Of a stretch of 64,000 nt of DNA, positions 1 through 64,000 are shown piece by piece; positions within the stretch are counted from its first letter, which is position 1, and each line of letters starts with the position of its first letter. The notes under the pieces are model-generated. The model was not told where the DNA came from. It ran no database searches and saw only the letters and a list, made by a program, of their open reading frames with translations. The position numbers were made by a program, and so were the translations under genes. The stretch lies in NCBI GenBank assembly GCA_021776135.1, contig JAJFGL010000031.1, positions 4,703 through 68,702 on the forward strand, read 5' to 3'. The stretch comes from Kiloniellaceae bacterium (lineage in GTDB: Bacteria > Pseudomonadota > Alphaproteobacteria > Kiloniellales > J153).

Positions 1-112
1 TAATCACTTTTCTGGACGGTGCGGCCATGATGGGTTCCTCTCCGGGTGCGGGTTCCAGGCAAGTGTGCCTTGCCGCCGCCGCCGCGTAAACAAACCCATG
101 AGAGAAAATGTT

Positions 113-1699
113 CTAAGACGCGATCGGCAGGCCCATGACGATGGCCAAGCCGCCGGCCGGGCGGTTTTCGGCCCAGACCCGGCCGCCTATGGACTGTAAA
201 TTCCGCCGTACGATCCACAGGCCGATACCGTAGTGGCGCGCGTTCGCCGTCTTGGGGCCGTCCTTTTGGCGGCCGCGCAGCGAAACATAGCGATCGAAGA
301 TCCGTTCCAGATTCTCCGGCGCGATACCGGGGCCCCGGTCGCGCACGATCAAAACGGCGCCGCCCTTGGCGCGCCGCAAATCTATCCTGATCTCGGACCC
401 GGGTGGAGAAATCCCAACCGCGTTATCGATGACGTTTTCGATCACGGTTTCCATCAGATCCTGTCCGGCGCGGACAAGGATCTCCGGCTGTATGGCCGTG
501 GACAGGGTCAATTCCCGGCTCGCCAAGCTATCCGCGTAGGCGCCGAGCATGCGTTCGACCAACTGCGAGACATCGATCTTTTCGCGTGTCGCATCCAGCA
601 ACTCCGCCGTCGCCTGGTCGAGCCGGCGGGCGCTGGCGACCAGGTAGTCCAGGCGGTCGACGGATTCCTCGATAACCTCCAACGCCCTTTTACCGCGCGG
701 GTTGTCGCCCGGAATAAACCGGTGCAAGGGCGCCAGGGACTGGCGCATGATGGCGATCGGGGTTTTGAAGGCGTGGGCGTTATCTTCCGCCGCGCGGCGC
801 AGGGAATCCGCCGAATCGTGCAGGGCGCCGGTCATGCGGTCGAATTCCTCCGCGACCTCGGATAATTCCGGCACTTCGTTCTGGGCGGCGAAGCCCTGGC
901 CGGGAACCCGGCCCTCGCCGATGCCGCGCGCCATGTCGCGAAACCGCATGATGCTGCGCCAGATCGAATAGAACAGGCCGAATGTGAAGATCGCCATGCC
1001 CAGATAAATGGCCGAGGCGACCCGCACCTCGATGGTCTTCCAGTAGGGCTGGTCGATGGCCGTGCCCAGCATTTCGGTCGAGCGGTGGGTCGTGATCACG
1101 GCCCAGCACCCGGCCTTGGTGGTGACCGGCGTGATCGAGGTCAAGAGCTCCCCGGTGCCGCTGTCTTGCAGGTGGCGCAGGGCGATAGGCACTTGGACCT
1201 GGCAGGATTCGGCTAGCTTATCCAGAACGCCGCGTTCGATCAGGCGGTCGCGCTCCGCCTTCAGGGTCGCGGCGGGAACCGGGGGTTCCGAGGCGACGAA
1301 GAAAAAGTCTTCCAGACCGTGGGCGCTGGCAGGGCGGAACAGAACCTTGATCCCGGCGAAGTTGGCCGCCAGGGGCTTGACCGCGTCGTTCAAGCCCGGC
1401 AGCGGCGAGGGCTCCACGCGCGATAGCAAGGGGCGCAAGCCCTCCGCCACCAAGAGTCCCTGGGCGCGGACGCTTTCCAGCAGCAGCCGCCGTTTTTCCG
1501 AATCGGCCTGGCGGAATTCCGAATACAGAATCACCGGCACGCTCATGAAGACGACGAGAAGCAGGACCAGCTTGCCGAGCAGGGACCGGGTCGCGCCGCC
1601 CAAGCGCCAAAGCTTTTTGCCGTGGACGCTTGGCTTTTTACCGCGGGCGGCTTGAATCTTGGCGCGCTTGGCCGTTGGCTCGGCCCGCGCCATGGTCAC
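113..1699 (-). CDS. Sensor histidine kinase (TM, HAMP-like, HisKA, HATPase_c)
   Basis: 528-aa ORF. H-box HAFKTPIAIMRQSL; ATP-lid motifs DRGPGI and GIGLWIV; N-terminal TM segment LLGKLVLLLVVFMSVPVILY. Start overlaps the stop of the upstream response regulator by 4 nt. Confidence 0.85.
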   Translation of the reverse strand: MTMARAEPTAKRAKIQAARGKKPSVHGKKLWRLGGATRSLLGKLVLLLVVFMSVPVILYSEFRQADSEKRRLLLESVRAQGLLVAEGLRPLLSRVEPSPLPGLNDAVKPLAANFAGIKVLFRPASAHGLEDFFFVASEPPVPAATLKAERDRLIERGVLDKLAESCQVQVPIALRHLQDSGTGELLTSITPVTTKAGCWAVITTHRSTEMLGTAIDQPYWKTIEVRVASAIYLGMAIFTFGLFYSIWRSIMRFRDMARGIGEGRVPGQGFAAQNEVPELSEVAEEFDRMTGALHDSADSLRRAAEDNAHAFKTPIAIMRQSLAPLHRFIPGDNPRGKRALEVIEESVDRLDYLVASARRLDQATAELLDATREKIDVSQLVERMLGAYADSLASRELTLSTAIQPEILVRAGQDLMETVIENVIDNAVGISPPGSEIRIDLRRAKGGAVLIVRDRGPGIAPENLERIFDRYVSLRGRQKDGPKTANARHYGIGLWIVRRNLQSIGGRVWAENRPAGGLAIVMGLPIAS

Positions 1700-2550
1700 T
1701 CAGCCTCGTTTCCTGCTCCCGCTTGCCCGGCCGGCGCGCCCGCTGCGCTCTTGGCTTCGGCGCCAAGCTCACCCGCTTCGTCCCGCCAGCGATAGCCGAA
1801 TCCGGGGTAATTCTCGATCCGGTCGAAATCCTCATCGGTATCGCGGAACTTCTTTCGAATCCGCTTGATGAAGGAGCGCACATTGGCCCGGTAGCCATCT
1901 TCGCCGAACCCGGCCACGAAATCCTTGCCGCGGACAATGTCGTATATCTGCCGGTAGGTGACGTCACGGCCCGCTTGGGTGATCATGAAGCGGATGATGG
2001 CGAACTCGCTGAGGGTGAGGTCGACCTGCGCCTCCCGCCATAAGGCCCGGTGAATACCTAGCTTGAGCTCAAGCGGCCCACGGCGCACCTTGCCCGTGGC
2101 ATCGGCTGCGATCTCTCCCTCGCTCAGAGAGCCGGCGCCGGCCAGGGCCTTGGCGCCGTCGGTAATCAGCTTGAGCCGGCCTAAAATGATCTGCAACCGG
2201 CGCGATTTGTCGATAAAATCGACCGCGCCCCATTTCAACGCCGCCTCTTCGTAAATTTCGTCGCTGAGCATGGTCAGGAAGATCACCGGGGTTTCGACCC
2301 GCGTCTCACGCAGACGGCGCAGCACGCCAAGCCCGTCCAAGCCGGGCATGCGCCAATCCAAGAGCACGGCATCGGCCGGATTGCCCTCGTGGAAGAAGGT
2401 CAGAACGCTTTCGCCGTCCGGGAAGTCGACGACATCGTATCCTTCCTCGGCGAGATTTAGGCCTAAGGATTCGCGGAACAGATCGTCATCGTCGACGATG
2501 ACCACGCGCGCCGCTTGCGGTTCTTGAACTCTGGCGGCCAAGGACATCAT
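1696..2550 (-). CDS. OmpR/PhoB-type response regulator (receiver plus winged-helix DNA-binding domain, long linker)
   Basis: Receiver motifs VVIVDDDD, LLDWRMPGLDG, IFLT; C-terminal wHTH-like LTLSEFAIIRFM...GYRW. Translationally coupled to the kinase. Confidence 0.85.
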   Translation of the reverse strand: MMSLAARVQEPQAARVVIVDDDDLFRESLGLNLAEEGYDVVDFPDGESVLTFFHEGNPADAVLLDWRMPGLDGLGVLRRLRETRVETPVIFLTMLSDEIYEEAALKWGAVDFIDKSRRLQIILGRLKLITDGAKALAGAGSLSEGEIAADATGKVRRGPLELKLGIHRALWREAQVDLTLSEFAIIRFMITQAGRDVTYRQIYDIVRGKDFVAGFGEDGYRANVRSFIKRIRKKFRDTDEDFDRIENYPGFGYRWRDEAGELGAEAKSAAGAPAGQAGAGNEAE

Positions 2551-2553
2551 CGA

Positions 2554-3135
2554 TCACCCCGCATCTTCCATATCCCTTACTTGCAGCAAATGGGCGAAAC
2601 AGCGGCGCAGGATCGGGCTTGCCGGATCGCTGATTTTCTCCGCGCCGGTATCGCTGGATTTGCTGGCTGTCTGCAACTGTAATTCCGGCGCATTGCCGGT
2701 CATTTCGTATGTCAGTACCCGGAACACACTGTCATCCATGCTCGGATAGAAAAACACGCTGAACATGCACGCCCCGCCATTATAGGCCCAAACCTTGGCC
2801 GGCGGCTGCTCCATTTTTAAGACCGGATCGCCAAGCAGCGCCTTGGTGGCCTCGAAATCCAAACCGACCAGCAAATCCGGGTCGGGTTCGGCCAGGGCCG
2901 CCGTTTCGCTTCGATCCGGCTTTCGCCGCGGCTTGGGCGGGCGCTCTTGGGCGGCTAGGGATTTCGCCGTTTCACCGTCGATCAGCCCCCAGTTTATCTC
3001 ATCGCTGGCGGGAAACATCTCGACCGAAACCGCCGCGCCCGCATCGGCGGGCGCGCCGGGGCGCTGGGGCGCCAGCTCGGCGCAAGCGCTCAATCCAAGC
3101 ACCAGTAGCGCCGTTGTCCAAAGGCGGCATATCAT
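2554..3135 (-). CDS. Hypothetical lipoprotein
   Basis: Start moved to the internal ATG at 3135 (MICRLWTTALLVLGLSAC...), which gives a signal peptide with a lipobox (LSAC). The track ORF's upstream extension is Arg-rich and atypical. No recognisable family. Confidence 0.5.
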   Translation of the reverse strand: MICRLWTTALLVLGLSACAELAPQRPGAPADAGAAVSVEMFPASDEINWGLIDGETAKSLAAQERPPKPRRKPDRSETAALAEPDPDLLVGLDFEATKALLGDPVLKMEQPPAKVWAYNGGACMFSVFFYPSMDDSVFRVLTYEMTGNAPELQLQTASKSSDTGAEKISDPASPILRRCFAHLLQVRDMEDAG

Positions 3136-3473
3136 CGCACGTATCCCGGTAATCGCACTTTCCGGCCTCTTCCGGGCCCTGGCGCCAATTCTGCGCGCAG
3201 ACGGTTTAGACAATGTTAACAAATTCCCGCGCGAGCGACTAGACGGATTCACCCGGACCCGCCTTCCCAGCCTGAGACCTGCGGCCAAAAGGCTAATTTA
3301 TCAAGTCATTTCACCGTCTCGACGGCCATATACCGGGACTGAGGCATTTTTATGTTCTGGCGGCATGGGGGCCGGGGCGGCTCAACCAAGCGTTAACCGC
3401 CGCTTAGACCGGCAGTCGTATTATGCCGTAACTCCTTGTCCTTCTTGTCCTCCGGCGGGTTTTACGAGACGTA

Positions 3474-5474
<2,001 letters not shown>

Positions 5475-5648
5475 GCCATTCCCCACCTAGTGGGCACCAT
5501 CTGTTAGATTCTATCCACTAGGGCCGGAACGCGGTTCATTGTTTCTCATATTAGCCTATTCGGCTACAATCGGGGCCGAATTAGGGAATCGTCCGGCGTA
5601 TGCCGGCTGAAAAGACACGAAAAAAACCGAACTGAAGGGAGCAATCGC

Positions 5649-6737
5649 ATGAAAAAGTTACTATCGATGACCGCGCTTTTGGCGCTCGCGATATCGCCGG
5701 TCCTGGCGGCGGAGAAAGTTCTGCACGTCTATAACTGGTCGGACTATATCGCCGAAGATACCATCGAAAAGTTCACCGCCGAAACCGGTATCGAGGTGAC
5801 CTACGACGTTTACGATTCCAACGAAGTCCTTGAAGCCAAGATGCTGGCCGGCTCTTCGGGTTACGATGTCGTGACCCCCAGCGCCGACTTCATGAATCGC
5901 CAGATCGCGGCCGGGGTTTATGTCAAGCTCGATAAATCCAAACTGCCGAACCTGAAGAACATGGACGCCGGTCTTATGAAGCAGGCCGCCGTCTTCGATC
6001 CGGACAACGCTCATGCGGTGGTCTATATGTGGGGTACCACCGGCATAGGCTATAACACTAAGGCCATCGCGGAACGTCTGGGCGATTCCGCGCCCACGGA
6101 TTCTTGGGATCTAGTTTTCGATCCCGCCATCGCGGCGAAGCTGGCGGATTGCGGCATCTCTTTTCTCGACGCCCCGACGGAGTTGCTGGCGGCGGCCATG
6201 AATTATGTGGGCCTCGACCCGCGCTCAACCAAGAAGGCAGACCTGGAAAAAGGCGCCGAACTGTTGACCGCCGTCCGGCCGCATATCCGCTATTTCCATT
6301 CGTCCCAATACATCTCCGATCTGGCCAATGGCGATATCTGCGTGTCGGTCGGCTGGTCCGGCGATATATTCCAGGCCCGGGACCGGGCCGGCGAAGCCGA
6401 TAAAGGGGTCGAGGTTTCCTATGTCATCCCCAAGGAAGGCGCCACCCAATGGTTCGATATGTTGGCCATCCCCGTGGATTCGAAAAACAAGGACGCCGCC
6501 CATGCCTACATCAACTTCATGATGGACGCGCAGATCACGGCCAATAATACCAATTACGTCTGGTATGCGAACGCCAACCGGGCCTCCATGCCCATGGTCG
6601 AAGAGGAAATCAAGGAAGATCCCGGCATTTTCCCACCCCTAGACGTGCAGGCGAAGTTGTGGTCCGCCCAGGTCTATAACAAGCGCACGGACCGGGTCAT
6701 GACCCGGCTATGGACAAAAATACAAACCGGGAAGTAA
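5649..6737 (+). CDS. potF: Putrescine ABC transporter periplasmic binding protein
   Basis: Signal peptide, then KVLHVYNWSDYIAEDTIEKFTAETGIEVTYDVYDSNEVLEAK, closely matching my recollection of E. coli PotF. Heads a potFGHI-ordered operon. Confidence 0.85.
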   Translation: MKKLLSMTALLALAISPVLAAEKVLHVYNWSDYIAEDTIEKFTAETGIEVTYDVYDSNEVLEAKMLAGSSGYDVVTPSADFMNRQIAAGVYVKLDKSKLPNLKNMDAGLMKQAAVFDPDNAHAVVYMWGTTGIGYNTKAIAERLGDSAPTDSWDLVFDPAIAAKLADCGISFLDAPTELLAAAMNYVGLDPRSTKKADLEKGAELLTAVRPHIRYFHSSQYISDLANGDICVSVGWSGDIFQARDRAGEADKGVEVSYVIPKEGATQWFDMLAIPVDSKNKDAAHAYINFMMDAQITANNTNYVWYANANRASMPMVEEEIKEDPGIFPPLDVQAKLWSAQVYNKRTDRVMTRLWTKIQTGK

Positions 6738-6790
6738 CCGGCGGCAAGGCCCGTCATGCCATTTGAACGGCATGACGGGCTTGGCCTTTC

Positions 6791-7951
6791 ATGGGGGTGG
6801 ATAGAATAGAAACCAAGCAAACCATAGCCACCGGCGCCAAACCCTGGGTCGATCAGGCCGAGGCGCCCTTCATCCGTATCTCCAACTTGACGAAGAACTT
6901 CGGCGACTTTATCGCGGTGGACAACGTGTCGCTCGATATTTACCGCCAGGAGCTGTTCTGCCTGCTCGGTGGGTCCGGGTGCGGGAAGTCGACCTTGCTG
7001 CGTATGTTGGCGGGATTCGAGACGCCCAGCAGCGGGCGCATCGAGATCGACGGGCAGGACATGGCCAGCATCCCTGCTTATGAGCGCCCGACGAACATGA
7101 TGTTTCAGTCTTACGCGCTGTTCCCGCACATGAGCGTCGAGAAAAACGTGGCCTACGGCTTGGTGCGGGACGGGGTGGCGAAGGCCGAGATCGCCGAGCG
7201 CGTCGCCGAGATGCTCACGCTGGTGCAACTGGACGGTTTCGCGAAGCGTAAGCCGGGCCAATTATCGGGCGGCCAGAGGCAGCGCGTGGCCCTCGCCCGC
7301 TCGCTCATCAAGCGCCCGAAGTTGTTGTTGCTGGACGAGCCCCTTGGCGCGCTCGATAAAAAGTTGCGCGAGGAAACCCAATTCGAGCTGGTGAATATTC
7401 AGGAAAGCCTGGGCGTCACCTTCATCGTGGTCACCCACGATCAGGAAGAAGCCATGACCCTGTCTTCGCGCATCGGCGTGATGGACCGGGGCGAGATCGT
7501 TCAGGTGGGCGAACCGCACGCTATTTACGAATACCCACAGTCGCGTTTCGTCGCCGACTTTATCGGCTCGGTCAATATTTTCGAGGGCCGGGTAACCGAG
7601 GACGCGGAAAATTTCGTCCGCCTGCATTCCCAGGAGGGAGGCTGCGACATCCACGTCGCCCATGGCGTAAGCTGTACGGAAAACCAAAAAATGTGGCTGG
7701 CGGTGCGGCCCGAAAAATTTTCCCTCTCCAAGGAACAGCCGGCCGGCAAGTACAATTTTGTCACGGGCACGGTGGATGAAATCGCCTATCTGGGGAATCT
7801 CTCGGTCTATCGCATTTTACTGGCCAGCGGTAAGAACGTGCGGGCGACGAGGTCGAACCGGGACAGACATGATGCCGAGGCCGCGCCGGGCTGGGGGGAC
7901 ACTGTCTATCTCGCCTGGGACGATACAGCCGGCGTGGTGCTGACCCAATGA
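6791..7951 (+). CDS. potG: Polyamine ABC transporter ATP-binding protein
   Basis: Walker A GGSGCGKST, ABC signature LSGGQRQR, Walker B LLLDEP, C-terminal TOBE-like region. Stop overlaps the potH start. Confidence 0.85.
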   Translation: MGVDRIETKQTIATGAKPWVDQAEAPFIRISNLTKNFGDFIAVDNVSLDIYRQELFCLLGGSGCGKSTLLRMLAGFETPSSGRIEIDGQDMASIPAYERPTNMMFQSYALFPHMSVEKNVAYGLVRDGVAKAEIAERVAEMLTLVQLDGFAKRKPGQLSGGQRQRVALARSLIKRPKLLLLDEPLGALDKKLREETQFELVNIQESLGVTFIVVTHDQEEAMTLSSRIGVMDRGEIVQVGEPHAIYEYPQSRFVADFIGSVNIFEGRVTEDAENFVRLHSQEGGCDIHVAHGVSCTENQKMWLAVRPEKFSLSKEQPAGKYNFVTGTVDEIAYLGNLSVYRILLASGKNVRATRSNRDRHDAEAAPGWGDTVYLAWDDTAGVVLTQ

Positions 7952-8883
7952 CCGGCGCTCAGGCGGCCCCGCCCCTGACGAAGACCCTAAAGTTCATCGG
8001 CGCCCACGGCCGCGCTTTGGTCATTGGCGTGCCCATGTGGTGGCTCATCGTCTTCTTTCTGATCCCCTTCGCCGTGGTGGCGAAGATTTCCTTTTCCGAA
8101 GCGGTCATCGCCAGGCCCCCCTACACATCCTTGATCGAGTGGACCGGCGAAGGGGCCATGCTGCTCAAACTGAATTTTTCCAATTATGCGTATTTGATCG
8201 AAGACAGCCTTTATATCCTGGCCTACTGGTCGTCGATCAAGGTGGCGTTCTTCTCCACCGTCGCGACGCTGATCGTGGCCTATCCCATGGCCTATTATAT
8301 TGCCCGGGCGCCGGAGCGGCGGCGCAACGTGTTACTGATGTTGATCATCCTGCCGTTCTGGACCTCGTTCCTGTTGCGGGTTTACGCCTGGATCGGAATC
8401 CTGAAAGGCAATGGCATCGTCAACAATATCCTGCTGTCCCTGGGGATCACCTCCGAACCGATCGTGATGTTGCAGACGAACTTCGCCGTCTATGTGGGCA
8501 TTGTCTACACCTACCTGCCGTTCATGATCTTGCCGCTGTTCACAAATCTGGTGAAGCTCGACAACGATTTGCTCGAAGCCTCGTCCGACCTCGGCGCCAG
8601 GCCCATGGCGACGTTTTTCAAGATCACCCTGCCGCTGTCGATTCCCGGCATGATCGCCGGGTCCATGCTGGTATTCATTCCTGTTATCGGCGAGTTCGTT
8701 ATCCCGGCCCTGTTGGGCGGGCCGGACACGCTGATGATCGGTAAGGTTTTGTGGAGCGAATTTTTCTCGAACCGCGATTGGCCGGTGGCTTCGGCCGTGG
8801 CGATTGTCATGCTGGTCCTGCTGGTCATTCCCATCATGCTGCTGCGCAATGCCCAGGCCGCGAGCGCGGAAGGCTCGTCATGA
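7948..8883 (+). CDS. potH: Polyamine ABC transporter permease
   Basis: Multi-TM protein with an EAA-type loop (LEASSDLGARPMATFFKITLP). Operon position after potG. Confidence 0.8.
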   Translation: MTGAQAAPPLTKTLKFIGAHGRALVIGVPMWWLIVFFLIPFAVVAKISFSEAVIARPPYTSLIEWTGEGAMLLKLNFSNYAYLIEDSLYILAYWSSIKVAFFSTVATLIVAYPMAYYIARAPERRRNVLLMLIILPFWTSFLLRVYAWIGILKGNGIVNNILLSLGITSEPIVMLQTNFAVYVGIVYTYLPFMILPLFTNLVKLDNDLLEASSDLGARPMATFFKITLPLSIPGMIAGSMLVFIPVIGEFVIPALLGGPDTLMIGKVLWSEFFSNRDWPVASAVAIVMLVLLVIPIMLLRNAQAASAEGSS

Positions 8884-9680
8884 AGAAAAAACCCTGGTTC
8901 CTGTCCATTGCCGCCGTCCTGGGCTTTACCTTTCTTTACGCCCCGATCGTGTCGCTGATCGTTTTCAGTTTCAACGAGTCCAAACTGGTGACCGTATGGT
9001 CCGGTTTTTCCACCAAGTGGTACGGCAAGCTTCTGGAAGATCCGCAGATCCTCGGCGCCGCCTGGATCAGCTTGAAAATAGCCTTCGTCAGCGCGTCCCT
9101 GGCGCTGGTTTTCGGAACCTTGGCAGCCTTGGTGCTGACCCGCTTCGGGCGTTTTTTCGGCAAGAACCTGCTCGGCGGCATGGTGACGGCCCCCCTGGTC
9201 ATGCCGGAGGTGATTACCGGCTTGTCGCTGTTGTTGTTGTTCGTCGCCATGGAATCCGCCTTCGGTTGGCCCGCCGGGCGCGGCCTGCTGACGATCATTA
9301 TCGCCCACACGACTTTTTGCATGGCCTATGTGGCGATTGTCGTTCAATCCCGGCTGGTCGATATGGACGAGAGCCTCGAGGAGGCCGCCCTAGATCTCGG
9401 CGCCAAGCCGGCGCGGGTCTTTTTCGATGTCACCTTGCCGGTGATCGCGCCGGCGCTGATCTCGGGCTGGTTGCTGTCTTTCACCTTGTCCCTGGACGAT
9501 CTGGTCATCGCCAGCTTCGTATCGGGGCCGGGGGCCTCGACCCTGCCCATGGTCATCTTTTCCAAGGTCCGCCTTGGGGTCAGCCCGGACATCAATGCCC
9601 TGGCGACCATCATAATCGTTATTGTCGCCCTGGGTGTCGCCATCGCTTCCACCCAGATGAAGCCGGCACGGGATTCCTGA
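8880..9680 (+). CDS. potI: Polyamine ABC transporter permease
   Basis: Start set at ATG 8880 (MKKKPWFLSIAAV...), an ATGA overlap with the potH stop. EAA loop LEEAALDLGAKPARVFFDVTLP. Confidence 0.8.
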   Translation: MKKKPWFLSIAAVLGFTFLYAPIVSLIVFSFNESKLVTVWSGFSTKWYGKLLEDPQILGAAWISLKIAFVSASLALVFGTLAALVLTRFGRFFGKNLLGGMVTAPLVMPEVITGLSLLLLFVAMESAFGWPAGRGLLTIIIAHTTFCMAYVAIVVQSRLVDMDESLEEAALDLGAKPARVFFDVTLPVIAPALISGWLLSFTLSLDDLVIASFVSGPGASTLPMVIFSKVRLGVSPDINALATIIIVIVALGVAIASTQMKPARDS

Positions 9681-9825
9681 ACCCGCGGGACGCCAAGAGG
9701 CCTTGAGCTTTATCCCCGGCTCCAGGCCTTAAATTTCATGGCATTAAGCCGCCTGAGTTGTTATCCATCGCGGGATCGGCGGCCCTAGGGATTGTTTTGG
9801 ACCCGGCGCCGGGTGTGAGGGGCGA

Positions 9826-11094
9826 ATGACCAGCGATGCCGGCACCCAGGCGGGAAGCGCCGACCCGGATCTGGAGTTTTCCGGGGCTCCAGTGGCCGCC
9901 ACGGATAGGTGCTGGGGCCTTATTTTCCGCGCTTTTTTCTTCCTAGCCCCGGTCTTCGGCGTCCTGGCGCCGCCAGGCATCGTGCCGCTGCTTCTGGCCG
10001 CGGCGGCGCTCTTGGCGGCCGCGGTCTGGCGCGCCAGGGGGAAAACCTCCTGGCCGCTACCGGACCGGCGCCTGAGCGCCACCCTGGGCGGCTTGACTGT
10101 ATATTGCGCCCTGGCCTCTATTTGGGGCTTCGACCCGCCGGGCGCGTTCCTGCTGGCCGGGCGTATCGCGGTCCTCTTCGCCGCCGGCCTGTTCCTGCAC
10201 GCGGCCCTCCGCCGCCTGGACCAGAGGGCGAGAACCCAGGCCGGTAACTGGTTTTTGGCCGGTCTAGGCTTGGCCCTGGCCCTGCTTTACCTGGAACCAG
10301 CCCTCGGCTTCCCGGTCCTGGGTTTGCTGCGCGCGCCGGAGACCCTGGACAGATACGGGCTGAACCTCTTGAGCCGGGGCGCCGTCATGGCCGCCATATT
10401 GTGCTGGCCGGCCTGTGCCTTGCTGTGGCGCCGCACCGGCGCCCTGACCGCCCTTTGCCTGCCGGCCGCGGTCCTCGCGGCGCTGGCGTTTCTGAGCAGT
10501 CAGTCGGCGGGTTTCGGTCTGCTGGCCGGCGCCGCGACGCTGGCGCTTGCCGCCTCTCACCGCCGGGCCGGCCGGATCGTTTTGATCGCCGCGACCCTGG
10601 GCGCCATGCTCATTAGTCCGCTCGCCGGGCACAAGTTTTACGAGGCCCAGCTTCAGGACGCCGGCTGGCTTCCCTTGTCGGCCAAGCACCGGATTGAGAT
10701 ATGGCACTTCACGGTCCAGCGCATCGCCGAAAAGCCGGTCCTGGGCTGGGGCTTCGACGCGGCGCGCCACATGAATGAGCTGGCCGCCAAGGAGGAGGCG
10801 AGTGGGCGGAATCCGATCGCCCTGCATCCCCATAACGCGCCCCTGCAAATCCTGATGGAGCTTGGTATTATGGGGGCGATCCTGGCCCTGGCCCTGGCCT
10901 GGCTCCTGATTCAACGCCTGGAAACTCTGCCCAGGCGGGACCGGCTCTTGGGCCAAGCCACCTATATGGCCGGCTTGGCGATCTCCACCACGGCCTTCGG
11001 GTTCTGGCAGAATCAGTGGCTGGCGCTCTTGATGACGGCGGCCTTGGCGGTTGCCCTGACCGCCTCGGCGCGCGCGCGGCCTGGCAGCAATTGA
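9826..11094 (+). CDS. O-antigen ligase / Wzy_C family polytopic membrane protein
   Basis: About 10 TM segments. Periplasmic loop with HPHNAPLQILMELGIMG, typical of the WaaL/O-antigen-polymerase family. Start codon uncertain. Confidence 0.6.
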   Translation: MTSDAGTQAGSADPDLEFSGAPVAATDRCWGLIFRAFFFLAPVFGVLAPPGIVPLLLAAAALLAAAVWRARGKTSWPLPDRRLSATLGGLTVYCALASIWGFDPPGAFLLAGRIAVLFAAGLFLHAALRRLDQRARTQAGNWFLAGLGLALALLYLEPALGFPVLGLLRAPETLDRYGLNLLSRGAVMAAILCWPACALLWRRTGALTALCLPAAVLAALAFLSSQSAGFGLLAGAATLALAASHRRAGRIVLIAATLGAMLISPLAGHKFYEAQLQDAGWLPLSAKHRIEIWHFTVQRIAEKPVLGWGFDAARHMNELAAKEEASGRNPIALHPHNAPLQILMELGIMGAILALALAWLLIQRLETLPRRDRLLGQATYMAGLAISTTAFGFWQNQWLALLMTAALAVALTASARARPGSN

Positions 11095-11149
11095 CAAAAA
11101 CACCGGGCTGGCGGACCTTGCGCGGCACGTTTCAATATTTGGTAGTTTC

Positions 11150-12436
11150 ATGAAAACCAACCCCAAAATCGCGGTCATCGGGCTCGGCTATGTCGGCCTG
11201 CCTCTCGCGGTCGCCCTGTCGCGCCGCTATGGGGTTACGGGGTTCGACATCGATCCCCGGCGTATCGAGGAAATCGGAGCCGGCCACGACCGTACCGGGG
11301 AGGTCGAGGACGGGATTCTGCGTTCGGTCACGGCCTCCTTTACCACCAAGCCCAAGGATCTCGCCGGCGCCGATATCTACATGGTCACGGTTCCGACGCC
11401 GGTCACCGCGGATAATCTTCCCGATTTAAGCCCGGTCCGGGCCGCCTGCCGGACTGTCGGGGAAGTCATGGCCAAGGGCGCGGTCGTCGTCTTCGAAAGC
11501 ACGGTCTATCCCGGCGTGACCGAGGATATCTGCGGCCCGCTATTGGCCGAAGCCTCGGGCCTGGTCTGCGGCCGGGATTTCTTCTTGGGTTATTCGCCAG
11601 AACGCATCAATCCGGGCGACCGGGAACACACCGTCGAGCGCATTACCAAGGTGGTCGCCGGGCAAACGCCGGAGGTCGCCAAGATGCTGGCCGGAGTCTA
11701 TGGCAGCATAACAACCGGCGGCGCCTTTATCGCCCGCGATATCAAGACCGCCGAGGCCTCGAAGGTGATCGAGAACGCCCAGCGCGACATCAACATCGCC
11801 TTCATCAACGAGATCGCGACGATATTTTCCGGGCTCGGCCTCTCGGTCCACGACGTGCTCGAAGCTTCGGCAACCAAGTGGAACTTTCTGAACTTCAAGC
11901 CCGGCCTGGTCGGCGGCCACTGTATCGGCGTCGATCCCTTCTACCTGGCCCACTGCGCGAAGCAACTGGGCTTGAACCCCAAGGTTATCCTGGCCGGGCG
12001 CGAGATCAACGATCTCATGGCCGGTTTCGTGGCCGAGGAAATCCTGCGCCAGCTTGGCAAGGGCGATGCCCCCCGATCCGATCTTCGCTTCCTAATTCTG
12101 GGCCTGACCTTCAAGGAGGACGTTCCGGACCTGCGTAACACCAAGGTTGTCGATCTGGCCGCGCGTTTGCGCCAGGATGGCCATGAGGTCGATATTCACG
12201 ATCCCATGGCCGATCCGCTAGAAGCGCGCGCCTTATACGGCCTCGACCTTCTGACGAGCTTGTCGGATCGCGGCGGTTACGACTGCGTCATCGGCGCGGT
12301 TCCCCATTCGGCTTACGCCAGCTTGACCGGCGATGCCTTGACGCACCTACTCAAACCGAACGGGCTCCTGGCCGACATAAAGGGCTTGTGGCGGGGCCGG
12401 GAGCGCCCGGCGCACCTGCGTTACTGGCAGCTTTAA
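11150..12436 (+). CDS. Nucleotide-sugar 6-dehydrogenase (TviB/WbpO/CapL-type UDP-N-acetylhexosamine dehydrogenase)
   Basis: N-terminal Rossmann IAVIGLGYVGLPLA; catalytic region GLVGGHCIGVDPFYL; family-typical FESTVYPG and KVIENAQRDINIAFINE. Confidence 0.8.
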   Translation: MKTNPKIAVIGLGYVGLPLAVALSRRYGVTGFDIDPRRIEEIGAGHDRTGEVEDGILRSVTASFTTKPKDLAGADIYMVTVPTPVTADNLPDLSPVRAACRTVGEVMAKGAVVVFESTVYPGVTEDICGPLLAEASGLVCGRDFFLGYSPERINPGDREHTVERITKVVAGQTPEVAKMLAGVYGSITTGGAFIARDIKTAEASKVIENAQRDINIAFINEIATIFSGLGLSVHDVLEASATKWNFLNFKPGLVGGHCIGVDPFYLAHCAKQLGLNPKVILAGREINDLMAGFVAEEILRQLGKGDAPRSDLRFLILGLTFKEDVPDLRNTKVVDLAARLRQDGHEVDIHDPMADPLEARALYGLDLLTSLSDRGGYDCVIGAVPHSAYASLTGDALTHLLKPNGLLADIKGLWRGRERPAHLRYWQL

Positions 12437-12455
12437 GAATCTTTGGAATCGCGCC

Positions 12456-14486
12456 ATGTGCGGCATCGCGGGCCTGATCGATTTAGAACGGCGGCTTGAC
12501 GGCGCCGGCTTGCGCGCCACGGCATTGGCCATGTCGGATACCTTGCGCCACCGCGGCCCCGACGGCGGCGGCGCCTGGATCGACGCGGACCACGGCGTCG
12601 CCCTCGGCCACCGGCGGCTGTCGATCATCGACCTCTCGCCCGCCGGCAATCAGCCCATGGCGTCCCAGAGCGGCCGCTATATCCTGAGCTACAACGGCGA
12701 GATTTATAATTTCGCGGAGTTGCGCCGCGAGTTGGAAGCCAAGGGCGCGGCGTTTCGCGGCCATTCGGATACCGAGGTTCTGCTGGCCGCGATCGATGCC
12801 TGGGGCGTGTCCGGGGCGCTGAAGCGCTGCAACGGCATGTTCGCCTTCGCCCTCTGGGACCGCGCCGGGCGGAGCTTGATCCTGGCCCGCGACCGCCTGG
12901 GGGAAAAGCCGCTTTATTTCGGCTGGGCCGGCGGCGCTTTCCTCTTCGCCTCGGAGCTGCGCGCCTTCGCCGCCTGGCCGGGCTTCGCGCCCGAAATCGA
13001 TCGCGGCGCCCTCGCCCTGTCCCTGCGCCACAACTATATTCCCGCCCCTTATTCCATCTACCAAGGTATCTATAAGCTGCCGCCGGCGGCGATCCTGACG
13101 CTAACCCCGGACTTGCAAGCCCGGGATCCGGGTTTGGAAACCCTGGCGCGCAACTTCGAAGCCTACTGGTCGGCGCGCGAGGCCGCCGAACGGGGCAGCG
13201 CCGAGCCCTTCTCCGGCAGCGACGAGGCGGCGGTTGAGGCCCTGGACACCTGTCTGCGGGCCGCCGTGCAAAGCCGCACGGTCGCCGACGTGCCGCTTGG
13301 CGCTTTCCTGTCGGGCGGTATCGATTCCTCCTGCGTCGTGGCCTTGATGCAGGCGCAAGCGGCCCGGCCGGTGAAGACCTTCAGCATCGGCTTCCACGAG
13401 ACCGGATACAACGAGGCCGAACACGCCAAGGCCGTCGCGGCGCACCTGGGCACGGACCATACGGAACTCTACGTGACGCCGCGCGAAGCCCAGGACACGA
13501 TACCGAAGCTACCTGAAATCTATGACGAGCCCTTTTCCGATTCCTCGCAAATCCCAACCTTCCTGGTGTCCCAACTAGCCCGCCGCCATGTCACGGTCAG
13601 CCTGTCGGGCGACGGCGGCGACGAGCTATTCGGCGGCTATAACCGCTACGCCTGGGCCGAGACTATCTGGCGCAAGCTCGGGCGCTTGCCGGCGCCGGGG
13701 CGCCGGGCGCTGGCGAAAATCCTGACCGGCGCCGCGCCGCGAACCTGGCAGCGTTTATTCGACCTCGCGAATCCGGTCCTGCCCGCGCGCTGGCGTCAGC
13801 AACACGGCGGCGAGAAGCTGCACAAGCTGGCGCGGATTTTGGACGCCGAGGGGCAAGAGGCGCTCTACCTGCAGCTTGTGTCCCACTGGAGCGATCCCGC
13901 CGGTGTGGTTCTGGGCTCCAAGGAACCGGCGACGATCCTGAGCGATCCCGGGCGCTGGGCGCGGCTGGATTCCTTCACCGCGCGCATGATGTATCTGGAT
14001 ACGGTCACCTACCTGCCGGACGACATCCTGACCAAGCTCGACCGGGCCAGCATGGCGGTCGGCCTGGAGGCGCGGGTGCCCCTGCTCGACCACCGGGCGG
14101 TCGAATTCGCCTGGCACCTGCCTATGCACATGAAGCTGCGCCATGGACAAGGCAAGTGGGCGTTGCGTCAGGTCTTGGCGCGCTATGTCCCGCGCGAGTT
14201 GTTCGAGCGGCCGAAGATGGGCTTCGGGGTGCCCCTGGACCTTTGGTTGCGCGGCCCCTTGCGCGACTGGGCCGAGGCGCTGCTTGACGAATCGCGGCTG
14301 CGCCGCGAAGGTTTCTTCGATCCCGCGCCGATCCGCCGGCTATGGGCGGACCATCTTTCCGGCCGCGCGAACTGGCAATACGACTTATGGGACGTTCTGG
14401 TATTTCAGGCCTGGCACGAGGCCCAGAAACAAAAGCATGACAAGGCAAGCGGCACCGCATCGTCCCAAGCTGTTGTTCACGGTTAA
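12456..14486 (+). CDS. Asparagine-synthase-type glutamine amidotransferase (WbpS-like candidate uronic-acid amidase)
   Basis: N-terminal nucleophile MCGIAG; PP-loop SGGIDSS. 676 aa. Located inside the polysaccharide cluster next to the 6-dehydrogenase. Confidence 0.8.
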   Translation: MCGIAGLIDLERRLDGAGLRATALAMSDTLRHRGPDGGGAWIDADHGVALGHRRLSIIDLSPAGNQPMASQSGRYILSYNGEIYNFAELRRELEAKGAAFRGHSDTEVLLAAIDAWGVSGALKRCNGMFAFALWDRAGRSLILARDRLGEKPLYFGWAGGAFLFASELRAFAAWPGFAPEIDRGALALSLRHNYIPAPYSIYQGIYKLPPAAILTLTPDLQARDPGLETLARNFEAYWSAREAAERGSAEPFSGSDEAAVEALDTCLRAAVQSRTVADVPLGAFLSGGIDSSCVVALMQAQAARPVKTFSIGFHETGYNEAEHAKAVAAHLGTDHTELYVTPREAQDTIPKLPEIYDEPFSDSSQIPTFLVSQLARRHVTVSLSGDGGDELFGGYNRYAWAETIWRKLGRLPAPGRRALAKILTGAAPRTWQRLFDLANPVLPARWRQQHGGEKLHKLARILDAEGQEALYLQLVSHWSDPAGVVLGSKEPATILSDPGRWARLDSFTARMMYLDTVTYLPDDILTKLDRASMAVGLEARVPLLDHRAVEFAWHLPMHMKLRHGQGKWALRQVLARYVPRELFERPKMGFGVPLDLWLRGPLRDWAEALLDESRLRREGFFDPAPIRRLWADHLSGRANWQYDLWDVLVFQAWHEAQKQKHDKASGTASSQAVVHG

Positions 14487-15615
14487 CGACGCCGGATTTT
14501 TTCTCTCCCATCGCCTGCCGGTCGCTTTGGCGGCGCGGGACGCGGGTTACGAGGTTCACGCCGCGACCGCGCCGGGCGCCGCCGTGGCGCGTATCCGCGA
14601 TCTTGGATTCACCCACCATGCGGTTCCGCTCAGCCGCCGGGGCCTCAACCCCTTGGCCGAGCTAGGGACGCTGTGGTCGTTGTTGCGGCTTTACCGCCGC
14701 CTGCGGCCGGATTTGATTCACAATGTGACCGTCAAGCCGGTGCTGCTTGGCGGGATCGCGGCGCGCCTGGCCGGGGCGCCCGCCGTGGTCAGCGCGGTTT
14801 CCGGCCTGGGCTATGTTTTCATCCGGCAAGGCTGGAAGGGGAGCGTGCTGCGTTTCGCGATCCAAACAGGCTACCGCTGGGCGTTGCGGCGGCGCGGCGT
14901 GCGGGTGATCTTTCAGAACCCGGACGACCGGGAGATCTTCTTGACCCAAGGCCTGGCGACCGCGAAAGACTGCGTCCTGATCAAGGGCTCGGGTGTCGAT
15001 GTGACGCGCTTCACCCCGGCGCCGGAACCGGAAGGCCTTCCCGTCGTGGTCTTGCCGGCGCGTATGTTGCGGGACAAGGGCGTCGGTGAATTCGTCGAGG
15101 CCGCGCGGCGCTTACGCGCTCAAGGCGTGGCGGCCCGCTTCGTCCTGGCCGGCGGCGCCGGCGACGGCAACCCAACGGCCATCCCGGCGACCGAGCTGCG
15201 ATCCTGGCAAGACGAAGACGCGGTCGAGTGGTGGGGCTTTCGCAGCGACATGGCGGCGGTTCTGCGCCAAGCCCACATCGTGTGCCTGCCGTCCTACCGC
15301 GAGGGCTTGCCCAAGTCCCTGATCGAGGCCGCGGCCTGCGCCCGGCCCATCGTCTCCTGCGACGTGCCCGGCTGCCGGGAGATCGCCCGTGACGGCGTAA
15401 ACGCCCTGCTGGTGCCGCCGCGCGATCCAAGCGCCCTCGCGGAGGCCTTGGGGCGGCTCATCGGCGATGGCGAGCTGCGCCGCCGTTTCGGCGCGCGTGG
15501 GCGCGAGATCGTCGAGGCGGAGTTCTCGCTGGACCGTGTGGTCGGCGAGACCTTGGAGCTTTACACCGCGCTGATGCGCGAAACCGGCGCCGGGGCCCCA
15601 TGTGCCCCCACATGA
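14437..15615 (+). CDS. Glycosyltransferase family 4 (GT-B)
   Basis: Start set at ATG 14437 (MTRQAAPHRPKLLFTVNDAGFFLSHR). C-terminal EGLPKSLIEAAACARPIVSCDVPG motif (E-x7-E type). Overlaps the preceding gene's 3' end by 50 nt. Confidence 0.75.
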   Translation: MTRQAAPHRPKLLFTVNDAGFFLSHRLPVALAARDAGYEVHAATAPGAAVARIRDLGFTHHAVPLSRRGLNPLAELGTLWSLLRLYRRLRPDLIHNVTVKPVLLGGIAARLAGAPAVVSAVSGLGYVFIRQGWKGSVLRFAIQTGYRWALRRRGVRVIFQNPDDREIFLTQGLATAKDCVLIKGSGVDVTRFTPAPEPEGLPVVVLPARMLRDKGVGEFVEAARRLRAQGVAARFVLAGGAGDGNPTAIPATELRSWQDEDAVEWWGFRSDMAAVLRQAHIVCLPSYREGLPKSLIEAAACARPIVSCDVPGCREIARDGVNALLVPPRDPSALAEALGRLIGDGELRRRFGARGREIVEAEFSLDRVVGETLELYTALMRETGAGAPCAPT

Positions 15616-15622
15616 GAACCCC

Positions 15623-16573
15623 ATGTCCGCCCGCTTGATCCTGGTGACCGGGGCGCGCGGTTTCGTGGGAAGGCGCCTGTGCCGTCGTCTCCTCGACGCC
15701 GGATACCGCGTGCGCGGAAGCGTGCGAAGCGGCCCGGCGGAGACCGAAGCGGGCATCGACTACCGGGTCAGCGGCGATATCGGTGTCATGCCGGACTGGC
15801 GGCCGCTTCTGGACGGCGTCGAGGCGGTGGTTCACTTGGCGGCGCGGGTCCATCTTCAGGGCGCCGGGACCGGCAATTCCGGGGCCGCCTATGGCCGGGT
15901 CAACGCCGCGGCCAGCGATCACCTGGCCCGCCAGGCCGCCGGGGCCGGCGTTAAACGGCTGGTGTTCTTGAGCTCCATCAAGGCCGGCGCGGCCGCGCGC
16001 CAGGACTCCAGCGGCGAGGCCGGGGGCCACGATCCCTACGGCGCCAGCAAGCTGGAGGCCGAGCGTGCCCTGAGCATCGTCGCCCGCGACACCGGGTTGG
16101 AGGTCGCCGTCCTGCGCCCGCCCCTGGTCTATGGACCCGGCGCCGGGGCCAACTTCGCCCTGCTGGCCCGCGCCGTGGCCAGGGGTATCCCCCTGCCTCT
16201 GGCCAGCATCCGCAACCGGCGCAGCTTCATTTACATAGACAATCTGTGCACCGCCATCGCGCTCTGCCTGGAACACCCTCAAGCCCCCGGCGGGGTGTTC
16301 GAGTTGAGCGACGGCCCGCCCGTGTCCACGCCCGATTTCGTGCGCGCCCTGGGCCAGGCCATGGGCAAACCGGCGCGGCTATTCCCTTGCCCGCCGGGTC
16401 TCTTGCTTGCCCTGGGCGCCATGCTCGGCCGGCGCCAAGCCATGGAGAGTTTGACCGGCGACCTGGTGGCCGATGGCCGGGCTATAGGCGCGCGCTTGGG
16501 ATGGGAGGCCCCGTTGAACTTGGAAGAAGCCATGAGGGCGACCTTCGCCGCGCCAGGGCAGGGGGCGGGATGA
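15623..16573 (+). CDS. NAD-dependent nucleotide-sugar epimerase/dehydratase (SDR-extended)
   Basis: LILVTGARGFVG Rossmann motif; catalytic YGASK. Start chosen at the Met preceding the Rossmann motif. Confidence 0.75.
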   Translation: MSARLILVTGARGFVGRRLCRRLLDAGYRVRGSVRSGPAETEAGIDYRVSGDIGVMPDWRPLLDGVEAVVHLAARVHLQGAGTGNSGAAYGRVNAAASDHLARQAAGAGVKRLVFLSSIKAGAAARQDSSGEAGGHDPYGASKLEAERALSIVARDTGLEVAVLRPPLVYGPGAGANFALLARAVARGIPLPLASIRNRRSFIYIDNLCTAIALCLEHPQAPGGVFELSDGPPVSTPDFVRALGQAMGKPARLFPCPPGLLLALGAMLGRRQAMESLTGDLVADGRAIGARLGWEAPLNLEEAMRATFAAPGQGAG

Positions 16574-17883
16574 TGGGCGGCATGATCGCGGCCGGCGTTT
16601 TCGGCCTTTATCGCGGCGCGGCTTGGCTATCGGCGCCCCTGGTCCGGCGGCTGCTGCGCCAACGCCTGGCGCGCGGGCGCGAGGATCCGGCGCGTTTCGG
16701 CGAACGCCTGGGCCATGCCGGAATCGCGCGTCCCGAGGGGCCGCTAGTCTGGATTCACGGCGCCAGCGTCGGCGAATCCCTCTCCGCCCTGCCCCTGATC
16801 GGCGCGATTCAGGCGCGCTGGCCCGGCCTCGCTATTCTCGTGACCACGGGCACCGTTACTTCGGCCAAGCTCATGGCCGAACGCTTGCCGCCCGGCGCCG
16901 TGCATCAATACGTGCCGGTCGACCTGCCGGCGGCGGTCAGCCGCTTCATGGCCCATTGGCGTCCCGATTTTGGCATTGTGATCGAATCCGAATTCTGGCC
17001 GAACCTCCTGCACGCGGCGCGGGCGCGAGGGATCGAGCTTGCCCTGGTCAATGGCCGCATGTCCGCCAGAAGCTTCGCCCGCTGGCGCCGGTTCCGCCCC
17101 GCCATCGGGCATATTCTGGGGCTGTTTTCGATTATTCTGGCGCAATCGCGCGAAGACCTGCGGCACCTGCGGGCGCTCGGCGCCGGTCATGCCCAGCGTC
17201 TGGGCAATCTGAAATTCGCCGCCCCGCCGCTGACCGCCGATCCGGCGGAACTGGCCAAGCTGCAAGCCGCGCTTGGCGGCCGGCCACGCTGGCTGGCGGC
17301 CTCGACCCATCCGGGCGAGGAAGTCTTGGTTGCGGCGGCCCACGTTGCCCTGGCCAAGACCCATCCGGGCCTCTTGACCCTGCTGGTGCCGCGCCATCCT
17401 GGCCGGGGCGCGGTCATCGCCGAAGAGCTCGCCGCGCGCGGCCTTAACGTGGCTCGGCGTGCCCTGGGCCAGGCGCCCACGGGCGATACGGATATATATC
17501 TTGCCGATACCCTGGGCGAGCTCGGTCTCGCTTACCGGCTCGCCGAGGTGGTTTTCGTCGGCGGATCCCTGGTGCCCAAGGGCGGACAGAACCTCCTGGA
17601 ACCGGCCAAGCTGGAGAGCGCCATTCTATGCGGCCCCCATACCGCGAACTTTTTGCGCGTCAGCCAGGACATGGCCGCCGCCGGCGCCCTGCGCCGGGTC
17701 GAGGATGCCGCCGGACTGGCCGAAGCTGCCGCCATGCTGCTGGACGACGGGGCGGCGCGCCGCGCCATGATCGCCGCCGCCGCCAGCTTCGCCCAAAGCG
17801 AATCCGGGGTCTTGGACGCCATCGCCGAGGCCCTGGCCCCGGCCTTGGACCGGGCGGCCAAGGGCACGATCACCGGCATTTGA
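16570..17883 (+). CDS. waaA: 3-deoxy-D-manno-octulosonic acid (Kdo) transferase
   Basis: Start set at ATG 16570 (ATGA overlap with the epimerase stop). N-terminal anchor, then LVWIHGASVGESLSALPLI, which is typical of KdtA/WaaA. C-terminal GGSLVPKGGQNLLEPA. Confidence 0.8.
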   Translation: MMGGMIAAGVFGLYRGAAWLSAPLVRRLLRQRLARGREDPARFGERLGHAGIARPEGPLVWIHGASVGESLSALPLIGAIQARWPGLAILVTTGTVTSAKLMAERLPPGAVHQYVPVDLPAAVSRFMAHWRPDFGIVIESEFWPNLLHAARARGIELALVNGRMSARSFARWRRFRPAIGHILGLFSIILAQSREDLRHLRALGAGHAQRLGNLKFAAPPLTADPAELAKLQAALGGRPRWLAASTHPGEEVLVAAAHVALAKTHPGLLTLLVPRHPGRGAVIAEELAARGLNVARRALGQAPTGDTDIYLADTLGELGLAYRLAEVVFVGGSLVPKGGQNLLEPAKLESAILCGPHTANFLRVSQDMAAAGALRRVEDAAGLAEAAAMLLDDGAARRAMIAAAASFAQSESGVLDAIAEALAPALDRAAKGTITGI

Positions 17884-17919
17884 TTGGCCGAAACCGGGCT
17901 TTGTCGGGATACTGCCGGG

Positions 17920-18903
<984 letters not shown>

Positions 18904-19911
18904 CTAGGCGGCGCGCCGCGCCGCACTGGCGCGCGTTATTATCGCCAAGGCTTCCTCGATTTCCTCCAGGCCCGCGCCGGGCAGGTGGGCCGTCTCGCTT
19001 AAGTGGCGGCGCCAGGCGCGCGCGCCGGGCAGGCCGTTGAAAAGGCCCAGCATGTGCCGGGTCATGTTTTTTAGTGGCACGCCGGCGGCGATTTGGGCCG
19101 CCACGTAGGGCAGCATGGCGCGCACGATATCCTCGCGGCTGAGCAGGGAACCGGAAGCGCCGAAGAAGCGCCGGTCAACCTCGGCCAGGATATAGGGGTT
19201 TTGGTAGGCGGCGCGCCCCAGCATGACCCCATCGACCCGCGCCAAGTGGTCCGCCGCCGCTTCCAGGCTTTGAATGCCGCCGTTGATGACCATGGTCAGA
19301 TCGGGAAAATCATCCTTGAGGCGGTACACCATGTCATATCGCAGAGGCGGCACCTCGCGGTTCTGCTTCGGGCTGAGGCCGCTTAACCAGGCCTTGCGCG
19401 CGTGCACGATCAGGGTTTTCAAGCCGGCGTTCCGCAGGCGCGCGGTGAAATCGTGCAACTCGCCATAGGAATCCCGCTCGTCGATCCCGATCCGGGTCTT
19501 GACCGTGACCGGAATACCGGCGGCCTTGGTCATGGCCTCGACGCAGGCGGCGACCAGGGCCGGCGCGGCCATGAGGCAGGCCCCGAAGCGGCCCTTTTTC
19601 ACCCGGTCGCTGGGGCACCCCACGTTGAGGTTGATCTCGTCGTAGCCGGCGGCCTCGGCAATGCCCGCGCACTCGGCCAAGTCCCCCGGGTCCGCCCCGC
19701 CGACCTGAAGCGCCAGGGGATGCTCGCAAGAATCGAAATCCAGAAACCGCGCCCGCGGCCCATGCAGGATGGCGCCCACGGGCACCATCTCGGTGTACAG
19801 CCGCGCGTGGCGGCTGATAGTGCGCAAAAACACCCGGTCGTGCCGGTCCGTCCAATCCATCATCGGTGCGACGGAAAAACGGTGTCCGGGTTTTTGCGAT
19901 TCCGCAGTCAT
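18904..19911 (-). CDS. dusA: tRNA-dihydrouridine synthase A
   Basis: FSVAPMMDWTDRH...YTEMV N-terminus, NLNVGCP, and a TIM-barrel FMN protein length of 335 aa. Confidence 0.85.
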   Translation of the reverse strand: MTAESQKPGHRFSVAPMMDWTDRHDRVFLRTISRHARLYTEMVPVGAILHGPRARFLDFDSCEHPLALQVGGADPGDLAECAGIAEAAGYDEINLNVGCPSDRVKKGRFGACLMAAPALVAACVEAMTKAAGIPVTVKTRIGIDERDSYGELHDFTARLRNAGLKTLIVHARKAWLSGLSPKQNREVPPLRYDMVYRLKDDFPDLTMVINGGIQSLEAAADHLARVDGVMLGRAAYQNPYILAEVDRRFFGASGSLLSREDIVRAMLPYVAAQIAAGVPLKNMTRHMLGLFNGLPGARAWRRHLSETAHLPGAGLEEIEEALAIITRASAARRAA

Positions 19912-20138
19912 TCAAGCTCTGTATTTTCTTGCCCCGGATCATGTCGCCATGGCGCACGAAACAGAGAATTTCATCCGGCGAGGATATCAGCCATGACAGA
20001 CACTTGCCAACATCTTGCCGCCGCCGCGATCCAACCAAACCCACTGACAGACGCCGGTGGGTTTGGCTTTATTCGGGATTTCTACCAATTCCTTCGATAT
20101 CGATTTCAAAGTTGCGGCCAAATGGTTCCATCGCGGCC

Positions 20139-21308
20139 TCACGCGCTGCGATAGAGCTTGGTCATGACGTACTCGCGGTGCTTCAGGGCCTCTGCCGCAG
20201 TCAGGCGGCCGTTGCAGGTCCGCATGGTTATGTCAATCAGGGCATCGCCGGCCTGGTCCAGGTTCATCTCGCCGCGCAGGATGTCGGAAACGTCCAGGTC
20301 GACATGTTCGCCCATCTCACGGACCGTTTTGGGGTTGGCGGTCAGCTTGATCACCGGCTCGATTGGATTGCCGATGATGTTGCCTTGGCCGGTCGGGAAG
20401 AGGTGTACGACGAAGCCGGCCGCCGCCTGCAGGGTGACGCACTCCGCCGCCGCCGACGAGGTGTCCATGAAGTAAAGACCAGGGCCTTTGCCCGGCGCCT
20501 CGGCGGGCTCCAGCACGTCGATGAACCTCGTCTTCTTGCCGATCTTCGCAAGGTTGCCGAAGGCCTTTTCCTCAATCGTGGTCAGGCCGCCGGCGATGTT
20601 GCCCTTGGTGGGTTGGGAATCGGAGAGGTCTGAGGTTTTGTGGGGCTCAATCACCTCGTCCATATAGGCCTGCCAGGTGCGCATGAATTTTTCGCCCACC
20701 TCCGGTGTGGCGGCACGGGTCGCACAGACCGCTTCCGCGCCGGTCAGCTCGGAGGTCTCGCCAAAGCAGGTGGTGGCGCCCAGGTCGTCAAACTTGTCGA
20801 TGAAGTTGCCGACCGTGGGGCAGGACCCGAGGCCCGAAGTGGTGTCCGACTCGCCGCATTTGGTTGAGATCCAGAGCTCATTCAGATCGCAGGGCTCGCG
20901 CTGCAATTCGCTCGCCCACTGCGCGAATTCCTTGGCTGTGCGCGAGGCGCTGGCAACGCAGTTGATCTCGCCATTGCCTTCGATGGCAAAACCCTCCACC
21001 GGCTTACCGGTTTTGGCGATGCCGTAGACCACGCGGCCGGTCCAGCCAGGCTCGATGCCGATGACGATCACCGCCGCCACATTGGGATTGCTGCCGGTGC
21101 CGATCAGCGTCCGGAAATGCAAGTCGAGATCCGCACCAAACTGCAGCCGCCCATAGTGGTGCGGCAAGGCCAGGCAGCCGTCAATATTGTTGGCGACCTT
21201 CTCGCAAGCCGCGTTGGAAAGGTCGTCCAGAGGCAGGATGATAACGTGATTTCGAACGCCGACGCGGCCGTTCTCCCGCCGATAGCCGTTGTAGGTTTTA
21301 GAAGCCAT
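20139..21308 (-). CDS. suyB: UxaA-family dehydratase/lyase large subunit; candidate (2R)-sulfolactate sulfo-lyase subunit beta
   Basis: UxaA/GarD C-terminal domain homology ([10 protein letters not shown]..., [10 protein letters not shown]). Start placed at ATG 21308, 8 nt after a GAGG RBS. Split small/large subunit layout and hps-like neighbours suggest SuyAB. Confidence 0.6.
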
Positions 21309-21310
21309 TT

Positions 21311-21598
21311 TTACCACCTCTTGGTCTTGATATTTTGCGTGTGGGCGTGACCGCCCTTGGCGATGGCCGCGACCGCCTTACCGATATCGTGGCCGTACTT
21401 GATGATCGTATCGCCTTCGGCGATGACACCCAGCGCGACCTTGTGGCCCAGTGGAATATCGTCGCCGGCCTCCAGAGCAATCCGCGAATCGTCGGCCATG
21501 ACCCAGCCGGACAGGGCCGCCCCGGCGGTGATGCCCTCCTTAACGATCACACCGACCGTGTCGGTGTCGTCATGTACAATAAAGTCGGGCGCACTCAT
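21311..21598 (-). CDS. suyA: SAF-domain small subunit of split UxaA-type enzyme; candidate sulfolactate sulfo-lyase subunit alpha
   Basis: 95 aa from the internal Met ([19 protein letters not shown]...IPLGHKVAL...GHAHTQN). SAF/UxaA N-terminal domain pattern. Immediately precedes the large subunit. Confidence 0.6.
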
Positions 21599-21636
21599 GC
21601 CTCTATCCTCCAAAACATCTTGCTTCCTTTCTTGCG

Positions 21637-22665
21637 TCAGGGTGTGAGAATGACCTTTGCAGCCGCTGTTCGGCCCGCGTTTAGATCGTCGAAGGCTTGC
21701 GCGCCTTCGGCCAATGGCCGTTTTTCGATCCATTCGAGCGACCCCAATCGACCGTCATGGAGGGCCGTGAGTGAGGCGCGCAGGTCGGCGTCAGTGTAGG
21801 TATAGATCCCAATCAGAGTGATCTCGGAAAGGGTGAGGGTTCGGGCGTCGAATTCACCGGCCCAATTCTGCAGACCGACATGGGCGATGACGCCGCCGGG
21901 CCGCACCGAACTGATGGCGCTCGCCCGGGTAGCGGTGGAACCGACCGCGTCGAGCACCAAGTCAAACCCACCGGCGGAATCGCTGGCTTTGGCCTCTCGA
22001 TCGGCTAGCGGGTCAAAGGTTTCAAGGCCCGCGGCATCGGCGGTCCTCCGGCGCAAGCGGTTGGTTTCCGCCAGCAACACATGGCGGGCACCCCAGGCTT
22101 GCAGGATCAACCCACCGAGCAGACCGACCGAGCCACCACCGATCACCAGCGCGCGGCATTCCGGCACCGGGCGCCAGCAGGCCCGCGCCGCCAGCACCAA
22201 GGCATGCCAAGCGGTCGCACAGGGCTCGGTCAGGGCGGCCTCGGCGGGCGCCAAGCCCTCGGGAACCGGGATGAGATTGCGTTCCGGAACCGCGATCCGC
22301 TCGGCAAAGGCACCCGGCCGGCCCATACCGATCAGTTCGCGCGAGGGGCAAAGATTAGATCGCCCCCCTTGGCAGTAACCGCAGACACCGCAGGTGATGA
22401 GCGGATTGAGCACGACCCGCTCGCCGCGCTTGAACTGCAGGGCACTCGAGCCCTCCAACACCGTGCCACAAGCCTCGTGCCCCAGGATCATCGGCGGCAC
22501 TCGGCGTGGGTCATGCCCGTGCCAGGCATGCATGTCGGATCCACAAATGCCCACGGCCTCGATCCCGACCAGCGCTTCGCCGGAGCCGGGCTCAGGCGCC
22601 GGCTCATCGCGGAATTGGGTCTGTTGGGTGCCGGTATAAACCAGCGCTTTCATGGTGCTTGTCAT
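21637..22665 (-). CDS. Zinc-dependent medium-chain alcohol dehydrogenase (HpsP-like position)
   Basis: GICGSDMH zinc motif, second structural Zn cysteine cluster CGVCGYCQGG, Rossmann VIGGGSVG. Confidence 0.75.
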   Translation of the reverse strand: MTSTMKALVYTGTQQTQFRDEPAPEPGSGEALVGIEAVGICGSDMHAWHGHDPRRVPPMILGHEACGTVLEGSSALQFKRGERVVLNPLITCGVCGYCQGGRSNLCPSRELIGMGRPGAFAERIAVPERNLIPVPEGLAPAEAALTEPCATAWHALVLAARACWRPVPECRALVIGGGSVGLLGGLILQAWGARHVLLAETNRLRRRTADAAGLETFDPLADREAKASDSAGGFDLVLDAVGSTATRASAISSVRPGGVIAHVGLQNWAGEFDARTLTLSEITLIGIYTYTDADLRASLTALHDGRLGSLEWIEKRPLAEGAQAFDDLNAGRTAAAKVILTP

Positions 22666-23426
22666 TTGGCGGTATAGCCCCCGTCAACGAAGAGGACTTG
22701 CCCGGTCACGTAGTCCGAGGCTGACGAGGCGAGAAAAATCGCTGGCCCGTCTAAATCCGTCAAGACGCCGTTGCGCCCGATGCAGGTCCGCGCGGCGTTT
22801 GCTTGCGCGGCCTCGTGATCGGCGAAAACCGGTGCCGTCAGTTCGGTTGGAAAGAAGCCGGGGGCAATTGCGTTACAGGTGATCCCCTGATCCGACCAAG
22901 CCTCCGCCATCGCACGGGTGAGCTGAGCGACACCACCCTTGGAGGCGCCGTAGGCGATGCTCTTTGGAAAAGCTCTGGCCGACTGTAGCGAAGCGATGTT
23001 GATGATCCGTCCCCTGCCCTTCTCGCCCATGGCTGGCACCATTGCTTGGGCCAGAAAGAATGGCGTGGTGAGATTGACCCCGATGGTGGTCCGCCAGCTT
23101 TCCGGCGTGACCTCACCCGCCGGCTCACGCAGATTGACGCCGGCTGCATTGACCAGGATATCAGGCGCACCGAAGGCCGCACCTATCCGCTTCACCAGGC
23201 TTGGCAGCGCCACCGAATCCGCCAGATCGGCTGCGCAGGCGACGGCGCGGCCTCCCGCCGCCTCGACCTCATTTCGCCAATCGGCCAGTTGGGCCTCGCG
23301 CCGCGCAACGCCCACCACGGCCGCGCCGGCGCCGGCAAAAACGCTGGCTATGCGACGGCCGATGCCCGCGCTGGCCCCGGTCACGCAGGCGATGCGGCCG
23401 GCCAAACTAAACAATGTGGGAGTCAT
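22662..23426 (-). CDS. Short-chain dehydrogenase/reductase (HpsO-like position)
   Basis: TGASAGIG cofactor motif, catalytic YGASK, 254 aa. 4-nt overlaps on both sides. Confidence 0.75.
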   Translation of the reverse strand: MTPTLFSLAGRIACVTGASAGIGRRIASVFAGAGAAVVGVARREAQLADWRNEVEAAGGRAVACAADLADSVALPSLVKRIGAAFGAPDILVNAAGVNLREPAGEVTPESWRTTIGVNLTTPFFLAQAMVPAMGEKGRGRIINIASLQSARAFPKSIAYGASKGGVAQLTRAMAEAWSDQGITCNAIAPGFFPTELTAPVFADHEAAQANAARTCIGRNGVLTDLDGPAIFLASSASDYVTGQVLFVDGGYTAK

Positions 23427-24730
23427 TCATTAATGGCCAAGTCGAAAGCCTCGCCGGGGAACCATTTCGCGAGCCGAACATCGGCGGACCTGGCATGGCC
23501 CTCCATGCCTTCGAGACGCGATATGCGCGCGGTCACCTGGGCGATATCGCGATTGGCCTCCCGGGTCATGCGCTGCCATGTGACAATCTTCATGTACTTG
23601 TGGACGGATAAACCACCCGTATAGCGGGCCGCGCCGGACGTCGGCAGCACGTGGTTTGTGCCCGAGGCCTTGTCTCCGAATGCGACAGTGGTCTGCTCGC
23701 CGAGGAACAGGGATCCATAACATTGCAGGCGGCCAAGCCACCAATCGAGGTCTTCGGCCTGAACACTCAGGTGTTCGGGCGCGTAGTCGTCGGCGGTCGC
23801 GGCCATTTCCTCCCGGTTGTCGCCAAGGATCACCTCGGCAAAGTCGCGCCATGCGGCGTCGGCATTCTCGCGGTTGAGATCGGGAAGCGACGCGATCAGC
23901 CGCGGAACGAGCGCGATCACCTGTTCGGCGATGGGGCGGTTGTCCGTGACAAGCCAAACCGGTGAATTGTAGCCATGCTCGGCCTGACCGACGAGGTCGG
24001 CGGCGACAATTTCCGGATCCGCCGTGCTATCGGCCAGGATCAAACTATCCGTCGGACCGGCAAACATATCGATACCGACCCGGCCGAAAAGGATCCTCTT
24101 GGCTTCCGCGACGAATTGGTTTCCAGGCCCAACAAGTATATCGGCTTTGGGCAAACCAAATAGCCCGAAAGCCATGGCGGCGACGCCTTGCACACCCCCA
24201 AGCGCCAGAATCGAATCGGCACCACAGATGTCGGCGGCGTAGATAATCGCCGGGTTGATACCACTATTGGGACGGGGCGGCGAACTAACCACGACTTTTT
24301 GGCAACCAGCCACTTTGGCGGTGGTCACGGTCATGATGGCGGAGGCCACATGGCTGTAACGCCCGCCCGGCACATAGCAACCGGCCGTACGCACGGGGAT
24401 GCTGCGCTGACCGGCTATCAGCCCTGGGACAACCTCGGTCTCGATGTCGCGCAGCGTTTCTTTTTGAGCCTCGGCAAAGCGGCGCACGTTCTGGTGTGAA
24501 TACTGAATATCATCCTTCAGTTTCCCGGGCACGGCCGCATGGGCGGCGTCGATTTCATCTTGCGTCACCAAGACATTGCCACTGTATTTGTCGAACTTTT
24601 CGGCGAATTTCAGCGCCGCCGCATCGCCACCGGCCTCGATTTCGTCCAATATGGCCTGAACCGTCGCACTGACATCATCAGCGCCGCTGGTTGAGGTAAG
24701 GATCGCCTTTTTCAGGTACTCAATTGTCAT
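23423..24730 (-). CDS. hpsN: Histidinol-dehydrogenase-family enzyme; candidate sulfopropanediol 3-dehydrogenase
   Basis: HisD-fold signatures (GPGNQFVAEAK, QAEHG, NHVLPT). Sits in a sugar/sulfonate catabolic operon, not a his operon. Order TRAP-HisD-SDR-ZnADH matches my recollection of hpsKLMNOP. Confidence 0.55.
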   Translation of the reverse strand: MTIEYLKKAILTSTSGADDVSATVQAILDEIEAGGDAAALKFAEKFDKYSGNVLVTQDEIDAAHAAVPGKLKDDIQYSHQNVRRFAEAQKETLRDIETEVVPGLIAGQRSIPVRTAGCYVPGGRYSHVASAIMTVTTAKVAGCQKVVVSSPPRPNSGINPAIIYAADICGADSILALGGVQGVAAMAFGLFGLPKADILVGPGNQFVAEAKRILFGRVGIDMFAGPTDSLILADSTADPEIVAADLVGQAEHGYNSPVWLVTDNRPIAEQVIALVPRLIASLPDLNRENADAAWRDFAEVILGDNREEMAATADDYAPEHLSVQAEDLDWWLGRLQCYGSLFLGEQTTVAFGDKASGTNHVLPTSGAARYTGGLSVHKYMKIVTWQRMTREANRDIAQVTARISRLEGMEGHARSADVRLAKWFPGEAFDLAINE

Positions 24731-24741
24731 TTGCGTGGTGC

Positions 24742-26073
24742 CTATTTTAATATGTCGGGAAGCATGTAAGTGGAGACTTCGGGCACGTAGGCAATCAACA
24801 GCACAACGATCAACATGCAGATGACATAGGGCCCGACACGCGCCGCGATCTTGAGGATGGACTCGCCTGATATCCCGGCGACCACGAACAGGTTCAGGCC
24901 AAGCGGCGGAGTAATGAAACCGACGCCCAGCGCCGTGATCATCATGATGCAGAACTGGATCTCGTTCATGCCGATATTGTCGGCCAATGGTTTGAGGATC
25001 GGCGCAAGGATGACAATGTTCGGGGTTGTCTCCATGACGCAGCCCGCGGCAATCAGGATGCCGATCATGAGCAGGATCAGAATATAGGGGTTGTCCGTCA
25101 TCGAGGTGATGGTGAAGACAAAGCCCTGCGGAATACCCATTGCAGCAAGGGACTGGGCCAGCGGTAAAGAAAACGCGATGATCGGCAAGATCACCCCGTT
25201 CACCTTAGCCGAGCTGATCAGCATGGCCGGGAAGTCCGAAAGCTTGAGCGTTTTCAGGATGAAGCCAATGATGATGGTCACGATCACGGCGGTTGCGCCG
25301 GCCTCTGTCGGCGTCAGCCGGCCGGAGAAGATGCCGTAGAATATGATGCCCGGCACCAAAAACGCGTACCAACCCGACTTGACCGACAGCGCCAGACGCC
25401 CGCCCCATTCCGCAAAGGACATATCACCGCCGCCTTCGTAATTATAAAAGCGATTCACAATGATGTTGGTGATCAGGATAGAGACGAGGATGGCAAGGCC
25501 GGGAATGAGTGCGGCCAAAAACAATGTCGAGGCGGAGATACCGAGAACGAGGCCGATGATGATGTAGGCGATCGAAGGCGGAATCAGGACGCCGGTACAG
25601 GCGCCCGCTGCAACCAGGGCGCAGGCGTAAGGGCGCGGGTAGCCACTTTCAACCAGACGCGAAATCGTCATGCGGCCCACGGCCGCTGCGCCCGCGGCAT
25701 CGGAGCCCGAGATCGCGGCAAACATGCCGCACACCAGGACGGTCGCAGACCCAAACCCACCCTTGGTAAAACAGGTCAGGGCCTCTGCAACGTCCAGGAA
25801 CTTCCGGCTGAGACCGGTTCGAACCAACACGTCGCCAGTCAAAATGAACAGCGGCACCGCGGTCAGCGCAAAGGCATCGATGCCGTCGAACAGCGACTCG
25901 CCCAGCAGTGACAAAGGCAACACACCGGACATCAAGAGTATCACGATGACCGACGCGCCAATGGCCGCCCAGATGGGAATGGCCAACGCGATAAAGGAAA
26001 CGAAAATCAAAACCGGAATATAGAAATCCCAGCCCAGTTCGACGGCTTGCAGCTGTTGTTGAAGACCTAGCAT
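24742..26073 (-). CDS. TRAP transporter large permease (DctM family)
   Basis: 443-aa polytopic protein with DctM-typical segments (FILTGD, GSDAAGAAAVG, ITPPLGLNLF). Confidence 0.85.
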   Translation of the reverse strand: MLGLQQQLQAVELGWDFYIPVLIFVSFIALAIPIWAAIGASVIVILLMSGVLPLSLLGESLFDGIDAFALTAVPLFILTGDVLVRTGLSRKFLDVAEALTCFTKGGFGSATVLVCGMFAAISGSDAAGAAAVGRMTISRLVESGYPRPYACALVAAGACTGVLIPPSIAYIIIGLVLGISASTLFLAALIPGLAILVSILITNIIVNRFYNYEGGGDMSFAEWGGRLALSVKSGWYAFLVPGIIFYGIFSGRLTPTEAGATAVIVTIIIGFILKTLKLSDFPAMLISSAKVNGVILPIIAFSLPLAQSLAAMGIPQGFVFTITSMTDNPYILILLMIGILIAAGCVMETTPNIVILAPILKPLADNIGMNEIQFCIMMITALGVGFITPPLGLNLFVVAGISGESILKIAARVGPYVICMLIVVLLIAYVPEVSTYMLPDILK

Positions 26074-26082
26074 ACCGACACC

Positions 26083-26598
26083 TCAATCAAACATCTTGTT
26101 GCCCTCGAAGACCGCGCGGCCTGTAAACAAATCGCGCACGTCCCGGAGAAACGACTGAATTAGACGGAAAATCATTAGCGAGAAGCCGATGGGAACGGCC
26201 ATCAAAAACCAGACCATCTGCACGCGAAGCCCATGGCTGACAGCGCCGAACTTCCAAGCCACGGCGACGGTCTCGTAGACCCAGAACAGGGCCACGGCAG
26301 CGACCACGAACATGACCAGATCCCCAAGGATGTAGATCAGCGCCTTCACCACATTGGGCACGTAGTGAAGCAAAACGTCGATCCGAATATGCGCGCGTTC
26401 TTTCACCGCGGACGCGGCGCCGATCCATACAAGGTAGATGAAGGAGTAGCGGACAATCTCCTCGCCCCAGATGGAGGAGTAGGCAAAGACCTCGCGGCGG
26501 ATGACTTCGGTCGCCATCGTCACAACCAAAAGCACGTAAAAAACCAGAAGCGCCCATCGCTCGAGATTGGCGTCGATTTTCTTGAGGGCGTGATTCAT
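26083..26598 (-). CDS. TRAP transporter small permease (DctQ family)
   Basis: 171 aa, four TM segments, located between the DctP and DctM genes. Confidence 0.8.
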   Translation of the reverse strand: MNHALKKIDANLERWALLVFYVLLVVTMATEVIRREVFAYSSIWGEEIVRYSFIYLVWIGAASAVKERAHIRIDVLLHYVPNVVKALIYILGDLVMFVVAAVALFWVYETVAVAWKFGAVSHGLRVQMVWFLMAVPIGFSLMIFRLIQSFLRDVRDLFTGRAVFEGNKMFD

Positions 26599-26686
26599 CG
26601 TGACCTCCCTTCAGTAAGGTCGGTTGAATTTGGGAGAATCCGGTAGTGGGGCGGCCCCGGTTCTGGGCCGCCCCAGGCAAACGGGA

Positions 26687-27832
26687 TCAGGCGTCGTGGA
26701 CGTAGTACTTGCTTCGTGTCCCGGCGGCTTCCTCGAGCTTGGCGAATGTTTCCATCGTCCCGCCAAGTTCGGACTTGAAGCTGTCCCATTCCTTCAATTG
26801 GTATCCGCCGGCCGCTTTCCACTCGCCCAGTTGGGCATCGGACAGGGAATGGAACTCGACACCGGATTTACGCAACTCGGCCATCGCGAAGTTCCGAGCC
26901 GATGGCACCTTGGCGAGGTTCTGATGCGCGGTGATCTCCGACGCGATCTCGATCCCTTCCTGCACATCGGCAGGCAGCCCCTGGAACCACTCAAGATTAC
27001 ATGAGAAGATCTGACTGTCGGGAACCGCCTGCGTGAAGGTCACGTGGCTAAGAATGTCCTTAAAGCCGAATACGTAGAGAGCGCCAACCGACGGATCAAG
27101 CGCATCGGCAACACCCTGCTTGATGGCCGAAGGCGTTTCGCCCCACGCCACTGGCGTCGGGTTGGCGCCGACCATGCGATAGTACTGCTGGAGCATTTGC
27201 GAACCCGGGACGCGGAATTTTATGCCACTCATGTCGCTTGGGGAGATGATAGGCCCTGCCCCGCCCTTGCGAACCGCCACGACGCGCGGATCGATCACCA
27301 CATAAAAAAGCGGCTTGAAACCTTTGGCGGCAATCTTGCCGTGAACTTCGCTCTTCCAAACCTCGGAATTAACAAGATTCACGAACCTTTGGTTCGCCCC
27401 GCAGAAGTACGGCAGGTTGATCAGGTCAACGATGGGCGCAAAGGGCGCGAAATTCGAGATCGAGTGCTGGGCCGCCTGAATGGTGCCACCCTGTACCTTC
27501 TGTACCAACGCGCCGCCGGCACCCAACTGACCGCCTGGCGAAAGCTTTACATAGACCTTGCCGTTGGTTGCGTTTTGGATGTTTTCCTTCAAATCCAGCT
27601 GAAGAATCGGATAGCTGCGCGAAGCGCCAATGACATAGGCCGTTGCGACATTCATCGTGAATTCCGCGGTGGATTTGCGCTCTTTTTCCTCTTTGAAGGT
27701 TTGCGCGGCAGCTTCGGACGACCCCAGAGTCCCCGCGGTGCCGGCCACGACCGCCGCGGTAAATGCCCCACTTCCCGAGAGCTTCAGGAAATTGCGACGC
27801 TCCGCCGACTTCAGTTCAGTTTTGTCACTCAT
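26687..27832 (-). CDS. TRAP transporter substrate-binding protein (DctP family) with Tat-type signal
   Basis: Twin-arginine leader ERRNFLKLSGSG...AAAQ. DctP-family length and position. Confidence 0.85.
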   Translation of the reverse strand: MSDKTELKSAERRNFLKLSGSGAFTAAVVAGTAGTLGSSEAAAQTFKEEKERKSTAEFTMNVATAYVIGASRSYPILQLDLKENIQNATNGKVYVKLSPGGQLGAGGALVQKVQGGTIQAAQHSISNFAPFAPIVDLINLPYFCGANQRFVNLVNSEVWKSEVHGKIAAKGFKPLFYVVIDPRVVAVRKGGAGPIISPSDMSGIKFRVPGSQMLQQYYRMVGANPTPVAWGETPSAIKQGVADALDPSVGALYVFGFKDILSHVTFTQAVPDSQIFSCNLEWFQGLPADVQEGIEIASEITAHQNLAKVPSARNFAMAELRKSGVEFHSLSDAQLGEWKAAGGYQLKEWDSFKSELGGTMETFAKLEEAAGTRSKYYVHDA

Positions 27833-27842
27833 CTCGTTCCTC

Positions 27843-27878
27843 CCTGTTTAGGAAATCAGTCCTGTTTAGAAAATCAGT
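27843..27878. repeat. Tandem 18-bp direct repeat (cctgtttaggaaatcagt / cctgtttagaaaatcagt) abutting the dctP RBS
   Basis: Two adjacent copies read directly, with 1 mismatch. They lie between the small membrane ORF stop and the dctP ATG. Confidence 0.7.
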
Positions 27879-27885
27879 CCTCGTA

Positions 27886-28101
27886 TTAGCCTTCGGCGGC
27901 CATATTTTCGTTGTTTTCCATTTTCGTTTTACGTTCCTCTTGAAGGATCGCGACTACGAAGAAGACGGTCGACAAGATCACCATCCAAAGTTCGCCCAGA
28001 TCTCCCAAGAACTGCCGCACCCCCATCGATCCTAGGACAACATTCAGTCCAAAGATCATAAACAGGGCAGCGGCTACGATCAGCGCCTTTCGTCCGGACA
28101 T
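27886..28101 (-). CDS. Small two-TM membrane protein (71 aa), first gene of the TRAP operon
   Basis: Start at ATG 28101 (MSGRKALIVAAALFMIFGLNVVLG...). Two hydrophobic helices. Lower GC than neighbours. No family recognised. Confidence 0.35.
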   Translation of the reverse strand: MSGRKALIVAAALFMIFGLNVVLGSMGVRQFLGDLGELWMVILSTVFFVVAILQEERKTKMENNENMAAEG

Positions 28102-28123
28102 CGCAATAACTCCCTCTTTCGAA

Positions 28124-28137
28124 TGTAAGCGCTTGCA
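28124..28137. promoter_or_regulatory. LacI/GalR-family operator (TGTAAGCGCTTGCA)
   Basis: 14-bp near-perfect palindrome (6 of 7 pairs) matching the TGNAANCGNTTNCA family consensus. Lies in the divergent region between the LacI-type regulator and the TRAP operon. Confidence 0.55.
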
Positions 28138-28252
28138 ATTTTTTAACGATATGCCCGAATGAGACTTCATGTCAACCCCTTTAGTCGAAGGCGGAATTGT
28201 CATATACTGGCCTAGCTTACCATTAGGTGAGGCTTTGGAGTGCTATGGTGTC

Positions 28253-29308
28253 ATGGAGACTGAGAAAAAGCGTAAGAGCAAGCGCTTGCAAAAACCGAGT
28301 GGAAACCTTCCGACCTTAGCGGATGTGGCGACGCGCGCGGCGGTTTCGACGGCGACTGTATCGCGCTTTTTCAGTGCCCCGGAGAAGATAAAACCGGCGC
28401 TGTTTCAGCGGGTTCAGGAGGCGATCAACGAGCTTGGCTACACCCCGCACGGCGCGGCTCGGGCTTTGGCGTCTCAGCGCAGCAACACCATCGGCGCGGT
28501 GATACCGACGCTCGACAACGCGATTTTCGCGACCGTGATCCAGACCTTCCAAAAGGAGCTTGCCGCGAGGGGAAAAACCTTACTGCTCGCCGCGACGGAC
28601 TACGAGCCAGGGCGCGAACGCGGCCAAATAGAGAACCTCATCGTGCGCGGATTGGACGGGCTCATGTTGACCGGCGAGGATCGAGACCCGGCAATTTACG
28701 CGCTGCTCGATCGGCGCGGAATCCGTTATGCAAATACCTATGTTCACCACCCGACTTCGCCCTATCCCACGATTGGGTTCGACAATCGGCGCGCCATGCG
28801 AAAACTCGTAGATTATCTCCTCGACCTCGGCCACCAATCCTTCGCCATGATCGCCGGCATAACCAAAGGCAACGATCGAGCACGAGAACGCATTTTGGGC
28901 GTGCAAGATGCCCTTGAACGTAAAAATCTGCGCCTCGATCCGGCCTCTGTCCTGGAACGGCCCTACAGTCTTGCGGCTGGGCGCGACGCTTTGCGCCAAC
29001 TCATGACGCGGTCAGAACGACCCACGGCGGTCGTTTGCGGCAACGATGTTCTGGCCCTTGGCGCCCTCCTGGAGGCATCGGCCATGAAAATCAAGGTGCC
29101 GGCCGACATTTCCATCACCGGCTTCGACGATCTCGACCTGGCCAGAGAAATTCCGCCGGGCTTGACGACCATCCACGCCCCACTGGAGGAAATGGGCCGC
29201 CAAACCGCCGCCTATCTCCTGGATGCGGTTTCTCTTGGCGTTAGCGTGCCACACATAGATTTGCCAACGGAGCTGGTCGTACGCGGTTCCACGGGCCCAC
29301 GGCGATAG
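28253..29308 (+). CDS. LacI-family transcriptional regulator
   Basis: N-terminal HTH TLADVATRAAVSTATVSRF followed by a periplasmic-binding-protein-like effector domain. Start chosen at Met 28253. Confidence 0.85.
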   Translation: METEKKRKSKRLQKPSGNLPTLADVATRAAVSTATVSRFFSAPEKIKPALFQRVQEAINELGYTPHGAARALASQRSNTIGAVIPTLDNAIFATVIQTFQKELAARGKTLLLAATDYEPGRERGQIENLIVRGLDGLMLTGEDRDPAIYALLDRRGIRYANTYVHHPTSPYPTIGFDNRRAMRKLVDYLLDLGHQSFAMIAGITKGNDRARERILGVQDALERKNLRLDPASVLERPYSLAAGRDALRQLMTRSERPTAVVCGNDVLALGALLEASAMKIKVPADISITGFDDLDLAREIPPGLTTIHAPLEEMGRQTAAYLLDAVSLGVSVPHIDLPTELVVRGSTGPRR

Positions 29309-29460
29309 GACTAATTTGGCTCTGTCAGCGCCGTGGGAAATCCAGGACCAGTTCCGCTAGGCCACGGAGCCTTAGTTAGGCGCGGCCGACGCTTCCACAG
29401 CCGGCCGGGCCCGGACATCCTCGCGGTGACGCTTCCAAACTGGCTTGAAAGGACAAGTCG

Positions 29461-29898
29461 CTAAACGGGAAACCCCTGCCAGAGATCATCCAATACCCGC
29501 TCGTTGTCTGTACTCTCCTCGACCACAGAGCGCAAAAGATCGCGGACCGAAACGATGGCGAGTACTTCGCCGCGATCCTTGACTAGGAGGTGCCGGCTAC
29601 GCTGCTTCTTCATTGCGAAGATCGCCGAACGAACGGAATCGTTCGGACCGATGAAGGCGGGATCGGGGGTCATGACGTCCTTAAGCTTGGTTTCATCGGG
29701 CGACCGGCCGCCAGCGACAATCCGGTCCAGCATGTCGCGTTCGGTGAAAATCCCACTTGTCTCGCCTCCATCGCGGACCAGGATCGCCCCGATATGCCGC
29801 GCCGACATTTGCCGGGCCGCCTCGCGTACCATGGTCTCGCCCGGAAGGAGCAAAAGTTCCTGTCCTTGGATCAACCCGGCAATCTTCCGGTCTAACAT
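29461..29898 (-). CDS. CBS-pair domain protein
   Basis: Two CBS-like repeats (VREAARQMSARHIGAILV..., SVRSAIFAMKKQRSRHLLV...). Start set at the internal Met (MLDRK). Confidence 0.7.
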   Translation of the reverse strand: MLDRKIAGLIQGQELLLLPGETMVREAARQMSARHIGAILVRDGGETSGIFTERDMLDRIVAGGRSPDETKLKDVMTPDPAFIGPNDSVRSAIFAMKKQRSRHLLVKDRGEVLAIVSVRDLLRSVVEESTDNERVLDDLWQGFPV

Positions 29899-30077
29899 GC
29901 TCGGTTTCCTCTTCGAATGATCTTCCGGCCGCCACGCGCTATACAGACTACACATTCCGTATCGAGGTTTATTGACCTCGATCAACTTCGGCCAACCCTG
30001 TTTCCTGCTAATTTTGGTTAAATAATGAGAAATGGGCCTTCGGGCGGCGATCTTGTCGCCGGCCCCGAAACGGGGAG

Positions 30078-31616
30078 GTGATCGTGTCTCTTGAAGCGAA
30101 GCTTGCCGCGGAGCTGCGCAGTCGGCGCGAAGCGATTAGGCACGGCGGTGGCCTGGGTAAACTGGCGGCACGGCGCGAGAAAGGTCTTATGAGCGCGCGG
30201 GAGCGGCTCGAAACACTGTGCCAACCGCATACCTTTCAGGAATCCGGCGCTCATGTTCGCGCCGGCGAGAAGGGGCTGCCCGCCGACGGCGTAGTGGTAG
30301 GCACCGGGTTTATCGATGGCCGTCTGGTCGCCGTTCTCAGCCAGGATTTTACCGTCGCCGCGGGGACGTTGGGCAAGGCCCACGCCATGAAAATCGTCGA
30401 GATCATGCGCCAGGCCAAGAAAATTGGCGCCCCGCTGATCGCCTTTCAGGACTCCGGCGGCGCGCGGATTCAAGAAGGGGTCGATGCCTTATCCGGCTAT
30501 GGCCGGGTGTTCTATAATAACGTCCTTCTGTCGGGCGTCGTGCCCCAGATCGCGATCATCGCCGGCCCTTGCGCCGGTGGCGCCGCATATTCACCGGCCT
30601 TGATGGATTTCATCATCATGACCGAAGACAACGCCCGCATGTTCATTACTGGACCGGAGGTCATCAAGGCGGTCACCGGCCGCGACACCACCATGGATGA
30701 GATAGGCAGCGCGGCCATGCATTCGCAGATTAGCGGCAACGTGCATCTGGTCGCGCGTGACGACAACCACGCGATCCATCTGGCGCGCGAATTATTGAGC
30801 TATCTGCCGTCCAATAATACCGAGGACCCGCCGCATCGCCCGAACGTCGATTTGGCGCAAATCGACGACGAGGGCATGAACGACCTGATCCCCGAGGATC
30901 CCGGTGAAGCTATGGATGTGCGCCCGATCATCGAACGGCTGCTGGACCGTGGCGATTTCATGGAAATTCACGGCGGTTGGGCACAGAACCTGATGGTCGG
31001 ATTTGGCCGTATCGAGGGCGTCGTGGTGGGCATCGTCGCCAACCAGCCAACGGTCCGCGCGGGAGCGCTGGACATCGACGCCTCCGACAAGGCTTCGCGC
31101 TTCGTGCGCTTTTGCAACATCTTCAATATCCCCCTGGTCACCTTGGTCGACGTGCCCGGATTTCTGCCTGGCGTGGAGCAAGAACGCGGCGGCATCATCC
31201 GCCACGGCGCCAAGATGCTTTACGCCTATGCCGCCGCGACGGTACCCAAGCTGACGATCATCATGCGCAAGGCCTACGGTGGATCGTACCTGGCCATGTG
31301 CGCCCAGGAGATGGGCGCGGATTGCGTCTACGCCTGGCCCAGCGCGCAGATCGCGGTCATGGGCGCGGAGGGCGCGGTCAAGATACTCTATCGCAAGGAA
31401 ATCGCGGCGGCAGAGGATCCCGGCGCCAAGTCGGCCGAGCTTGCCGCGCACTACCGCGCCGAATTCGCCTCGCCTTATCTATCCGCCGCCCACGGCTATG
31501 TCACCGACGTGATAGATCCGGCCGAGACCCGCTGGATGGTCGCCCTGTCCCTACGCAAGCTTCTTGCCAAACGCGAACTGCGGCCACCCAAGAAGCATGG
31601 CAACAACCCCATGTAA
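30078..31616 (+). CDS. mmdA: Acyl-CoA carboxyltransferase subunit (methylmalonyl-CoA decarboxylase alpha / PccB family)
   Basis: 512 aa with PccB/MmdA-typical segments (FQDSGGARIQEGV, GPCAGGAAYSPAL, VDVPGFLPG, RKAYGGSYLAM). GTG start at 30078 or 30084. Followed by delta, biotin-carrier and beta subunits. Confidence 0.75.
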   Translation: MIVSLEAKLAAELRSRREAIRHGGGLGKLAARREKGLMSARERLETLCQPHTFQESGAHVRAGEKGLPADGVVVGTGFIDGRLVAVLSQDFTVAAGTLGKAHAMKIVEIMRQAKKIGAPLIAFQDSGGARIQEGVDALSGYGRVFYNNVLLSGVVPQIAIIAGPCAGGAAYSPALMDFIIMTEDNARMFITGPEVIKAVTGRDTTMDEIGSAAMHSQISGNVHLVARDDNHAIHLARELLSYLPSNNTEDPPHRPNVDLAQIDDEGMNDLIPEDPGEAMDVRPIIERLLDRGDFMEIHGGWAQNLMVGFGRIEGVVVGIVANQPTVRAGALDIDASDKASRFVRFCNIFNIPLVTLVDVPGFLPGVEQERGGIIRHGAKMLYAYAAATVPKLTIIMRKAYGGSYLAMCAQEMGADCVYAWPSAQIAVMGAEGAVKILYRKEIAAAEDPGAKSAELAAHYRAEFASPYLSAAHGYVTDVIDPAETRWMVALSLRKLLAKRELRPPKKHGNNPM

Positions 31617-31656
31617 GACCGCGCGGCGTCATGACCACGATTGAAAGCGTGACTGA

Positions 31657-31986
31657 ATGAGCGACTTGATAAGCCTCTCGCTCGGCATCTATGCCCTGGC
31701 AATTGCGATCTCGTTCGTCATAGCGGCGACGATCAAAGGCATCGTCTGGGCGCTGCCCTTGTTGAGCCGGCCGCAACAGGCGGATCCGGTATCGGTACCG
31801 GCCGCACCCATGGTCACCGCCGTCCCGGCGGAGCATGTCGCGGCCATTGGCGCGGTGCTGGCGGCCATGCTCGGCGACCGGCACATCGTTCATATCGAAG
31901 ATCGTGGCCGGGGCGCGATCTGGACCGCCGAGGGCCGTATGCTGCACCAAACTTCGCACGGCGTATCGCACAAGCCGAAATACTAA
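31657..31986 (+). CDS. mmdD: Small membrane-anchored subunit of Na+-translocating decarboxylase (OadG/MmdD-like)
   Basis: N-terminal TM helix, Ala/Pro linker and conserved C-terminal block (HVAAIGAVLAAMLG...W...GR). Position between alpha and biotin carrier. Confidence 0.5.
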   Translation: MSDLISLSLGIYALAIAISFVIAATIKGIVWALPLLSRPQQADPVSVPAAPMVTAVPAEHVAAIGAVLAAMLGDRHIVHIEDRGRGAIWTAEGRMLHQTSHGVSHKPKY

Positions 31987-32009
31987 GCGGACGGCAAAAG
32001 GAAACCGCC

Positions 32010-32405
32010 ATGCAGAGACGATTCAAGATTAATGTCGACGGTCACGAATACGACGTGGCCGTCACCGAGATCACCGAGGGACCGGGAAATCTCTATCCCG
32101 ACCGCGGCACCATGGATACGGCCCATCCCCCCGCACCGGAAAAAACCGCGCAGGGTGTCACCCGGCCGGTGCCGCCGAAGCTTCAAGCTAAGCCGGGCGA
32201 TGTCGTCAGCCCGATCGCCGGGGTCGTGGTCTCGATCGACGTCGCCCAAGATGCCCAAGTCGGAATCACGACACGCGTCGCAACCTTGGAGGCGATGAAA
32301 ACCAAAACCTACGTCAACGCCGGCCGGGCCGGTACGGTCAGCGGCATCGCCGTTAGCGCGGGCGACCCGGTTGAGCCCGATCAAACCCTTCTGACCATCG
32401 CCTAG
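32010..32405 (+). CDS. mmdC: Biotin carboxyl carrier subunit
   Basis: C-terminal biotinyl domain with the EAMKT biotinylation motif (ATLEAMKTKTYV). Pro/Ala-rich linker. Confidence 0.75.
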   Translation: MQRRFKINVDGHEYDVAVTEITEGPGNLYPDRGTMDTAHPPAPEKTAQGVTRPVPPKLQAKPGDVVSPIAGVVVSIDVAQDAQVGITTRVATLEAMKTKTYVNAGRAGTVSGIAVSAGDPVEPDQTLLTIA

Positions 32406-32409
32406 GGCG

Positions 32410-33615
32410 ATGGAACACCTGGACCTGCTCGACGTCTTTCAAGGCCTGGCGACCCTTTGGGCGTCGGAGCCCCGGCTTGCCTTCATGCGGTTGTTCTTGA
32501 TTGCGCTGGGCATGGGGCTGATCTATTTGGGCCGCAAGGGGGTCCTGGAAGGCCTGCTGATGATCCCCATGGGCCTAGGCATGGCAACGGTCAACGCCGG
32601 CGTGTTGTTCCTGGACGACGGCCGCCAAGGCACCTTGTTTGTCGATCCCCTGATCGACGACGTCGACGCCTTGATGGCCGCTCTGCAAATCAATTGGCTG
32701 CAGCCGGTCTATACCTTGGCCTTCTCCAACGGTTTGATCGCCTGTTTGGTTTTCATGGGTATCGGCGCGCTGCTCGACGTCGGCTATATGATGGCGCGGC
32801 CCTTCCAAAGCATGTTCATCGCGCTCTGCGCCGAATTGGGCACCCTGGTCGTTTTCCCGCTAGCCCATGCCCTGGGTCTATCGATCCAGGATTCCGCCGC
32901 GGTCGCAACCATCGGCGGCGCCGACGGCCCGATGATCCTCTTTACCTCGCTTATTCTCTCCAAGGATCTGTTCGTGCCGATCACCGTCGTCGCCTATCTC
33001 TATCTGGGGCTGACTTACGGCGGTTATCCCTACATGATCAAGCTGCTGGTGCCGCGCCACATTCGCGGCATGAAAATGCCGGCGGAGAAAGTTCGCAAGG
33101 TGACGCCGGGACAGAAGATCACCTTCTGCGTCACCGCCTGCACGATCCTGTCCTTGCTGTTCCCGGTTGCGGCGCCGCTGTTCCTGTCGCTCTTTATCGG
33201 TGTGATCGTGCGCGAGAGCGGCTTGACCAAGTACACCGATCTATTCAGCAATCAGCTCCTCTATGGCGCGACCTTCTTCCTTGGCCTGATGCTGGGGGTT
33301 CTGTGCGAGGCCAACACCATCCTCAACCCGGATGTCTTGATTCTGCTGGTGCTCGGCATCGTGGCGCTCACCATATCGGGTTTGGGCGGCCTCATGGGCG
33401 GTTATATTCTATATTTCGCCAGCGGCCGGCGGTTCAATCCTGTGATCGGGATCGCCGGCGTAAGCTGCCTGCCGACAACCGCCAAGGTGGCGCAGAAATG
33501 CGTTGCCGAGGTCACGCCCGACGCGGTTATTCTACCCCATGCCCTGGGCGCCAGTATCAGCGGCGTGATTACCTCCGCCGTGCTGGCCGGGATCCTGATC
33601 GCGACCGTGCAGTAG
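32410..33615 (+). CDS. mmdB: Na+-translocating decarboxylase beta subunit (OadB/MmdB/GcdB family)
   Basis: 401-aa polytopic protein with family-typical segments (LLMIPMGLGMATVNAG, IGGADGP, GVSCLPTTAKVAQ). Confidence 0.85.
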   Translation: MEHLDLLDVFQGLATLWASEPRLAFMRLFLIALGMGLIYLGRKGVLEGLLMIPMGLGMATVNAGVLFLDDGRQGTLFVDPLIDDVDALMAALQINWLQPVYTLAFSNGLIACLVFMGIGALLDVGYMMARPFQSMFIALCAELGTLVVFPLAHALGLSIQDSAAVATIGGADGPMILFTSLILSKDLFVPITVVAYLYLGLTYGGYPYMIKLLVPRHIRGMKMPAEKVRKVTPGQKITFCVTACTILSLLFPVAAPLFLSLFIGVIVRESGLTKYTDLFSNQLLYGATFFLGLMLGVLCEANTILNPDVLILLVLGIVALTISGLGGLMGGYILYFASGRRFNPVIGIAGVSCLPTTAKVAQKCVAEVTPDAVILPHALGASISGVITSAVLAGILIATVQ

Positions 33616-33851
33616 CCATCCGGGGGGAAGCGCTGCGCCTTATTGGGAAGCGCTGCGCCGGGGGCATTTTTTTCAAAGGGTTGACGTCTGAGTCCATAAC
33701 GGAACGATACAGGGATATCGTTTTTTCACGCCGCTTGTGTGGTCCAACTATTTCTACCTAGCTTGATGTCGATCAGATCATCCCTTGCCAGGCATATGGA
33801 ATCTGGCCCCCTTGTCCCTTCGCGGTTCGATTTCGATTGGAGCCTTAGCCT

Positions 33852-35303
33852 GTGAAACCGCCGGTCATACTTTGGTTCCAACAGGACTTGCGAATTCAGG
33901 ACCATCCGGCTCTTTCGGCCGCGGTCGCCAGCGGCCGGCCGGTCGTTCCGGTCTATATCCTCGACGAGGGAGGCTCCGGCCGCTGGGCGCCCGGCGGCGC
34001 GTCGCGCTGGTGGCTCCATAACAGCCTTACCTCGCTACGGTCGTCTTTGGAAAAGCTGGGAAGCGGCCTGGTTCTGCGGCGCGGTCCGGCGAGGAAGGTC
34101 TTGGCAACGCTGATCGCCGAAACCGGGGCGGAGTCGATTTTCGTCACGCGACGCTATGAGTCCTATGCCGCCGGCCTCGAATGCGCCTTGGCGGGGGCTC
34201 TTAGGAAGGACGGCATAGAATTTCGCCGCTTCGGCGGCACGCTACTCTTCGAGCCCGAAGCGTTAGCAACCAAGGACGGCAGGCCCTACAAGGTTTTCAC
34301 CCCCTTCTATAAGGCCTGCCTTGCCAAGTTCCCCGCCGCGTCCCCGGCCAAGGCCCCGAGTTCCGTCGCCGCGCTGCCTCAACTTCCGAAGAGCGACCGG
34401 CTGGCCGATTGGGCTCTCCTGCCGACAAGCCCGGACTGGGCCGGCGGTTTACGCACGACATGGGCGCCGGGGGAGCAAGGCGCCGGGGCGCGGCTCGATA
34501 CCTTTGTGACGAATGCAATGACTGACTATGAGAGATGCCGGGACCGGCCCGACAAACGCGGCACCTCGCAGATATCGCCCCATCTGCATTTCGGCGAAAT
34601 CAGCCCCCGGCTATGCTGGCAAAAGATACGGTTTGCGATCGAGATGAACGATCACCGCGGCGAAAGCGGCGGCACCGCTTTTCTGCGCGAATTGATATGG
34701 CGCGAGTTCTCCTATCACCTGCTGCACCATTGGCCGAACCTGCCGGAGGCGCCGTTCCGGGCGGGTTTCAAGGATTTTCCCTGGAAAGAGAACGCCGCCA
34801 ACCTTCAGGCATGGCAGCACGGTCGAACCGGTTATCCCCTGGTCGATGCCGGCATGCGCCAGCTATGGTACACGGGCTGGATGCACAATCGCGTCCGCAT
34901 GGTTGTCGCTTCTTTCCTGGTTAAACACCTTCTGATCCCATGGCAGGTGGGCGCGGCGTGGTTCTGGGAAACCCTGGTCGATGCCGACCTGGCCAACAAT
35001 TCGGCCAGCTGGCAATGGGTCGCCGGATGCGGCGCGGACGCCGCCCCCTACTTCCGCATCTTCAATCCAACGATCCAGGGCAAGAAGTTCGATCCGGATG
35101 GCGCCTATGTGCGGCAATGGGTGCCGGAGCTGGCCGCGCTTCCCAAGGCGTTTATACATCAGCCCTGGACCGCTCCACCCCATGTCCTATCGGACGCTGG
35201 GGTGGTGCTGGGGAAAGAGTATCCCGGCCCGATCGTGGATCACGCCATGGCGCGCAGGCGCGCGCTCGATGCCTTCCAGCAGATGAAACAACGAACGATC
35301 TGA
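33852..35303 (+). CDS. phrB: Deoxyribodipyrimidine photolyase (class I CPD photolyase/cryptochrome family)
   Basis: GTG start. ILWFQQDLRIQDHPAL N-terminus; FAD-binding C-terminal motifs (TSQISPHLHFGEIS, WREFSYHLL, GWMHNRVRM, DADLANNSASWQW). Confidence 0.85.
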   Translation: MKPPVILWFQQDLRIQDHPALSAAVASGRPVVPVYILDEGGSGRWAPGGASRWWLHNSLTSLRSSLEKLGSGLVLRRGPARKVLATLIAETGAESIFVTRRYESYAAGLECALAGALRKDGIEFRRFGGTLLFEPEALATKDGRPYKVFTPFYKACLAKFPAASPAKAPSSVAALPQLPKSDRLADWALLPTSPDWAGGLRTTWAPGEQGAGARLDTFVTNAMTDYERCRDRPDKRGTSQISPHLHFGEISPRLCWQKIRFAIEMNDHRGESGGTAFLRELIWREFSYHLLHHWPNLPEAPFRAGFKDFPWKENAANLQAWQHGRTGYPLVDAGMRQLWYTGWMHNRVRMVVASFLVKHLLIPWQVGAAWFWETLVDADLANNSASWQWVAGCGADAAPYFRIFNPTIQGKKFDPDGAYVRQWVPELAALPKAFIHQPWTAPPHVLSDAGVVLGKEYPGPIVDHAMARRRALDAFQQMKQRTI

Positions 35304-35699
35304 GCAAGGCCTTGTCGCATTTTCACCGCCGGCGCGCCGCGGCCACGGATCACCGGAAAACCGTCTGGGCGGTACTGTGATCCGCTGGGCACGGCGCCTC
35401 GTATTGAATTAGGTTAGGTCAAATAGCCTGGAGAGATCGGACCGATGCTACGGTGGCGAACTGCACGCTCGCAGGATACGGCGGCTCTGGGCCAAAACTT
35501 GCGGCAATGGGTGAGCGGTTGCTCAGTGTCGGCCTCATAGCGGTGATTGTGGCCACCGTCGCCGCGCCCTTGATGGCGGCTTTGCCGCCTGACCGGAAGC
35601 CTATCGCGCTTCCTCAATCCTTTCATCCGGATCTGAGGCCCGCGCCCGGTGATTGACTTGGGTTGCGCGGGCGGGACGCCCGTGGCGGCGGACAGCGGG

Positions 35700-35918
35700 T
35701 CAGCGCTCTCCCCTCGGGGCGCCGTTACCGGCTGGATCTGGCTGACGGTTGGCGCGGACATTGACGAAGACCTCCAGGTCCTTCTGCGCCACCCGCCAGT
35801 CGCGACCGAACTTCACTGCGCGTAGGCTCTCGTCGTGAATCCACGACCTGATGGTGCTCTCCTTGACCTTCAGCAGATCGGCGACCTCGTGCACCGTGAG
35901 CATTGGACGGCTGAGCAT
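35700..35918 (-). CDS. Excisionase/MerR-superfamily HTH DNA-binding protein (orphan)
   Basis: 72 aa. MLTVHEVADLLKVKESTIRSWI...AVKFGRDWRV matches the HTH_17 excisionase-type pattern. Flanked upstream by an AT-rich segment. Confidence 0.6.
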   Translation of the reverse strand: MLSRPMLTVHEVADLLKVKESTIRSWIHDESLRAVKFGRDWRVAQKDLEVFVNVRANRQPDPAGNGAPRGER

Positions 35919-36053
35919 GCCTCATTCTCCCAACTTATAGCCTTCCTTATATATAATTTTGACGCTGCTTGTTGAAGTTTTATTAGGTATTCCTATCTTT
36001 ATCGTAGTTCTAGCACCTTAGCGCACGCACACATACGGGGAAAGGGACCGCGC

Positions 36054-37271
36054 ATGCCAGCTGTCGGACAGCGGATTTCGGCTTTGCTGCATCACGATGC
36101 CGCCGGTGGCGTGTTGCTGATGCTAGCGGCCGCCGCGGCCCTGCTCCTCGACAACTCGCCGCTCGACTGGCTCTACGACGCCATACTGGCGACCCAGGTG
36201 GTGGTCCAAGTTGGCACCCAGTCCATCGACAAGCCGCTGCTTCTGTGGATCAACGACGGCCTGATGGTGGTGTTCTTTTTCCTGATCGGGCTGGAGATAA
36301 AGCGGGAACTGCTGGAAGGCCGCCTTTCGAGCTGGAACCACGCCGCCCTGCCCGTCGTCGCGGCGTTGGGCGGAATGGTCGTTCCGGCGCTGATCTACAT
36401 TGCGTTCAATGCCGGCGATCCGACGGCACTGAACGGCTGGGCTATTCCTGCCGCGACGGACATCGCCTTCGCGCTCGGCGTACTTGCCCTTCTAGGCCGC
36501 CGGGTGCCGCGTGCGCTAAAGGTATTCCTCCTTGCGCTCGCCATTCTCGACGACCTCGGCGCCATCATCATCATCGCGGTGTTCTATACCGCAGACCTCT
36601 CGCTAACCTCATTGGCCGTTGGTGGAGTCAGCGCTGCCGTGCTAATCGGACTCAACCTCGCCGGAGTGCGCCGCATTGCGCCCTATGTGCTGGTCGGGCT
36701 GGTGATGTGGGTCTTCGTGCTGAAATCCGGCGTCCACGCCACGCTCGCCGGCGTCATCATCGCCCTGACAATTCCCCTGCGCGTGCCATATAGCTCGAGA
36801 CCGTCGCCGCTGCACCAACTCGAACGCGGCCTGCACCCCTGGGTCGCCTTTTTCGTCATGCCGGTCTTCGCCTTCGCCAACGCCGGCGTCGCCCTGGGCG
36901 GCCTCTCGATGGCCGATCTTCTGGCGCCGATTCCGCTCGGCATCGCGCTCGGCCTTTTCGTCGGCAAGCAGATCGGCGTATTCGGGTTTGCCTGGCTGGC
37001 GGCGCGCGCCGGCATCTGCCGCCTGCCGGAAGGCGTCACCTGGAGGCAGATATACGGCGCGGCCCTGCTCGCGGGCATTGGCTTTACCATGAGCCTGTTT
37101 ATCGGCACGCTGGCGTTCCCCGACCCCGGCCATGCCACCGCCGTGCGTCTGGGCGTGCTGTCGGGATCGATCCTCTCCGCCGTCGCCGGATACGCTGTCC
37201 TGCGGCTCTCCACGGAGTCCGCCGCCAGCGCCCGCGCGGCGGCGCGGCAACCGGCTAAGACAGCCGCCTAG
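36054..37271 (+). CDS. nhaA: Na+/H+ antiporter NhaA
   Basis: NhaA hallmarks: [21 protein letters not shown], and the [11 protein letters not shown] and [12 protein letters not shown] motifs (the DD pair). Confidence 0.9.
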
Positions 37272-37285
37272 CAACGGAGATAGGC

Positions 37286-37924
37286 ATGCGCGACGTACCT
37301 GAACTGGTCGACGGCTATCGCCGATTCCTCGCAATCCGGTATCCGCAGGAGGCGGCGCTTTACCGCTCGTTGGCCCAAGCGGGTCAGGCGCCGAAAACCA
37401 TGGTGATCGCCTGTTGCGATAGCCGCGTCGATCCGGCGGCGATCTTCAGCGCCGGTCCGGGGCAGCTGTTCATCGTGCGCAACGTGGCCAATCTGGTGCC
37501 GCCCTTCGAACCCCACGGCGACTATCACGGCACCAGCGCGGCACTCGAATTCGCGGTCACGGGGCTCGAGGTCGACACCATCCTGGTGATGGGTCATGCC
37601 CGGTGCGGCGGCGTGCGCGCGTTCTTGGATGGCCTCGACCAGCGGCCGGCGAAGCGTGGGTTCATCGACAGCTGGCTGTCATTGTTGAACGCGGCGCGAA
37701 CCGAGGCGTTGCGGGACGCCGCCGGGGGGCCGATCGAGAAACAGCAGCAAGCACTCGAGCATGCTTCTGTCCGCCATTCGATTGAAAACCTGTGGACATT
37801 TCCATTCATCAAGGAACGATTGAACGACGGCCGCCTGCGTGTGCGCGGCGCTTATTTCGACATCGCCAACGGCAAGCTGCTTACCCTTGACCCCGCGAGC
37901 GGCCGGTTCGGACCGCTGGACTGA
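37286..37924 (+). CDS. can: Beta-class carbonic anhydrase
   Basis: Zinc ligand motifs CCDSR and HARCGG. 212 aa. Confidence 0.85.
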   Translation: MRDVPELVDGYRRFLAIRYPQEAALYRSLAQAGQAPKTMVIACCDSRVDPAAIFSAGPGQLFIVRNVANLVPPFEPHGDYHGTSAALEFAVTGLEVDTILVMGHARCGGVRAFLDGLDQRPAKRGFIDSWLSLLNAARTEALRDAAGGPIEKQQQALEHASVRHSIENLWTFPFIKERLNDGRLRVRGAYFDIANGKLLTLDPASGRFGPLD

Positions 37925-38838
37925 TGCCGGACAAACCGACCGTGGAGGATAGCGGCAAGCCGCCGTTCACAATGACCGGGCACCTGCGCAGCTTCATCGA
38001 GGCCAACGCGACGCGACAAACCATCATTGCTGTCATCATAATCAATGCCGCCGTGATCGGGCTCGAAATCTCGCCCACCGCCATGACGGCGGCCGGAACG
38101 ATCCTCCTCGCCATCGACACCATCGCCTTGGCGATTTTCGTCGCCGAAATTGGCATCAAGTTGTTCGTCTATCGGGCCGCCTTCTTCCGCGATCCCTGGA
38201 ACCTGTTCGACTTCACCATCGTCGCTGTGTCCTTGGCCCCGGTGGGCGACGGCTTTTCGGTTCTGCGATCGCTGCGCATTCTGCGCGCCCTGCGGCTGAT
38301 ATCGCTGGTCCCGCGTATGCGCATCGTAGTACAGGCGTTTTTACGGGCGATCCCGGGCATGGGCTCAGTGCTGGCGCTGCTATGCTTGGTTTTCTATGTT
38401 GCGGCGGTTATGGCGACCAAACTGTTCGGGCCCGAATTCGATGCCTGGTTCGGCACTCTCGGTCGCTCGGCCTTCTCGTTGTTTCAGATCATGACCCTAG
38501 AAGCCTGGTCGATGGGCATCGTGCGCCCGGTGATGGAGGTCCATCCCTACGCCTGGGCGTTCTTCGTGCCGTTTATCCTGATCGCGACCTTCGCGGTGTT
38601 GAACCTATTTATCGCCATCATGGTCAACTCAATGCACGATGCCGCCGTGACCGACGCCGAGCAGCAGGCCAAGGCGCACGACTCGGTATTGCAGTCCCTT
38701 GTGGAAGAGATCGGCCAGCTAAGGCGGGAGATCGCGGCCCTGAGTCCAATCCAGGTCGCGTTTAGCCCGAAGCCGGCGGCCGAGCGATCCACCCGCCAAG
38801 ACACGGCCCTGCTAGACCGCCGCACTCGGCCGGACTAA
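37924..38838 (+). CDS. Voltage-gated Na+ channel, NaChBac/BacNav family (single 6-TM domain)
   Basis: S4 with Arg every third residue (VLRSLRILRALRLISLVPRMR). Pore FSLFQIMTLEAWSMGIVRPVM. Start overlaps the can stop (TGATG). Confidence 0.85.
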   Translation: MPDKPTVEDSGKPPFTMTGHLRSFIEANATRQTIIAVIIINAAVIGLEISPTAMTAAGTILLAIDTIALAIFVAEIGIKLFVYRAAFFRDPWNLFDFTIVAVSLAPVGDGFSVLRSLRILRALRLISLVPRMRIVVQAFLRAIPGMGSVLALLCLVFYVAAVMATKLFGPEFDAWFGTLGRSAFSLFQIMTLEAWSMGIVRPVMEVHPYAWAFFVPFILIATFAVLNLFIAIMVNSMHDAAVTDAEQQAKAHDSVLQSLVEEIGQLRREIAALSPIQVAFSPKPAAERSTRQDTALLDRRTRPD

Positions 38839-38870
38839 AGCGAGCAACGCGGAGAACCCGGGCAGGATTT

Positions 38871-39809
38871 CTATGTCACAGACTTATCCGAGTTGAAGGA
38901 CTCCGGACGCGAGACACGCGTCTCCTCGAGCAGCCAGTCGCGGAAGGCCTCCACCTTGGGCTGCTCGGCGCCGTCTTTCGCGCTCAGCAGATAGTAGGAG
39001 AAACTGAGCGGTGTGCTGAGGCTTGGGTCGAAGGGGCGCACGAGGCGGCCGGCTGCGAGGTCGTCGGCCACCAGGATGTCGCCGATCAAAGCCACGCCGT
39101 GGCCGTCGAGCGCGGCCTGCACCGCCATGGTCTCCATGGTGAAGCGCGGCCCACGGGTCGGGTCGATGTCGTGCAAGCCGGCTGCCAGCAGCCACATACG
39201 CCAGCTCGCCTCGGCGTCTTTCCATTCGACGTGCAGCAGAGTGTGGTGGCGCAGATCGTCGGGCTGGCCCAAGGGGTGCTCGCCGCTCAAGAGTGCCGGG
39301 CTGCAGACCGGCGTGTTGACCTGGTTGAACAGCCAGTCGAGCCGCACCCCATTGTAGCCGCCGGGGCCGTAGCGCACCGCCACGTCAGCGTCGTCGCGCG
39401 CCAGGTCGACCAAACGGTCGGTGCCGTCGATGCGGATCTCGATGTCCGGGTGCCGAATGCGGAAATGCTCGAGTCGGGGCACCAGCCACATGGCGCCGAA
39501 CGAGGGGCTGACGCTGATGGTCAGCATCCCGCTCTCGCAGTGAGCGCGCATTTGCTCGACCCCTTGGGCCAGCTTGCCGAAGCCCTGGCTGAGCGTCGGC
39601 AGGGCCGCTTGGCCGGCATCGGTTAGGCGCAACGCCCGGGTCAGGCGGCGGAACAGGGGCACCTCGAGCAGCTCCTCGAGCGCCTTGACCTGGTGGCCGA
39701 TCGCGGCCGGCGTGACGTTCAACTCGGCCGCCGCTTTGGTGAAGCTGAGGTGGCGGCCGGCCGATTCGAAGGCCCTGAGAGCGTTCAGGGGCGGGAGCGG
39801 TCGAGCCAT
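38871..39809 (-). CDS. LysR-family transcriptional regulator (GcvA/AmpR-like)
   Basis: N-terminal HTH LNALRAFESAGRHLSFTKAAAELNVTPAAIGHQVKALEE. 312 aa. Confidence 0.85.
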   Translation of the reverse strand: MARPLPPLNALRAFESAGRHLSFTKAAAELNVTPAAIGHQVKALEELLEVPLFRRLTRALRLTDAGQAALPTLSQGFGKLAQGVEQMRAHCESGMLTISVSPSFGAMWLVPRLEHFRIRHPDIEIRIDGTDRLVDLARDDADVAVRYGPGGYNGVRLDWLFNQVNTPVCSPALLSGEHPLGQPDDLRHHTLLHVEWKDAEASWRMWLLAAGLHDIDPTRGPRFTMETMAVQAALDGHGVALIGDILVADDLAAGRLVRPFDPSLSTPLSFSYYLLSAKDGAEQPKVEAFRDWLLEETRVSRPESFNSDKSVT

Positions 39810-39828
39810 TATCTATATCCTAGTTTTT

Positions 39829-39863
39829 CTAACAAATCAGCCGAGACCTTCTCGTTTGTTGAG
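39829..39863. promoter_or_regulatory. Nested inverted repeat in the LysR divergent promoter region (ctAACAAA-N18-TTTGTTgag with internal GAGA-cct-TCTC)
   Basis: Read directly. Located 20 nt upstream of the lysR start, in an AT-rich divergent intergenic region. Candidate LysR-type binding site. Confidence 0.3.
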
Positions 39864-40005
39864 GGTCCTAGATATGCATACATTTTTATTATTCAAGGCC
39901 GAATCGCACCGATACCGGTGCGGCGTAGGCAGCCTCATAGGTCAAATAAATCTAGACCATGGGAGTGTCGGCGAGCGGTCAGACCGAAACCCGATGGAGG
40001 GCTCC

Positions 40006-40407
40006 ATGAACCCCTATTACGAGCTTCCCAATCTCGGCAGAAGTTTCCAGCAGGCTCACGCCGACCGGGCCAAGCGGCCAGACCGCCAGATCGGCGGAAT
40101 CACAAGCATCGTCGCCTTGTGGCTTGTCAATGTCCTGGAATCGGCGGCTCTCCGGACTGTCGGCGGGATCTCCCGCTGGCGCCGGCGGCGCACCGCGATC
40201 CGCGAGCTCCAGGCCTTAAGCGACTACTACCTGACGGACATCGGGTTGGACCGCTCCCAGATTGTCGCGACGGTCGAGAAAAACATCGAGACCGGCAGTC
40301 AGCCGGCTTGGTGCCACGCCCGCTTCTGGTGCGGTGACGGCATCGGCCCGGACTCTCGTGAAATTCACGGAGAATCCCTAGGCTCGACCGAGGAAAAGCC
40401 AGCATGA
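40006..40407 (+). CDS. DUF1127-domain protein with unusual extensions
   Basis: Core RWRRRRTAIRELQALSDYYLTDIGLDRSQI matches the DUF1127 pattern. Start uncertain. Stop overlaps the start of the downstream EamA gene (ATGA). Confidence 0.5.
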   Translation: MNPYYELPNLGRSFQQAHADRAKRPDRQIGGITSIVALWLVNVLESAALRTVGGISRWRRRRTAIRELQALSDYYLTDIGLDRSQIVATVEKNIETGSQPAWCHARFWCGDGIGPDSREIHGESLGSTEEKPA

Positions 40408-41252
40408 ATCAAAATACTCTGTCTGAATATAACATCGGTGCCGTTCTTGTTGTGATTTCGGCCATAACATTCAGCACGGCAGGTTTGTTCACCAAGGGAG
40501 TTGAAGCCGGGTCGTGGGAAGTTATTTTTTGGAGAGGCCTTTTTGCCGCTGCTATCACAACGGTCTGGACAATAAACAGAGGAACATTACGACAGAATTT
40601 TCTTGGCATGGGTTACAGTGGATTGGCGGTAGCAGTGGTAGGCGCATTGGGTATGGCGGCATTTATCACGTCATTTAAATTCACAACCATTGCCAATGTT
40701 TCACTTATCTATGCGGTTTCTCCACTTGTCGCTGCGCTACTCGCTTGGTTTGTCATTGGAGAGAAAGTATCGCCAAGGACGATGGCGGGATGTGTTGGCG
40801 CGTTTTTGGGTGTTGCGATAATTGTTTCGGGTTCTCTTGGTCAAATTGGTCTCTATGGCGATTTGTTGGCCTTGTGGATGGCCATCGTTATGGCCCTGAT
40901 AATGGTCATTTATCGAAAGTACCCAGATACTCCTGGGGCGGGTCCCGCAGTGCTATCATCAGTTCTTTTGCTGCCTTTTGCCGCGATATTTGGTGACCCA
41001 TTTGATGTTGAACGCACTGAAGTCTATGTTCTTTCTGCATTTGGACTGTTATTCGCCATTGCATCAGTCACCTTAGCAGAAGGGGCTAAACGGGTTCCGT
41101 CTGGCCAGACCGCTCTTTTAAGTATCTTGGAAACCCCTCTTGCTCCGGTTTTCGCCTTCATAGTGCTTTCGGAAATTCCAAACATCCCAACATTTCTTGG
41201 CGGTTCTGTCGTGCTCTTTGCGGTGCTTTTCTCGATGAGAAACGCTACTTAA
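40404..41252 (+). CDS. EamA/DMT-superfamily transporter
   Basis: 10 predicted TM helices in two EamA-like halves. Visibly lower GC and different codon usage from flanking genes. Confidence 0.8.
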   Translation: MNQNTLSEYNIGAVLVVISAITFSTAGLFTKGVEAGSWEVIFWRGLFAAAITTVWTINRGTLRQNFLGMGYSGLAVAVVGALGMAAFITSFKFTTIANVSLIYAVSPLVAALLAWFVIGEKVSPRTMAGCVGAFLGVAIIVSGSLGQIGLYGDLLALWMAIVMALIMVIYRKYPDTPGAGPAVLSSVLLLPFAAIFGDPFDVERTEVYVLSAFGLLFAIASVTLAEGAKRVPSGQTALLSILETPLAPVFAFIVLSEIPNIPTFLGGSVVLFAVLFSMRNAT

Positions 41253-41477
41253 TTACCTAGCTCACCTCAGCGGATGTTGTGAGACATTTATATTGCCAAG
41301 GATTTTCCCTGGTACATCCATTTGTCCGAAACCGGGACAAGGCAGCAGCGCTCATTGAATGAGGATTTCCAAAACGGACTGTCAGAGATTTTTTTCGAGG
41401 ACGCCGGTGACGCCCATGGCGGCCCAGCGCGGCCTTGGTTCAGGAATCCGGCGGGTTCAAGTCCGCCCATATACGGC

Positions 41478-42866
41478 TTAACGGGCGGCGCTTCGCCGGA
41501 ATTGAATGTCGTTTCGTCCCTCGAGATACCCATGAACCGCCAGGGCCGTTTCCTGGGCCAGGTGCAGGCAGTTCGCGACCGAGGGGCCGGCGAGGTAATT
41601 TCCGGTCAGGAACAGGCCTTCGTGCCGCCTAGCGGTGGTTCGTAGAACCTCGGCCAGGCCTTGGTGGCCGATTTCGTACTGCGGCAGGCCGAGCGGCCAA
41701 TGGCGCACCCGGGCGATGCTGGGTTCGCCTTCGGCGCCAATCAGATCGCGAAACTCCGACCTCGCCAGGCGGATCAATTCAGGCCCCGGAAGGCGGGCCA
41801 TATGAGGCGCCCGGGCGCCCCCTATATAGGCGGATACGGCGACATGCCCCGCGGGCGCGCGGCCCGGGAACATGGTCGAACAGAACTGAGCGCCGATAAG
41901 CTTGCGGTTTTCCGCTTCGGCGGTGAGGAAGCCGAGGCCGTCCAGGGAATGGGCGACCTGGCGGCGGGGATAGCCCAGGAACACCACTGCCATGGGCGGC
42001 GCATGTATGCGCCCTGCCGCCGTGGCGGCTTGCGGATCGAGGCCGGCAAGCAGTTGCGCCGCCACATGGGCCTGGGTGGCGACGATGACGGATTTCGCCT
42101 GCAAACGCCCCTGCGGGCCAAGATCGATCGTGAAGCCGCCATGACAGGGCGATATCCGCCGCACCGTGGCGCCGGTTCGGATCCTGTTCCCCAAGCCTAG
42201 GGCCAGCGCCCTGGGCAGGGCCGCGATACCGTCGCGCCAGGAAAACAGCCGGCTGCCCGGCATTTTCCCGCCTTCGCGCCGGGCGTGCATGGCGCCCAGG
42301 GAAACGGAGCCGTATTTTTCCTCCAGGGCCACCAGCTTGGGAAAGATAGCCGAGACCGACAGCGCCGAGGCGCGGCCGCCGTAAATACCGGCGACCATGG
42401 GATCGATAATGCGTTCCGCGAATTCCTTGCCGAAGCGGCGCGAACAAAAGTCCATCACCGTCTCGTCCTTGCCGCCGCTTCTTTGCGGCAAAAGAAAATC
42501 CGCCAAGATGCGCAGCTTAGCCATGGGCGACAGATAGGACGCCGTTAGCATCCCAAGCGGCCCCGTGGAGATCGCGGAAAGTTTCCCCGCCGATACGAGA
42601 TAGCGGTTGCGAACCCCCACGCCGAGGTCGCAGCGCTGAGCGTCGAGACCGAGTTCGCTCGAGATTTGCCCGGCAGCAGGAATGTGCGCGTTCATGGTGC
42701 TGGGCCCATGTTCCATGAGGAAACCGCCGAGACGCTCGGTGATGGCGCTGCCGCCGGTGTGGGTTTGACGTTCGAGAAGGGTGACCTTGTGTCCACGGCT
42801 GGCGAGGCCGTGGGCCGCGGCCAGGCCGGAAACCCCGCCGCCGATGACGACGGCATCGCGGGTCAT
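41478..42866 (-). CDS. FAD-dependent protoporphyrinogen/coproporphyrinogen oxidase (HemY/CgoX family)
   Basis: Start set at Met 42866 (ATGA overlap with the radical SAM stop). Dinucleotide fold VVIGGGVSGLAAAHGLA...LLERQTHTGG...EHGPST. C-terminal LFLTGNYLAGPSVANC is typical of HemY. Confidence 0.7.
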   Translation of the reverse strand: MTRDAVVIGGGVSGLAAAHGLASRGHKVTLLERQTHTGGSAITERLGGFLMEHGPSTMNAHIPAAGQISSELGLDAQRCDLGVGVRNRYLVSAGKLSAISTGPLGMLTASYLSPMAKLRILADFLLPQRSGGKDETVMDFCSRRFGKEFAERIIDPMVAGIYGGRASALSVSAIFPKLVALEEKYGSVSLGAMHARREGGKMPGSRLFSWRDGIAALPRALALGLGNRIRTGATVRRISPCHGGFTIDLGPQGRLQAKSVIVATQAHVAAQLLAGLDPQAATAAGRIHAPPMAVVFLGYPRRQVAHSLDGLGFLTAEAENRKLIGAQFCSTMFPGRAPAGHVAVSAYIGGARAPHMARLPGPELIRLARSEFRDLIGAEGEPSIARVRHWPLGLPQYEIGHQGLAEVLRTTARRHEGLFLTGNYLAGPSVANCLHLAQETALAVHGYLEGRNDIQFRRSAAR

Positions 42867-44140
42867 TGTTCCGGCGTCCCGATACCGGGCGGCCGCCCGC
42901 CGAAGCGGGCGCGGGCTGTTTTCGCCAAGAGCGCCATCACCTCGGCCGTGACCTCGCACCCCTGTTCAGCCAGAACATGGCCTTCGGCTCTTTGGCGAAC
43001 GAATTGGCGGACGAAAGAGGGTATCCGCGCCAGCCATTCCTCCGCTTCCGGGGTCCAACGCAGACTGCCGGCATCCTTGTTCAGGGGCTCGATAACCGGA
43101 CCGCCTTGCGGCTCGTAGGCGCAGAGGAAATCCTCACCCATGAGCTGGCCGTCGCGGGCCAGGGGCCGGGCCCGGCAGCCACCGCAAATCTTTGAGTACT
43201 CGCAAGACCCGCAGCGTCCCTCCAGGACCGGCTTTCGCAACGCCTGGAACTGCGGCGCATCGCGCCAAATTTCGGCGATGCCCTGCGCGCGGATGGAGCC
43301 CACCTCCTGTTCCATGTAAGGGCAGGCCGTGACTCCGCCCAAGGGCGTGATCCGGCAATAGCGGGTCCCGGCCAGGCAGCCGCCGGCTTCGTAGCCGTGA
43401 GCGGCGGTGATCGGCCAGTCCGGGTCCAATTCCCAGGCCATGCGCTTGAAGTGCGGCGCGCACTTGGCCCGGATCATGATGTCCGTCTCCTGCTTGGCCG
43501 CTAGCGTCAGCTTGCGCATGACCCGGTCGTAGGATTGCGCGGAGATGTTGGTCATCTGTTCGCCGCGGCCGGTGCAAACCAGGAAGAAGACGTTGAGAAC
43601 GAAGGCCCCGGCGTCGCGCGCGAAAGCGATCATATCGTCGAGTTCGTGGGCGTTGTCGTCGGTGACCGAGAAATGAAGCTGAAAGCGTAAATCGTTGCGG
43701 CGGCAGGAATCAATGCCGGCCATGGCCAGTTCCCAGGAACCGGGCAGCCCGCGAAAGGCGTCGTGGGCTGCGGCGTCGAGGGAATCCAGGCTGATCCCCA
43801 CGCCTTGCGCCCCGGCCTCCTTCAAGGCCAGGACCCGCCGGTCGTTGAGGCCCATGCCGTTGGTGCCGATCACCGCCATGAGCCCCAAGCCCGTGGCATG
43901 GGCGACAAGTTCCGCGAGGTCGGCCCGCAACAGCGGCTCGCCGCCGGTAAAGACGACCATGATCTCATCGCTAAGCGCGGCGATGTCGTCCAGCAGCGCC
44001 GTCACTTCCGCCGTGGACAGTTCACCTGAGGCGTCGCTTTCCCGGGTGCCGGCGTCGAGATAGCAGTGCGCGCAGTTCAGGTTGCACCGGCGGGTCAGGT
44101 TCAGGGCGATCAGGAAAGGCGGGGGGAGTGTATCTGCCAT
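42863..44140 (-). CDS. Radical SAM/SPASM-domain enzyme (AhbD/NirJ-like) with C-terminal PCP_red-like domain
   Basis: CNLNCAHCY (CX3CX2C). C-terminal Cys clusters (GGCLAGTRYC, ACPYM, CGSCEYSKICGGCRA). Tail LRWTPEAEEWLARIPSFVRQFVRQRAEGHV resembles the ChlB/BchB C-terminal domain. Start set at MADTLPPPF. Confidence 0.8.
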   Translation of the reverse strand: MADTLPPPFLIALNLTRRCNLNCAHCYLDAGTRESDASGELSTAEVTALLDDIAALSDEIMVVFTGGEPLLRADLAELVAHATGLGLMAVIGTNGMGLNDRRVLALKEAGAQGVGISLDSLDAAAHDAFRGLPGSWELAMAGIDSCRRNDLRFQLHFSVTDDNAHELDDMIAFARDAGAFVLNVFFLVCTGRGEQMTNISAQSYDRVMRKLTLAAKQETDIMIRAKCAPHFKRMAWELDPDWPITAAHGYEAGGCLAGTRYCRITPLGGVTACPYMEQEVGSIRAQGIAEIWRDAPQFQALRKPVLEGRCGSCEYSKICGGCRARPLARDGQLMGEDFLCAYEPQGGPVIEPLNKDAGSLRWTPEAEEWLARIPSFVRQFVRQRAEGHVLAEQGCEVTAEVMALLAKTARARFGGRPPGIGTPEQ

Positions 44141-44153
44141 GGATTGCCCCCGG

Positions 44154-45803
44154 TCATTCCTTGTCCGCTTCGGGGGGCACCGGGCACATGGCCTTGCGTG
44201 CCTCGGCCACGGCTTCTTCCGCCAACTCCAGAGAAATTTCCTTGAGGCCGCGTTCAAGCGCCAAGTCCTCGACGCTCGCCTTCACCGGCTCGCGGACCAT
44301 GGCCGGCACCTTGGCGACCCGGGCCAGGGCCGCCGCCGTCCAGACCGGCCGGTCGTCGGCGTCCAGGTCGAGAAACGGCGTCACATGCTTCGGCAAGACC
44401 TCGCCGCTGTGATCGCGCCGGGCGCGCTTGATGGCGCGCAGCCGGATGTTATCGGCGACCGCCGGGTCGGGAAGCTTGGCGAGCAGCTTCAGGGCCGCTT
44501 TGCTCCAGGTCAGCTGTGCCCCGCCGCCCGGCTTGTTGGCGGCGAAACCCGGCATGGCCTTGCCCATGACCTCGTCCACGAGATCGGAGGTGACGAAGGT
44601 GTGGCCCAGTTTCTGGACGTGGCGCAGGACCATGCGCCGGGCCATGTCGCGGACGAATTCCGGCGCCCGGGAAATCTTCTTCTCGGCCTCGAGGCTCCAG
44701 GCCACGGTTTCCTCGGCCACCACGTCGAGAGGCGGGGTATAGACGCTCTGGGTCAGCCACATATGACAGGGCGCCAGACGCAGCAGGTTTTCCGCGTTGC
44801 CGCCGATGTCCAATTCGCCGTCGGCGTGAACCCCGGTCTTGCCGACCACCAGCAAACTGGCGCCGACTTCTTCCAGGTAGGTCAGGATGGCCTTGTAGGG
44901 CTTGCCGTCCAAAAGCTTGGTCGCGATCTTGACCCCCAGGCCCTCGGCCAGGGTCTCGGCCACCTCCAGGTGCGACTGGTAGATCTTGGCGATGCCGTCG
45001 TCGATGAGCTCCTCGTGCAGGGCTTCCTGTTCCTTGAAGCGGAAGACCTTGCCGGCTTCCTCGCTGAGCACGTCCGCGATCTTGTTGAAGGCGACGTAGT
45101 GGTAATAAGGATCGTAGGCGGCGATCGCATGAACCTCCGCCCCGGTCCGGGCCGCCAGGTCGAGGGCGGTCATGAGGGCGCCGTAGGATAGCGGCGAGCC
45201 GTCGATACCGGCGACGATGGGACCGTCGCCTATCGCCTTCTTGGGGTCGCGGACGACGAAGGTATCGATGGGCGAGCGGCGCACGACGCGCTCCGCGACG
45301 GTGCCGATGAGGCTACCCGGCACCGCGCCCAGGCCCAAGGCCCCCAGGGCCAGCACGTCGTAGTCGCCGCTACGCGCCGCCTCCACCACCTTGGTGTAGT
45401 TCTTACCTTCGGGGCTGAGCCGCTTGAAGGTCACGCCGCCCTCGTCGCAGGCCGCCCTGCCGGCATCGTGGTAAGAATCGGAGATGATGCTGAGGCCGCG
45501 CGTTATCAGGTCGTCGTGAACCTCGCGCTGATGACCCATCTCCTGCTCGTCCAGATACCTCTCCGGCAGTCCGCCTTCCATCATCTTGAAACGGCGGTCG
45601 TGGAGCAGGGCCGCATAGGCGTGAATGCCGGTGATCGTGCCGGCGGCGGACTTGGTCAGGCGGATCGCCTCTTCGAGCGCCTTGTTGGCGTGCTCGGAAG
45701 CATCCAGGGCCACCAGAATACGCGCCAAGGGCACGGGCGCCGTGTCCGCCGGGCGGGAATCGGCCGCCGTCTCGGCGGTTTGCGGGGATAAAGAAGGTGT
45801 CAT
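44154..45803 (-). CDS. Tandem universal-stress-protein domains fused to three PCP_red-like repeats
   Basis: Two USP units (ILVALDASEHANKAL...; IVAGIDGSPLSYGAL...). Three W-x-x-(E/A)A...(I/L/V)P motifs follow (VAWSLEAEKKISRAPEFVRDMARR; LTWSKAALKLLAKLPDP; PVWTAAALARVAKVPAMVRE). Confidence 0.7.
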   Translation of the reverse strand: MTPSLSPQTAETAADSRPADTAPVPLARILVALDASEHANKALEEAIRLTKSAAGTITGIHAYAALLHDRRFKMMEGGLPERYLDEQEMGHQREVHDDLITRGLSIISDSYHDAGRAACDEGGVTFKRLSPEGKNYTKVVEAARSGDYDVLALGALGLGAVPGSLIGTVAERVVRRSPIDTFVVRDPKKAIGDGPIVAGIDGSPLSYGALMTALDLAARTGAEVHAIAAYDPYYHYVAFNKIADVLSEEAGKVFRFKEQEALHEELIDDGIAKIYQSHLEVAETLAEGLGVKIATKLLDGKPYKAILTYLEEVGASLLVVGKTGVHADGELDIGGNAENLLRLAPCHMWLTQSVYTPPLDVVAEETVAWSLEAEKKISRAPEFVRDMARRMVLRHVQKLGHTFVTSDLVDEVMGKAMPGFAANKPGGGAQLTWSKAALKLLAKLPDPAVADNIRLRAIKRARRDHSGEVLPKHVTPFLDLDADDRPVWTAAALARVAKVPAMVREPVKASVEDLALERGLKEISLELAEEAVAEARKAMCPVPPEADKE

Positions 45804-45873
45804 TTCAAGGCTTTCATTCTATTTGCCCCCCTATGGGGCCTTAGTATGGGGCCCTAGAAGCGGCGGCGGCGCC

Positions 45874-45887
45874 TTGATCTCCCTCAA
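45874..45887. promoter_or_regulatory. FNR/FixK-type box, one mismatch (TTGATCTCCCTCAA)
   Basis: Fits TTGA-N6-TCAA. Centre lies about 77 nt upstream of the USP gene ATG (45803) and overlaps the stop of the small membrane ORF. Confidence 0.4.
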
Positions 45888-46090
45888 GCGCGGTTGCGCC
45901 GGATCGCCCCGATCATGCAAAGCAACAGCCCGGCCGCGATGAGCATGGCGTGAAAGGGGACGATCTCGAGACCGCCGCGCCACGACAGCATGGTGTTGAG
46001 CCACCCCAGGATAATCAGGATAACGCCGAAGATACGAAAGACGGCGCCCCGGCTTCTATCAGGTAACGATTCCTGTGCCTCATCCCTCAT
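45884..46090 (-). CDS. Small two-TM membrane protein (68 aa) coupled to the cytochrome c/EB_dh gene
   Basis: ATGA start/stop overlap with the upstream gene. Two hydrophobic helices (VFRIFGVILIILGWL; AMLIAAGLLLCMIGAI). Confidence 0.5.
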   Translation of the reverse strand: MRDEAQESLPDRSRGAVFRIFGVILIILGWLNTMLSWRGGLEIVPFHAMLIAAGLLLCMIGAIRRNRA

Positions 46091-47622
46091 GGTGCCCGAG
46101 TCCTCGCGCTACGTCCCCACCAAATCAGAATCGCGCCGAGCAAAAGCGTAACGGCGATGGCGGCTATGATGGGCCGGGCACTAGCCGAGGGTTTCAGCAG
46201 CAGCCAGTACCAGGTGGTCATGGCGTGATGCGATCCGGCTTCGCCGTTGGAGCCGTCCCAGGCGAAAAAGGCGATGGGAATGAAACGCCCTTCCTCGAAC
46301 TGCAAGTCCTGGTCCGCGGCCCCGGTTATCAGTGGCCGGGTCATGACCACGCGCCAGGTGCCGGCCTTGTAGCTGCTCTTGGCCGTGAGGCCGCCGGCAT
46401 CGCGCATTTGTTGCTCGGCTATTCCCATGGCGTCGATCATGGCGACGCTTTCCGCTTCCTCCGTGGTGCCGCCGGACCAGCGCCAGAGATTGACCGGCTT
46501 GGCCGCGTCGCCCATGAGGAAATAGGGTTTCTCCATGCCGGCGGGGAGCGTCACCGGGAACTGCACGGCGACGGCGTCTTCGGTCAGGTCTTCGTCGGCG
46601 ATACTCAGGGCCTTAGGGTCGCCGGGGATGCTCTTCGTCCGGTCGTCCCATTCCAGATGCAGGCCGATTTTATCGCCGTTATAAAGGGCGCGGACGCTGA
46701 GCGTGTCGTTGGCGGCGGTGAAGAACCGCGTTTCGCCGACGATCTGCGGAACCATGAAAAAGGTTGAGGGCGGCGCCGCATCCCAGGCGGGATCTTCGGG
46801 CGAGGAGGGAATCTCCCCCTCCAGGCGCGCCGCCTGAATGACCGTGTTCGCGGGCCGCACGACCTTTTCCGTCTTGGCCAGGGAGGTCACGTAGTTGGCG
46901 ACGTGCCAGCGTTCCTCGATGCTCAACTTCTTCTTGCTCTTGGGGTCGGCGAAGGAGGGCATCTGTGTGGTCGGGATGCCCGCGGTGATTCGGTTGAAGA
47001 CGTCCTTGGGGTCGTTGCTGGCGCGGAAGGTCCAGGGCTTGGTTAGGTTCCGGGGCCAGGTTCGGTCGCCGTTGTCGTTTTTCAGCTTCTTGATGGCGTC
47101 GCCCTTGCCCTCGGCGCCATGGCATTCCGAACAGCGGTCGTCGGCGTGAAAGAGCGTCTTGCCGGCGGCGATGCTTTCCGCCGAGGTCGCGACCTGGGCA
47201 CCGTAATCCACCTGAGTTTCAGGTTCGCCCTCCAATTCCGCGAAGGTTTTGATATAGGCGATGACGTCCCACATGTCCTGTTCGTTCAGCAGGCCGCTCC
47301 AGCCCGGCATGGCGGTGCCGGGCATGCCGTCGCGGACCATGCGGAGCAGGTCGCCGTCGTTGGGCAAGTCCTCGTCGAAGGGCGTGGACTTGAACTTGTA
47401 GAGGCCGAAGGTGAAATCGCGCGGCGGCGGGTTCAGGCGCTCGGCGGCCGGGCCGAGGCCGTCGCCGTCCTCGCCGTGGCACTGCAGGCAGCGCTTCGCG
47501 TAGATGGCCTCGCCATTTTCCTCGTCGCCCGGTGCGGCCATGGCCGGGCCCAGATAAAGCGCCAGAAATCCGGCGGCAAAGACCGGCGGGAGGTATTTTT
47601 TCAGCCCGCCGCCCGCCATCAT
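46087..47622 (-). CDS. Diheme cytochrome c fused to EB_dh (DMSO-reductase type II heme-b subunit-like) domain with C-terminal TM anchor (module 1)
   Basis: Signal peptide. CLQCH and CSECH. C-terminal half has the EB_dh pattern (VRALYNGDKIGLHLEWDD..., AVQFPV..., FFAWDGSNGE). Terminal helix IIAAIAVTLLLGAILIWW. Confidence 0.8.
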   Translation of the reverse strand: MMAGGGLKKYLPPVFAAGFLALYLGPAMAAPGDEENGEAIYAKRCLQCHGEDGDGLGPAAERLNPPPRDFTFGLYKFKSTPFDEDLPNDGDLLRMVRDGMPGTAMPGWSGLLNEQDMWDVIAYIKTFAELEGEPETQVDYGAQVATSAESIAAGKTLFHADDRCSECHGAEGKGDAIKKLKNDNGDRTWPRNLTKPWTFRASNDPKDVFNRITAGIPTTQMPSFADPKSKKKLSIEERWHVANYVTSLAKTEKVVRPANTVIQAARLEGEIPSSPEDPAWDAAPPSTFFMVPQIVGETRFFTAANDTLSVRALYNGDKIGLHLEWDDRTKSIPGDPKALSIADEDLTEDAVAVQFPVTLPAGMEKPYFLMGDAAKPVNLWRWSGGTTEEAESVAMIDAMGIAEQQMRDAGGLTAKSSYKAGTWRVVMTRPLITGAADQDLQFEEGRFIPIAFFAWDGSNGEAGSHHAMTTWYWLLLKPSASARPIIAAIAVTLLLGAILIWWGRSARTRAP

Positions 47623-48386
47623 TCGTTCCCCCAGGTTCGCGGCGAATGGCCCGTGTAATCATAGAGGAACAGGATCGTTTTCCAGATCTCGTCTTCCTTA
47701 AGGAAATTCTGCCAGACCGGCATGGAGGAAATCCAAGGCGCCGCCTCCTTCGGCAAGCCTGGGCCGCCGGTGGCAATGCGCCAGAACAAATAGGATTCCT
47801 GAAGCTGGGCGATGGTGCCCACGTCCTGGAAATTGAGCGGCGTCGGGTTCAGGCCGGCCGCATAGGGGCCGTTGCCGTCGAGCTTGTCGCCGTGGCAGTA
47901 CTGGCAGTTCTGGATATAGACGGCGGCGCCTTCCTCAACCAATTCGCGGAATTGCTCCGGGTCTTCCTTCTCCAGCTTCCTGAAGGGGTTTTCCAGCTTC
48001 AGGAGATTGACCCGCTTACCGTAAATCTTGGCCGTGGTCGGCGGCGCCGGGTGGATGGTGCGCAACTCCAACGGCGCTTCGAAGCTGGGCTGCATCTGCA
48101 CGTAGGTGCCGGCCCCCGCCGCCAGCGGGACGATAACGAAAACGATGTTGCGCCACACGCGCTTGCTCGGATCCTCGACCAGGGCCTTGATGGGGGCGAC
48201 CAACTCGCGCGTCCCTTCCTCGTCGTAGGTAAAGACCATGAACACCCCGGCGGTGACGAAAAACATGTACATGACCAGCAGGCTGGACGGGATCACCGCC
48301 TCGAGGATCACGTCGAAGACGACGATAAAACCGAAATAGACCCCGGCCAGGACCAGCACGGCCTGCAGCAACTTGGGAATTCTCAT
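47619..48386 (-). CDS. Membrane-anchored monoheme cytochrome c (module 1)
   Basis: Hydrophobic N-terminal helices, one CQYCH motif. C-terminal WRIATGGPGLPKEAAPWISSMPVW is shared with its module-2 paralog. Confidence 0.8.
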   Translation of the reverse strand: MRIPKLLQAVLVLAGVYFGFIVVFDVILEAVIPSSLLVMYMFFVTAGVFMVFTYDEEGTRELVAPIKALVEDPSKRVWRNIVFVIVPLAAGAGTYVQMQPSFEAPLELRTIHPAPPTTAKIYGKRVNLLKLENPFRKLEKEDPEQFRELVEEGAAVYIQNCQYCHGDKLDGNGPYAAGLNPTPLNFQDVGTIAQLQESYLFWRIATGGPGLPKEAAPWISSMPVWQNFLKEDEIWKTILFLYDYTGHSPRTWGNE

Positions 48387-48396
48387 TGCCGCCTCC

Positions 48397-49218
48397 TCAC
48401 TTCAAACCGGCCAGGTAATCCAGCAGGATTTCCAGTTCCGCGACGTACATGGCCTCGCCCATATCCTCCGGCATCATGTCTTCTTCGAAGCCCTCGGCGA
48501 TATCGGCGTTGGGGTCCAGGATCGCGCGGCGGAGGTAGTCCCGGTCGCGGCTGGCGCCGATCCGGGTCAGGTCGGGCCCGACCTCGCCGCCTTCGCCGCC
48601 GATCGCGTGACAGGCGTCGCAGGTGAAAAGGGCCATGAGTTCCTGGGGGTCGGCGATGGCTTCGCGCGCTTCGCTCTCGTCTTCTTCGTCTTCTTCGTCT
48701 TCTTGCGCGCCTATGTCCTGAGGTACCTCGACCGTGACCTCGGCGCCGCTGGAATCCTGGAGATAGGCGACAACGGCCGCGACCTCGGCCTCGGACATGC
48801 CGATACCGCCGCTGGCGACATTCGGCATGGGGCTTTCGGTATCGTTGGTGCCTTTCTTGCCGAAACCGATGACCACGAAGGCCGAAGGATCGATCAGCGA
48901 CTCGGTCAGGTATTCCTCGACAGTTGCGGCCTCGCCCTCGTAGCGGGGATCTTCCAGGCGCCCTGCCGCGACCTCGCCGATCGCCGCCAACTCGGGCGCC
49001 CGGCCCAGGGAATTATGACAAAGGGTGCAGGTGCCCTTGCCGTTGAAGAGCCTCTCGCCCAGGGCGATAAAGCCGTCCAGGGTCATGGACCCGAGGTCGA
49101 GCTTTTCTTCCTTGGGCGGCGGCGCCGGTTCGATCTGCGGTATGCCGTAATTGGAATAGCCGGCGAAAAAGCCGATGGTCAGCAGGGTAAAGACAACCAC
49201 GGTGAGGAACTGGCGCAT
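48397..49218 (-). CDS. Membrane-anchored diheme cytochrome c (module 1)
   Basis: N-terminal TM helix, CTLCH and CDACH motifs. Acidic linker QEDEEDEEDESEA. Start shares 1 nt with the bd-like gene stop. Confidence 0.8.
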   Translation of the reverse strand: MRQFLTVVVFTLLTIGFFAGYSNYGIPQIEPAPPPKEEKLDLGSMTLDGFIALGERLFNGKGTCTLCHNSLGRAPELAAIGEVAAGRLEDPRYEGEAATVEEYLTESLIDPSAFVVIGFGKKGTNDTESPMPNVASGGIGMSEAEVAAVVAYLQDSSGAEVTVEVPQDIGAQEDEEDEEDESEAREAIADPQELMALFTCDACHAIGGEGGEVGPDLTRIGASRDRDYLRRAILDPNADIAEGFEEDMMPEDMGEAMYVAELEILLDYLAGLK

Positions 49219-51011
49219 TAGTCCTTCCAGTACCCGGCCGGCAGCGTCTTATCGCTACTGACCTGGGCGATCCAGAAGACGAAAATCACCATGGCCATGA
49301 AAATGATCGCGGCCACGGAGACCACATTGGCGGCATAGCCCAGGGTCGGCGTGAAGGCGTCCGGCGAGGCGTCGCGCATGATGTCGAGAACGTGCCAATG
49401 CTGGCGGATGCCGGAGCGGATGTAGCCCATCAGCCCCATGAGCCAGGTGAAGGCGACGGCGAGCAGGAACAAGGCGTACTGGGCCCGCTCCGGTATCCGC
49501 CCCCAATGCAGCGGCCCGACCTCCTTGCCGCCCCGGTAGATAAAGGAATCCAGGGCGATGCTGCCGGCGATGACAACCAAGGTGGTCAAGACCTGCGGGA
49601 TCGAGGCCGCGACCTTGTAAACCGTGTTGGTGAAGTAGCCGTGATAGATGCCCAGGAATAGGATGTTGGCGATGCCGGCCGCATAAAGCGCCACCTGTAT
49701 GGCGTTGCCGGCCTTGACCCAGGGCACGGTGGCGACCTTGTTGGCGCGCCGGTAGAACATGAAACTCAGCGCCGTGAAAATAATCATCACGTTCACCGCC
49801 GTGTTCTTGGCCGGCATGATGCCCAGGGGCCCGAGAATCTTGTGGTGCGGCCCGCCCAGGGCCTTCAACTCCTCGTTGGTCAGCACCAGGGTATGGGGCG
49901 TGAACCAGACCAGGAAGGCGCCGACCAGGACGATGGCGATGTATTTGATGTACTTGGTGTAGCGCTTGGCGCCGTCGCTGCGCCCCATGCCGCACCAGAG
50001 GTAATAGTTGGCCGAGAGGAACAGGGTGCCGATCAGCACCGCCTGGATGATGAACAGCCAGGCGAAGATGCCGCCCATGAGGGTGATCCCCATCTGCTGG
50101 CTGTAGGCGTAAATCTCGGCCGCCAGGTAGTACCCGGCGAAGGGCAGGGGCAACAGCGCGCAAATGGCGATGAAGTTGGCGTTGTACCCCATCCAGTCGT
50201 AGTGCGCGCGTTCCCGCGGCCCCGAGGCGGTCAGGAACTTGAAGGCCGCGTAGGCGCCGACGATGGAGCCGCCATAAGCGATGTTGGCGACGAAACGATG
50301 GATGTTGATGGGGTTCCAGAGGAAATTATGGATGGCGGCCCAGGCGTCGCCGCTGAAAACCCCGGCGCCATCGACACCCGCCGGGCTCATCATGAAGGTC
50401 AGCCAGGCATTGGCCAGCAACATGATCGTCGTGCCAACGGCATTGAGCACCAGGCCCAAGGTCAGATGCACCCACTTCCTGAAACCGCCCTGCAGCCAGT
50501 GCCAGCCGTAGTAATAAATGTATAGCGCCGCGCTCTCGGCGAAGAACAGCAGCGCGTAGTAGAACATGCTCTCGCGGAAAATGGTCGAGAGATAGGAAAA
50601 CAGGTGCGGATAAAACAGGATCAAGGAGAACAACAACATCCCACCCAGAATCGCGGTTAGGGAATAGGCGGTGATGGAAACCTTGATGAACTCGTAGGCC
50701 ATGTCGTCGTAGCGCTTGTCGCGGGTGCGCATGCCGATGGCTTCGATGATGAAAACGAAAATCGGCACGGCCAGGACGAAGGCCGCGAACCAGAGGTGAA
50801 GCTGGGCGAATATCCAGACCGCGACCCGGCTGTTGACGCCGGCGATGCTCGGGTAATCGGCGGCGCTGAGCTTGGGCGCCGGGGGATAAAGCCTGGCCGC
50901 CGCCTCCCCGTGCTCGGCGGCGAGGGCGCCCAACTGCTCGACGCCGGTAAAAGTAAGCGCCGCCGCGGCAAGGGCGAGCCCGATCCCGAATTTAGGGAGA
51001 GGCCGGTTCAT
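49218..51011 (-). CDS. Cytochrome bd ubiquinol oxidase subunit-I-like polytopic membrane protein (bd-like, module 1)
   Basis: 597 aa, many TM helices. CydA-like N-terminal helix with conserved His (FAQLHLWFAAFVLAVPIF). Segments YYYGW, MMSPAGVD, AHYDWMGY, LPLPFAGYY. No CydB gene adjacent. Confidence 0.75.
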   Translation of the reverse strand: MNRPLPKFGIGLALAAAALTFTGVEQLGALAAEHGEAAARLYPPAPKLSAADYPSIAGVNSRVAVWIFAQLHLWFAAFVLAVPIFVFIIEAIGMRTRDKRYDDMAYEFIKVSITAYSLTAILGGMLLFSLILFYPHLFSYLSTIFRESMFYYALLFFAESAALYIYYYGWHWLQGGFRKWVHLTLGLVLNAVGTTIMLLANAWLTFMMSPAGVDGAGVFSGDAWAAIHNFLWNPINIHRFVANIAYGGSIVGAYAAFKFLTASGPRERAHYDWMGYNANFIAICALLPLPFAGYYLAAEIYAYSQQMGITLMGGIFAWLFIIQAVLIGTLFLSANYYLWCGMGRSDGAKRYTKYIKYIAIVLVGAFLVWFTPHTLVLTNEELKALGGPHHKILGPLGIMPAKNTAVNVMIIFTALSFMFYRRANKVATVPWVKAGNAIQVALYAAGIANILFLGIYHGYFTNTVYKVAASIPQVLTTLVVIAGSIALDSFIYRGGKEVGPLHWGRIPERAQYALFLLAVAFTWLMGLMGYIRSGIRQHWHVLDIMRDASPDAFTPTLGYAANVVSVAAIIFMAMVIFVFWIAQVSSDKTLPAGYWKD

Positions 51012-51033
51012 GTTTTTCTCAAGGCCTCATCCA

Positions 51034-51150
51034 TCACTTATGAAATATCAGGCTCAGGCCCTGCATGTTCATGACCGCCACGTCGAGCAGCAGGAAGATC
51101 GCGGCGAAGGCGATCAGGGCCGCCGCGAAGGGAACTAAATAGCCATTCAT
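51034..51150 (-). CDS. Unannotated 38-aa single-TM peptide upstream of bd-like gene 1
   Basis: Hand translation: MNGYLVPFAAALIAFAAIFLLLDVAVMNMQGLSLIFHK. GGAGAA-like RBS upstream. Ends 22 nt before the bd-like ATG. Below the ORF-track size cutoff. Confidence 0.4.
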   Translation of the reverse strand: MNGYLVPFAAALIAFAAIFLLLDVAVMNMQGLSLIFHK

Positions 51151-51174
51151 GCCCGTTCTTCTCCCCCGCGTCCC

Positions 51175-51285
51175 TTAGGCCCGCACGAACCACCAGAAGA
51201 AAATCGCCAGCAGGGCCAGCACAACCATGAACAAAGCCGGCCCGGCCCAGCCAGCGCGTTCCTCTTCACCTTTTTGTTCAGTCAT
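51175..51285 (-). CDS. Unannotated 36-aa single-TM peptide
   Basis: Hand translation: MTEQKGEEERAGWAGPALFMVVLALLAIFFWWFVRA. AGGTG 7 nt upstream. The ATG may lie upstream of the start site of the putative FNR-dependent promoter. Confidence 0.3.
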   Translation of the reverse strand: MTEQKGEEERAGWAGPALFMVVLALLAIFFWWFVRA

Positions 51286-51313
51286 ATTTCAACACCTGGG
51301 AAACCCATCCAAC

Positions 51314-51327
51314 TTGATCGGGATCAA
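51314..51327. promoter_or_regulatory. Perfect FNR/CRP-family box TTGATCGGGATCAA
   Basis: Exact match to TTGAT-N4-ATCAA, in the only sizeable gap (185 nt) inside the cytochrome cluster. Minus-strand -10-like TGAAAT sits 22 nt away; plus-strand TAAGAT sits 23 nt away. Confidence 0.55.
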
Positions 51328-51362
51328 TGGACGGAGAGATTGCCTTGGGATAAGATTTGACC

Positions 51363-51464
51363 ATGCCGTCGCCCAAAAAACGCTTCGCCGACGCCGTTAT
51401 CCTCTCCGGCATGGCCGTGAACGCCGTGGTCATCGTCTTGATCCTCTATTTCTACGTCTTCTAG
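51363..51464 (+). CDS. Possible leaderless 33-aa TM peptide on the opposite strand (speculative)
   Basis: Hand translation: MPSPKKRFADAVILSGMAVNAVVIVLILYFYVF. The ATG sits about 42 nt from the FNR-box centre, where a class II promoter would start transcription. No RBS. Confidence 0.2.
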   Translation: MPSPKKRFADAVILSGMAVNAVVIVLILYFYVF

Positions 51465-51470
51465 GCAGCC

Positions 51471-51839
51471 CTATCCCTGTTTACCCTCGCACTGGCAGAG
51501 TGTGCGCAGGTGCCTGATCAGGCCATCGACCTGCTCGGCGGTCAGGGTTTTGCCCCAGGGCGGCATCATGGGCGATTTACTGACCGAGGGGCCGCCGTCC
51601 AGGATGACATTCTTCAAATCCGCGTCGGAAAGCTTGTTCATTTCCGCCGCGTTGGTGAAGTTACGCGGGCTGACGGGGAAATCCTTGGTCACGTTGGGAC
51701 CGTCGCCCTTGCCGGTCAGGCCGTGGCACTGGGCGCAATAGAACTTGAACACCTTTTCGGTCTCCGACGCCGTGGCCGGTGCCAGGGTCAGGAGAAAAAC
51801 GAACGCCGCGAAGGTTGCGATTGTCATTAGCTTTTTCAT
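51471..51839 (-). CDS. Soluble periplasmic monoheme cytochrome c
   Basis: Signal peptide MKKLMTIATFAAFVFLLTLAPATA, one CAQCH motif and a distal Met region (SPMMPPWG). Confidence 0.8.
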   Translation of the reverse strand: MKKLMTIATFAAFVFLLTLAPATASETEKVFKFYCAQCHGLTGKGDGPNVTKDFPVSPRNFTNAAEMNKLSDADLKNVILDGGPSVSKSPMMPPWGKTLTAEQVDGLIRHLRTLCQCEGKQG

Positions 51840-51853
51840 GGTCGGTCTCCCCC

Positions 51854-52516
51854 CTATTTCTTCGGCTTGAAGCTGGCCACATGGCGGGCGACGTTGGTCA
51901 TGTCCTTGTCGCTAAGAAGACCGGTGAAAACCGGCATCATCTTCACCGGCTTGAAGACCTTGGGTTTTTGCAGGTAGGCGAGAATCCAATCCGGGTTGAG
52001 GCGCAGGCCGGCCTCGACCAGGGAGGGGCCGCTGCGTCCACCGGAGATTTTCTTCTTGCGTCCCACGTACTGGTGGCAACCGCTGCACGGCATCTTCTTG
52101 ATGAAGATCTGGCGGCCCTTGGGGTTCTTCTTGGGCTTGACCTTGCCGGCTTCCACCTCATCGGTCGTGAGGGTCATGAGAAAGTCCGTGACCGCGGCCA
52201 CATCGGCGCCGTCCAGCTTCGGATGATCGCCGGGGTTTTCTTCCGTGAGGCTGTTGAACTTCATGGGCCGGATGGGTTTGGGATCGGCCAGCCAGCCAGC
52301 CAACCAGTCCTTCTGGAATTTCGATCCGGCGTACCAGAGTTCCGGCCCCTTCTTGGCCAACTGGTCGTCGATGGTCTTTTCCCTGGCCGGCCCGTCGGTG
52401 TAATGGCAGGCGACGCACCCCTTGGCCTCGAAGACATCCCCGCCGGCGGCCGAACCCGGTGACGCCGCGGCGGCCAGGAAGGCCGCGCTCAAAACCGCTG
52501 TCAGCATGTGTTTCAT
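51854..52516 (-). CDS. Soluble periplasmic diheme cytochrome c
   Basis: Signal peptide. CVACH and CSGCH motifs. Confidence 0.8.
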   Translation of the reverse strand: MKHMLTAVLSAAFLAAAASPGSAAGGDVFEAKGCVACHYTDGPAREKTIDDQLAKKGPELWYAGSKFQKDWLAGWLADPKPIRPMKFNSLTEENPGDHPKLDGADVAAVTDFLMTLTTDEVEAGKVKPKKNPKGRQIFIKKMPCSGCHQYVGRKKKISGGRSGPSLVEAGLRLNPDWILAYLQKPKVFKPVKMMPVFTGLLSDKDMTNVARHVASFKPKK

Positions 52517-52551
52517 GACTTTCTCTCCTCCAATTTCTTTTACCGGCGGCT

Positions 52552-54207
52552 TCAGGCGTCCACCTCCGCCGGCGTTTCTTCTTTTTCCGCCTTACGCATC
52601 AGCCAAATCCCCAGGCCGCCCGCGACCAGGAAGGCCAGGACGCTGTAGACATAAACGCTGACCGGCGTCGGCGCCTCGATGAAGACGTAGTGCCAGGTGC
52701 TGAGGCCCATGATCAGGCCGTGTTCGCCGTTGGAGCCGTCCCAGGCATTGACGGACATGGGGGTGAACAGGCCTTTCGCGAACTGCACGTCGTTCTTGTC
52801 GCCGGTATTCAGCGGCCGCTTCATGACCACGCTCCAGCGGCCCTGGTCCCACTTCGCCTGGCCGGCGATTTGCTGGCCGCCTTCGGCTTGGCGCTTGATC
52901 GGCTGTTTCCAGCCGCGCGCGTTGCCTTCCTCCGTGCCCCGCTCCCCGGCCGCGTCCAGGTCCGCCTTCCAGACCCAGAGGTGAACCTGGTCGGAGGAGG
53001 AGCCACGGTAGAAGTGCGGTTTTTTGGTGCCCTGTGTCGGCTTCACCGCGAATTGAAGCGCGATGGAATCGCGGAAGGTTTCCAGGGCCCGCGGCATCAT
53101 GCCGTTGGCTTCCACGTAGGAACTGAAGGATCCCACCTTGGCGATCTCTATGGGGTCGAACTCCCGCGCCTCGTCGTGCACGATGTCCTTGAAGGGATCG
53201 TCCCAGGTCAGGCGGAAGGAGATGTCCGTGTCGTTGGACAAGGCTTGCACGGTCACCATCTCGATGCTCGGGTTTTGCCAGCGCGGGGCCGCGATCACCT
53301 GCCCGGCCAAGCGCATGTCCATGGGTTCGGCCGCGTCCCAGGCGTCGTCGTCCGGGCTTTCCGGCAGGTCCGCCGTGACCGCCTTGACCTGCAAGGCCTG
53401 GTGGCTGGTCAGTTCATGCTGCAAGGATTTGATGTAACCGGCCAGATACCAGCGGTCTTCCTCGTTCAGGGACTTGATGAAGGACGGCATGGGCGTGCCG
53501 CTGATGCCGCTGGTGAAGCGCATGTAGATGTCTTCGACCTCGCCCCCCGCCTTGATCTTCCAGGGGTGGGTGACGTTGCGGATGCGGATCGGGAAACCCC
53601 AGTCGTCCTTGCGGAACTCCTTGTTGCCGTCGCCGCGGCCGAGCTTGCCGTGGCAACTCCAGCATTTGGCCTTTTCGAACACCTCCTTGCCCTTGGCGAT
53701 GGTTTCGGGCGTGACGGGCGGGCGATTGGCGGGCAGGGCGATGACCTTGCCGGTAGCCACGGGATCGAGGTCCGGGTCGTCGAATTCCTGGGCGAAGGTC
53801 TTGATGTAGCCGATGACCGCCCAGCGTTCGTCCTCGCTCAGGCCGCTCTTGATCAGGTCGTTGTCGAAGGCTTGCATGGCGGTGCCCGGTAAGCCCCGGC
53901 TGACGGTGCGGAACAGATCCTCGTTGGTGGGCAGCTCACCGCTTTGGGTGGTGCGGAACTTGAAGGTGCCGAGGGTGAAGTCGCGGGGCCTGGGGTCCAG
54001 GTACTTGGCCGCCGGTCCCTCGCCATCGCCCAGAAGCCCGTGGCAAAAACTGCAACGCCGGAAATAAACGCCGCGGCCCTGCTCCAGATGATCGTCCGTG
54101 GCCTCGGGCATGGGCTTGCTCGGAACGTTGGCGGCCAGGGCCGGGGCCGGGGCCGACACCCAGGCGGCGGCGATAACGGCGGCGAGTAGTTTACATGGCG
54201 CGCGCAT
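52552..54207 (-). CDS. Diheme cytochrome c fused to EB_dh heme-b domain with C-terminal TM anchor (module 2)
   Basis: Start set at Met 54207 (ATGA overlap). Signal peptide. CSFCH and CWSCH. EB_dh pattern (ISFRLTWDD..., ALQFAV..., VNAWDGSNGE). Terminal helix VYSVLAFLVAGGLGIWL. Paralog of 46087-47622. Confidence 0.8.
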   Translation of the reverse strand: MRAPCKLLAAVIAAAWVSAPAPALAANVPSKPMPEATDDHLEQGRGVYFRRCSFCHGLLGDGEGPAAKYLDPRPRDFTLGTFKFRTTQSGELPTNEDLFRTVSRGLPGTAMQAFDNDLIKSGLSEDERWAVIGYIKTFAQEFDDPDLDPVATGKVIALPANRPPVTPETIAKGKEVFEKAKCWSCHGKLGRGDGNKEFRKDDWGFPIRIRNVTHPWKIKAGGEVEDIYMRFTSGISGTPMPSFIKSLNEEDRWYLAGYIKSLQHELTSHQALQVKAVTADLPESPDDDAWDAAEPMDMRLAGQVIAAPRWQNPSIEMVTVQALSNDTDISFRLTWDDPFKDIVHDEAREFDPIEIAKVGSFSSYVEANGMMPRALETFRDSIALQFAVKPTQGTKKPHFYRGSSSDQVHLWVWKADLDAAGERGTEEGNARGWKQPIKRQAEGGQQIAGQAKWDQGRWSVVMKRPLNTGDKNDVQFAKGLFTPMSVNAWDGSNGEHGLIMGLSTWHYVFIEAPTPVSVYVYSVLAFLVAGGLGIWLMRKAEKEETPAEVDA

Positions 54208-55172
54208 CAGTGGCTCTCCGGAATACGCGGGGTTTTCTGGGCCAGGTCGTACTCGGCCAGAATGATCTTCCAGCGCTCTTCCTCGGTCAGGCTGAGCTTC
54301 CATTCGGGCATGGCCGAATCCCAGGGCGTCGCTTCCGTGGGCAGGCCGGGGCCGCCATTGGTAACCCGCCAGAAGGTATAGCCCTCGACGATGGTCTCGA
54401 TGGTGCCGTTGTCGGTGAAATTGATCGGCCTGAGCTTGAAGCCGTCGGCCATGGGGCCGTCGCCGGCGACGCTGTCGCCGTGGCAGGCCCGGCAGTTCAT
54501 GGCGTAGAGGGCCCGGCCCTCGAACAGATTTTTCTCCAGCAGCGCCGCGCGCGCGGTTTCCCTATCCACCGAGCCGGATTCCAGCTGCGCCAGAAACTTC
54601 TTCACCGGCTCCACGGCGAAGAACTCCAGCACATGGTCCGGCTCCACTTCATTCATCCAGTTCTCCACGTCCTCTTGCACCTGGGGAATAAACTCGATCT
54701 CGTTGGCTTCGGCCTGCTCGATGAAGGCCGTGACCTGGGCCTCGCCCGGATTGGCGATGGGGTTTTTCTTGTCCTCGAAGCTCTTGGGGAAGTTCGACGA
54801 GGGATGCTGGATGCGCAGCGAGGAGGGCACCTCCACCTTGGGCACCACCACCTCGTAAACCTGCCAGGAGACCACTACCGGCACCGCCAAGAGAACGGCG
54901 GCGCGCGCAATCTTGCTATAGCCGCCACGCAGAAGCTTCTTGACCGGGCGGAGGAAGTCGTCGAGCCCCTCCTCGGAGAAGGTCACGAACAGGAACAGCG
55001 CCACGACCGTCAACACCATGTAGAAGAACATCAAGGTGCCGGGCACCGGCAGCGGGAAGGGCAGCGTCGTCACTTCCCGGGAAACCGCGGGGATGCCCCA
55101 CTTCACCAGGGCATAGACAACCAGCAGTATCAGAACCACCGTGAAGAAGCTGCCAAGCCGCAATTTTTTCAT
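54207..55172 (-). CDS. Membrane-anchored monoheme cytochrome c (module 2)
   Basis: N-terminal TM helices, one CRACH motif. WRVTNGGPGLPTEATPWDSAMPEW is paralogous to module 1. Confidence 0.8.
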   Translation of the reverse strand: MKKLRLGSFFTVVLILLVVYALVKWGIPAVSREVTTLPFPLPVPGTLMFFYMVLTVVALFLFVTFSEEGLDDFLRPVKKLLRGGYSKIARAAVLLAVPVVVSWQVYEVVVPKVEVPSSLRIQHPSSNFPKSFEDKKNPIANPGEAQVTAFIEQAEANEIEFIPQVQEDVENWMNEVEPDHVLEFFAVEPVKKFLAQLESGSVDRETARAALLEKNLFEGRALYAMNCRACHGDSVAGDGPMADGFKLRPINFTDNGTIETIVEGYTFWRVTNGGPGLPTEATPWDSAMPEWKLSLTEEERWKIILAEYDLAQKTPRIPESH

Positions 55173-55185
55173 GATCGCCCGCCCA

Positions 55186-56172
55186 TCACTGCGCCTCTGG
55201 TTTCGGCTTTTGCAACATCAGGTAAGACAGGATGTCCTGGTAGTCCTTGACCGTCATGGCCTCGGACAGGTCGTCGGGCATGACGCTCTTGGTGTCGTCG
55301 ATCCTGATTTCCTTGATGTCCGCCTTCTCCAGGGTGACCACGTCGCCGGTGGCCGTGGTGATATCGATCTCCCCGGCCTCGTCGCGGGTTTTCAGGCCGA
55401 TAGTCTGGCGGCCTTCCTGGTTGACGGCGACGTAAGTCTCGAAGCCCTTGGTCAGGGCTTTCGCCGGTTGCAAAATGGCTTCAGAGATGAACTTCAGCCC
55501 CTTGCCGGCGATGCCGGAAAGTTCCGGGCCGATCTCACCGCCCTCGCCGTTCAGGATGTGACATTCCGAGCAGTTGTCCTCGTAGACGATGGCGCCTTCG
55601 CCCGGATCGCCGCCGCCGGCGGCGGCCGCCGCGGAAATCTTGGCATAGAAGGCTTCCGTCAATTCGCCCGGCGCGGTGTCGATGGCTTCCATGTCCAGAT
55701 CGCCGCCCAGGGACATGAGATAGGCGGCCACCGCCTTGATCTCCGTGAGGCTCAAGGAAATCGGCGGCGCGTAGACCACGGCCATCTCGTTCTTGTAGCC
55801 CTTGACCACATAGGCGCCGGGGCTGGCCAGGCTTTCGACGAGGTAATCGACGGCGGTGAACTCGGTTCCTTCCTTTTCCGAACGCTCCTTGGCCCGTTCC
55901 TCGGCCCGCGCGCCCATGGCCAGGGGAAACTTTTCCCCGAATTGGCCGTGGTTCGGGCCGCGCACGGCGCTGCCTTGACCGCCGACGCTATGACAGGTGA
56001 AGCAACGCCCCTTGCCCCAGTAGATGGTCTCGCCGCCTTCCGGGCTGACATCGACGGCGGCGCTGGTTCTTTGTCCGCCCCCGGTAAGTTCGGTAATGGA
56101 ATATCCGATCCAGAGGTAGGTGCCCAAGACGATCAGCAGAAAAGCAAACAGGCGGGCAAGGGTCGCGGCCAT
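55186..56172 (-). CDS. Membrane-anchored diheme cytochrome c (module 2)
   Basis: N-terminal TM helix. CFTCH and CSECH motifs. Paralog of 48397-49218. Confidence 0.8.
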   Translation of the reverse strand: MAATLARLFAFLLIVLGTYLWIGYSITELTGGGQRTSAAVDVSPEGGETIYWGKGRCFTCHSVGGQGSAVRGPNHGQFGEKFPLAMGARAEERAKERSEKEGTEFTAVDYLVESLASPGAYVVKGYKNEMAVVYAPPISLSLTEIKAVAAYLMSLGGDLDMEAIDTAPGELTEAFYAKISAAAAAGGGDPGEGAIVYEDNCSECHILNGEGGEIGPELSGIAGKGLKFISEAILQPAKALTKGFETYVAVNQEGRQTIGLKTRDEAGEIDITTATGDVVTLEKADIKEIRIDDTKSVMPDDLSEAMTVKDYQDILSYLMLQKPKPEAQ

Positions 56173-56176
56173 GCCC

Positions 56177-58327
56177 TCAGTCCTCCTTCTTGCCCGTAGC
56201 GGCGCCGCCGAGCCAGAACATGAAGGCGCACCCGATCATGAACAGAAGAACGGCGGCGCCGACCTGCTGGGTCATGACGAAATTACTTGGCGTGTAGGCC
56301 CATTCCGAGGTGTCGCGCATGATCCCGAAGATGTGCCAATCGCCGCGCAGGCCGGAACGGATAAAGCCCATGAGGCCCATGTTCATGGTGATGATGAAGG
56401 TCAGCAGCAACAACGCGTACTGAGACCGCACGGTCATCTTGCCCCATTGCAGCGGGCCCAGGGACTTGGCGCGCTTGAACAGGAAGACGTCGATGACCGA
56501 AACCAGAATCAGACAGCTTATGAGTTGCAGGAATTGCGCGACCGCCACGTTGCGCAGCACCGGCGAGGCCTTCTCCATGACCACGAAGCCCCAGACGCCC
56601 AGGAACAGGGTCACGTTGAAGGCGGTGACGGCCAGATAGAGCACCTGCCCCAGCTTGCCCCGGTCCATGAGCGCCAGGACGATGGCGGCGGCGCCGGCCA
56701 GGCACTCGAAGACCAGCACATAGCCGATCATATGGATGAATTCGGCCCGGTCCGCCGGCAGGTCGAGCGCGGCCGGATCCAGGGTCAGCATGGTCACCGC
56801 GTACTGCGCCACCAGGGCGATGGCGGCGGCGCCGATGACTATGATGGTAATGCGCGCGCCCTTGCCCTGATCGCGGATCGAGACCGCGTCCATCATGTTG
56901 CCCCGGCGATACAGCAGGAAGCTGAAGAAGGTCGCCAGGATGATCAAATTCACGACCGCGTTCTTGGCCGGCATCAGGCCCAGGAACTTGAGCATGGGAT
57001 GATACTGGCTGCCGCCCATTTCACCGACCTCCAGGCTGCTCAGGGGCAGGTTATGGGGGGTCAGCCAAATGGCGAAGGAGACGATCAGCGCCAGCAGGAT
57101 GTACTTGATGAACTTGTAATACCGCTGGGCGCCGGGGATGCGGGTCATGCCGCTCCACAGGTAGTAGTTGGAGATAACGAACAGAGAGCCCACCAGCATG
57201 GCCTGGATGATGAAGGTCCAGGAAAAGTCGCCGCCCATCATGTTGTTGCCCATGACCGCGCTGGTCGAATAAACCTCGCGCCCCAGGTAATAGCCGGCGA
57301 AGGGCAGCGGGATCAGCGCCGCGATGGCGACGAAGTTGGCGATATAGCCCATCCAGTCGTAATGAGCCTTTTCCTGCGGCGTCTTGGCGGCGATGAATTT
57401 GACGGCGGCGTAGGAACCGGCGACCAGGCCGCCGAAGGCCAGATTGCCGAGCATGCGGTGAATGGCGATCGGCGTGGCCAGGACGTTTTCGAAAGCCTGC
57501 CAGACGGTGCCGACAAGAACGCCGTCCGCGTCGACGCCGGCCGGGCTCATCATGTAACCGGCCCAGGAGTTGGCCAGTTGCATGATCGCGGTGCCGAAGA
57601 CGTTGAGAGTAATGCCGATGAAGATGTGGGTCGATTTCAGATCGCGGATCATCCAGAACCCGATGGCCGTGGGCGTGATGTAAAGAAGCAGGATGAACCA
57701 GCGGGTATCGACCCGCATGTCGGGACCGATGAAGCCGAGGCCGAAGGCCAGGCCGAAGCCGGCCATGAGCACGGCGAGCGCCTTGAACAGCCATTGCAGT
57801 TTGACCGGGAATTTGCGTTCGCTCTTCAGCCAATTCCAGCCGTAATAATACATATACAGCGCGAAGGTCTCGCCGAAGAACAGCAGTGCGTACATGAACA
57901 TGACATCTTTGAAGATGCCGGCCATGTGGCCCATGAAGGTCGGGTAGAGGGTAAACAGCGCGAAGGCCAGAAGCCCGCCCAGAGCGGCGGTGGTCGCGTA
58001 GGCGATGCTCAAAAGACTGGTGAACTCATAGGCCAGTTTGTCGAACTTGGGGTCTTTGTTGTTCCAGCCGACGATCTCGATAATCACCGCGAAGAGCGGC
58101 ACGCCGAGAACGAAGGCGGCGAAGAACAAGTGCATCTGGGCGATGAACCAGATCAGGCGCCGGGAATCGATGCCCAGGAACTGGCGGTAGACGTTCTCCT
58201 CCAGCGCCAGGGCCGGGGTCGCGGCAAGGACCAGCCCGACCGCGACCAGAACCGCCAAGCCCAGGCTTGCGGTTCGGGAGATTCCCCACCCGGCGCTAAG
58301 GTTGTTCGTCGTTCGACCCTGCGTCAT
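56177..58327 (-). CDS. Cytochrome bd subunit-I-like polytopic membrane protein (bd-like, module 2; about 70-aa extra two-helix insertion)
   Basis: 716 aa. Same conserved blocks as module 1 (IAQMHLFFAAFVLGVPLF, YYYGW, MMSPAGVD, AHYDWMGY, LPLPFAGYY), plus an inserted hydrophobic segment FPVKLQWLFKAL...GFWMIRDLKS. Confidence 0.75.
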   Translation of the reverse strand: MTQGRTTNNLSAGWGISRTASLGLAVLVAVGLVLAATPALALEENVYRQFLGIDSRRLIWFIAQMHLFFAAFVLGVPLFAVIIEIVGWNNKDPKFDKLAYEFTSLLSIAYATTAALGGLLAFALFTLYPTFMGHMAGIFKDVMFMYALLFFGETFALYMYYYGWNWLKSERKFPVKLQWLFKALAVLMAGFGLAFGLGFIGPDMRVDTRWFILLLYITPTAIGFWMIRDLKSTHIFIGITLNVFGTAIMQLANSWAGYMMSPAGVDADGVLVGTVWQAFENVLATPIAIHRMLGNLAFGGLVAGSYAAVKFIAAKTPQEKAHYDWMGYIANFVAIAALIPLPFAGYYLGREVYSTSAVMGNNMMGGDFSWTFIIQAMLVGSLFVISNYYLWSGMTRIPGAQRYYKFIKYILLALIVSFAIWLTPHNLPLSSLEVGEMGGSQYHPMLKFLGLMPAKNAVVNLIILATFFSFLLYRRGNMMDAVSIRDQGKGARITIIVIGAAAIALVAQYAVTMLTLDPAALDLPADRAEFIHMIGYVLVFECLAGAAAIVLALMDRGKLGQVLYLAVTAFNVTLFLGVWGFVVMEKASPVLRNVAVAQFLQLISCLILVSVIDVFLFKRAKSLGPLQWGKMTVRSQYALLLLTFIITMNMGLMGFIRSGLRGDWHIFGIMRDTSEWAYTPSNFVMTQQVGAAVLLFMIGCAFMFWLGGAATGKKED

Positions 58328-58344
58328 CGCCCTCTTGCCTGCCG

Positions 58345-59130
58345 CTACTCGCTATCGGAGAAGGTAAAGTCGATCTCCTGCGCGCCCTTGGCGGCGACCG
58401 TGATCTTGGTTTTCTTGACCCCGTAGCGCGGATGCCAGGCCTTCAGCGTGTACTTGCCCGGCGGCAGGTTATCGATGGCATAGGAGCCGTCGTCGCCGAC
58501 CACCACGGCATAGGGATGAACCGGCGCCATGATGAAGCCGAACATGAAGTTGTGGGCCTCGCAGTTGATGCCGATGTAGGACGAGCGGCGCGGCTTGATC
58601 TTGTCGGTGATGTCGCCGGGATCCGGCTGCCCGAAGTTGAAGAGCGTCTTCTTGACCACGCGGCCCTTCTCGACCCCGATCAGCTCACGGGCGTTGATGT
58701 TGTGCAGCACCCCGGCGTCGCTGTTGCGGATGACGAAGGGGCCGGGCCTGACGACCTGGGCCCAGGGCCGGAAACGGCAACCCTTCTGATTGACCAGATA
58801 GGTGCCCATCTCGGGCTTCGGCCAGGCTTTGCCTTCCTCAATCTTGGAAATGAAAACGAAAACGCCGCGCAAGGCGCCGTCCTTGACGTCAACCCAGGCG
58901 ACTTCGCGCTCGCCCTCGCCGCAAACATCGACGTTTTTGGTAATCAGGATTTTCTCGATTGCGTCGGCGGGAACCGCGCCCTCGAAACTAATCTTGCCGG
59001 TGACCGTGCCGCCATCGGCGACGTCCATTTCTTTGTACTTGTCCTTTTTGGCCGCCTCTACCGGCGCCGCTAGCGCCAGGGAGGCAAAAGCAGCCAGCAC
59101 AAGGCTGACGATAGGTAATTTCGATGTCAT
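58345..59130 (-). CDS. Periplasmic cupredoxin-like protein (putative type 1 Cu site) with beta-sandwich (CarboxypepD_reg-like) C-terminal domain
   Basis: Signal peptide. Candidate ligands H in GVLHNI and C-x2-H-x2-M in INCEAHNFM (amicyanin-like spacing). C-terminal DDGSYAIDNLPPGKYTLKAWHP. Confidence 0.55.
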   Translation of the reverse strand: MTSKLPIVSLVLAAFASLALAAPVEAAKKDKYKEMDVADGGTVTGKISFEGAVPADAIEKILITKNVDVCGEGEREVAWVDVKDGALRGVFVFISKIEEGKAWPKPEMGTYLVNQKGCRFRPWAQVVRPGPFVIRNSDAGVLHNINARELIGVEKGRVVKKTLFNFGQPDPGDITDKIKPRRSSYIGINCEAHNFMFGFIMAPVHPYAVVVGDDGSYAIDNLPPGKYTLKAWHPRYGVKKTKITVAAKGAQEIDFTFSDSE

Positions 59131-59145
59131 GGAAAGTATCCTCCT

Positions 59146-61419
59146 TTATCCGTGCCGCATGCGGCCGCTAGCCTCGGCGGCTGAAGCGTTCAGTTCTTCC
59201 AAGGCCTCGATGGCGACGGACCAGATCCGCTTGCGCGCCGGGTCGCTAAGCACATCGATAAAGAGCGCGCTGGCGCGCGCCGCATCCAGGCCGCGCATGA
59301 GACGGGCGGCCTGGCGGCCGTGATAACCCTCGAAGGAAACGGCGAAATCGGCCAGCAGTTCGAGCGTCCCTTCGCCACCGCCGCGCGCGACCGCTTCCGC
59401 GGCGTGCAGGCGCACGGCAGGATCGGGATCGTCGAGCAGCGCCTCGGCCAGCGAAACGGCGTGGCCCGAGATCGAGAGCGCACGCACCGCCGCCGCGCGC
59501 ACGAAGCTGTCTTCATCGCCGGTATGTTCAACCAACAGCGCGCTCGCTGCTTCGCTGCCGGCGGCGGCCAAGGCGCGTATCAGGAATAGTTTCATATCCC
59601 GGTCAGCCGTCGCCATGGCGGTCAAGAGCGTTTCGGCGACGTCGGGGGGGAGCGGACTTAGATGCGCGCCGATGCGGGCCAAGGAATCGGCCGCCGTCAG
59701 GCGCAGCTCGGCATCTTCGCCGTCAAGGACGGCGGCCAAGGCCCTCGCCACCTCGGCTTGCGCGATATCGCCCAGCACCCGGGCCGCGAAGCGGCGGATA
59801 TCCTCATGCAAGACCACCTTGGGCGCCAAGGATATGCGCTTCTTGCCCTTGATGCGCTTGGCCATGGCCAAGCGCTCCATGTCGGTCGGGGTCAATTCGA
59901 TGCCCTGTGCGGGCAAGTCCAGAACCTTCCCGGCCTCCGGTTCGTCGGCAAGAATCGCGTTCAGGGTGGAGGTTGGGAAGGCCTCAGCCTCAGCCTCAGC
60001 CTCAGCTTCCGCCTCGGCCTCAGTCTCGGCCTCAGTCTCGGCTTCCGCTTCGGGCGCCGCCTCGATTTCGCGCGGATTTTCCGTGGCGGCGTTTTGCGCG
60101 CCGGGTTCGCCATCGGTTTCGGGCGCGTAGCCGCCCCCCAGGGCCGACAGCAAGGCCGCCCCGGCATTGTTGGGCCAGGCGGCATCGGCCTTGGCCAGCC
60201 GCGCCAGCGCCGACATGGTTTCCAGGCGAATGGCGCGCTCGGAATCGTCGATGGCATCCACCAGCGCCGACACCGCCCCCGCGCCGCCGGCCATCGCCAA
60301 GCCTTGGAGCGCCCCGAGGCGGACATCGACCGGCCGCCCGGTATCGCCGAGCAAGGGGATCAAGGATTCCACCGCCGCTTTCGGGGCGGCGGCGGCGAGA
60401 GCGCGGGCGGCGGCCGCCGCGATCTCGGCGGAGGAATCCGCGAGCTTCGCGCGCAAGGCCGCGGTCAGGGTCTCGTTAGCGGGAAAATCACGCACGTCCG
60501 CGAGGACCTTCAATGCCGCCACCTGCACGCAAGCCGCGGCGTCCGCGATCATGGCTGGAAGACGCTCGACATGGCGCCCGCCGCAAAGCCGCACGGCCTC
60601 GGCGCGAAGCGCGTCATCGGGATCCTCGAACAAGGCCGCCAAACGACCGTCCGCGGGAGCCCGCGCCGCCAGCGTCCGCAGGGCCGCGCCGCGCACCTCG
60701 GCGGCGGGGTCGGCGAAAGCCCGCGCCAGCGGGACCGTTGCTTCCTCGTCATCCGTGGATGCCAGGGCCGCCGCCGCGCGCCGGCGCAAACGCGCCGAGT
60801 CTTCGTCAAGGAAAGCATTCAGCGCCTCAATACCCGGCCTGCCCATGCGCGCCAGCGCCTTGAAGGCCGTCTCGGTCATATCCTGGGCGTTTTCTTCGCC
60901 CATGGCGGCGACGATATCGGGCACCGCCTCGCCCACGTTAAGGTCCGCCAGGGCGTCGACCGCTTTGATCTGAATATCGACCCAGTCGTCCCAGCCGCTG
61001 GAATAGAACTCTTCTTCGTCCCAGGCGATCTCTTCGTCGCGGCCCTTGAGCATGCGCCGGAGCCAGGGCACGACCCGCCGGTCCTGTAATTTCGCCAGGG
61101 CCTCAATGGCCGCCAGCTTGACCCCTGTACAAGGATCGCCGAGCAGATTCTCAAGGAGCTGTTTGCCGGCCTGCGGATCGGCAAGCGCCGAAAGCGCCTC
61201 GGCGGCGTCGGTGCGGACATCTTCGTCCTCGTCCAGCAGGGCCGCGATCAAGGGCTCGACGGCCGCCGGCGCGCCGATACGCCCCGAAGCCTGCGCCGCC
61301 AAACAGCGGTGCACGTCGATCCCATCGCTGAGAACGCCGCCCAGTACCCGGCACACCTCGTCCGATACCGGAGGGCGGAACGCTGTCCGGTCCTGCGGCT
61401 CAGATCCTTTGGACGTCAT
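59146..61419 (-). CDS. Cytoplasmic HEAT-repeat (PBS-lyase-type) protein, 757 aa, with central acidic (EA/ET)n linker
   Basis: Many repeats of the form D-x-D/E-x-x-V-R-x-x-A-A-x-A-L (e.g. DEDVRTDAAEALSAL, DPAVRLHAAEAVARGG). No signal peptide. Confidence 0.75.
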   Translation of the reverse strand: MTSKGSEPQDRTAFRPPVSDEVCRVLGGVLSDGIDVHRCLAAQASGRIGAPAAVEPLIAALLDEDEDVRTDAAEALSALADPQAGKQLLENLLGDPCTGVKLAAIEALAKLQDRRVVPWLRRMLKGRDEEIAWDEEEFYSSGWDDWVDIQIKAVDALADLNVGEAVPDIVAAMGEENAQDMTETAFKALARMGRPGIEALNAFLDEDSARLRRRAAAALASTDDEEATVPLARAFADPAAEVRGAALRTLAARAPADGRLAALFEDPDDALRAEAVRLCGGRHVERLPAMIADAAACVQVAALKVLADVRDFPANETLTAALRAKLADSSAEIAAAAARALAAAAPKAAVESLIPLLGDTGRPVDVRLGALQGLAMAGGAGAVSALVDAIDDSERAIRLETMSALARLAKADAAWPNNAGAALLSALGGGYAPETDGEPGAQNAATENPREIEAAPEAEAETEAETEAEAEAEAEAEAEAFPTSTLNAILADEPEAGKVLDLPAQGIELTPTDMERLAMAKRIKGKKRISLAPKVVLHEDIRRFAARVLGDIAQAEVARALAAVLDGEDAELRLTAADSLARIGAHLSPLPPDVAETLLTAMATADRDMKLFLIRALAAAGSEAASALLVEHTGDEDSFVRAAAVRALSISGHAVSLAEALLDDPDPAVRLHAAEAVARGGGEGTLELLADFAVSFEGYHGRQAARLMRGLDAARASALFIDVLSDPARKRIWSVAIEALEELNASAAEASGRMRHG
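59981..60052. repeat. Imperfect hexanucleotide tandem repeat (gcctca/gcctcg/gcttcc units) encoding EAEAETEAETEAEAEAEAEAEA
   Basis: Read directly. About 12 units, in frame within the HEAT-repeat gene. Confidence 0.8.
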
Positions 61420-61461
61420 GGTTTTGTCATCGCATCGGCTATCCTCAACTCAAACGCACTT

Positions 61462-61499
61462 GCGGGCCCGGCTGACCGCTAGGGTTCAGCCGGGCCCGC
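61462..61499 (-). other. Intercistronic stem-loop (14-bp perfect stem GCGGGCCCGGCTGA/TCAGCCGGGCCCGC, 10-nt loop)
   Basis: Read directly. Starts 9 nt after the molybdoenzyme stop codon. Followed on the minus strand by AAGTGCGTTTGAGTT (only weakly U-rich). Possible partial terminator or mRNA-stability element. Confidence 0.5.
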
Positions 61500-61507
61500 T
61501 TTAAAGT

Positions 61508-64000
61508 CTACGTGATATCCCTCGGTGCGAAGGACATGGAGCGGAAAGATTTCTTGTAGGGCGACTCGCCGATCTTCTTCACCTCGGCGACACCCATCTT
61601 GTAGTTATAGTTGCCGCTGATCCAATCGACGATCCGGCCTTCCAGCGCATTCGCGGGCTGCGAGGTGTGCAGGAAGTCCATGTAGAGGATGCCCTTCTTG
61701 ATGTGGCGCGTGACCATGGCGACGCCGGTGACGGCGGCCCGGGTCAGCTCCACGTTTCCGGCCTTCATCTGGCCGCTGAAGGAATAATCGCTACCCTCCA
61801 CGCCGAGAATCGTTTCTTTCAGGCTTGGCACCCGGTCGGAAAAGACCATCAGCATGTCGCCGCTCTCGATGCCGCGCGCCTTGGCGTCTTCGGGATGGAT
61901 TTCGACGTAGTTGTCGGGCCAGCGCTGAACGATGTAAGGACGGCGCCGGTCGTCGAAACCCGACTGCCAACGCTCGTTTGTGCGCCCCGAGGTGCACCAG
62001 AGCTCGTCGCCCTTGGGTTTCATCCATTCCCAATAGTCCGAGAACAGCGACCAGGGCGATTTCTGGATGTTGCAGCGCCCGGTCTGACTATTGAAATGGG
62101 TCAGTTTCTTGTTGAACATATTAGCGCCCTGCGGCCCATCGGGATCGAGTTTCCGGGTCGTGTCGTGCAAGCGCTTGGTTCCCATCAGGGACCCGTCTTC
62201 GCGCATGAACACCGGGCCTTGGATGCCGTTGGTGCCGAACTCGCCAAGTTTTTGATGCAGGGTCTTGCCCTCGCGGTGGGCGGCGACCTTGATCATGTTG
62301 AAGTCCTTGCGGCTGCCGCGTGAGAAGCGGGCCGATTCCTCGGCGACATCGTTGGAATTCTTCCAATCGAAACCGTCGAAGCCCATGCGCTTGCCCAATT
62401 CGGCGATGATCCACCAATCGGGCTTGGCCTCGCCGGGCGGGTCGTAGAAGCGGTTGTATAGCCGTAGGCGCCTTTCGCCGTTGGCCCGCATGAAGGTGTC
62501 TTCGCCCCAGGTGGCGGCCGGGAAAACAATGTCGGCGTAGCGGTTGCCGATGGGATCGACCAAATAGATGTCCTGGTTGATGACCACCATGCCGCCGGAG
62601 TCGGCGCGCCGCTTCAGGGTATCGATGATGTCCTGCTTGTCGTAGGCCCGCACCTGATGGGGGTTGGCCACGGTCAATTCCTCGAACCGCTTGGCCAGTT
62701 GCTGCGATCCGCACATGGATTGGATCCAAGTGGTGCCGATGACATGGGCGAAGCGGGTATGCCCCGACATGGTCCAGGTATCCGTGTCGAGCGCCCGGCG
62801 CCTGCGCCCCGGCAGTTTCATGGGCGACTTGTTACGCGGATACTTGCCGCCGCGCTGTCCGCCGCGCTGATGGCCGCCGGCCCTGCCGATAACCTGACCG
62901 GGCCTGCCGCCGGCGCCGACGATAATGCCCAAGGCGCTGATCGCCTGGGTATTGCCGGTGTTGTTGGACCAGTAGAAACCCTTTTCGATCATGAGCGAGG
63001 TCTTGGGATGCTTGCCATTCCTCGGCTTGGCCATCATTTCCGCCGCCGTGTAGATTTTCTTGATGTCGATACCGGCGACCTTGGCGGCGTGCTCGGGCTT
63101 GAACTCATCCTGGGCCAGGAGCCATTTTTTCCAATCGTCGAAGCCATCGGTCTGGAACTTGCCCCAGGTCGTGCGCCATTGCCACGGCGTGTTCCGGGTG
63201 CCCTGGCCGAAGCCGGAGTTGGAGCCCCACTTGTTATTGACCCAGTTCTCGATCCACTCGGCATCCTGCCAGTTATTTTCGACGATGATCCGGGCGATGG
63301 CGTTGACCACCAAAAGGTCGGTGCCGAGGTTAACGTCGAGCCACAGCCCGCCGTTGTTTTCGGCATAGGCCACGCCAGCGGTGCGGCGCGGGGTCATCAT
63401 GATGCACTTCTGGCCGTTCTGGATGCCCTTCATGATCCACTGGGTCCAGAGAATGGTCTTGGTCTCGTAAGGATCCGTGCCGCAGATCATCAGGGTCTCG
63501 GCATTCATCCAATCCTCGTAGGCCGGGCCGAAGTTATCGAACCCGGCGTCGCGGAAGCCGGGCGTCGAGGAAACGTCGGAGGGCGTGTCGTGGAAGGTGA
63601 AGTTGGCCGTGTTGATGTGGCGCAGCGCATACTTGGTGATGGCGTAGGTGTTCTCGATGAACTGATAGGAGTAAGTCTTGACGCCGTAGGCATTGGCCCC
63701 GTGCTTGGTGCGCACGTAGTTGCCGACCTCGGCCGCCACATCGAGGGCGAAGTCCCAGGGCACCGGCTGCAGGATGCCGTAAATCCGCATCAGCGGCGCG
63801 CTCAGCCGGTCGCGGGTCGGGGTTTGCGGATTGTAGCATTTCTGCGCGATACAGCCGCCGCGCAGGCTCGAATCGCCGTCGGTGTTGACGAACTCGGTAT
63901 CCTTGTCGGGAACAATCACGACATGGTGCGGCTCGCCCTCGTGCAGCACGACATTGTGCTGGTTGGGCGCCACCCAGGGGCCCAGGACCTCGACCGGGAA
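61508..64000 (-). CDS. Arsenite-oxidase-family (AioA-like) molybdopterin oxidoreductase catalytic subunit; N-terminus (3Fe-4S region) beyond the window edge
   Basis: Reading frame stays open to position 64000. Blocks align with my recollection of AioA: VVIVPDKD...SSLRGG; FHDTPS...ICGTDPYETKT; GGHQRGG; FPAATWGE...ANGERRLRLY..FYDPPGEAKPDWWIIAE; FDWK; C-terminal YKMGVAEVKKIGESPYKKSFRSMSF. Confidence 0.85.
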   Translation of the reverse strand, partial: FPVEVLGPWVAPNQHNVVLHEGEPHHVVIVPDKDTEFVNTDGDSSLRGGCIAQKCYNPQTPTRDRLSAPLMRIYGILQPVPWDFALDVAAEVGNYVRTKHGANAYGVKTYSYQFIENTYAITKYALRHINTANFTFHDTPSDVSSTPGFRDAGFDNFGPAYEDWMNAETLMICGTDPYETKTILWTQWIMKGIQNGQKCIMMTPRRTAGVAYAENNGGLWLDVNLGTDLLVVNAIARIIVENNWQDAEWIENWVNNKWGSNSGFGQGTRNTPWQWRTTWGKFQTDGFDDWKKWLLAQDEFKPEHAAKVAGIDIKKIYTAAEMMAKPRNGKHPKTSLMIEKGFYWSNNTGNTQAISALGIIVGAGGRPGQVIGRAGGHQRGGQRGGKYPRNKSPMKLPGRRRRALDTDTWTMSGHTRFAHVIGTTWIQSMCGSQQLAKRFEELTVANPHQVRAYDKQDIIDTLKRRADSGGMVVINQDIYLVDPIGNRYADIVFPAATWGEDTFMRANGERRLRLYNRFYDPPGEAKPDWWIIAELGKRMGFDGFDWKNSNDVAEESARFSRGSRKDFNMIKVAAHREGKTLHQKLGEFGTNGIQGPVFMREDGSLMGTKRLHDTTRKLDPDGPQGANMFNKKLTHFNSQTGRCNIQKSPWSLFSDYWEWMKPKGDELWCTSGRTNERWQSGFDDRRRPYIVQRWPDNYVEIHPEDAKARGIESGDMLMVFSDRVPSLKETILGVEGSDYSFSGQMKAGNVELTRAAVTGVAMVTRHIKKGILYMDFLHTSQPANALEGRIVDWISGNYNYKMGVAEVKKIGESPYKKSFRSMSFAPRDIT

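Follow-up and report, generated by a model that had tools for sequence, protein, structure and literature searches.

In the published model of the periplasmic iodate reductase IdrAB, reduced cytochrome c (or a cupredoxin) passes electrons to the Rieske cluster of IdrB; IdrA then takes them through its 3Fe-4S cluster to the Mo centre, where IO3- is reduced to HIO, and the two di-haem peroxidases dispose of a peroxide-type by-product. IdrA of Roseovarius azorensis was identified via an iodate-reductase activity band (PMC11445184), and iodate reduction was raised in E. coli expressing idrABP1P2 of an OMZ alphaproteobacterium or of SAR324 (PMC13455634). The OR-N2 group is a predicted cytochrome-c-dependent branch of the cytochrome bd superfamily, whose operons are described as encoding an EbdC homologue alongside several cytochromes c. 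OR-N enzymes are regarded in the literature as putative cytochrome-c-oxidising O2 reductases, none of which has been characterised, and O2 reduction by them is a hypothesis. No published link between iodate reductase and bd-like complexes was found in the literature, and the linkage of idr with two OR-N2-type bd-like complexes described here, seen in the gene neighbourhoods of many low-oxygen ocean bacteria, looks new.

The window analysed is a stretch of 64,000 nucleotides from a Kiloniellaceae bacterium. ORF listing and Pfam/NCBIfam scans showed that all genes between 41478 and the window edge lie on the minus strand in one unbroken run (Table 1), which upheld the gene inventory of a first-pass annotation and the reality of the run, with 19 genes counted where that annotation had given at least 18. 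The Mo subunit, a HEAT_2 protein and a 261-aa secreted protein precede module 2; soluble di-haem and mono-haem cytochromes c and two tiny TM peptides lead to module 1, and a 68-aa two-TM protein, a Usp+PCP_red protein, a Radical_SAM+SPASM+PCP_red protein and a HemY-like flavoprotein complete the array. Both modules share the order CydA-like subunit, di-haem c, mono-haem c and di-haem c fused to EB_dh. A recount agreed with the 13 CXXCH motifs in eight proteins reported before, and, again in agreement, no canonical cydB, aioXSR or ars genes are present. As claimed, ATGA overlaps occur at 47619-47622, 46087-46090 and 42863-42866 and a 1-nt overlap (TAATG) at 49218, but the overlap at 54207 is likewise of 1 nt (TGATG) and not ATGA. 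Below 41478 lie unrelated housekeeping genes, mostly on the opposite strand (EamA, LysR, ion channel, carbonic anhydrase, NhaA), and the cluster therefore ends at 41478.

Table 1. Features of the array, in order of transcription (positions in the window)
Feature	Positions	Strand	Evidence
idrA, catalytic Mo/3Fe-4S subunit of iodate reductase (clade assignment by sequence)	61508..64000	-	Pfam Rieske_3 + Molybdopterin + Molydop_binding
GC-rich stem-loop, 14-bp	61462..61499	-	9 nt past idrA stop codon
Cytoplasmic HEAT-repeat protein, 757 aa, acidic EA-rich linker	59146..61419	-	HEAT_2 E 3.6e-52, 8 stretches
Secreted cupredoxin-like protein, 261 aa, C-terminal CarboxypepD_reg beta-sandwich	58345..59130	-	H...C-x2-H-x2-M motif
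bd2, OR-N2-type CydA-like membrane subunit, 716 aa, module 2	56177..58327	-	Cyt_bd_oxida_I; ~15 hydrophobic segments
Membrane-anchored di-haem cytochrome c, module 2	55186..56172	-	CXXCH 57, 201; N-terminal TM; Cytochrom_C; TIGR02603
Mono-haem cytochrome c, N-terminal TM helices, module 2	54207..55172	-	CXXCH 227; 3 hydrophobic segments; Cytochrome_CBB3
Di-haem c fused to EbdC-like haem-b domain, C-terminal TM anchor, module 2	52552..54207	-	EB_dh 2.2e-20, two Cytochrom_C stretches
Soluble di-haem cytochrome c	51854..52516	-	CXXCH 34, 144; signal peptide; Cytochrom_C and FixO-like
Soluble mono-haem cytochrome c	51471..51839	-	CXXCH 35; Cytochrome_CBB3 5.2e-11
36-aa single-TM peptide, motif FFWWF	51175..51285	-	conserved before bd1-type genes
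38-aa single-TM peptide	51034..51150	-	conserved in L085, L084, L070, L020, L030, L028
bd1, OR-N2-type CydA-like membrane subunit, 597 aa, module 1	49218..51011	-	Cyt_bd_oxida_I 7.9e-17
Membrane-anchored di-haem cytochrome c, module 1	48397..49218	-	CXXCH 64, 200; Cytochrom_C
Mono-haem cytochrome c, N-terminal TM helices, module 1	47619..48386	-	CXXCH 161; Cytochrome_CBB3
Di-haem c fused to EbdC-like haem-b domain, C-terminal TM anchor, module 1	46087..47622	-	EB_dh 7.2e-26, two Cytochrom_C stretches
Two-TM protein, 68 aa	45884..46090	-	always next after module-1 EB_dh gene
Tandem Usp domains then PCP_red (BchB C-terminal-like) repeats	44154..45803	-	Usp 2.5e-34, 2 stretches; PCP_red 1.9e-21, 2 stretches
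AhbD/NirJ2-like radical SAM/SPASM enzyme, C-terminal PCP_red	42863..44140	-	Radical_SAM, SPASM, PCP_red
HemY/CgoX-type protoporphyrinogen or coproporphyrinogen oxidase homologue	41478..42866	-	Amino_oxidase 1.8e-56

The Mo subunit carries the 3Fe-4S motif CDYCIVACGY. Its reading frame is open up to base 64000, so that the N-terminus is cut by the window edge and about 60 N-terminal residues lie beyond it; the full-length product (P0001) has 890 aa. Homologues at 66-92% identity were found in at least 599 species. Species that Reyes-Umana et al. give as idr carriers are among the loci at 66-77% identity, namely Ruegeria halocynthiae, Pelagimonas varians, Labrenzia alba and Vibrio splendidus. 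Two CCP_MauG genes and a Tat-Rieske gene directly precede the Mo gene (idrP-idrP-idrB-idrA) in all related loci with at least 3.2 kb of upstream sequence (72/72), and contigs with a Mo subunit 89-91% identical hold the whole array idrP-idrP-idrB-idrA-HEAT-cupr-bd2 module-c-c-bd1 module. AioA structures matched the Mo subunit with only E 2e-75. By its sequence, the Mo subunit is a member of the published clade of IdrA iodate reductases (PMC8692401). The earlier guess of an Aio-family enzyme other than arsenite oxidase thus holds, whereas the idea of an unknown substrate does not, as IdrA-clade membership points to iodate (PMC8692401; PMC13455634). The idea of an unknown Aio-type enzyme was rejected because the Mo subunit falls in the IdrA clade and idrP-idrP-idrB precede it in all relatives with enough upstream sequence. 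The window reaches the predicted iodate reductase operon (idrP-idrP-idrB-idrA; unit A) at its 3′ end only, with idrA; in this contig, idrB and both peroxidase genes fall beyond the window edge, and unit A is therefore read from relatives.

Pfam and NCBIfam searches confirmed both bd-like modules and their c-haem and EB_dh partners; the EB_dh proteins matched TIGR03477 (DMSO_red_II_gam) at 4.3e-24 in module 2 and 1.2e-32 in module 1. The module-2 EB_dh gene probably starts at the ATG at 54207, although its longest ORF reaches 54303. The modules are 43% identical in the CydA-like subunits, 35% in the EB_dh subunits, 52% in the mono-haem c and 32% in the di-haem c, and are, by sequence comparison, true paralogues. 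bd1 aligns with the CydA structures 9r2g and 5doq across the N-terminal helices, and its His72 pairs with a conserved histidine, residue 21 of 5doq_A, which we take to be the equivalent of E. coli His19. The signature residues H72, Y152, E159, H182, H238, M399, N403, S533 and W539 are conserved in bd1, and all 32 sequences compared, bd2 among them, have without exception the residues of the published OR-N2 row (H, Y, E, H, H, M/N, S, W). Both proteins thus carry the full OR-N2 residue signature in an OR-N2 operon context, their operons holding the same partners as those described. With this signature, the modules resemble the bd-like modules of Nitrospira and Manganitrophus, as the first-pass annotation had proposed. 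Unlike canonical bd, in which E99 and E445 are present, OR-N2 proteins have no equivalents of these residues, and the chemistry of the di-haem site may therefore differ.

A lack of co-conservation between the cytochrome/bd-like genes and the Mo enzyme had been set as a refuting test; the genes proved to be co-conserved in a large subset of loci, in favour of the first-pass annotation. A bd-like module was present in the flank of 26/82 idrA loci, and 34 of the 47 idr loci with full flanks had none within 10 kb. With the cupredoxin-like gene as anchor, HEAT or IdrA was found upstream in 32 of the 38 metagenome contigs with at least 3.5 kb upstream of that gene; among the remaining six, several have idr downstream instead. 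In eight contigs, idrPPBA (55-57% identical) lies between cupr and bd2. The linkage takes at least four gene orders and involves two IdrA lineages. In Arenicellales-type contigs, the bd-like unit lies beside a Nap-like cluster and no idr gene is visible; together with the 34/47 loci, they indicate that the linkage is frequent but not obligatory.

The Pfam scan of the cupredoxin-like protein detected only the C-terminal CarboxypepD_reg and no Copper-bind domain; an invariant H...C-x2-H-x2-M motif is the only support for a copper site in the 'cupredoxin' of the first-pass annotation. H143, C190, H193 and M196 are invariant in 13 homologues (32-79% identity), hhalign against a cupredoxin alignment gave a probability of 40% and E 2.9e-4 with the ligands aligned, and the AF2 model had a pLDDT of 40.6. 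A 133-aa cytochrome c takes the place of this gene in L087, and a Copper-bind gene lies within the idr operon of L082. These two observations and the invariant type-1 Cu ligands suggest that the protein is a putative type-1 copper electron carrier.

The tetrapyrrole-related nature of the last three genes was supported by AhbD/NirJ2-like and HemY matches. The radical SAM protein matched TIGR04545 (haem b synthase) and TIGR04055 (NirJ2) over the full models, both at about 308 bits, below the cut-off of 500; its start is probably the ATG at 44140, although the longest ORF reaches 44257. The HemY-like protein scored 260 bits against TIGR00562 (proto_IX_ox; cut-off 97.85), and its gene probably starts at the ATG at 42866, in an ATGA overlap with the preceding gene. 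The Usp-PCP_red protein is putatively tetrapyrrole-handling or regulatory. Of the three PCP_red repeats claimed for it, two are above the Pfam threshold; the third is degenerate and was seen by eye only. The three genes co-occur in L013-type loci, L086, L087 and Arenicellales-type loci, and the trio travels with the bd-like unit; in Pseudopelagicola, a ferrochelatase occupies its place.

The single-operon picture is doubtful because of the hairpin directly past the idrA stop codon (-36.7 kcal/mol, z -5.15), which none of 200 shuffles equalled. Most related loci have a hairpin of differing sequence at the same site, some followed by T-runs. This element is probably a transcript end, an attenuator or an mRNA-stabilising element, and its strength suggests more than one transcript, with separate or attenuated transcription. 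The HEAT-repeat gene follows idrA in 64/72 related loci, and does so also where bd-like genes are absent; it is an accessory of the Idr clade of alphaproteobacteria.

Gene content, IdrA-clade membership, OR-N2 signature and conserved linkage are observed here; which way electrons flow, the common carrier pool, what the bd-like complexes reduce and what the haem trio does are inferred. The first-pass annotation had the Mo enzyme oxidise its substrate and send electrons on to the bd-like terminals. This direction is probably backwards because IdrAB takes electrons from cytochrome c in the published models, and it is more likely that IdrAB and the bd-like complexes are parallel electron sinks. 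We lean slightly towards reading the whole stretch as a composite low-oxygen respiratory island, in which two recognisable units are genetically linked and share a carrier pool. Unit A would comprise the idrP-idrP-idrB-idrA iodate reductase and the clade-specific cytoplasmic HEAT-repeat gene. Unit B would comprise two OR-N2-type complexes, the secreted type-1-copper-like protein, the soluble di-haem and mono-haem c and the haem-synthesis-like trio, each complex consisting of a CydA-like subunit of about 14 helices without the quinol loop, the membrane-anchored di-haem and mono-haem c and the EbdC-like fusion, with small TM peptides beside module 1. The most likely arrangement is a common periplasmic pool of soluble c-haem and Cu carriers that supplies two types of terminal reductase side by side: IdrAB, which would use iodate, and the bd-like complexes, whose acceptor would be either O2 at a very low level or an oxidant arising from iodate reduction, such as O2, H2O2 or HOI. 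The haem trio would serve specifically to supply or modify haem at low oxygen.

The 36-aa and 38-aa TM peptides are candidate small subunits of the bd1-type complex. The 36-aa peptide is conserved upstream of bd1-type genes in L085, L084, L027, L013, L080 and L031, and genes of 33-40 aa are called at its position in related contigs. The 51-aa ORFs of the mechanical ORF list at these sites are in the wrong frame and were discarded. The 68-aa two-TM protein is 53% identical in L084 and 41% in L085, and genes of 68-102 aa are called at its position in related contigs.

The ORF list, the translations and the Pfam and NCBIfam scans showed that the minus-strand gene series described in the first-pass annotation is unbroken from 41478 to the window edge, and that the genes below 41478 are unrelated to it. 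Most junctions are overlapping or a few bases long, as had been described, except that the overlap at 54207 reads TGATG and not ATGA; the gap between the gene for the molybdenum (Mo) subunit, here called idrA, and the following HEAT-repeat gene (HEAT) is 88 bp. Since the idrA frame runs open as far as base 64000, the window lacks about 60 residues of the protein, which at full length (P0001) has 890 aa. Thirteen CXXCH motifs are spread over eight proteins. The two four-gene sets, module 1 and module 2, which contain the bd-like proteins bd1 and bd2, are paralogous, with identities of 43% (CydA-like), 32% (di-haem c), 52% (mono-haem c) and 35% (EB_dh) between their products. Two 51-aa ORFs that overlap the tiny transmembrane (TM) peptides were rejected as candidates for these peptides, being in the wrong frame, free of TM segments and unconserved. 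The tRNA and Rfam scans of the window gave no matches and hence say nothing about a possible integration site or riboswitch. The array is real, and its conservation extends far outside this genome. For the comparisons below it is divided into unit A (idrP-idrP-idrB-idrA and HEAT, of which the window holds the truncated idrA and HEAT) and unit B (the two modules, the cupredoxin-like gene cupr, the c cytochromes, the small TM peptides and a haem trio encoding Usp-PCP_red, an AhbD-like radical SAM-PCP_red protein, rSAM, and a HemY-like flavoprotein).

Features of the gene array (window genes in transcription order), features of related loci (L numbers), and conserved residues of bd1
Feature	Position	Strand	Remarks
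Mo subunit (IdrA)		-	First in transcription order; ORFs and Pfam
Hairpin after idrA	61462-61499	-	Perfect 14-bp GC stem, 9 nt past the idrA stop
757-aa HEAT_2 protein	59146-61419	-	ORFs and Pfam
261-aa secreted protein (cupr)		-	ORFs and Pfam
Module 2: CydA-like, di-haem c, mono-haem c, di-haem c fused to EB_dh domain		-	ORFs and Pfam
Soluble di-haem c, soluble mono-haem c		-	After module 2
Tiny single-TM peptides, 36 aa and 38 aa	51175-51285; 51034-51150	-	Conserved in distant loci
Module 1: same four-gene set as module 2		-	After the tiny peptides
68-aa two-TM protein, Usp-PCP_red, radical SAM/SPASM/PCP_red, HemY-like flavoprotein		-	After module 1
51-aa ORFs	51278-51433; 51038-51193		Rejected as TM peptides
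Carboxyltransferase and OAD_beta genes	30078-33615	+	About 8-11 kb below the cluster
L009, PAS/Trans_reg_C/BTAD regulator	5447-6598		Upstream of idrP
L013, FGE-sulfatase-domain protein	15926-16663		Between cupr and Usp-PCP_red
L015, bd2-type gene	Starting near 15837		Lys at the His19 position
L082, Copper-bind gene	8875-9348		Between second peroxidase gene and idrB
L083, Crp-family regulator; moaA, moaB, moeA	6083-6865 and 2092-4933		
L084, ferrochelatase, then IS240-family transposase	15241-16293		
L085, Arenicellales-type array	15372-21863		
L087, 133-aa cytochrome c	1788-2189		In the place of cupr
L087, SCO1/SenC copper-chaperone gene	9245-9886		Just before tiny peptide and bd1
bd1 His19 equivalent	H72		Conserved in 31/32 sequences
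bd1 Tyr at E99 position; Glu at E107 position	Y152; E159		Invariant in 32 sequences
bd1 H126 equivalent; His186 equivalent	H182; H238		Invariant in 32 sequences
bd1 M393 region	M399, N403		Invariant in 32 sequences
bd1 Ser at E445 position; Trp	S533; W539		Invariant in 32 sequences

The Pfam scan of the Mo subunit showed an N-terminal Rieske_3 (3Fe-4S) domain followed by Molybdopterin and Molydop_binding, and the 3Fe-4S motif CDYCIVACGY was present in P0001 and in every relative checked. The family is tightly conserved, the best 120 clusters in the protein collection being 76-100% identical to the Mo subunit, and relatives are encoded by at least 599 GTDB species. Carriers include Ruegeria, Roseibium/Labrenzia, Roseovarius, Pelagimonas, Dinoroseobacter, Vibrio splendidus, Photobacterium, Sedimenticola, Ca. 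Thiodiazotropha and SAR324, as well as many MAGs from oxygen minimum zones (OMZ), for example from Saanich Inlet. In public databases these proteins are named 'arsenate reductase (azurin) large subunit' or 'arsenite oxidase large subunit'. A genuine arsenite oxidase, with the cytochromes and bd-like complexes forming an arsenite-to-oxygen chain, would fit these names, the match to the NCBIfam model TIGR02693 (arsenite_ox_L; 389 bits against a cut-off of 359) and the fact that the nearest solved structures are those of AioA. However, the model is passed marginally, by just 30 bits, which explains the arsenite and arsenate names, and over 770 residues the AioA structures matched no better than 2e-75. 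In the alignment with 4aay, the window protein has HDTPSDVSS in place of the AioA active-site stretch HNRPAYNSE, and the replacement HD(T/H)P(S/A)xVxS is kept across the clade. No aioXSR or ars genes were found in the window, as had already been noted, nor in the relatives examined.

The synteny counted in related loci, which covers the genes that in this genome would lie beyond base 64000, showed that two CCP_MauG di-haem peroxidase genes and a Tat-signal Rieske gene precede the Mo gene in 72/72 loci with enough upstream DNA, and metagenome contigs whose IdrA is 89-91% identical to the window protein carry the full array idrP-idrP-idrB-idrA-HEAT-cupr-module 2-c-c-module 1. Reyes-Umana et al. 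use the Rieske gene and the two di-haem peroxidase genes as the criterion separating idr (iodate reductase) from aio. The homologues from Ruegeria halocynthiae, Pelagimonas varians, Labrenzia (Roseibium) alba and Vibrio splendidus, four species listed as idr carriers in Table S3 of Reyes-Umana et al., are 66-77% identical to the window protein. Members of the clade reduce iodate: the IdrA of Roseovarius azorensis was identified from an activity-stained band (PMC11445184), and the idrABP1P2 genes of an OMZ alphaproteobacterial MAG and of a SAR324 MAG raised iodate reduction in Escherichia coli (PMC13455634). Taken together, synteny, identity levels and the overlap with the published species list indicate that the Mo subunit is in all likelihood IdrA, and the arsenite oxidase reading is largely refuted; a canonical arsenite oxidase was rejected on the low structural similarity, the changed active-site stretch, the peroxidases and the missing aioXSR and ars genes. 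Iodate reduction by the window protein itself is predicted by analogy with these clade members, and the complete unit A is likewise predicted from the relatives, since idrB and the peroxidase genes fall outside the window. Marine metagenome surveys that count aioA may be counting idrA.

According to Murali, Gennis and Hemp, the cytochrome bd superfamily comprises quinol oxidases (qOR) and the OR-C and OR-N groups, which are without a quinol site; OR-N2 proteins have 14 helices, and their operons typically contain multiple cytochromes c and an EbdC homologue. Both bd-like proteins matched PF01654 (6.8e-11 for bd2 and 7.9e-17 for bd1), and alignment with the CydA structure showed the His19 equivalent and a short loop after the His186 equivalent. 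An alignment of 32 bd1- and bd2-type sequences reproduced the published OR-N2 residue row at equal spacing. A crude hydropathy count gave 10 hydrophobic segments for bd1 and 15 for bd2. In each module the three partner genes (di-haem c, mono-haem c, and di-haem c fused to EB_dh) are as described for OR-N2 operons. No CydB-like gene was found in Pfam scans of the cluster's products, in agreement with the absence of cydB noted earlier. These data suggest that the bd-like proteins are very probably OR-N2, a classification from alignment and gene context, and the modules are thus an already predicted kind of bd-like complex. The match in both signature and operon context makes the comparison with Nitrospira and Manganitrophus drawn in the first-pass annotation an apt one. 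In the literature, OR-N enzymes are regarded as putative cytochrome-c-oxidising, probably high-affinity O2 reductases. The only Lys at the His19 position among the 32 sequences occurs in a bd2-type gene of L015 and may be a sequencing error or mark a degenerate copy.

The remaining products of unit B are predicted electron carriers and haem-related proteins. The cupr protein has 261 aa and a signal peptide; its residues H143, C190, H193 and M196 (H...C-x2-H-x2-M) are invariant in 13 homologues of 32-79% identity and align with known cupredoxin copper ligands (hhalign probability 40%, E 2.9e-4). Pfam showed no Copper-bind domain in it, a profile search against the PDB matched only a C-terminal beta-sandwich and no cupredoxin fold, and an AF2 model from a 20-sequence alignment (pLDDT 40.6) was too poor for a fold search. 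In L087, a MAG contig, a 133-aa cytochrome c occupies the place of cupr, and L082, a TARA contig with an 87% identical IdrA and no bd-like module, has a Copper-bind gene beside idrB; both observations fit a soluble electron carrier role of the putative cupredoxin. L087 also carries a SCO1/SenC gene inserted just before the tiny peptide and bd1, a hint of a possible copper requirement in the bd1-type complex or its partners.

The rSAM protein gave full-length matches of about 308 bits to the AhbD haem b synthase (TIGR04545) and NirJ2 (TIGR04055) models, below the equivalog cut-off of 500 for both; it is a relative and not an equivalog, and has an extra PCP_red domain. The HemY-like flavoprotein matched TIGR00562 over model positions 2-468 of 470 (260 bits against a cut-off of 97.85). 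In L084, a ferrochelatase gene followed by an IS240-family transposase gene stands where the Usp, rSAM and HemY genes sit in other loci. The trio and this swap suggest a local branch of haem synthesis or haem modification, in which HemY/CgoX, ferrochelatase and an AhbD-like route could lead to haem b from coproporphyrinogen. The HEAT gene follows idrA in 64/72 loci; its product has no signal peptide and resembles bilin-lyase-type HEAT proteins at the repeat level only, and a role in IdrA maturation is a guess. Between its two HEAT-repeat blocks, at residues ~445-480, lies a low-complexity acidic (E-A/E-T)n linker. Within the same loci, identity falls much faster for HEAT homologues (26-64%) than for IdrA (55-92%).

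The linkage of idr to unit B was assessed by a simple tblastn synteny survey of idrA loci and cupr-anchored metagenome contigs. The result showed a bd-like module in the available flank of 26/82 idrA loci and within full 10-kb flanks in 13/47; the bd-like genes are co-conserved with idrA in a large share of loci, a result in favour of the first-pass annotation, though the two are separable. Conversely, idr (HEAT or IdrA) lies upstream of cupr in 32 of the 38 metagenome loci with at least 3.5 kb of upstream sequence; of the remaining six, several have it downstream. The genes are joined in at least four orders. The window's order is shared by P0159, P0211 and, within the extent of its locus, Pseudopelagicola sp. 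nBUS_20. In a second order, module 1 lies upstream of idrP, and cupr-Usp-rSAM-HemY downstream of HEAT (L013, L020, L027, L028, L031 and L075); L080 (Ca. Thiodiazotropha) has the same upstream module 1 and no downstream genes detected. In a third, HEAT is relocated behind HemY. In the fourth, found in eight contigs (L117, L118, L139, L147, L149, L155, L157 and L162), another IdrA lineage (55-57% identical, motif HHDHPS) lies between cupr and bd2 together with its peroxidase and Rieske genes, an independent route by which idr is linked to the bd-like genes.

Exceptions occur on both sides. Roseibium, Ruegeria and one TARA contig carry idr and HEAT only, and Arenicellales-type contigs (L085, L140, L142, L146, L151 and L158) have no visible idr, the order being Usp-rSAM-HemY-cupr-module 2-...-module 1; downstream of their double bd-like unit lies a Nap-like cluster (Nitr_red_assoc, NapC, di-haem c, NapA-like and NapGH-like genes). 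Units that are separable yet joined repeatedly suggest selection for co-inheritance, and the two units are probably functionally coupled. L013, of the single-module locus type, has a gene for an FGE-sulfatase-domain protein (formylglycine-generating enzyme family) between cupr and Usp-PCP_red.

The reading of the whole series as one 22.5-kb operon is downgraded here and is not established, given the strong hairpin directly after idrA (-36.7 kcal/mol, z -5.15). Strong hairpins follow idrA in most related loci (L002-L047 and others), where the position is kept and the sequence differs between lineages, some with T-runs; the one in the window has no T-run. These features suggest that the hairpin is a transcript end or an attenuator between idrA and HEAT, and idrPPBA probably has its own or an attenuated transcript. 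A consensus scan of 44-64 kb found no promoter-like sites, and the consensus terminator-like hits in the same interval were all at coordinates inside genes and uninformative.

In published models, reduced cytochrome c passes electrons to IdrB and IdrA, iodate is reduced to HIO, and the peroxidases remove H2O2 or a similar oxidant; the fate of HIO is disputed between dismutation to O2 and abiotic disproportionation. For the combined array we propose, with moderate confidence in the picture as a whole, that a local carrier pool would consist of the copper protein and the two soluble cytochromes (di-haem and mono-haem), with IdrAB and the two OR-N2 complexes as its parallel sinks; the bd-like complexes would reduce O2 present at very low levels or an oxidant that iodate reduction produces. 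The exchange of the copper protein for a cytochrome c in L087 favours a carrier pool, and the retention of the His19 and E107 equivalents favours a reductive, proton-consuming site. The proposal that the bd-like complexes are dedicated reductases of O2, H2O2 or HOI released during iodate reduction is a doubtful possibility. The main rival to parallel sinks has the electrons flow the other way, the bd-like modules acting as quinol:cytochrome c (or cupredoxin) oxidoreductases that stand in for bc1 or work beside it and feed IdrB. It stays in play because the five predicted helices beyond canonical CydA, which have no assigned function, could hold a quinol site; in addition, unit B is tightly linked to a periplasmic reductase needing electrons at the level of cytochrome c (the 32/38 cupr-anchored contigs), stands beside another such reductase cluster, the Nap-like one, in Arenicellales, and has a long haem wire (five c-haems and a haem b per module) that would suit electron export, and the window contains no bc1 genes. 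However, the OR-N family is defined by the absence of the quinol-binding loop, the retained proton-channel Glu and di-haem-site His fit proton-consuming reduction, the Nap-like cluster of Arenicellales itself encodes the quinol dehydrogenases NapC and NapGH, and many idr carriers are without unit B, so that we consider electron input through the modules unlikely.

It is also quite unlikely that units A and B are independent and merely co-located, both being used at low O2 and inherited or regulated jointly, with nothing passed between them beyond the general cytochrome c pool. The hairpin does split idrA from the downstream genes, most idr loci lack unit B, Arenicellales-type contigs have unit B without visible idr, and OMZ or mesopelagic metagenomes are the main source of both gene sets. 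Against this, a linkage re-created in at least four gene orders, one with a different IdrA lineage inside unit B and another with module 1 upstream of idrP, and found upstream of cupr in most of the 38 contigs and downstream in several of the others, would be difficult to account for unless co-inheritance or co-expression were selected for. The normal role of Aio-family enzymes is that of oxidases, and outside the present loci OR-N bd-like genes are known from nitrite and manganese oxidisers, whose periplasmic oxidising enzyme is presumed to supply them with electrons; several c-type subunits of the array also weakly match the high-potential cytochrome 579 model. An oxidative chain, with iodide or some other high-potential donor oxidised by the Idr-type enzyme and the electrons passed through high-potential c-haem and copper carriers to bd-like O2 reductases, would agree with these points. 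Yet the I-/IO3- couple lies at about +0.7 V, so electrons from it must climb to ordinary cytochrome c with almost no energy left to O2; the conserved peroxidases fit the reductive models, iodate reduction has been demonstrated in clade members, and the cytochrome 579 matches are far below the cut-off. Such a chain is therefore scarcely credible in general, and that the enzyme of this subclade, by analogy with nitrite oxidisers, would head an iodide-oxidising, iodate-forming respiratory chain ending in two bd-like O2 reductases is highly improbable.

The closest known system is the IdrABP1P2 'iodate reduction island' of Pseudomonas sp. SCT, Denitromonas sp. IR-12, Azoarcus sp. DN11 and Roseovarius azorensis, which shares with the present loci the Aio-like Mo/3Fe-4S large subunit, the Tat-Rieske protein and two di-haem peroxidases (in all relatives), the marine/OMZ distribution and the listed IdrA-clade species among the homologues. 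It differs in that the present loci have HEAT after idrA and, in a large subset, a linked 16-gene bd-like/carrier/haem unit, and the window IdrA belongs to the OMZ alphaproteobacterial branch, whereas the IdrABP1P2 model strains belong to the Beta/Gamma branch. AioAB has the same domain architecture, 3Fe-4S motif and Rieske partner, and AioA is the source of the public annotation; apart from the differences on which the arsenite reading was rejected, its physiological direction is opposite. The modules resemble the OR-N2 complexes of Nitrospira, Nitrospina and Ca. Manganitrophus in the signature residues, the several cytochromes c with an EbdC homologue, and the predicted ~14 helices and lack of a quinol loop. 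Unlike known OR-N2, however, they occur in marine Alpha- and Gammaproteobacteria of heterotrophic type, as a tandem pair of paralogous modules, and have an iodate reductase, a cupredoxin-like protein, small TM peptides and haem-synthesis-like genes linked to them. Canonical CydABX shares the N-terminal four-helix haem-binding core, the His19 and His186 equivalents and adjoining small single-TM peptides; in the present modules there is no CydB and, by prediction, no Q-loop, E99 is replaced by Tyr and E445 by Ser, five extra helices are predicted, and c-haem and haem-b subunits are the partners. The nitrite oxidoreductase (NXR) clusters of anammox bacteria and Nitrospira combine a Mo enzyme, a bd-like subunit, c cytochromes and a blue copper protein, and are alike in joining a periplasmic Mo enzyme to a bd-like protein, c-haems, EbdC-type haem b and a copper protein. 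Their Mo enzyme is a type-II DMSO-reductase (NxrABC) acting on nitrite/nitrate, whereas that of the window is of the Aio/Idr type with a Rieske partner, and the EbdC-like domain is part of the Mo enzyme in NXR clusters but of the bd-like module in the window.

The centrepiece of the array is thus an enzyme that is already known but bears a misleading name in public databases, and the membrane modules belong to a known predicted family. As far as the literature searched shows, what is new is the recurrent coupling of idr and bd-like modules with a copper carrier, peptides, HEAT and haem genes, together with the occurrence of the modules in a strain-named record, Pseudopelagicola sp. nBUS_20. 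Within the literature searched, no paper contained both 'iodate' and 'bd-like'; the 2026 study of OMZ expression makes no mention of cytochromes and oxidases (PMC13455634), and the founding idr paper (Reyes-Umana et al.) describes the genes around idrABP1P2 as poorly conserved. Reading the gene as an iodate reductase in at least 599 species changes inferences on arsenic and iodine cycling drawn from ocean metagenomes. Current models of iodate respiration have bc1 supply the electrons and regard the neighbouring genes as not conserved; the HEAT gene, which is conserved, and the recurrent bd-like/carrier/haem linkage point to a dedicated membrane partner in OMZ bacteria, and the linkage is relevant to the dispute over the formation of O2 as against peroxide in the course of iodate reduction. 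In Nitrospira and Nitrospina, OR-N bd-like 'oxidases' are presumed to act as the terminal oxidases, and because these hosts are hard to grow and manipulate, no such enzyme has been characterised; proteobacterial carriers, including Pseudopelagicola sp. nBUS_20, would make OR-N function directly testable. The array gives access to two questions: by which electron path and intermediates iodate respiration proceeds, and what OR-N bd-like 'oxidases' do. Were the oxidative iodide chain true, it would be a long-sought biological route of marine iodate formation, copying the logic of nitrite oxidisers.

The Pseudopelagicola sp. nBUS_20 record (L084, CP179202.1) is a 4.1-Mb contig and may represent a cultured carrier of both modules; the locus begins inside the HEAT gene, with idrA outside it. 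Regulators and cofactor genes vary between idr loci: L009, from an OMZ Rhodospirillaceae MAG, has a PAS/Trans_reg_C/BTAD regulator, and L083 (Roseibium album) a Crp-family regulator with moaA, moaB and moeA. The carboxyltransferase gene and the OAD_beta gene (beta subunit of a Na+-transporting decarboxylase) below the cluster in the window are unrelated to it; a carboxyltransferase gene also lies upstream of idr in L009.

Follow-up and report, generated by a model that had tools for sequence, protein, structure and literature searches.

What might a universal stress protein (USP), a radical SAM enzyme (rSAM) and a HemY-family oxidase have in common, encoded side by side next to a gene cluster rich in heme proteins? 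To address this question we examined the window, the whole 64-kb stretch of DNA analysed here, in which the three genes lie on the minus strand in the order USP, rSAM, HemY (41478–45803). We found no description of this trio in the literature. Our reading, to which we assign a probability of about one half, is that the trio is a module for late-heme (tetrapyrrole) maturation, induced at low oxygen and dedicated to the adjacent bd-like complexes of the OR-N type; its chemistry is something we infer. If so, a previously undescribed module accompanies an uncharacterised family of respiratory bd-like oxidases in many phyla, and probably has the task of making or tailoring the heme of these oxidases.

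The first gene (44154–45803, minus strand) encodes a tandem-USP protein of 549 amino acids with three C-terminal PCP_red repeats (Pfam Usp, E = 2.5e-34; PCP_red, E = 1.9e-21). Its stop codon is separated by 14 nt from the start of the second gene (42863–44140, minus strand), the product of which, a radical SAM/SPASM protein of 425 amino acids, also ends in PCP_red. The longest open reading frame for the rSAM extends from 42863 to 44257, but the true start codon is an ATG inside it, at 44140; its orthologs are 424–429 amino acids long. The third gene (41478–42866, minus strand) encodes a HemY-family FAD oxidase of 462 amino acids. Its ATG, at 42866, overlaps the rSAM stop in AACAATGACC, the ATGA coupling already described in a reading of this DNA made from the letters alone (hereafter the sequence-only reading). 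In related loci the gap between USP and rSAM has a median of 7 nt, and the 4-nt overlap between rSAM and HemY recurs in 56 of 71; nearly all the others have candidate HemY starts that overlap the rSAM stop by 1–14 nt. From this spacing we conclude that the trio is an operon.

Directly upstream of the trio, at 45884–46090 on the minus strand, we read the gene of a small protein of 68 amino acids with two transmembrane helices. It is itself ATGA-coupled to the EB_dh/cytochrome c gene upstream of it. In most loci it comes before the USP gene; in deltaproteobacterial and other distant loci a homolog lies downstream of the rSAM gene.

How might the operon be controlled? A FixK/FNR-like box had been proposed ahead of the trio, and one is present: TTGAGGGAGATCAA, at 45874–45887 (no strand assigned), precedes the USP ATG by 71 nt. 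It departs from TTGAT-N4-ATCAA at one position and is an exact match to TTGA-N6-TCAA. The window contains six such boxes where 1.07 are expected, a number reached in none of 100 shuffles. In 32 of 76 related loci TTGA-N6-TCAA occurs 50–100 nt upstream of the USP gene, against a background of 0.08 per kb, and across these loci the half-sites are conserved while the spacer bases vary.

The profile for Usp (PF00582) matches the first protein with 119.3 bits over two domains, the first at residues 28–185 (45249–45722, minus strand) and the second at about residues 195–350 (44754–45221, minus strand). Domain 1 carries an ATP-type motif, G154-x2-G157-x9-G167-T168, of which the three glycines are invariant across phyla; in domain 2 the counterpart, G321-x2-G324-x9-G334-G, is degenerate. 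Domain 1 thus combines the HMM match with the G-x2-G-x9-G-[ST] motif that marks the ATP-binding Usp subtype, and is a predicted nucleotide binder. An AF2 model of the protein (pLDDT 69) finds its best Foldseek matches in the tandem USPs Rv2623 and TTHA0350, at E about 1e-9 and with TM-scores, normalised to the target, of 0.66–0.75. With these and UspE it shares the two USP domains and the G-x2-G-x9-G-T motif of domain 1. Unlike them, it has long helical inserts with invariant His, Glu and Tyr residues that span phyla, C-terminal PCP_red repeats, and a gene strictly linked to that of the rSAM. The conserved helical insert of domain 2 reads YDPYYHYVAFN...FRFKEQEALHEELIDDG, and from Alphaproteobacteria to Nitrospirota the residues D231, H235, F239, F254, E258, Q259, E260, H263 and D268 do not vary. 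Orthologs in 80 loci are 58–89% identical; many are about 690 amino acids long with five PCP_red repeats, and some contain a rubredoxin-like insert. The fusion of USP with PCP_red, an architecture unfamiliar to the sequence-only reading, is real and widespread, being found in 459 species-representative genomes. The databases label these fusions only 'universal stress protein'.

The four PCP_red-like motifs that had been noticed in the two adjacent proteins are all matched by PF08369, the gathering score of which is 32.5 bits. When each copy was scanned singly, three exceeded that score: repeat 1 of the USP protein (residues 369–411; 44571–44699, minus strand) at 40.3 bits and E = 3.3e-10, repeat 3 (residues 488–531; 44211–44342, minus strand) at 43.6 bits, and the copy in the rSAM (residues 362–402; 42935–43057, minus strand) at 48.3 bits. 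Repeat 2 (residues 433–469; 44397–44507, minus strand) is degenerate and falls below it (13.4 bits, E = 0.084), yet PF08369 is its sole match and it aligns with the other copies. In PDB 2XDQ_B the C-terminus of ChlB is matched by repeat 3 (E = 1.6e-5). The resemblance to the C-terminal domain of the DPOR subunit BchB/ChlB (2XDQ_B, 2KRU) extends to a helical module of roughly 45 residues with the signature W-x-x-E/A-A...P-x-F/M-V-R. In DPOR subunit B this helix bundle probably closes over protochlorophyllide. Here, by contrast, PCP_red is detached from any nitrogenase-like protein and from a chlorophyll context; it is repeated three to five times after the USP pair and appended to the rSAM as well.

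To which family does the rSAM belong? Pfam recognises Radical_SAM (PF04055, E = 2.2e-21), SPASM (PF13186, E = 1.9e-07) and PCP_red (E = 3.5e-11). The radical SAM core (43622–44101, minus strand) has CNLNCAHC near the N-terminus, and the auxiliary Fe-S domain, SPASM, lies at 43199–43378 (minus strand). In an alignment of the rSAM clade the cluster-motif residues C17, C21 and C24 (of A3) are invariant, as are seven further cysteines. Among solved structures its best relatives are PqqE and SkfB. Among the NCBIfam models the best matches are NirJ2 (TIGR04055, 307.9 bits) and AhbD (TIGR04545, 307.6 bits), followed by NirJ (TIGR04051, 180.8 bits) and AhbC (TIGR04546, 165.7 bits); peptide-maturase models score at most 145 bits. 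The curated cut-offs are 500 bits for both AhbD and NirJ2, 515 for NirJ and 650 for AhbC. The AhbD/NirJ likeness seen in the sequence-only reading therefore stands, whereas membership does not: at 308 bits against 500 the protein is no AhbD or NirJ2 equivalog, and at 180.8 and 165.7 bits it is neither NirJ nor AhbC. JGI labels it 'AdoMet-dependent heme synthase'.

A tree of 105 representatives placed the rSAM on the same superfamily branch as AhbD/NirJ2 and in a separate clade whose members bear PCP_red. These score only 230–300 bits on the AhbD/NirJ2 models, with the other members at 230–283 bits on AhbD, and a true NirJ2 representative (P0273, 533 bits) sits in another clade. All 120 closest homologs have the PCP_red tail, as do about 38 of the 150 best cluster representatives. 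The likeness to AhbD/NirJ2, enzymes of the siroheme-dependent heme pathway, comprises a CxxxCxxC radical SAM core, a Cys-rich SPASM domain and full-length alignment to the models (positions 1–339 and 1–325, E about 1e-91). The differences are that the clade has one to four C-terminal PCP_red domains where canonical representatives have none, that its rSAM is always paired with the special tandem USP, and that its gene has bd-like oxidase genes as neighbours in place of ahbABC or nir. No ahb genes were found in the window or in the conserved neighbourhoods.

The third protein had been called a HemY-type FAD oxidase, and it passes the protoporphyrinogen oxidase model TIGR00562 at 260.4 bits (cut-off 97.85), with Pfam matches to Amino_oxidase (E = 1.8e-56) and NAD_binding_8. 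With this the domain calls of the sequence-only reading all proved correct against Pfam and NCBIfam profiles, from the four PCP_red copies and the tandem USP to the AhbD/NirJ-like rSAM/SPASM protein and the HemY-type oxidase. The best PDB match is Myxococcus xanthus PgoX (2IVD), with 229.6 bits over a full-length alignment; tobacco follows at 161.9, Bacillus subtilis CgoX (3I6D) at 160.1 and the CgoX-type protein of Exiguobacterium (3LOV) at 74.8 bits. Divergent HemYs of the module repeat this ranking, and by bit score HemY is most likely PgoX-like. With 2IVD and 3I6D it shares full-length homology and an FAD-binding GxGxxG N-terminus. It differs from PgoX and CgoX in being translationally joined to a radical SAM gene, in lying within a respiratory cluster and not among hem genes, and in evolving faster than its operon partners; its substrate preference is putative. 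HemY is the least conserved of the trio (30–57% identity where the rSAM has 52–65%). Characterised HemY is O2-dependent and rSAM enzymes are O2-sensitive, so that the two make an uneasy pairing. Moreover HemY is missing from most non-proteobacterial versions, and many lineages keep the USP and rSAM pair alone; it is therefore not essential to the core function. We conclude that USP and rSAM together form the core of the system, in place of a CgoX/AhbD duo, and that HemY, translationally coupled, is an optional addition.

How widely is the trio distributed? About 80 alphaproteobacterial loci (L003–L082, fetched with the USP query, plus L001 and L002) share the order USP, rSAM, HemY, which is present in every one whose contig reaches far enough. 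There the trio always abuts either a bd-like/cytochrome c/EB_dh block or an iodate-reductase-like block of AioA-like, HEAT and CarbPepReg genes. In Thermodesulfovibrionales and Ca. Magnetoovum (Nitrospirota) and in Dehalococcoidia (Chloroflexota), an rSAM-PCP_red protein 40–46% identical to ours and a homologous tandem USP adjoin a bd-like oxidase and two cytochromes c (sometimes with EB_dh); HemY is not adjacent to the rSAM in these three. The pair also occurs on soil, freshwater and marine metagenome contigs. Among 80 metagenome loci a bd-like gene was present in 32 and some gene of the cluster in 41. Where at least 2.5 kb was available on both sides, 19 of 28 loci had a cluster gene; in the other nine neither a bd-like nor a cluster gene was found within 10 kb, and a locus of the L103 type has UbiE and a B12-rSAM nearby instead. 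Since the synteny with bd-like, cytochrome c and EB_dh genes holds across several phyla, there is strong support for the earlier suggestion of a trio in the service of the heme-rich cluster next to it.

The presumed client occupies 46087–58327 on the minus strand (Pfam Cyt_bd_oxida_I, Cytochrom_C, EB_dh) and comprises two paralogous sets and two small cytochromes c. Each set contains a bd-like oxidase (597 and 716 amino acids, with about 10–14 transmembrane helices), membrane cytochromes c and a dihaem-c/EB_dh fusion (511 and 583 amino acids), and the cluster has 13 CxxCH motifs. We know of no modified heme in OR-N bd-like oxidases. The OR-N2 operon consists of a CydA-like subunit, several cytochromes c and a homolog of EbdC (EB_dh) (Murali, Gennis & Hemp 2021, supplement). 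By operon composition only, the context operon is assigned to this subfamily as a putative OR-N2-type bd-like oxidase. Beyond it, at 58345–63973 (minus strand), Pfam identifies genes for a periplasmic CarboxypepD_reg-like protein, a HEAT-repeat protein and an AioA/IdrA-like molybdopterin oxidoreductase. The last, cut by the end of the window, scores 324.8 bits on NCBIfam arsenite_ox_L, below the cut-off of 359. In related loci the block of AioA-like, HEAT and CarboxypepD_reg genes is directly upstream of the trio, and two CCP_MauG genes and a TAT-Rieske gene precede the AioA-like gene in a row. Of the iodate reductase idrABP1P2 (an AioA-like Mo subunit, a Rieske protein and two dihaem cytochrome c peroxidases) the window shows the AioA-like gene only, whereas the orthologous loci have CCP, CCP, TAT-Rieske and AioA-like genes consecutively. 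The cluster also contains conserved tiny membrane ORFs, and a gene for an FGE-sulfatase-family maturase adjoins some orthologs.

What might the module do for such a client? The rSAM could use a SAM-derived radical on the propionate groups of a (metallo)porphyrin or porphyrinogen, in an oxidative decarboxylation of the AhbD type or a related tailoring reaction, while its PCP_red tail may help to hold the macrocycle or pass it on. HemY, made in fixed proportion by virtue of the ATGA overlap, would oxidise a porphyrinogen-level species to the porphyrin. The tandem USP may be the obligatory nucleotide-binding partner of the rSAM, whether as scaffold, as regulator or in electron delivery, and in this lineage would bring three to five extra PCP_red modules. 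USP proteins are often merely hypoxia-induced regulators, which counts against so special a role. The product would go to heme sites in the adjacent complex. Genes for cofactor-specific tetrapyrrole enzymes do cluster with those of their clients, nirJ and others with nirS (heme d1) and ctaA/ctaB with cox (heme o/a). The present locus resembles these systems in setting a tetrapyrrole enzyme gene beside that of a presumed heme-enzyme client, and its rSAM is of the same superfamily as NirJ; the remaining d1 and heme a genes are absent here.

Could the trio instead simply boost bulk protoheme under hypoxia, for a cluster that needs about 20 hemes, with no dedicated hand-off and no special cofactor? 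The rSAM would then be an O2-independent propionate-to-vinyl decarboxylase, HemN-like (acting on coproporphyrinogen III) or AhbD-like (acting on coproheme), HemY an ordinary PgoX (or CgoX) and the USP a generic hypoxia-stress protein. In the protoporphyrin pathway the decarboxylase step is followed directly by that of PgoX, an order that suits the ATGA coupling, and FNR-type control would resemble that of hemN in many Proteobacteria. Recruitment of AhbD beyond the siroheme pathway is on record (PMC13564367). The nearness of HemY to a bona fide PgoX, the JGI name of the rSAM and, in the cluster, the 13 CxxCH motifs together with heme b sites point the same way. We nevertheless think it doubtful. 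It would leave no role for the PCP_red tail or for the conserved USP partner, the rSAM clade stands apart from AhbD and NirJ2, HemY is optional, and housekeeping heme genes are not normally found tied to a single oxidase operon in Alphaproteobacteria, Nitrospirota and Chloroflexota alike. A coproporphyrin side branch, as proposed in the sequence-only reading, would have HemY as CgoX, a ferrochelatase elsewhere giving coproheme, and the rSAM as an AhbD-type coproheme decarboxylase. AhbD/NirJ2 are indeed its best family matches, and AhbD is documented in organisms of the coproporphyrin pathway that have no other Ahb enzymes (PMC13564367). HemY stands beside the rSAM in Proteobacteria, where coproheme is not part of the normal pathway, and is absent from its side in Thermodesulfovibrionales, Ca. 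Magnetoovum and Dehalococcoidia, as would fit a coproheme-using rSAM, but this taxonomic correlation comes from few, unevenly sampled lineages. The branch is not favoured, since HemY scores nearer to PgoX (229.6 bits) than to the CgoX types of Bacillus (160.1) and Exiguobacterium (74.8); with the rSAM below the AhbD cut-off and neither the ferrochelatase cpfC nor chdC found in the 64-kb window or at any conserved cluster position, we consider it quite improbable.

There is also the matter of protein or peptide maturation, in which the SPASM rSAM would cross-link or otherwise modify a bd-like subunit or a small neighbouring peptide, PCP_red would be a protein-recognition module and the USP–PCP_red protein an adaptor or even the substrate. 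Most SPASM rSAMs are such maturases, PqqE and SkfB included; the tiny membrane ORFs of the cluster could encode the peptide, the copy number of PCP_red varies like that of a docking repeat, and the FGE-sulfatase-family gene beside some orthologs would suit this account. We judge it highly improbable, for elsewhere PCP_red is familiar as part of a tetrapyrrole enzyme, many lineages have the rSAM in translational coupling with a bona fide porphyrinogen oxidase, and the tetrapyrrole rSAM models score about 160 bits or more above any peptide-maturase model.

How are the three genes arranged? They lie head to tail at 41478–45803, with the minus strand as coding strand and a GC3 of 0.75–0.86. The first (44154–45803, minus strand; 549 residues) encodes two universal stress protein (Usp) domains followed by PCP_red (PF08369), the C-terminal domain of the DPOR subunit BchB/ChlB. 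The second, a radical SAM/SPASM protein that itself ends in PCP_red (rSAM–PCP_red), begins at the ATG at 44140, 14 nt past the USP stop. The start of the longest ORF, at 44257, was rejected in favour of this ATG, and the resulting 425 residues agree with the 424–429 of the orthologs. The third, a HemY-family oxidase, begins at the ATG at 42866, which overlaps the TGA of the second to give ATGA. Plus-strand ORFs across the trio (e.g. 41661–42200 and 44082–45191) are not real genes; family matches and conserved orthologs are found in the minus frames only.

This close spacing is general. In 56 of 71 loci the HemY gene starts 4 nt inside the end of the rSAM gene, nearly all the others having candidate starts that overlap the stop by 1–14 nt, and the median gap from USP to rSAM is 7 nt. 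At 71 nt upstream of the first gene stands the FNR/FixK-type box TTGAGGGAGATCAA (45874–45887), an exact TTGA-N6-TCAA with one mismatch to the FNR consensus. Of 76 loci, 32 have a box of the TTGA-N6-TCAA form 50–100 nt ahead of the USP gene, against a background of 0.08 per kb; the half-sites of these boxes are conserved and their spacer bases variable. From the gene spacing, the overlaps and the upstream boxes, therefore, we conclude that the trio is an operon and that, as judged from these sequences, it is in many lineages under FNR/FixK-type control of its own. A scan of the operon for sigma-70 promoters and terminators gave nothing beyond shuffled expectation. The window as a whole holds six FNR-type boxes where 1.07 are expected, a number reached in none of 100 shuffles. 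Four more with one mismatch are at 15968, 29972, 32371 and 33763 (plus strand). Among the further boxes, one lies just upstream of a carboxyl-transferase gene (30078–31616) and another at the 3′ end of a biotin-carrier gene, just before an OAD_beta gene (32410–33615). The extra boxes suggest a broader low-oxygen regulon.

The first protein matches Usp with E = 2.5e-34 and PCP_red with E = 1.9e-21 (Pfam). Scanned singly, repeat 1 (residues 369–411) scores 40.3 bits and repeat 3 (488–531) 43.6 bits, against a PCP_red gathering score of 32.5 bits. The middle repeat (433–469) is degenerate (13.4 bits, E = 0.084) and matches nothing other than PCP_red. The PCP_red of the second protein scores 48.3 bits alone. 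The sequence-only reading had counted four copies in the two adjacent proteins; its domain calls, ATGA coupling and FixK/FNR-like box are all confirmed, with the one sub-threshold repeat as the sole qualification. In PDB sequence searches, repeat 3 resembles the ChlB C-terminus in 2XDQ (E = 1.6e-5, residues 463–529 aligned), and repeat 1 matches the isolated domain 2KRU (residues 367–409). We take the role of this domain of BchB in DPOR from structures of the NB-protein. The predicted fold (pLDDT 69) matches Rv2623 and TTHA0350, tandem USPs that bind ATP, and Usp domain 1 has the nucleotide motif G-x2-G-x9-G-T; the fold search with this model returned tandem USPs only and carried no information on the PCP_red part.

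What distinguishes these USPs from ordinary ones? From Alphaproteobacteria to Nitrospirota the invariant residues of the core include H61, Y63, H68, E76, H96, D231, H235, E258, Q259, E260 and H263. The invariant His, Glu and Tyr, an ExxH-like motif included, sit in long helical inserts at residues 59–100 and 230–275 (about 44980–45630 in the window), and may form a metal or ligand site, a feature that ordinary USPs lack. The PCP_red part varies: five copies bring many orthologs to about 690 residues, while the Nitrospirota USPs have none. The 549-residue protein is not a truncation of a 693-residue form; orthologs of about 550 residues are common, and the rSAM start follows directly. A rubredoxin-like CxxC…CxxC insert was seen in the USP–PCP_red orthologs of three distant or metagenome loci, L087 (5939–7600), L089 (3913–5850) and L103 (7736–9802). 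It is carried by Dehalococcoidia-type and other lineages, and in L103 it is Pfam RUBY_RBDX. Near the L089 gene are an NUBPL/Mrp-type Fe-S carrier ATPase and a stand-alone PCP_red protein. On its sequence, the insert in some USP partners hints at electron delivery.

To which family does the radical SAM enzyme belong? A Radical_SAM core (CNLNCAHC) is followed by a SPASM domain and the terminal PCP_red. Its best curated matches (NCBIfam), aligned over their full length, are NirJ2 at 307.9 bits and AhbD at 307.6 bits, far below the 500-bit equivalog cut-offs of both; NirJ (181 bits), AhbC (166 bits) and the peptide maturases (at most 145 bits) are less close. Relatives were collected by exhaustively searching 1.84 billion cluster representatives. 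PCP_red is present in about 38 of the best 150, some having 2–4 copies and lengths of 600–713 residues. In a neighbour-joining tree of 105 full-length cores one clade takes nearly all the PCP_red-bearing proteins. It stands apart from P0273, a relative that passes NirJ2 (533 bits), from P0340, which passes TIGR04053 (488 bits), and from P0283, P0310 and P0314 (about 405 bits on AhbD). Because the clade is separate and its members score only 230–300 bits on the AhbD and NirJ2 models, the protein is, on this sequence evidence, a new subfamily of the tetrapyrrole-type rSAM/SPASM branch, without a curated model. The earlier description of it as AhbD/NirJ-like stands as to its nearest families, but it is not AhbD proper.

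The third gene encodes a flavoprotein of 462 residues, which passes the protoporphyrinogen oxidase model TIGR00562 at 260.4 bits (cut-off 97.85), as the earlier call of a HemY-type FAD oxidase would have it. Among solved structures the nearest is the protoporphyrinogen oxidase of Myxococcus xanthus (2IVD, 229.6 bits), followed by tobacco PPO2 (161.9), the Bacillus subtilis enzyme 3I6D (160.1), which we take to be now regarded as a coproporphyrinogen III oxidase (CgoX), and that of Exiguobacterium (74.8). The same order, protoporphyrinogen oxidase (PgoX) before CgoX, is seen with divergent HemYs taken from other forms of the module. This ranking, one of bit scores and not a phylogeny, favours a PgoX-like enzyme. 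HemY is also the optional and least conserved member of the trio, at 30–57% identity where the rSAM has 52–65%. No canonical heme-synthesis genes were found elsewhere in the window.

Upstream of the trio two cytochrome bd-like sets occupy 46087–58327 (minus strand), each made up of a CydA homolog, two membrane cytochromes c and a dihaem-c/EB_dh fusion. The sets are paralogous (716/328/321/583 and 597/273/255/511 residues) and have two small cytochromes c (220 and 122 residues) between them, a double arrangement kept in dozens of loci. The block has 13 CxxCH motifs, and its bd-like proteins have about 10–14 transmembrane helices. By its gene composition the block agrees with the OR-N2 operons of Murali, Gennis & Hemp (2021). 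OR-N bd-like oxidases, which to our knowledge have never been characterised, are the proposed terminal oxidases of nitrite oxidisers of the Nitrospira type, of Ca. Manganitrophus and of many bacteria living at low oxygen. Two tiny single-transmembrane ORFs (51034–51150 and 51175–51285, minus strand; 38 and 36 residues) lie upstream of the 597-residue bd-like gene. They recall the small oxidase subunits of the CydX type, have three counterparts of 32–38 residues at the same place in the alphaproteobacterial locus L001, and are preceded by a perfect FNR box, TTGATCGGGATCAA, at 51314–51327.

Between this block and the trio is a 68-residue, two-transmembrane ORF (MRDEAQESLPDRSRGAVFRIFGVILIILGW…; 45884–46090, minus strand), ATGA-coupled to the EB_dh/cytochrome c gene. 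It appears to be unannotated, has only a weak DUF3325 match in Pfam, and has its stop codon overlapped by the FNR-like box. Homologs are kept in most alphaproteobacterial loci, and follow the rSAM in a deltaproteobacterial MAG and two metagenome contigs. Also upstream of the trio on the minus strand are a periplasmic CarboxypepD_reg-like protein (by family match), a HEAT-repeat protein (59146–61419; 757 residues) and an AioA-like molybdoenzyme (61508–64000), which is cut by the window end and scores 324.8 bits on arsenite_ox_L, below the cut-off of 359. The product of the HEAT-repeat gene, which is always placed between the other two, weakly resembles the phycobilin lyases CpcE/CpcF as well as NblB, and is possibly another cofactor-handling protein.

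Is this neighbourhood kept in other Alphaproteobacteria? USP–PCP_red relatives occur in 459 species-representative genomes. The best 80 are almost all marine alphaproteobacterial MAGs (Rhodospirillales, Kiloniellaceae, Thalassospiraceae, Hyphomicrobiales and Rhodobacteraceae), and many isolate names (SI0xx, ETNP, Arabian) suggest oxygen-minimum-zone surveys. All ORFs of 82 loci were searched with the proteins of the window. The order USP, rSAM, HemY was found wherever the contig was long enough, always adjoining either the bd-like/cytochrome c/EB_dh block, usually via the 68-residue gene, or the AioA-like/HEAT/CarboxypepD_reg-like block. In loci of the latter kind (L022, L028, L038, L043 and others), two dihaem CCP_MauG peroxidases and a TAT-Rieske protein precede the AioA-like gene, the set of genes seen in iodate reductase clusters (idrABP1P2), here in an idrP1P2BA-like layout. 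Clusters of this idr type are known from marine Alphaproteobacteria in which iodate is reduced when oxygen is limiting (PMC11445184). In the iodate-reduction literature we did not find this layout described as physically linked to the trio and to bd-like oxidases. Between the CarboxypepD_reg-like and USP genes, L028, L038, L051, L054, L058, L064, L068, L071 and others encode a protein with an FGE-sulfatase (SUMF1/NirV-like) domain, which is absent from the window.

Beyond the Alphaproteobacteria, rSAM–PCP_red members at only 40–46% identity still stand next to a homologous tandem USP. In Thermodesulfovibrionales and Ca. Magnetoovum (Nitrospirota) the two genes, in either order, directly precede a bd-like operon that runs bd-like, cytochrome c, cytochrome c, NarJ-like, 1147-residue molybdoenzyme, Fe-S subunit, EB_dh. 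A Dehalococcoidia MAG has the order cupredoxin, SCO1, bd-like, cytochrome c, USP–PCP_red, rSAM. The hydrothermal MAG labelled deltaproteobacterial has USP–PCP_red, rSAM and the homolog of the 68-residue protein, with no bd-like gene within 8 kb. Nitrosomonadales, Nitrospinota and Ca. Binatia also carry rSAM–PCP_red. A metagenome scan with an alignment of the distant members gave 80 loci with a GC content of 36–75%, with an adjacent USP in 45, a bd-like gene in 32, HemY in 10 and some gene of the cluster in 41; where at least 2.5 kb was available on both sides, cluster genes were present in 19 of 28. The typical order is USP, rSAM, bd-like, cytochrome c, cytochrome c, EB_dh, CarboxypepD_reg-like. 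Locus L103 (5091–7539) is an exception with no bd-like neighbour: a UbiE/COQ5 methyltransferase and a B12-binding radical SAM protein come before the USP and rSAM–PCP_red pair, and a CopD-like membrane protein after it. Because HemY is optional and the Nitrospirota USPs lack PCP_red, the invariant core is the tandem USP with rSAM–PCP_red, and its linkage to OR-N-type bd-like oxidase operons is phylogenetically deep.

What might the module do? We put the probability at about one half that it is a heme maturation module dedicated to its cluster, by analogy with nirJ, which adjoins nirS, and ctaA/B, which adjoin cox genes. The rSAM would act on a tetrapyrrole, because its nearest families all modify the acetate or propionate side chains of tetrapyrroles, because its tail is otherwise known from the protochlorophyllide-binding DPOR subunit, and because a porphyrinogen oxidase is translationally coupled to it in many lineages. 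The product would be destined for the neighbouring heme-rich complex. Such a module could provide extra O2-independent protoheme synthesis, a propionate-to-vinyl decarboxylase and PgoX performing consecutive steps; the ATGA coupling and the PgoX-like HemY are consistent with this. Or it could make a distinct, as yet undescribed heme for the bd-like active site. We propose tentatively, and think it rather unlikely as it stands, that USP and rSAM–PCP_red, with HemY in Proteobacteria, make a novel modified heme or tetrapyrrole that serves OR-N bd-like oxidases as their specific cofactor at the active site, in the way that NirJ and its partners make heme d1 for NirS and CtaA/B make heme a for heme-copper oxidases. 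In one concrete form of this idea, a propionate side chain of coproheme or protoheme would be tailored by O2-independent radical chemistry, HemY would open a route from coproporphyrinogen where the host pathway never makes coproheme, and the PCP_red modules would be portable lids holding the tetrapyrrole.

The sequence-only reading had instead envisaged a coproporphyrin branch, with HemY as CgoX and the rSAM as AhbD. Recruitment of AhbD into coproporphyrin-pathway organisms offers a precedent (PMC13564367), and such a branch would explain why HemY stands beside the rSAM in Proteobacteria and is missing there in Nitrospirota and Dehalococcoidia. The PgoX-like ranking of HemY and the lack of a linked ferrochelatase argue against it, and we disfavour it. 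Least supported is the SPASM enzyme as a protein maturase; the curated peptide-maturase models are among the less close. A PDB sequence search with the rSAM returned PqqE, SkfB and similar only, and we know of no AhbD or NirJ structure for comparison.

How much of this proposed heme maturation module is new? Its enzymes come from known families; what is new is the subfamily, together with the domain architectures, the obligatory pairing and the tie to OR-N oxidases. Public annotations of its members read 'universal stress protein', 'radical SAM protein' and 'AdoMet-dependent heme synthase' only. In the literature on PCP_red/PF08369, on bd-like with radical SAM and USP, on idr and on OR-N oxidases we found no description of the module. 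The texts returned for PCP_red/PF08369 were unrelated, and radical SAM or USP genes go unmentioned in the bd-like and idr papers, including that of Murali, Gennis & Hemp (2021) and its supplements. The module defines a new AhbD/NirJ-like radical SAM subfamily and places the orphan PCP_red domain in a setting other than chlorophyll synthesis. Its place next to bd-like oxidases in Alphaproteobacteria, Nitrospirota and Dehalococcoidia offers a genetic and biochemical handle on the cofactor content of these oxidases, and its link to iodate-reductase-like islands of oxygen-minimum-zone Alphaproteobacteria is relevant to marine iodine and oxygen cycling. If a modified cofactor is indeed made, there would be a new heme type with a new maturation pathway, serving the putative terminal oxidases of nitrite oxidisers of the Nitrospira type and of marine Alphaproteobacteria that resemble iodate reducers. 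If the module merely boosts protoheme, Proteobacteria would still have in it a late-heme route that is new, widespread and O2-independent.

Beyond the trio, the ORF at 39574–40407 (plus strand) is probably spurious, with a DUF1127 match at residues 199–230 only; the real gene, lying between those of LysR and EamA, is likely to encode a short DUF1127 protein.

Follow-up and report, generated by a model that had tools for sequence, protein, structure and literature searches.

The OR-N2 subfamily of the cytochrome bd superfamily was defined by Murali, Gennis & Hemp (2021), and clusters of this type are also described in Nitrospinae, Nitrospirae and anammox bacteria (NIDE0901-like "bd-like oxidase" clusters). 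Their CydA-like protein resembles canonical CydA in the first four helices only and lacks the quinol site; its operon also encodes several cytochromes c along with an EbdC/NxrC-like subunit anchored in the membrane. According to the literature, no OR-N enzyme has been purified to date, and O2 reduction by OR-N is therefore still a hypothesis. The iodate reductase island idrABP1P2 (Yamazaki 2020; Reyes-Umana 2021; oxygen-minimum-zone clade, Natl Sci Rev 2026) has been described as having poorly conserved surrounding genes, with bd-like oxidases unmentioned. By the published criterion, two cytochrome c peroxidases beside the molybdoenzyme distinguish Idr from Aio, and E. coli expressing an alphaproteobacterial idrABP1P2 found in an oxygen-minimum-zone genome was able to reduce iodate.

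The locus analyzed here lies in a window of 64,000 nt from a Kiloniellaceae bacterium (GCA_021776135.1, contig JAJFGL010000031.1, positions 4,703 to 68,702 of the forward strand). On balance, it is read as encoding two respiratory complexes that are paralogues within the OR-N2 branch and that would act as complementary partners, not as redundant isoforms. An earlier note on this DNA overlooked that its four-gene module corresponds to the described OR-N2 cluster ("bd-like oxidase + cytochromes c + alternative NxrC"), as well as the near-constant attachment of the double module to an iodate-reductase-type cluster.

Gene content and organization of the locus

Two modules were found on the minus strand, module B (58327-52552) and module A (51011-46087). 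The four proteins of each are, in identical order, a CydA-like membrane protein, a dihaem cytochrome c, a monohaem cytochrome c with a membrane anchor, and a dihaem cytochrome c that carries a fused EB_dh domain and a C-terminal anchor (Table 1). Junctions between genes within each module were tight or overlapping. The eight ORFs were present at the coordinates given in the earlier note, and the shared order and architecture that it described were confirmed by ORFs, Pfam, BLASTP and reciprocal best hits; its inventory had omitted the two cytochrome c genes between the modules (c220 and c122). The listed ORF of B3 starts at 54303 (583 aa), yet a TGATG at 54207 overlaps the upstream stop codon, making 54207 the most likely start (551 aa).

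Table 1. Features of the double module and of its upstream neighbourhood, with positions in the window.
Feature	Description	Length (aa)	Coordinates	Strand	Evidence or remark
AioA/IdrA-like	molybdopterin oxidoreductase		61508..64000	-	Rieske_3 + Molybdopterin domains; gene cut by window end
HEAT-repeat protein	fifth gene of Idr-like unit	757	59146..61419	-	Pfam
261-aa protein	secreted, CarboxypepD_reg-like C-terminus	261	58345..59130	-	Pfam; directly upstream of BdB
BdB	CydA-like (OR-N2-type)	716	56177..58327	-	PF01654 41.8 bits
B1	dihaem cytochrome c, N-terminal membrane anchor	328	55186..56172	-	two CXXCH
B2	monohaem cytochrome c	321	54207..55172	-	PF13442; three N-terminal hydrophobic segments by eye
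B3	dihaem cytochrome c + EB_dh + C-terminal anchor		52552..54207	-	EB_dh 74 bits
c220	secreted dihaem cytochrome c, FixO-like C-terminal half		51854..52516	-	Pfam
c122	secreted monohaem cytochrome c		51471..51839	-	Pfam
Mini-protein	one transmembrane helix	35	51357..51464	+	peptide conserved in 56 loci
FNR/Crp-type box	TTGATCGGGATCAA		51314..51327	.	perfect match
Mini-protein	one transmembrane helix (WAGPALF...FFWWF)	36	51175..51285	-	conserved in 53 loci
Mini-protein	one transmembrane helix (PF..LD..MNxQGLSLIF)	38	51034..51150	-	conserved in 55 loci
BdA	CydA-like (OR-N2-type), 13-14 helices	597	49218..51011	-	PF01654 61.4 bits
A1	dihaem cytochrome c, N-terminal anchor	273	48397..49218	-	Pfam; reciprocal best hit of B1
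A2	membrane-anchored monohaem cytochrome c	255	47619..48386	-	Pfam; match to B2
A3	dihaem cytochrome c (Kustc0457-like) + EB_dh haem-b domain + C-terminal anchor	511	46087..47622	-	
Small protein	reads as two transmembrane helices	68	45884..46090	-	ORF; start overlaps A3 stop codon

Homology, conservation and age of the two modules

The CydA-like proteins BdA and BdB shared 42% identity (BLASTP, E 6e-114), while the values were 32% for A1/B1 (E 1e-20), 30% for A2/B2 (E 5e-39) and 35% for A3/B3 (E 1e-89). All four pairs were reciprocal best hits within the cluster by a wide margin and contained the shared peptide blocks quoted in the earlier note; homology spanned the whole protein length and was thus not limited to the surroundings of the CXXCH motifs. 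At the DNA level, identity was confined to patches of 56-184 nt (71-80%) in the most conserved coding blocks. Across the BdA and BdB families, 194 alignment columns were conserved and identical in both, every candidate ligand residue included, and 78 substitutions were fixed and type-specific. Both modules retained every candidate haem and proton-channel residue, their CXXCH motifs were conserved in orthologues (the two of B1 in 71/72), and dN/dS values of 0.03-0.29 (0.03-0.07 for A2) indicated purifying selection on all genes of both copies, so that the copies are intact, as had been proposed.

In a survey of 80 sampled loci, the order BdB-c-c-c/EB_dh-c220-c122-(three mini-proteins)-BdA-c-c-c/EB_dh was observed in 46 of the 52 loci that were sufficiently long, belonging to Alpha-, Gamma- and Betaproteobacteria, and both modules were again found together when A-type proteins were used as the search start. 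The genes c220 (59 loci, two CXXCH in every one) and c122 (58 loci), which come after module B, were as conserved as the modules. This recurrence across three proteobacterial classes led to the rejection of a local, lineage-specific duplication. Moreover, BdA and BdB belonged to different clades, each of which held further 50%-identity cluster representatives, and the duplication is therefore old, as the earlier note held. A single ancient duplication of the complete module gave rise to the pair. Marine and groundwater Proteobacteria have kept it ever since as a fixed block of about 14 genes, which comprises the three mini-proteins, the small two-helix protein and 10 genes for cytochromes and bd-like proteins. 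Genome names suggest a marine, low-oxygen provenance of the carriers.

The CydA-like proteins

Only the N-terminal part of the Cyt_bd_oxida_I model (PF01654, cut-off 26.2 bits) was matched by BdA and BdB, and the PDB profile match was confined to TM1-4 of 5doq_A. The ten best Foldseek matches in PDB of an AlphaFold2 model of BdA (pLDDT 65 overall, 80-90 at roughly residues 40-240) were all CydA, although the low confidence of its C-terminal half counts against the preferred reading. Orthologues were 78-93% identical for BdA and 67-90% for BdB (80 loci). Residues common to both families (BdA numbering) were H72, E159, H182 and H238, equivalent to E. coli His19, Glu107, His126 and His186, together with M399/N403, S533 and W539, in agreement with the OR-N2 row of Suppl. 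Table 6 of Murali et al. By these signature residues (H/Y/E/Y/Y/H/H/M-N/S/W) and the operon content, both proteins are assigned to OR-N2, which BdA also resembles in its about 14 helices, with a predicted four-helix O2-reduction core kept and the quinol-binding part of canonical CydA absent.

In comparison with canonical CydAB(X) (E. coli 6RKO/6RX4, Geobacillus 5DOQ), the CydA fold is shared in the N-terminal half and the small single-helix proteins are reminiscent of CydX/CydS, but there is no Q-loop and no cydB gene, the electron donors would be c-type cytochromes, and 5-9 additional helices are present. The active site also differs from that of proven bd oxidases, since Tyr takes the place of Glu99 and Ser that of Glu445, which likewise weighs against the preferred reading. 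Unlike the described OR-N2/NIDE0901-like clusters, this locus holds two complete tandem modules, in Proteobacteria, with haem c split 2 + 1 + 2 and the last dihaem protein fused to EB_dh, with a module-B EB_dh domain that lacks the Met ligand, with three conserved mini-proteins, and with a neighbouring molybdoenzyme of the AioA/IdrA type, not NXR. BdB differs further: the hydrophobic insertion of about 70 aa reported earlier is indeed extra sequence, but it corresponds to two conserved insertions (about 58 and about 60-70 aa; total difference from BdA 119 aa), each reading in the alignment as two transmembrane helices, hence about four extra.

Duplicated CydA paralogues kept together are also known from CydAA' or "a-b" pairs (qOR4a/4b, OR-N3-5 a/b, and the proposed OR-N1+OR-N2). 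Given that the literature proposes CydAA' complexes from such paralogues, and that co-occurrence of the modules is near-obligate, both CydA-like proteins and their cytochromes might form one heteromeric supercomplex, as for OR-N1/OR-N2 in Nitrospira and Nitrospina. This seems very improbable, the least probable of the alternatives weighed here: the "b" partner of described pairs has usually lost the proton-channel Glu and ligand residues, whereas both paralogues retain all of them; the whole four-gene operon was duplicated, not cydA alone, and each CydA-like protein has its own full cytochrome set; six genes stand between the two, and in this lineage also a gene of divergent orientation and a distinct regulatory box; and module B exists alone.

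Cytochromes c and EB_dh domains

Pfam detected Cytochrom_C/Cytochrome_CBB3 domains with 2, 1 and 2 CXXCH motifs in both modules, and EB_dh domains (cut-off 33.3 bits) in B3 and, at 92 bits, in A3. PDB matches of A3 were 6h5l_B (E 1e-41), 2ivf_C (E 1.6e-13) and 7b04_C (E 1.6e-07), and its Met370, the EB_dh haem-b ligand, was conserved in most readable A3 sequences. In B3, Arg occupied the position of the Met that is the haem-b ligand of EbdC, in each of the 67 sequences (66 orthologues and the window copy). The membrane-anchored mono- and dihaem subunits matched CcoP and FixO models, a likeness to cbb3-type cytochrome c oxidase (CcoNOQP) that extends to a small single-helix subunit and predicted FNR-type control; the catalytic subunit here is instead CydA-like, with no haem-copper subunit I.

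Mini-proteins and regulation

The FNR box, the sole perfect match in the window, has its centre between the start codons (51285 and 51357) of two divergent mini-ORFs. Perfect boxes between c122 and BdA were found in at least nine related loci, only a subset of the Alphaproteobacteria-like ones in this perfect-match search. As the earlier note stated, box and mini-proteins precede module A only; the mini-ORFs are however three, all conserved, and the 35-aa one is encoded on the opposite strand in this locus but shares the strand of the operon in Gamma/Beta loci. For the 68-aa protein, a 53% identical orthologue was found in L081/L082, and an ORF of 70-81 aa occupied its position in L081, L084 and L086.

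These features bear on the functional specialization proposed in the earlier note, which suggested two isoforms with, for example, different O2 regimes or electron acceptors. On such a view the modules would be alternative isoenzymes catalyzing the same reaction under different O2 regimes, module A being FNR-induced with high affinity and module B constitutive or induced with Idr. The box solely before the mini-protein/module A unit, conserved in close relatives, the identity of all catalytic-site candidate residues between copies and the ability of module B to stand alone are consistent with this idea, which is nevertheless considered unlikely. The perfect box is restricted to the subset mentioned, inheritance in strict fixed order suits complementary partners at least as well, and the structural divergence is systematic: BdB carries four more helices, B3 lacks the EB_dh Met ligand, and the mini-proteins accompany just one module. 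Such differences suggest that partners or roles have diverged, and not affinities alone. The 78 fixed substitutions, the BdB helices, the Met to Arg change and the box with its mini-proteins are consistent with specialization as such.

Link to an iodate-reductase-type cluster

An AioA/IdrA-like molybdoenzyme was located upstream of the bd-like modules in 50 of 54 loci in which this linkage was counted. In the window it scored 327 bits with TIGR02693, under the arsenite oxidase cut-off of 359; its full-length form has 890 aa (P0391, 100% identical). The cytochrome c peroxidase and Rieske genes fall beyond the window end and were observed in relatives: two were examined, and in both the molybdoenzyme is accompanied by a Rieske gene and by two genes for dihaem cytochrome c peroxidases, in the layout of the iodate reductase island. 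The order differs from idrABP1P2, being P1-P2-B-A followed by a HEAT-repeat gene (also in L083, L087 and L088), and the block of about 14 genes with two bd-like modules is attached. The 261-aa protein had 64 orthologues in related loci, with the motif H...C-x2-H-x2-M at least 95% conserved in 65 sequences including the window copy. The small intergenic gaps suggest that module B is transcribed together with the Idr-like genes upstream of it. Some Delta/Nitrospirae loci had module B without module A; the two of them that were inspected closely (L063 and L080) have it beside a multicopper oxidase and not an Idr-like enzyme, so that module B does not strictly need module A or Idr. Idr-like units without any bd-like module occurred in three genomes. 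Both observations count against the preferred reading.

The position of haem-rich membrane proteins directly downstream of a periplasmic molybdoenzyme without its own membrane anchor could also mean that the modules are not oxidases but electron-entry devices (quinol to c haems to Idr-like reductase), in the manner of Alternative Complex III or cytochrome bc complexes. Alternatively, they could be dedicated terminal oxidases of a molybdoenzyme run as an oxidase of arsenite, or of iodide to iodate, paralleling NXR with bd-like oxidase in nitrite oxidizers. The homology of the EB_dh subunit to NxrC (7b04_C), the name arsenite oxidase given to the molybdoenzyme in source databases and the nitrite-oxidizer parallel in the literature agree with this view, which is regarded as improbable, barely more credible than the supercomplex. 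Pfam and PDB profile searches detected no quinol-binding region, only TM1-4 matching CydA; absence of the quinol site is part of the definition of OR-N, and the O2-site residues are retained. Further against this view stand the sub-threshold arsenite oxidase score, the two neighbouring cytochrome c peroxidases and the iodate reduction obtained with idrABP1P2 in E. coli.

Proposed function

The somewhat favoured interpretation is that of two specialized, cytochrome-c-fed bd-like reductase complexes serving iodate or micro-oxic respiration, each composed of a CydA-like protein, three membrane-anchored periplasmic cytochromes (five c haems) and an EbdC/NxrC-like domain. Periplasmic donors, putatively c220 and c122 and possibly also a copper protein encoded upstream, would pass electrons to the c haems, in module A additionally via the EB_dh haem b, and from there to the CydA-like haems for the reduction of O2 or a related small oxidant. 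Module B is distinguished by its four extra helices and lost Met ligand, and module A by three CydX-sized mini-proteins and its own FNR-type box. Because more than 90% of loci adjoin an iodate-reductase-type cluster, the double module may act as an accessory of iodate or micro-oxic respiration, and this recurrent pairing offers a testable handle on an uncharacterized enzyme family.

Gene layout and family assignment of the two modules

The cluster genes of interest were all called as open reading frames on the minus strand of the window, and formed two four-gene modules, B (BdB-B1-B2-B3) and A (BdA-A1-A2-A3), separated by two additional cytochromes c (c220 and c122) and three mini-proteins. 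In each module, a CydA-like membrane protein (BdB or BdA) was followed by three cytochromes c, the third fused to an EB_dh domain. The Pfam domains Cyt_bd_oxida_I, Cytochrom_C/Cytochrome_CBB3 and EB_dh were present in both modules, and the junctions between neighbouring genes were overlapping or tight. No sigma-70 promoter was found in a scan of positions 45700-52700, and the terminator-like matches in the same scan fell within coding sequence and were left unused. The rest of the window carried ordinary metabolic genes with no relation to the cluster (TRAP transporter, Na+-decarboxylase, photolyase, NhaA and carbonic anhydrase).

Features of the duplicated cluster and its neighbours (positions in the window)
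Feature	Position	Strand	Description
AioA/IdrA-like molybdoenzyme	61508-64000	-	Rieske_3 and Molybdopterin domains; gene cut by window end
HEAT/PBS-lyase-like repeat protein	59146-61419	-	757 aa; constant fifth gene of the Idr-like unit
Secreted 261-aa protein	58345-59130	-	CarboxypepD_reg-like C-terminus
BdB	58327-56177	-	716 aa
B1	56172-55186	-	328 aa; two CXXCH
B2	55172-54207	-	321 aa; three hydrophobic segments, then one CXXCH
B3	54207-52552	-	Likelier start (54303 alternative); two CXXCH, EB_dh and C-terminal anchor
c220	52516-51854	-	Dihaem cytochrome c, downstream of module B
c122	51839-51471	-	Monohaem cytochrome c, after c220
Mini-protein 1	51357-51464	+	Conserved single-helix peptide
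FNR-type box	51314-51327		Perfect match
Mini-protein 2	51285-51175	-	Conserved single-helix peptide
Mini-protein 3	51150-51034	-	Conserved single-helix peptide
BdA	51011-49218	-	597 aa
A1	49218-48397	-	Cytochrome c of module A
A2	48386-47619	-	Cytochrome c of module A
A3	47622-46087	-	EB_dh protein of module A
68-aa protein	46090-45884	-	End of module A; two helices as read from sequence

Both CydA-like proteins passed the PF01654 cut-off of 26.2 bits (41.8 bits for BdB and 61.4 bits for BdA), with the match limited to the N-terminal 118-239 of the 418 profile positions. Sequence likeness to solved CydA chains covered only helices one to four (5doq_A, E 2.8e-10), and the TM1 ligand equivalent to His19 (H72 in BdA, H66 in BdB) did not vary among 95 sequences. 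As modelled with AlphaFold2, BdA contained 13-14 helices (pLDDT 65 overall, 80-90 at approximately residues 40-240, low in the C-terminal half), and the ten best PDB matches of the model were all CydA (Foldseek; E 1.7e-9 to 1.3e-6; TM-score 0.5-0.6 on the target). No Q-loop or quinol-binding region was detectable between TM6 and TM7, the CydA likeness ending after TM4. The positions of Glu99 and Glu445 were occupied by Tyr152 and Ser533, matching the published OR-N2 row, and no cydB was adjacent, the neighbours of BdA and BdB being cytochromes c. The missing quinol region, the two replaced glutamates and the lack of cydB ruled out a canonical quinol bd oxidase, while a cbb3 oxidase was ruled out by the absence of a haem-copper subunit I (CcoN) domain from every gene of the cluster.

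The OR-N family comprises CydA homologues that share only the first four helices and have no quinol site (Murali et al. 2021), and its OR-N2 members are recognized by the signature H99, Y183, E190, Y197, Y199, H213, H269, M430/N434, S563 and W569 (Murali et al. 2021, Suppl. Table 6). The complete signature was found in BdA (with a constant 4-residue offset), in BdB and in the orthologues of both, and the OR-N2 operon content (multiple cytochromes c plus an EbdC homologue) was true of both modules. Against the 14 helices of OR-N2, BdA had 13-14 predicted and BdB approximately 4 more, the latter from insertions read by eye. Based on signature residues and operon content, the four-gene module would thus represent a known kind, the OR-N2 cluster, which is biochemically uncharacterised.

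Paired bd-like paralogues have been noted before in the literature, as the OR-N1 plus OR-N2 combination termed CydAA'. Here, by contrast, both paralogues carried the full OR-N2 signature, neither was degenerate, and the whole operon was duplicated; the signature residues make both proteins OR-N2-like and argue against an OR-N1 plus OR-N2 pair. Likewise, in the CydAA' "a/b" heterodimer one paralogue has usually lost proton-channel or ligand residues, whereas BdA and BdB both kept the glutamate (E159/E153) and every candidate ligand. The bd-like/NxrC cluster of nitrite oxidisers resembles the present one in combining a bd-like protein, multihaem cytochromes c and a membrane-integral EB_dh (NxrC-like) protein, but its haems are distributed differently (di, tri and NxrC, versus di, mono and di-EB_dh here), and it associates with nitrite oxidoreductase, while the neighbour in the window was an AioA/IdrA-like enzyme with Rieske_3.

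Age and integrity of the duplication

The corresponding proteins of the two modules were aligned over essentially their full length by BLASTP, with identities of 42% for BdA and BdB (E 6e-114), 32% for A1 and B1 (E 1e-20), 30% for A2 and B2 (E 5e-39), and 35% for A3 and B3 (E 1e-89), and all four pairs were reciprocal best hits within the cluster. The duplication took in the whole module, not the CydA-like gene alone. The earlier note had described these eight genes as a diverged repeat (A being its module 1 and B its copy 2), an observation that was correct and well above chance; the full-length alignments (E-values down to the order of 1e-114) establish homology past the CXXCH motifs and rule out a likeness confined to them. 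At the DNA level, likeness between modules was reduced to patches of 56-184 nt with 71-80% identity.

In a neighbour-joining tree of 50%-cluster representatives, drawn with no support values, A and B formed distinct clades that both included further representatives, which makes the duplication old, as had been proposed. A recent or lineage-specific event was ruled out by these separate paralogue clades together with the arrangement being kept in 46 of 52 loci across classes. The possibility that one copy is decaying was also discarded: dN/dS ranged from 0.03 to 0.29 for every gene (window versus three relatives), ligand residues were conserved, and CXXCH counts were invariant among orthologues, save three single deviating sequences. 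The claim that both copies remain intact thus held.

Distribution and gene order across genomes

More than 6,900 relatives of BdA and more than 5,900 of BdB were detected, many of them sitting on the same contigs. The nearest were 75-93% identical and came mostly from marine alpha- and gammaproteobacterial metagenome-assembled genomes (MAGs). When one genome per species was scanned, 460 stretches encoded BdB relatives, and 80 loci (designated by L numbers) were analysed. Of the 52 loci that reached at least 8 kb downstream, 46 showed the order BdB-B1-B2-B3-c220-c122-BdA-A1-A2-A3 in searches with all window proteins (tblastn), in records labelled Kiloniellaceae, Rhodospirillales, Rhodobacteraceae, Hyphomicrobiales, Arenicellales, Acidiferrobacteraceae, Halieaceae and Burkholderiales, among the taxa represented. 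The six exceptions, MAGs labelled Deltaproteobacteria, Nitrospirae or Nitrosomonadales, contained module B only or a rearranged order. A search begun from A-type proteins found the same arrangement, and one of the carriers, Pseudopelagicola sp. nBUS_20, has a closed genome. The tandem pair is not a local event but a unit kept across a wide range of genomes. Names of many of the carriers (ETNP, Arabian, SI0xx, BS150m; L002, L007, L026, L027, L028, L034 and others) presumably point to oxygen-deficient waters.

Among the loci that have module B alone, two were looked at in detail, L063 (labelled Deltaproteobacteria; region 17688-19797) and L080 (Nitrospirae; region 12691-14719). Both carried a multicopper oxidase and a 30%-identical relative of the 261-aa protein, with no Idr-like (iodate-reductase-type) gene in either. 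The module thus seems to have been combined with more than one kind of periplasmic redox enzyme.

Fixed differences between the modules

Comparison of 52 A-type and 43 B-type sequences showed 194 columns conserved and identical in both families, including (BdA/BdB) H72/66, E159/153, H182/234, H238/290, H270/322, H373/425, H390/443, M399/452 and H540/665, so that candidates for the O2 site and haem ligands were kept in both, versus 78 columns fixed differently between A and B. Relative to BdA, BdB contained two insertions (~58 and ~60-70 aa), each reading as two hydrophobic helices and kept in all BdB orthologues aligned. The EB_dh domains also differed. In the gamma subunit of ethylbenzene dehydrogenase (2ivf_C), the aligned position is a Met that we take to be the haem-b ligand; it was Met370 in A3, and Met in most readable A3 orthologues, versus Arg in 67 of 67 B3 sequences (66 orthologues plus the window copy). 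The EB_dh domain of module B, judged from this residue, may be haem-free or differently ligated.

The three mini-ORFs between c122 and BdA encoded peptides of 35-38 aa that have a single hydrophobic helix and were kept in 53-56 loci. Mini-protein 1 ran against the operon in alphaproteobacterial loci and with it in those of Gamma- and Betaproteobacteria; a peptide conserved in both orientations is therefore a real gene that has been inverted. The perfect FNR-type box lay exactly midway between the divergent start codons, and a perfect box between c122 and BdA recurred in at least nine close relatives. Five more FNR-like boxes, with one mismatch each, were located at 15968, 29972, 32371, 33763 and 45874, giving six in the window versus 1.07 expected from shuffles. 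The last of these (45874-45887) came immediately after the 68-aa gene and ahead of the Usp gene.

Because co-inheritance is fixed and structural divergence systematic, the reading of the two modules as complementary partners was tentatively ranked first, ahead of alternative isoenzymes and a single supercomplex. Isoforms specialised for different O2 regimes, as the earlier note had suggested, are plausible, and the joining of both modules in one supercomplex is a possibility.

Linkage to an iodate-reductase-type island

Upstream of BdB the order was molybdoenzyme, HEAT-repeat protein and secreted 261-aa protein. The molybdoenzyme (890 aa in full length) scored 327 bits against TIGR02693, below the arsenite oxidase cut-off of 359. 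Since its partner genes would fall past the end of the window, the layout was read in relatives. The molybdoenzyme came after a pair of dihaem cytochrome c peroxidases (CCP) and a TAT-signal Rieske protein both in the closest one (L001, with an IdrA-like protein 94% identical to that of the window) and in a JGI contig, and a gammaproteobacterial variant (L041) had genes of fitting size in those places, sizes only being compared. The CCP-CCP-Rieske-molybdoenzyme layout is the published criterion that separates iodate reductase (idrABP1P2) from arsenite oxidase. An IdrA of 99.4 kDa has been identified in the marine Roseovarius azorensis, and iodate was reduced in E. coli by an idr cluster taken from the genome of an alphaproteobacterium of an oxygen-minimum zone.

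Of the 54 loci with sufficient sequence, 50 had an IdrA-like gene upstream of BdB, and two of the remaining four had genes for haem biosynthesis inserted between the IdrA-like gene and BdB. The tandem OR-N2 unit is tied to an iodate-reductase-type island. The reverse linkage failed: Roseibium album, a Rhodovibrionaceae isolate and a third genome carried CCP-CCP-Rieske-molybdoenzyme-HEAT with no bd-like module. The HEAT-repeat gene stayed fifth in the Idr-like unit even where the bd-like modules were missing (L083, L087, L088). No paper linking idr genes with bd-like oxidases was found in the literature searched; bd-like oxidases go unmentioned in all the iodate papers covered, and one iodate paper describes the genes surrounding idr as poorly conserved.

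Other genes were observed around the cluster. In the 261-aa protein, H143 and C190-x2-H193-x2-M196, a motif like a type-1 copper site, were at least 95% conserved among 65 sequences; a PDB profile search found no cupredoxin fold, and the single-sequence model was uninformative (pLDDT 33). Haem-related genes travelled with the cluster (window 41478-45803, minus strand; L027, L044, L076, L081). The window set comprised one protein combining Usp with two PCP_red units, a HemY-type oxidase, and a radical SAM protein that is AhbD/NirJ2-like and ends in a PCP_red tail; L081 instead had a ferrochelatase. These neighbours may provide a dedicated O2-independent haem supply or haem modification. In three loci reached through the A-type proteins P0096 and P0114 (L084, L085, L086), SCO1/SenC copper-chaperone genes followed module A, a hint that some part of the system may use copper as a cofactor; in L084 and L085 a Nitr_red_assoc gene and molybdate ABC transporter genes followed it as well.

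Functional interpretation and significance

Each module would use electrons from cytochromes c to reduce O2 or a related oxidant. Module B would be co-transcribed with the Idr-like genes, while module A and its mini-subunits would be under separate control and induced at low O2, the pair probably serving iodate or micro-oxic respiration.

A bolder and rather unlikely proposal is that the double OR-N2 module is the dedicated partner of a marine Idr-type molybdoenzyme, forming a self-contained "iodate respirasome" with labour split between two complexes. One possibility is that one complex feeds or receives electrons at the molybdoenzyme via its ligand-less EB_dh docking domain, and that the other, FNR-controlled complex reduces O2, H2O2 or hypoiodite released in iodate reduction. 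If this were true, the latter would supply the step consuming oxygen species that published iodate-respiration models postulate. A more radical version, by analogy with NXR and its bd-like oxidase, is the possibility of reverse running as an iodide-oxidising, O2-reducing chain; the system would then be a candidate for biological iodide-to-iodate oxidation in the ocean.

The earlier note's reading missed the known OR-N2 cluster, the wide conservation of the tandem unit and its tie to the iodate-reductase-type island. Nitrospira, Nitrospina and many uncultured bacteria are assumed to rely on OR-N "bd-like oxidases" for terminal oxidation, yet no such enzyme has been characterised, and the native hosts are difficult to cultivate. 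Here a complete OR-N2 operon is present in Proteobacteria as a conserved two-module pair, and its occurrence in the cultured Pseudopelagicola sp. nBUS_20 provides a system more amenable to experiment. The differences between the copies are defined and testable (extra helices, a lost haem ligand, mini-subunits and an FNR box), and in nearly every case the pair is joined to a cluster of the iodate-reductase type, in genomes with names suggestive of anoxic basins and oxygen-minimum zones. Published models of iodate respiration do not settle by which route electrons reach Idr or what becomes of the reactive oxygen and iodine intermediates; with a dedicated oxidase-like partner, both questions become directly testable.
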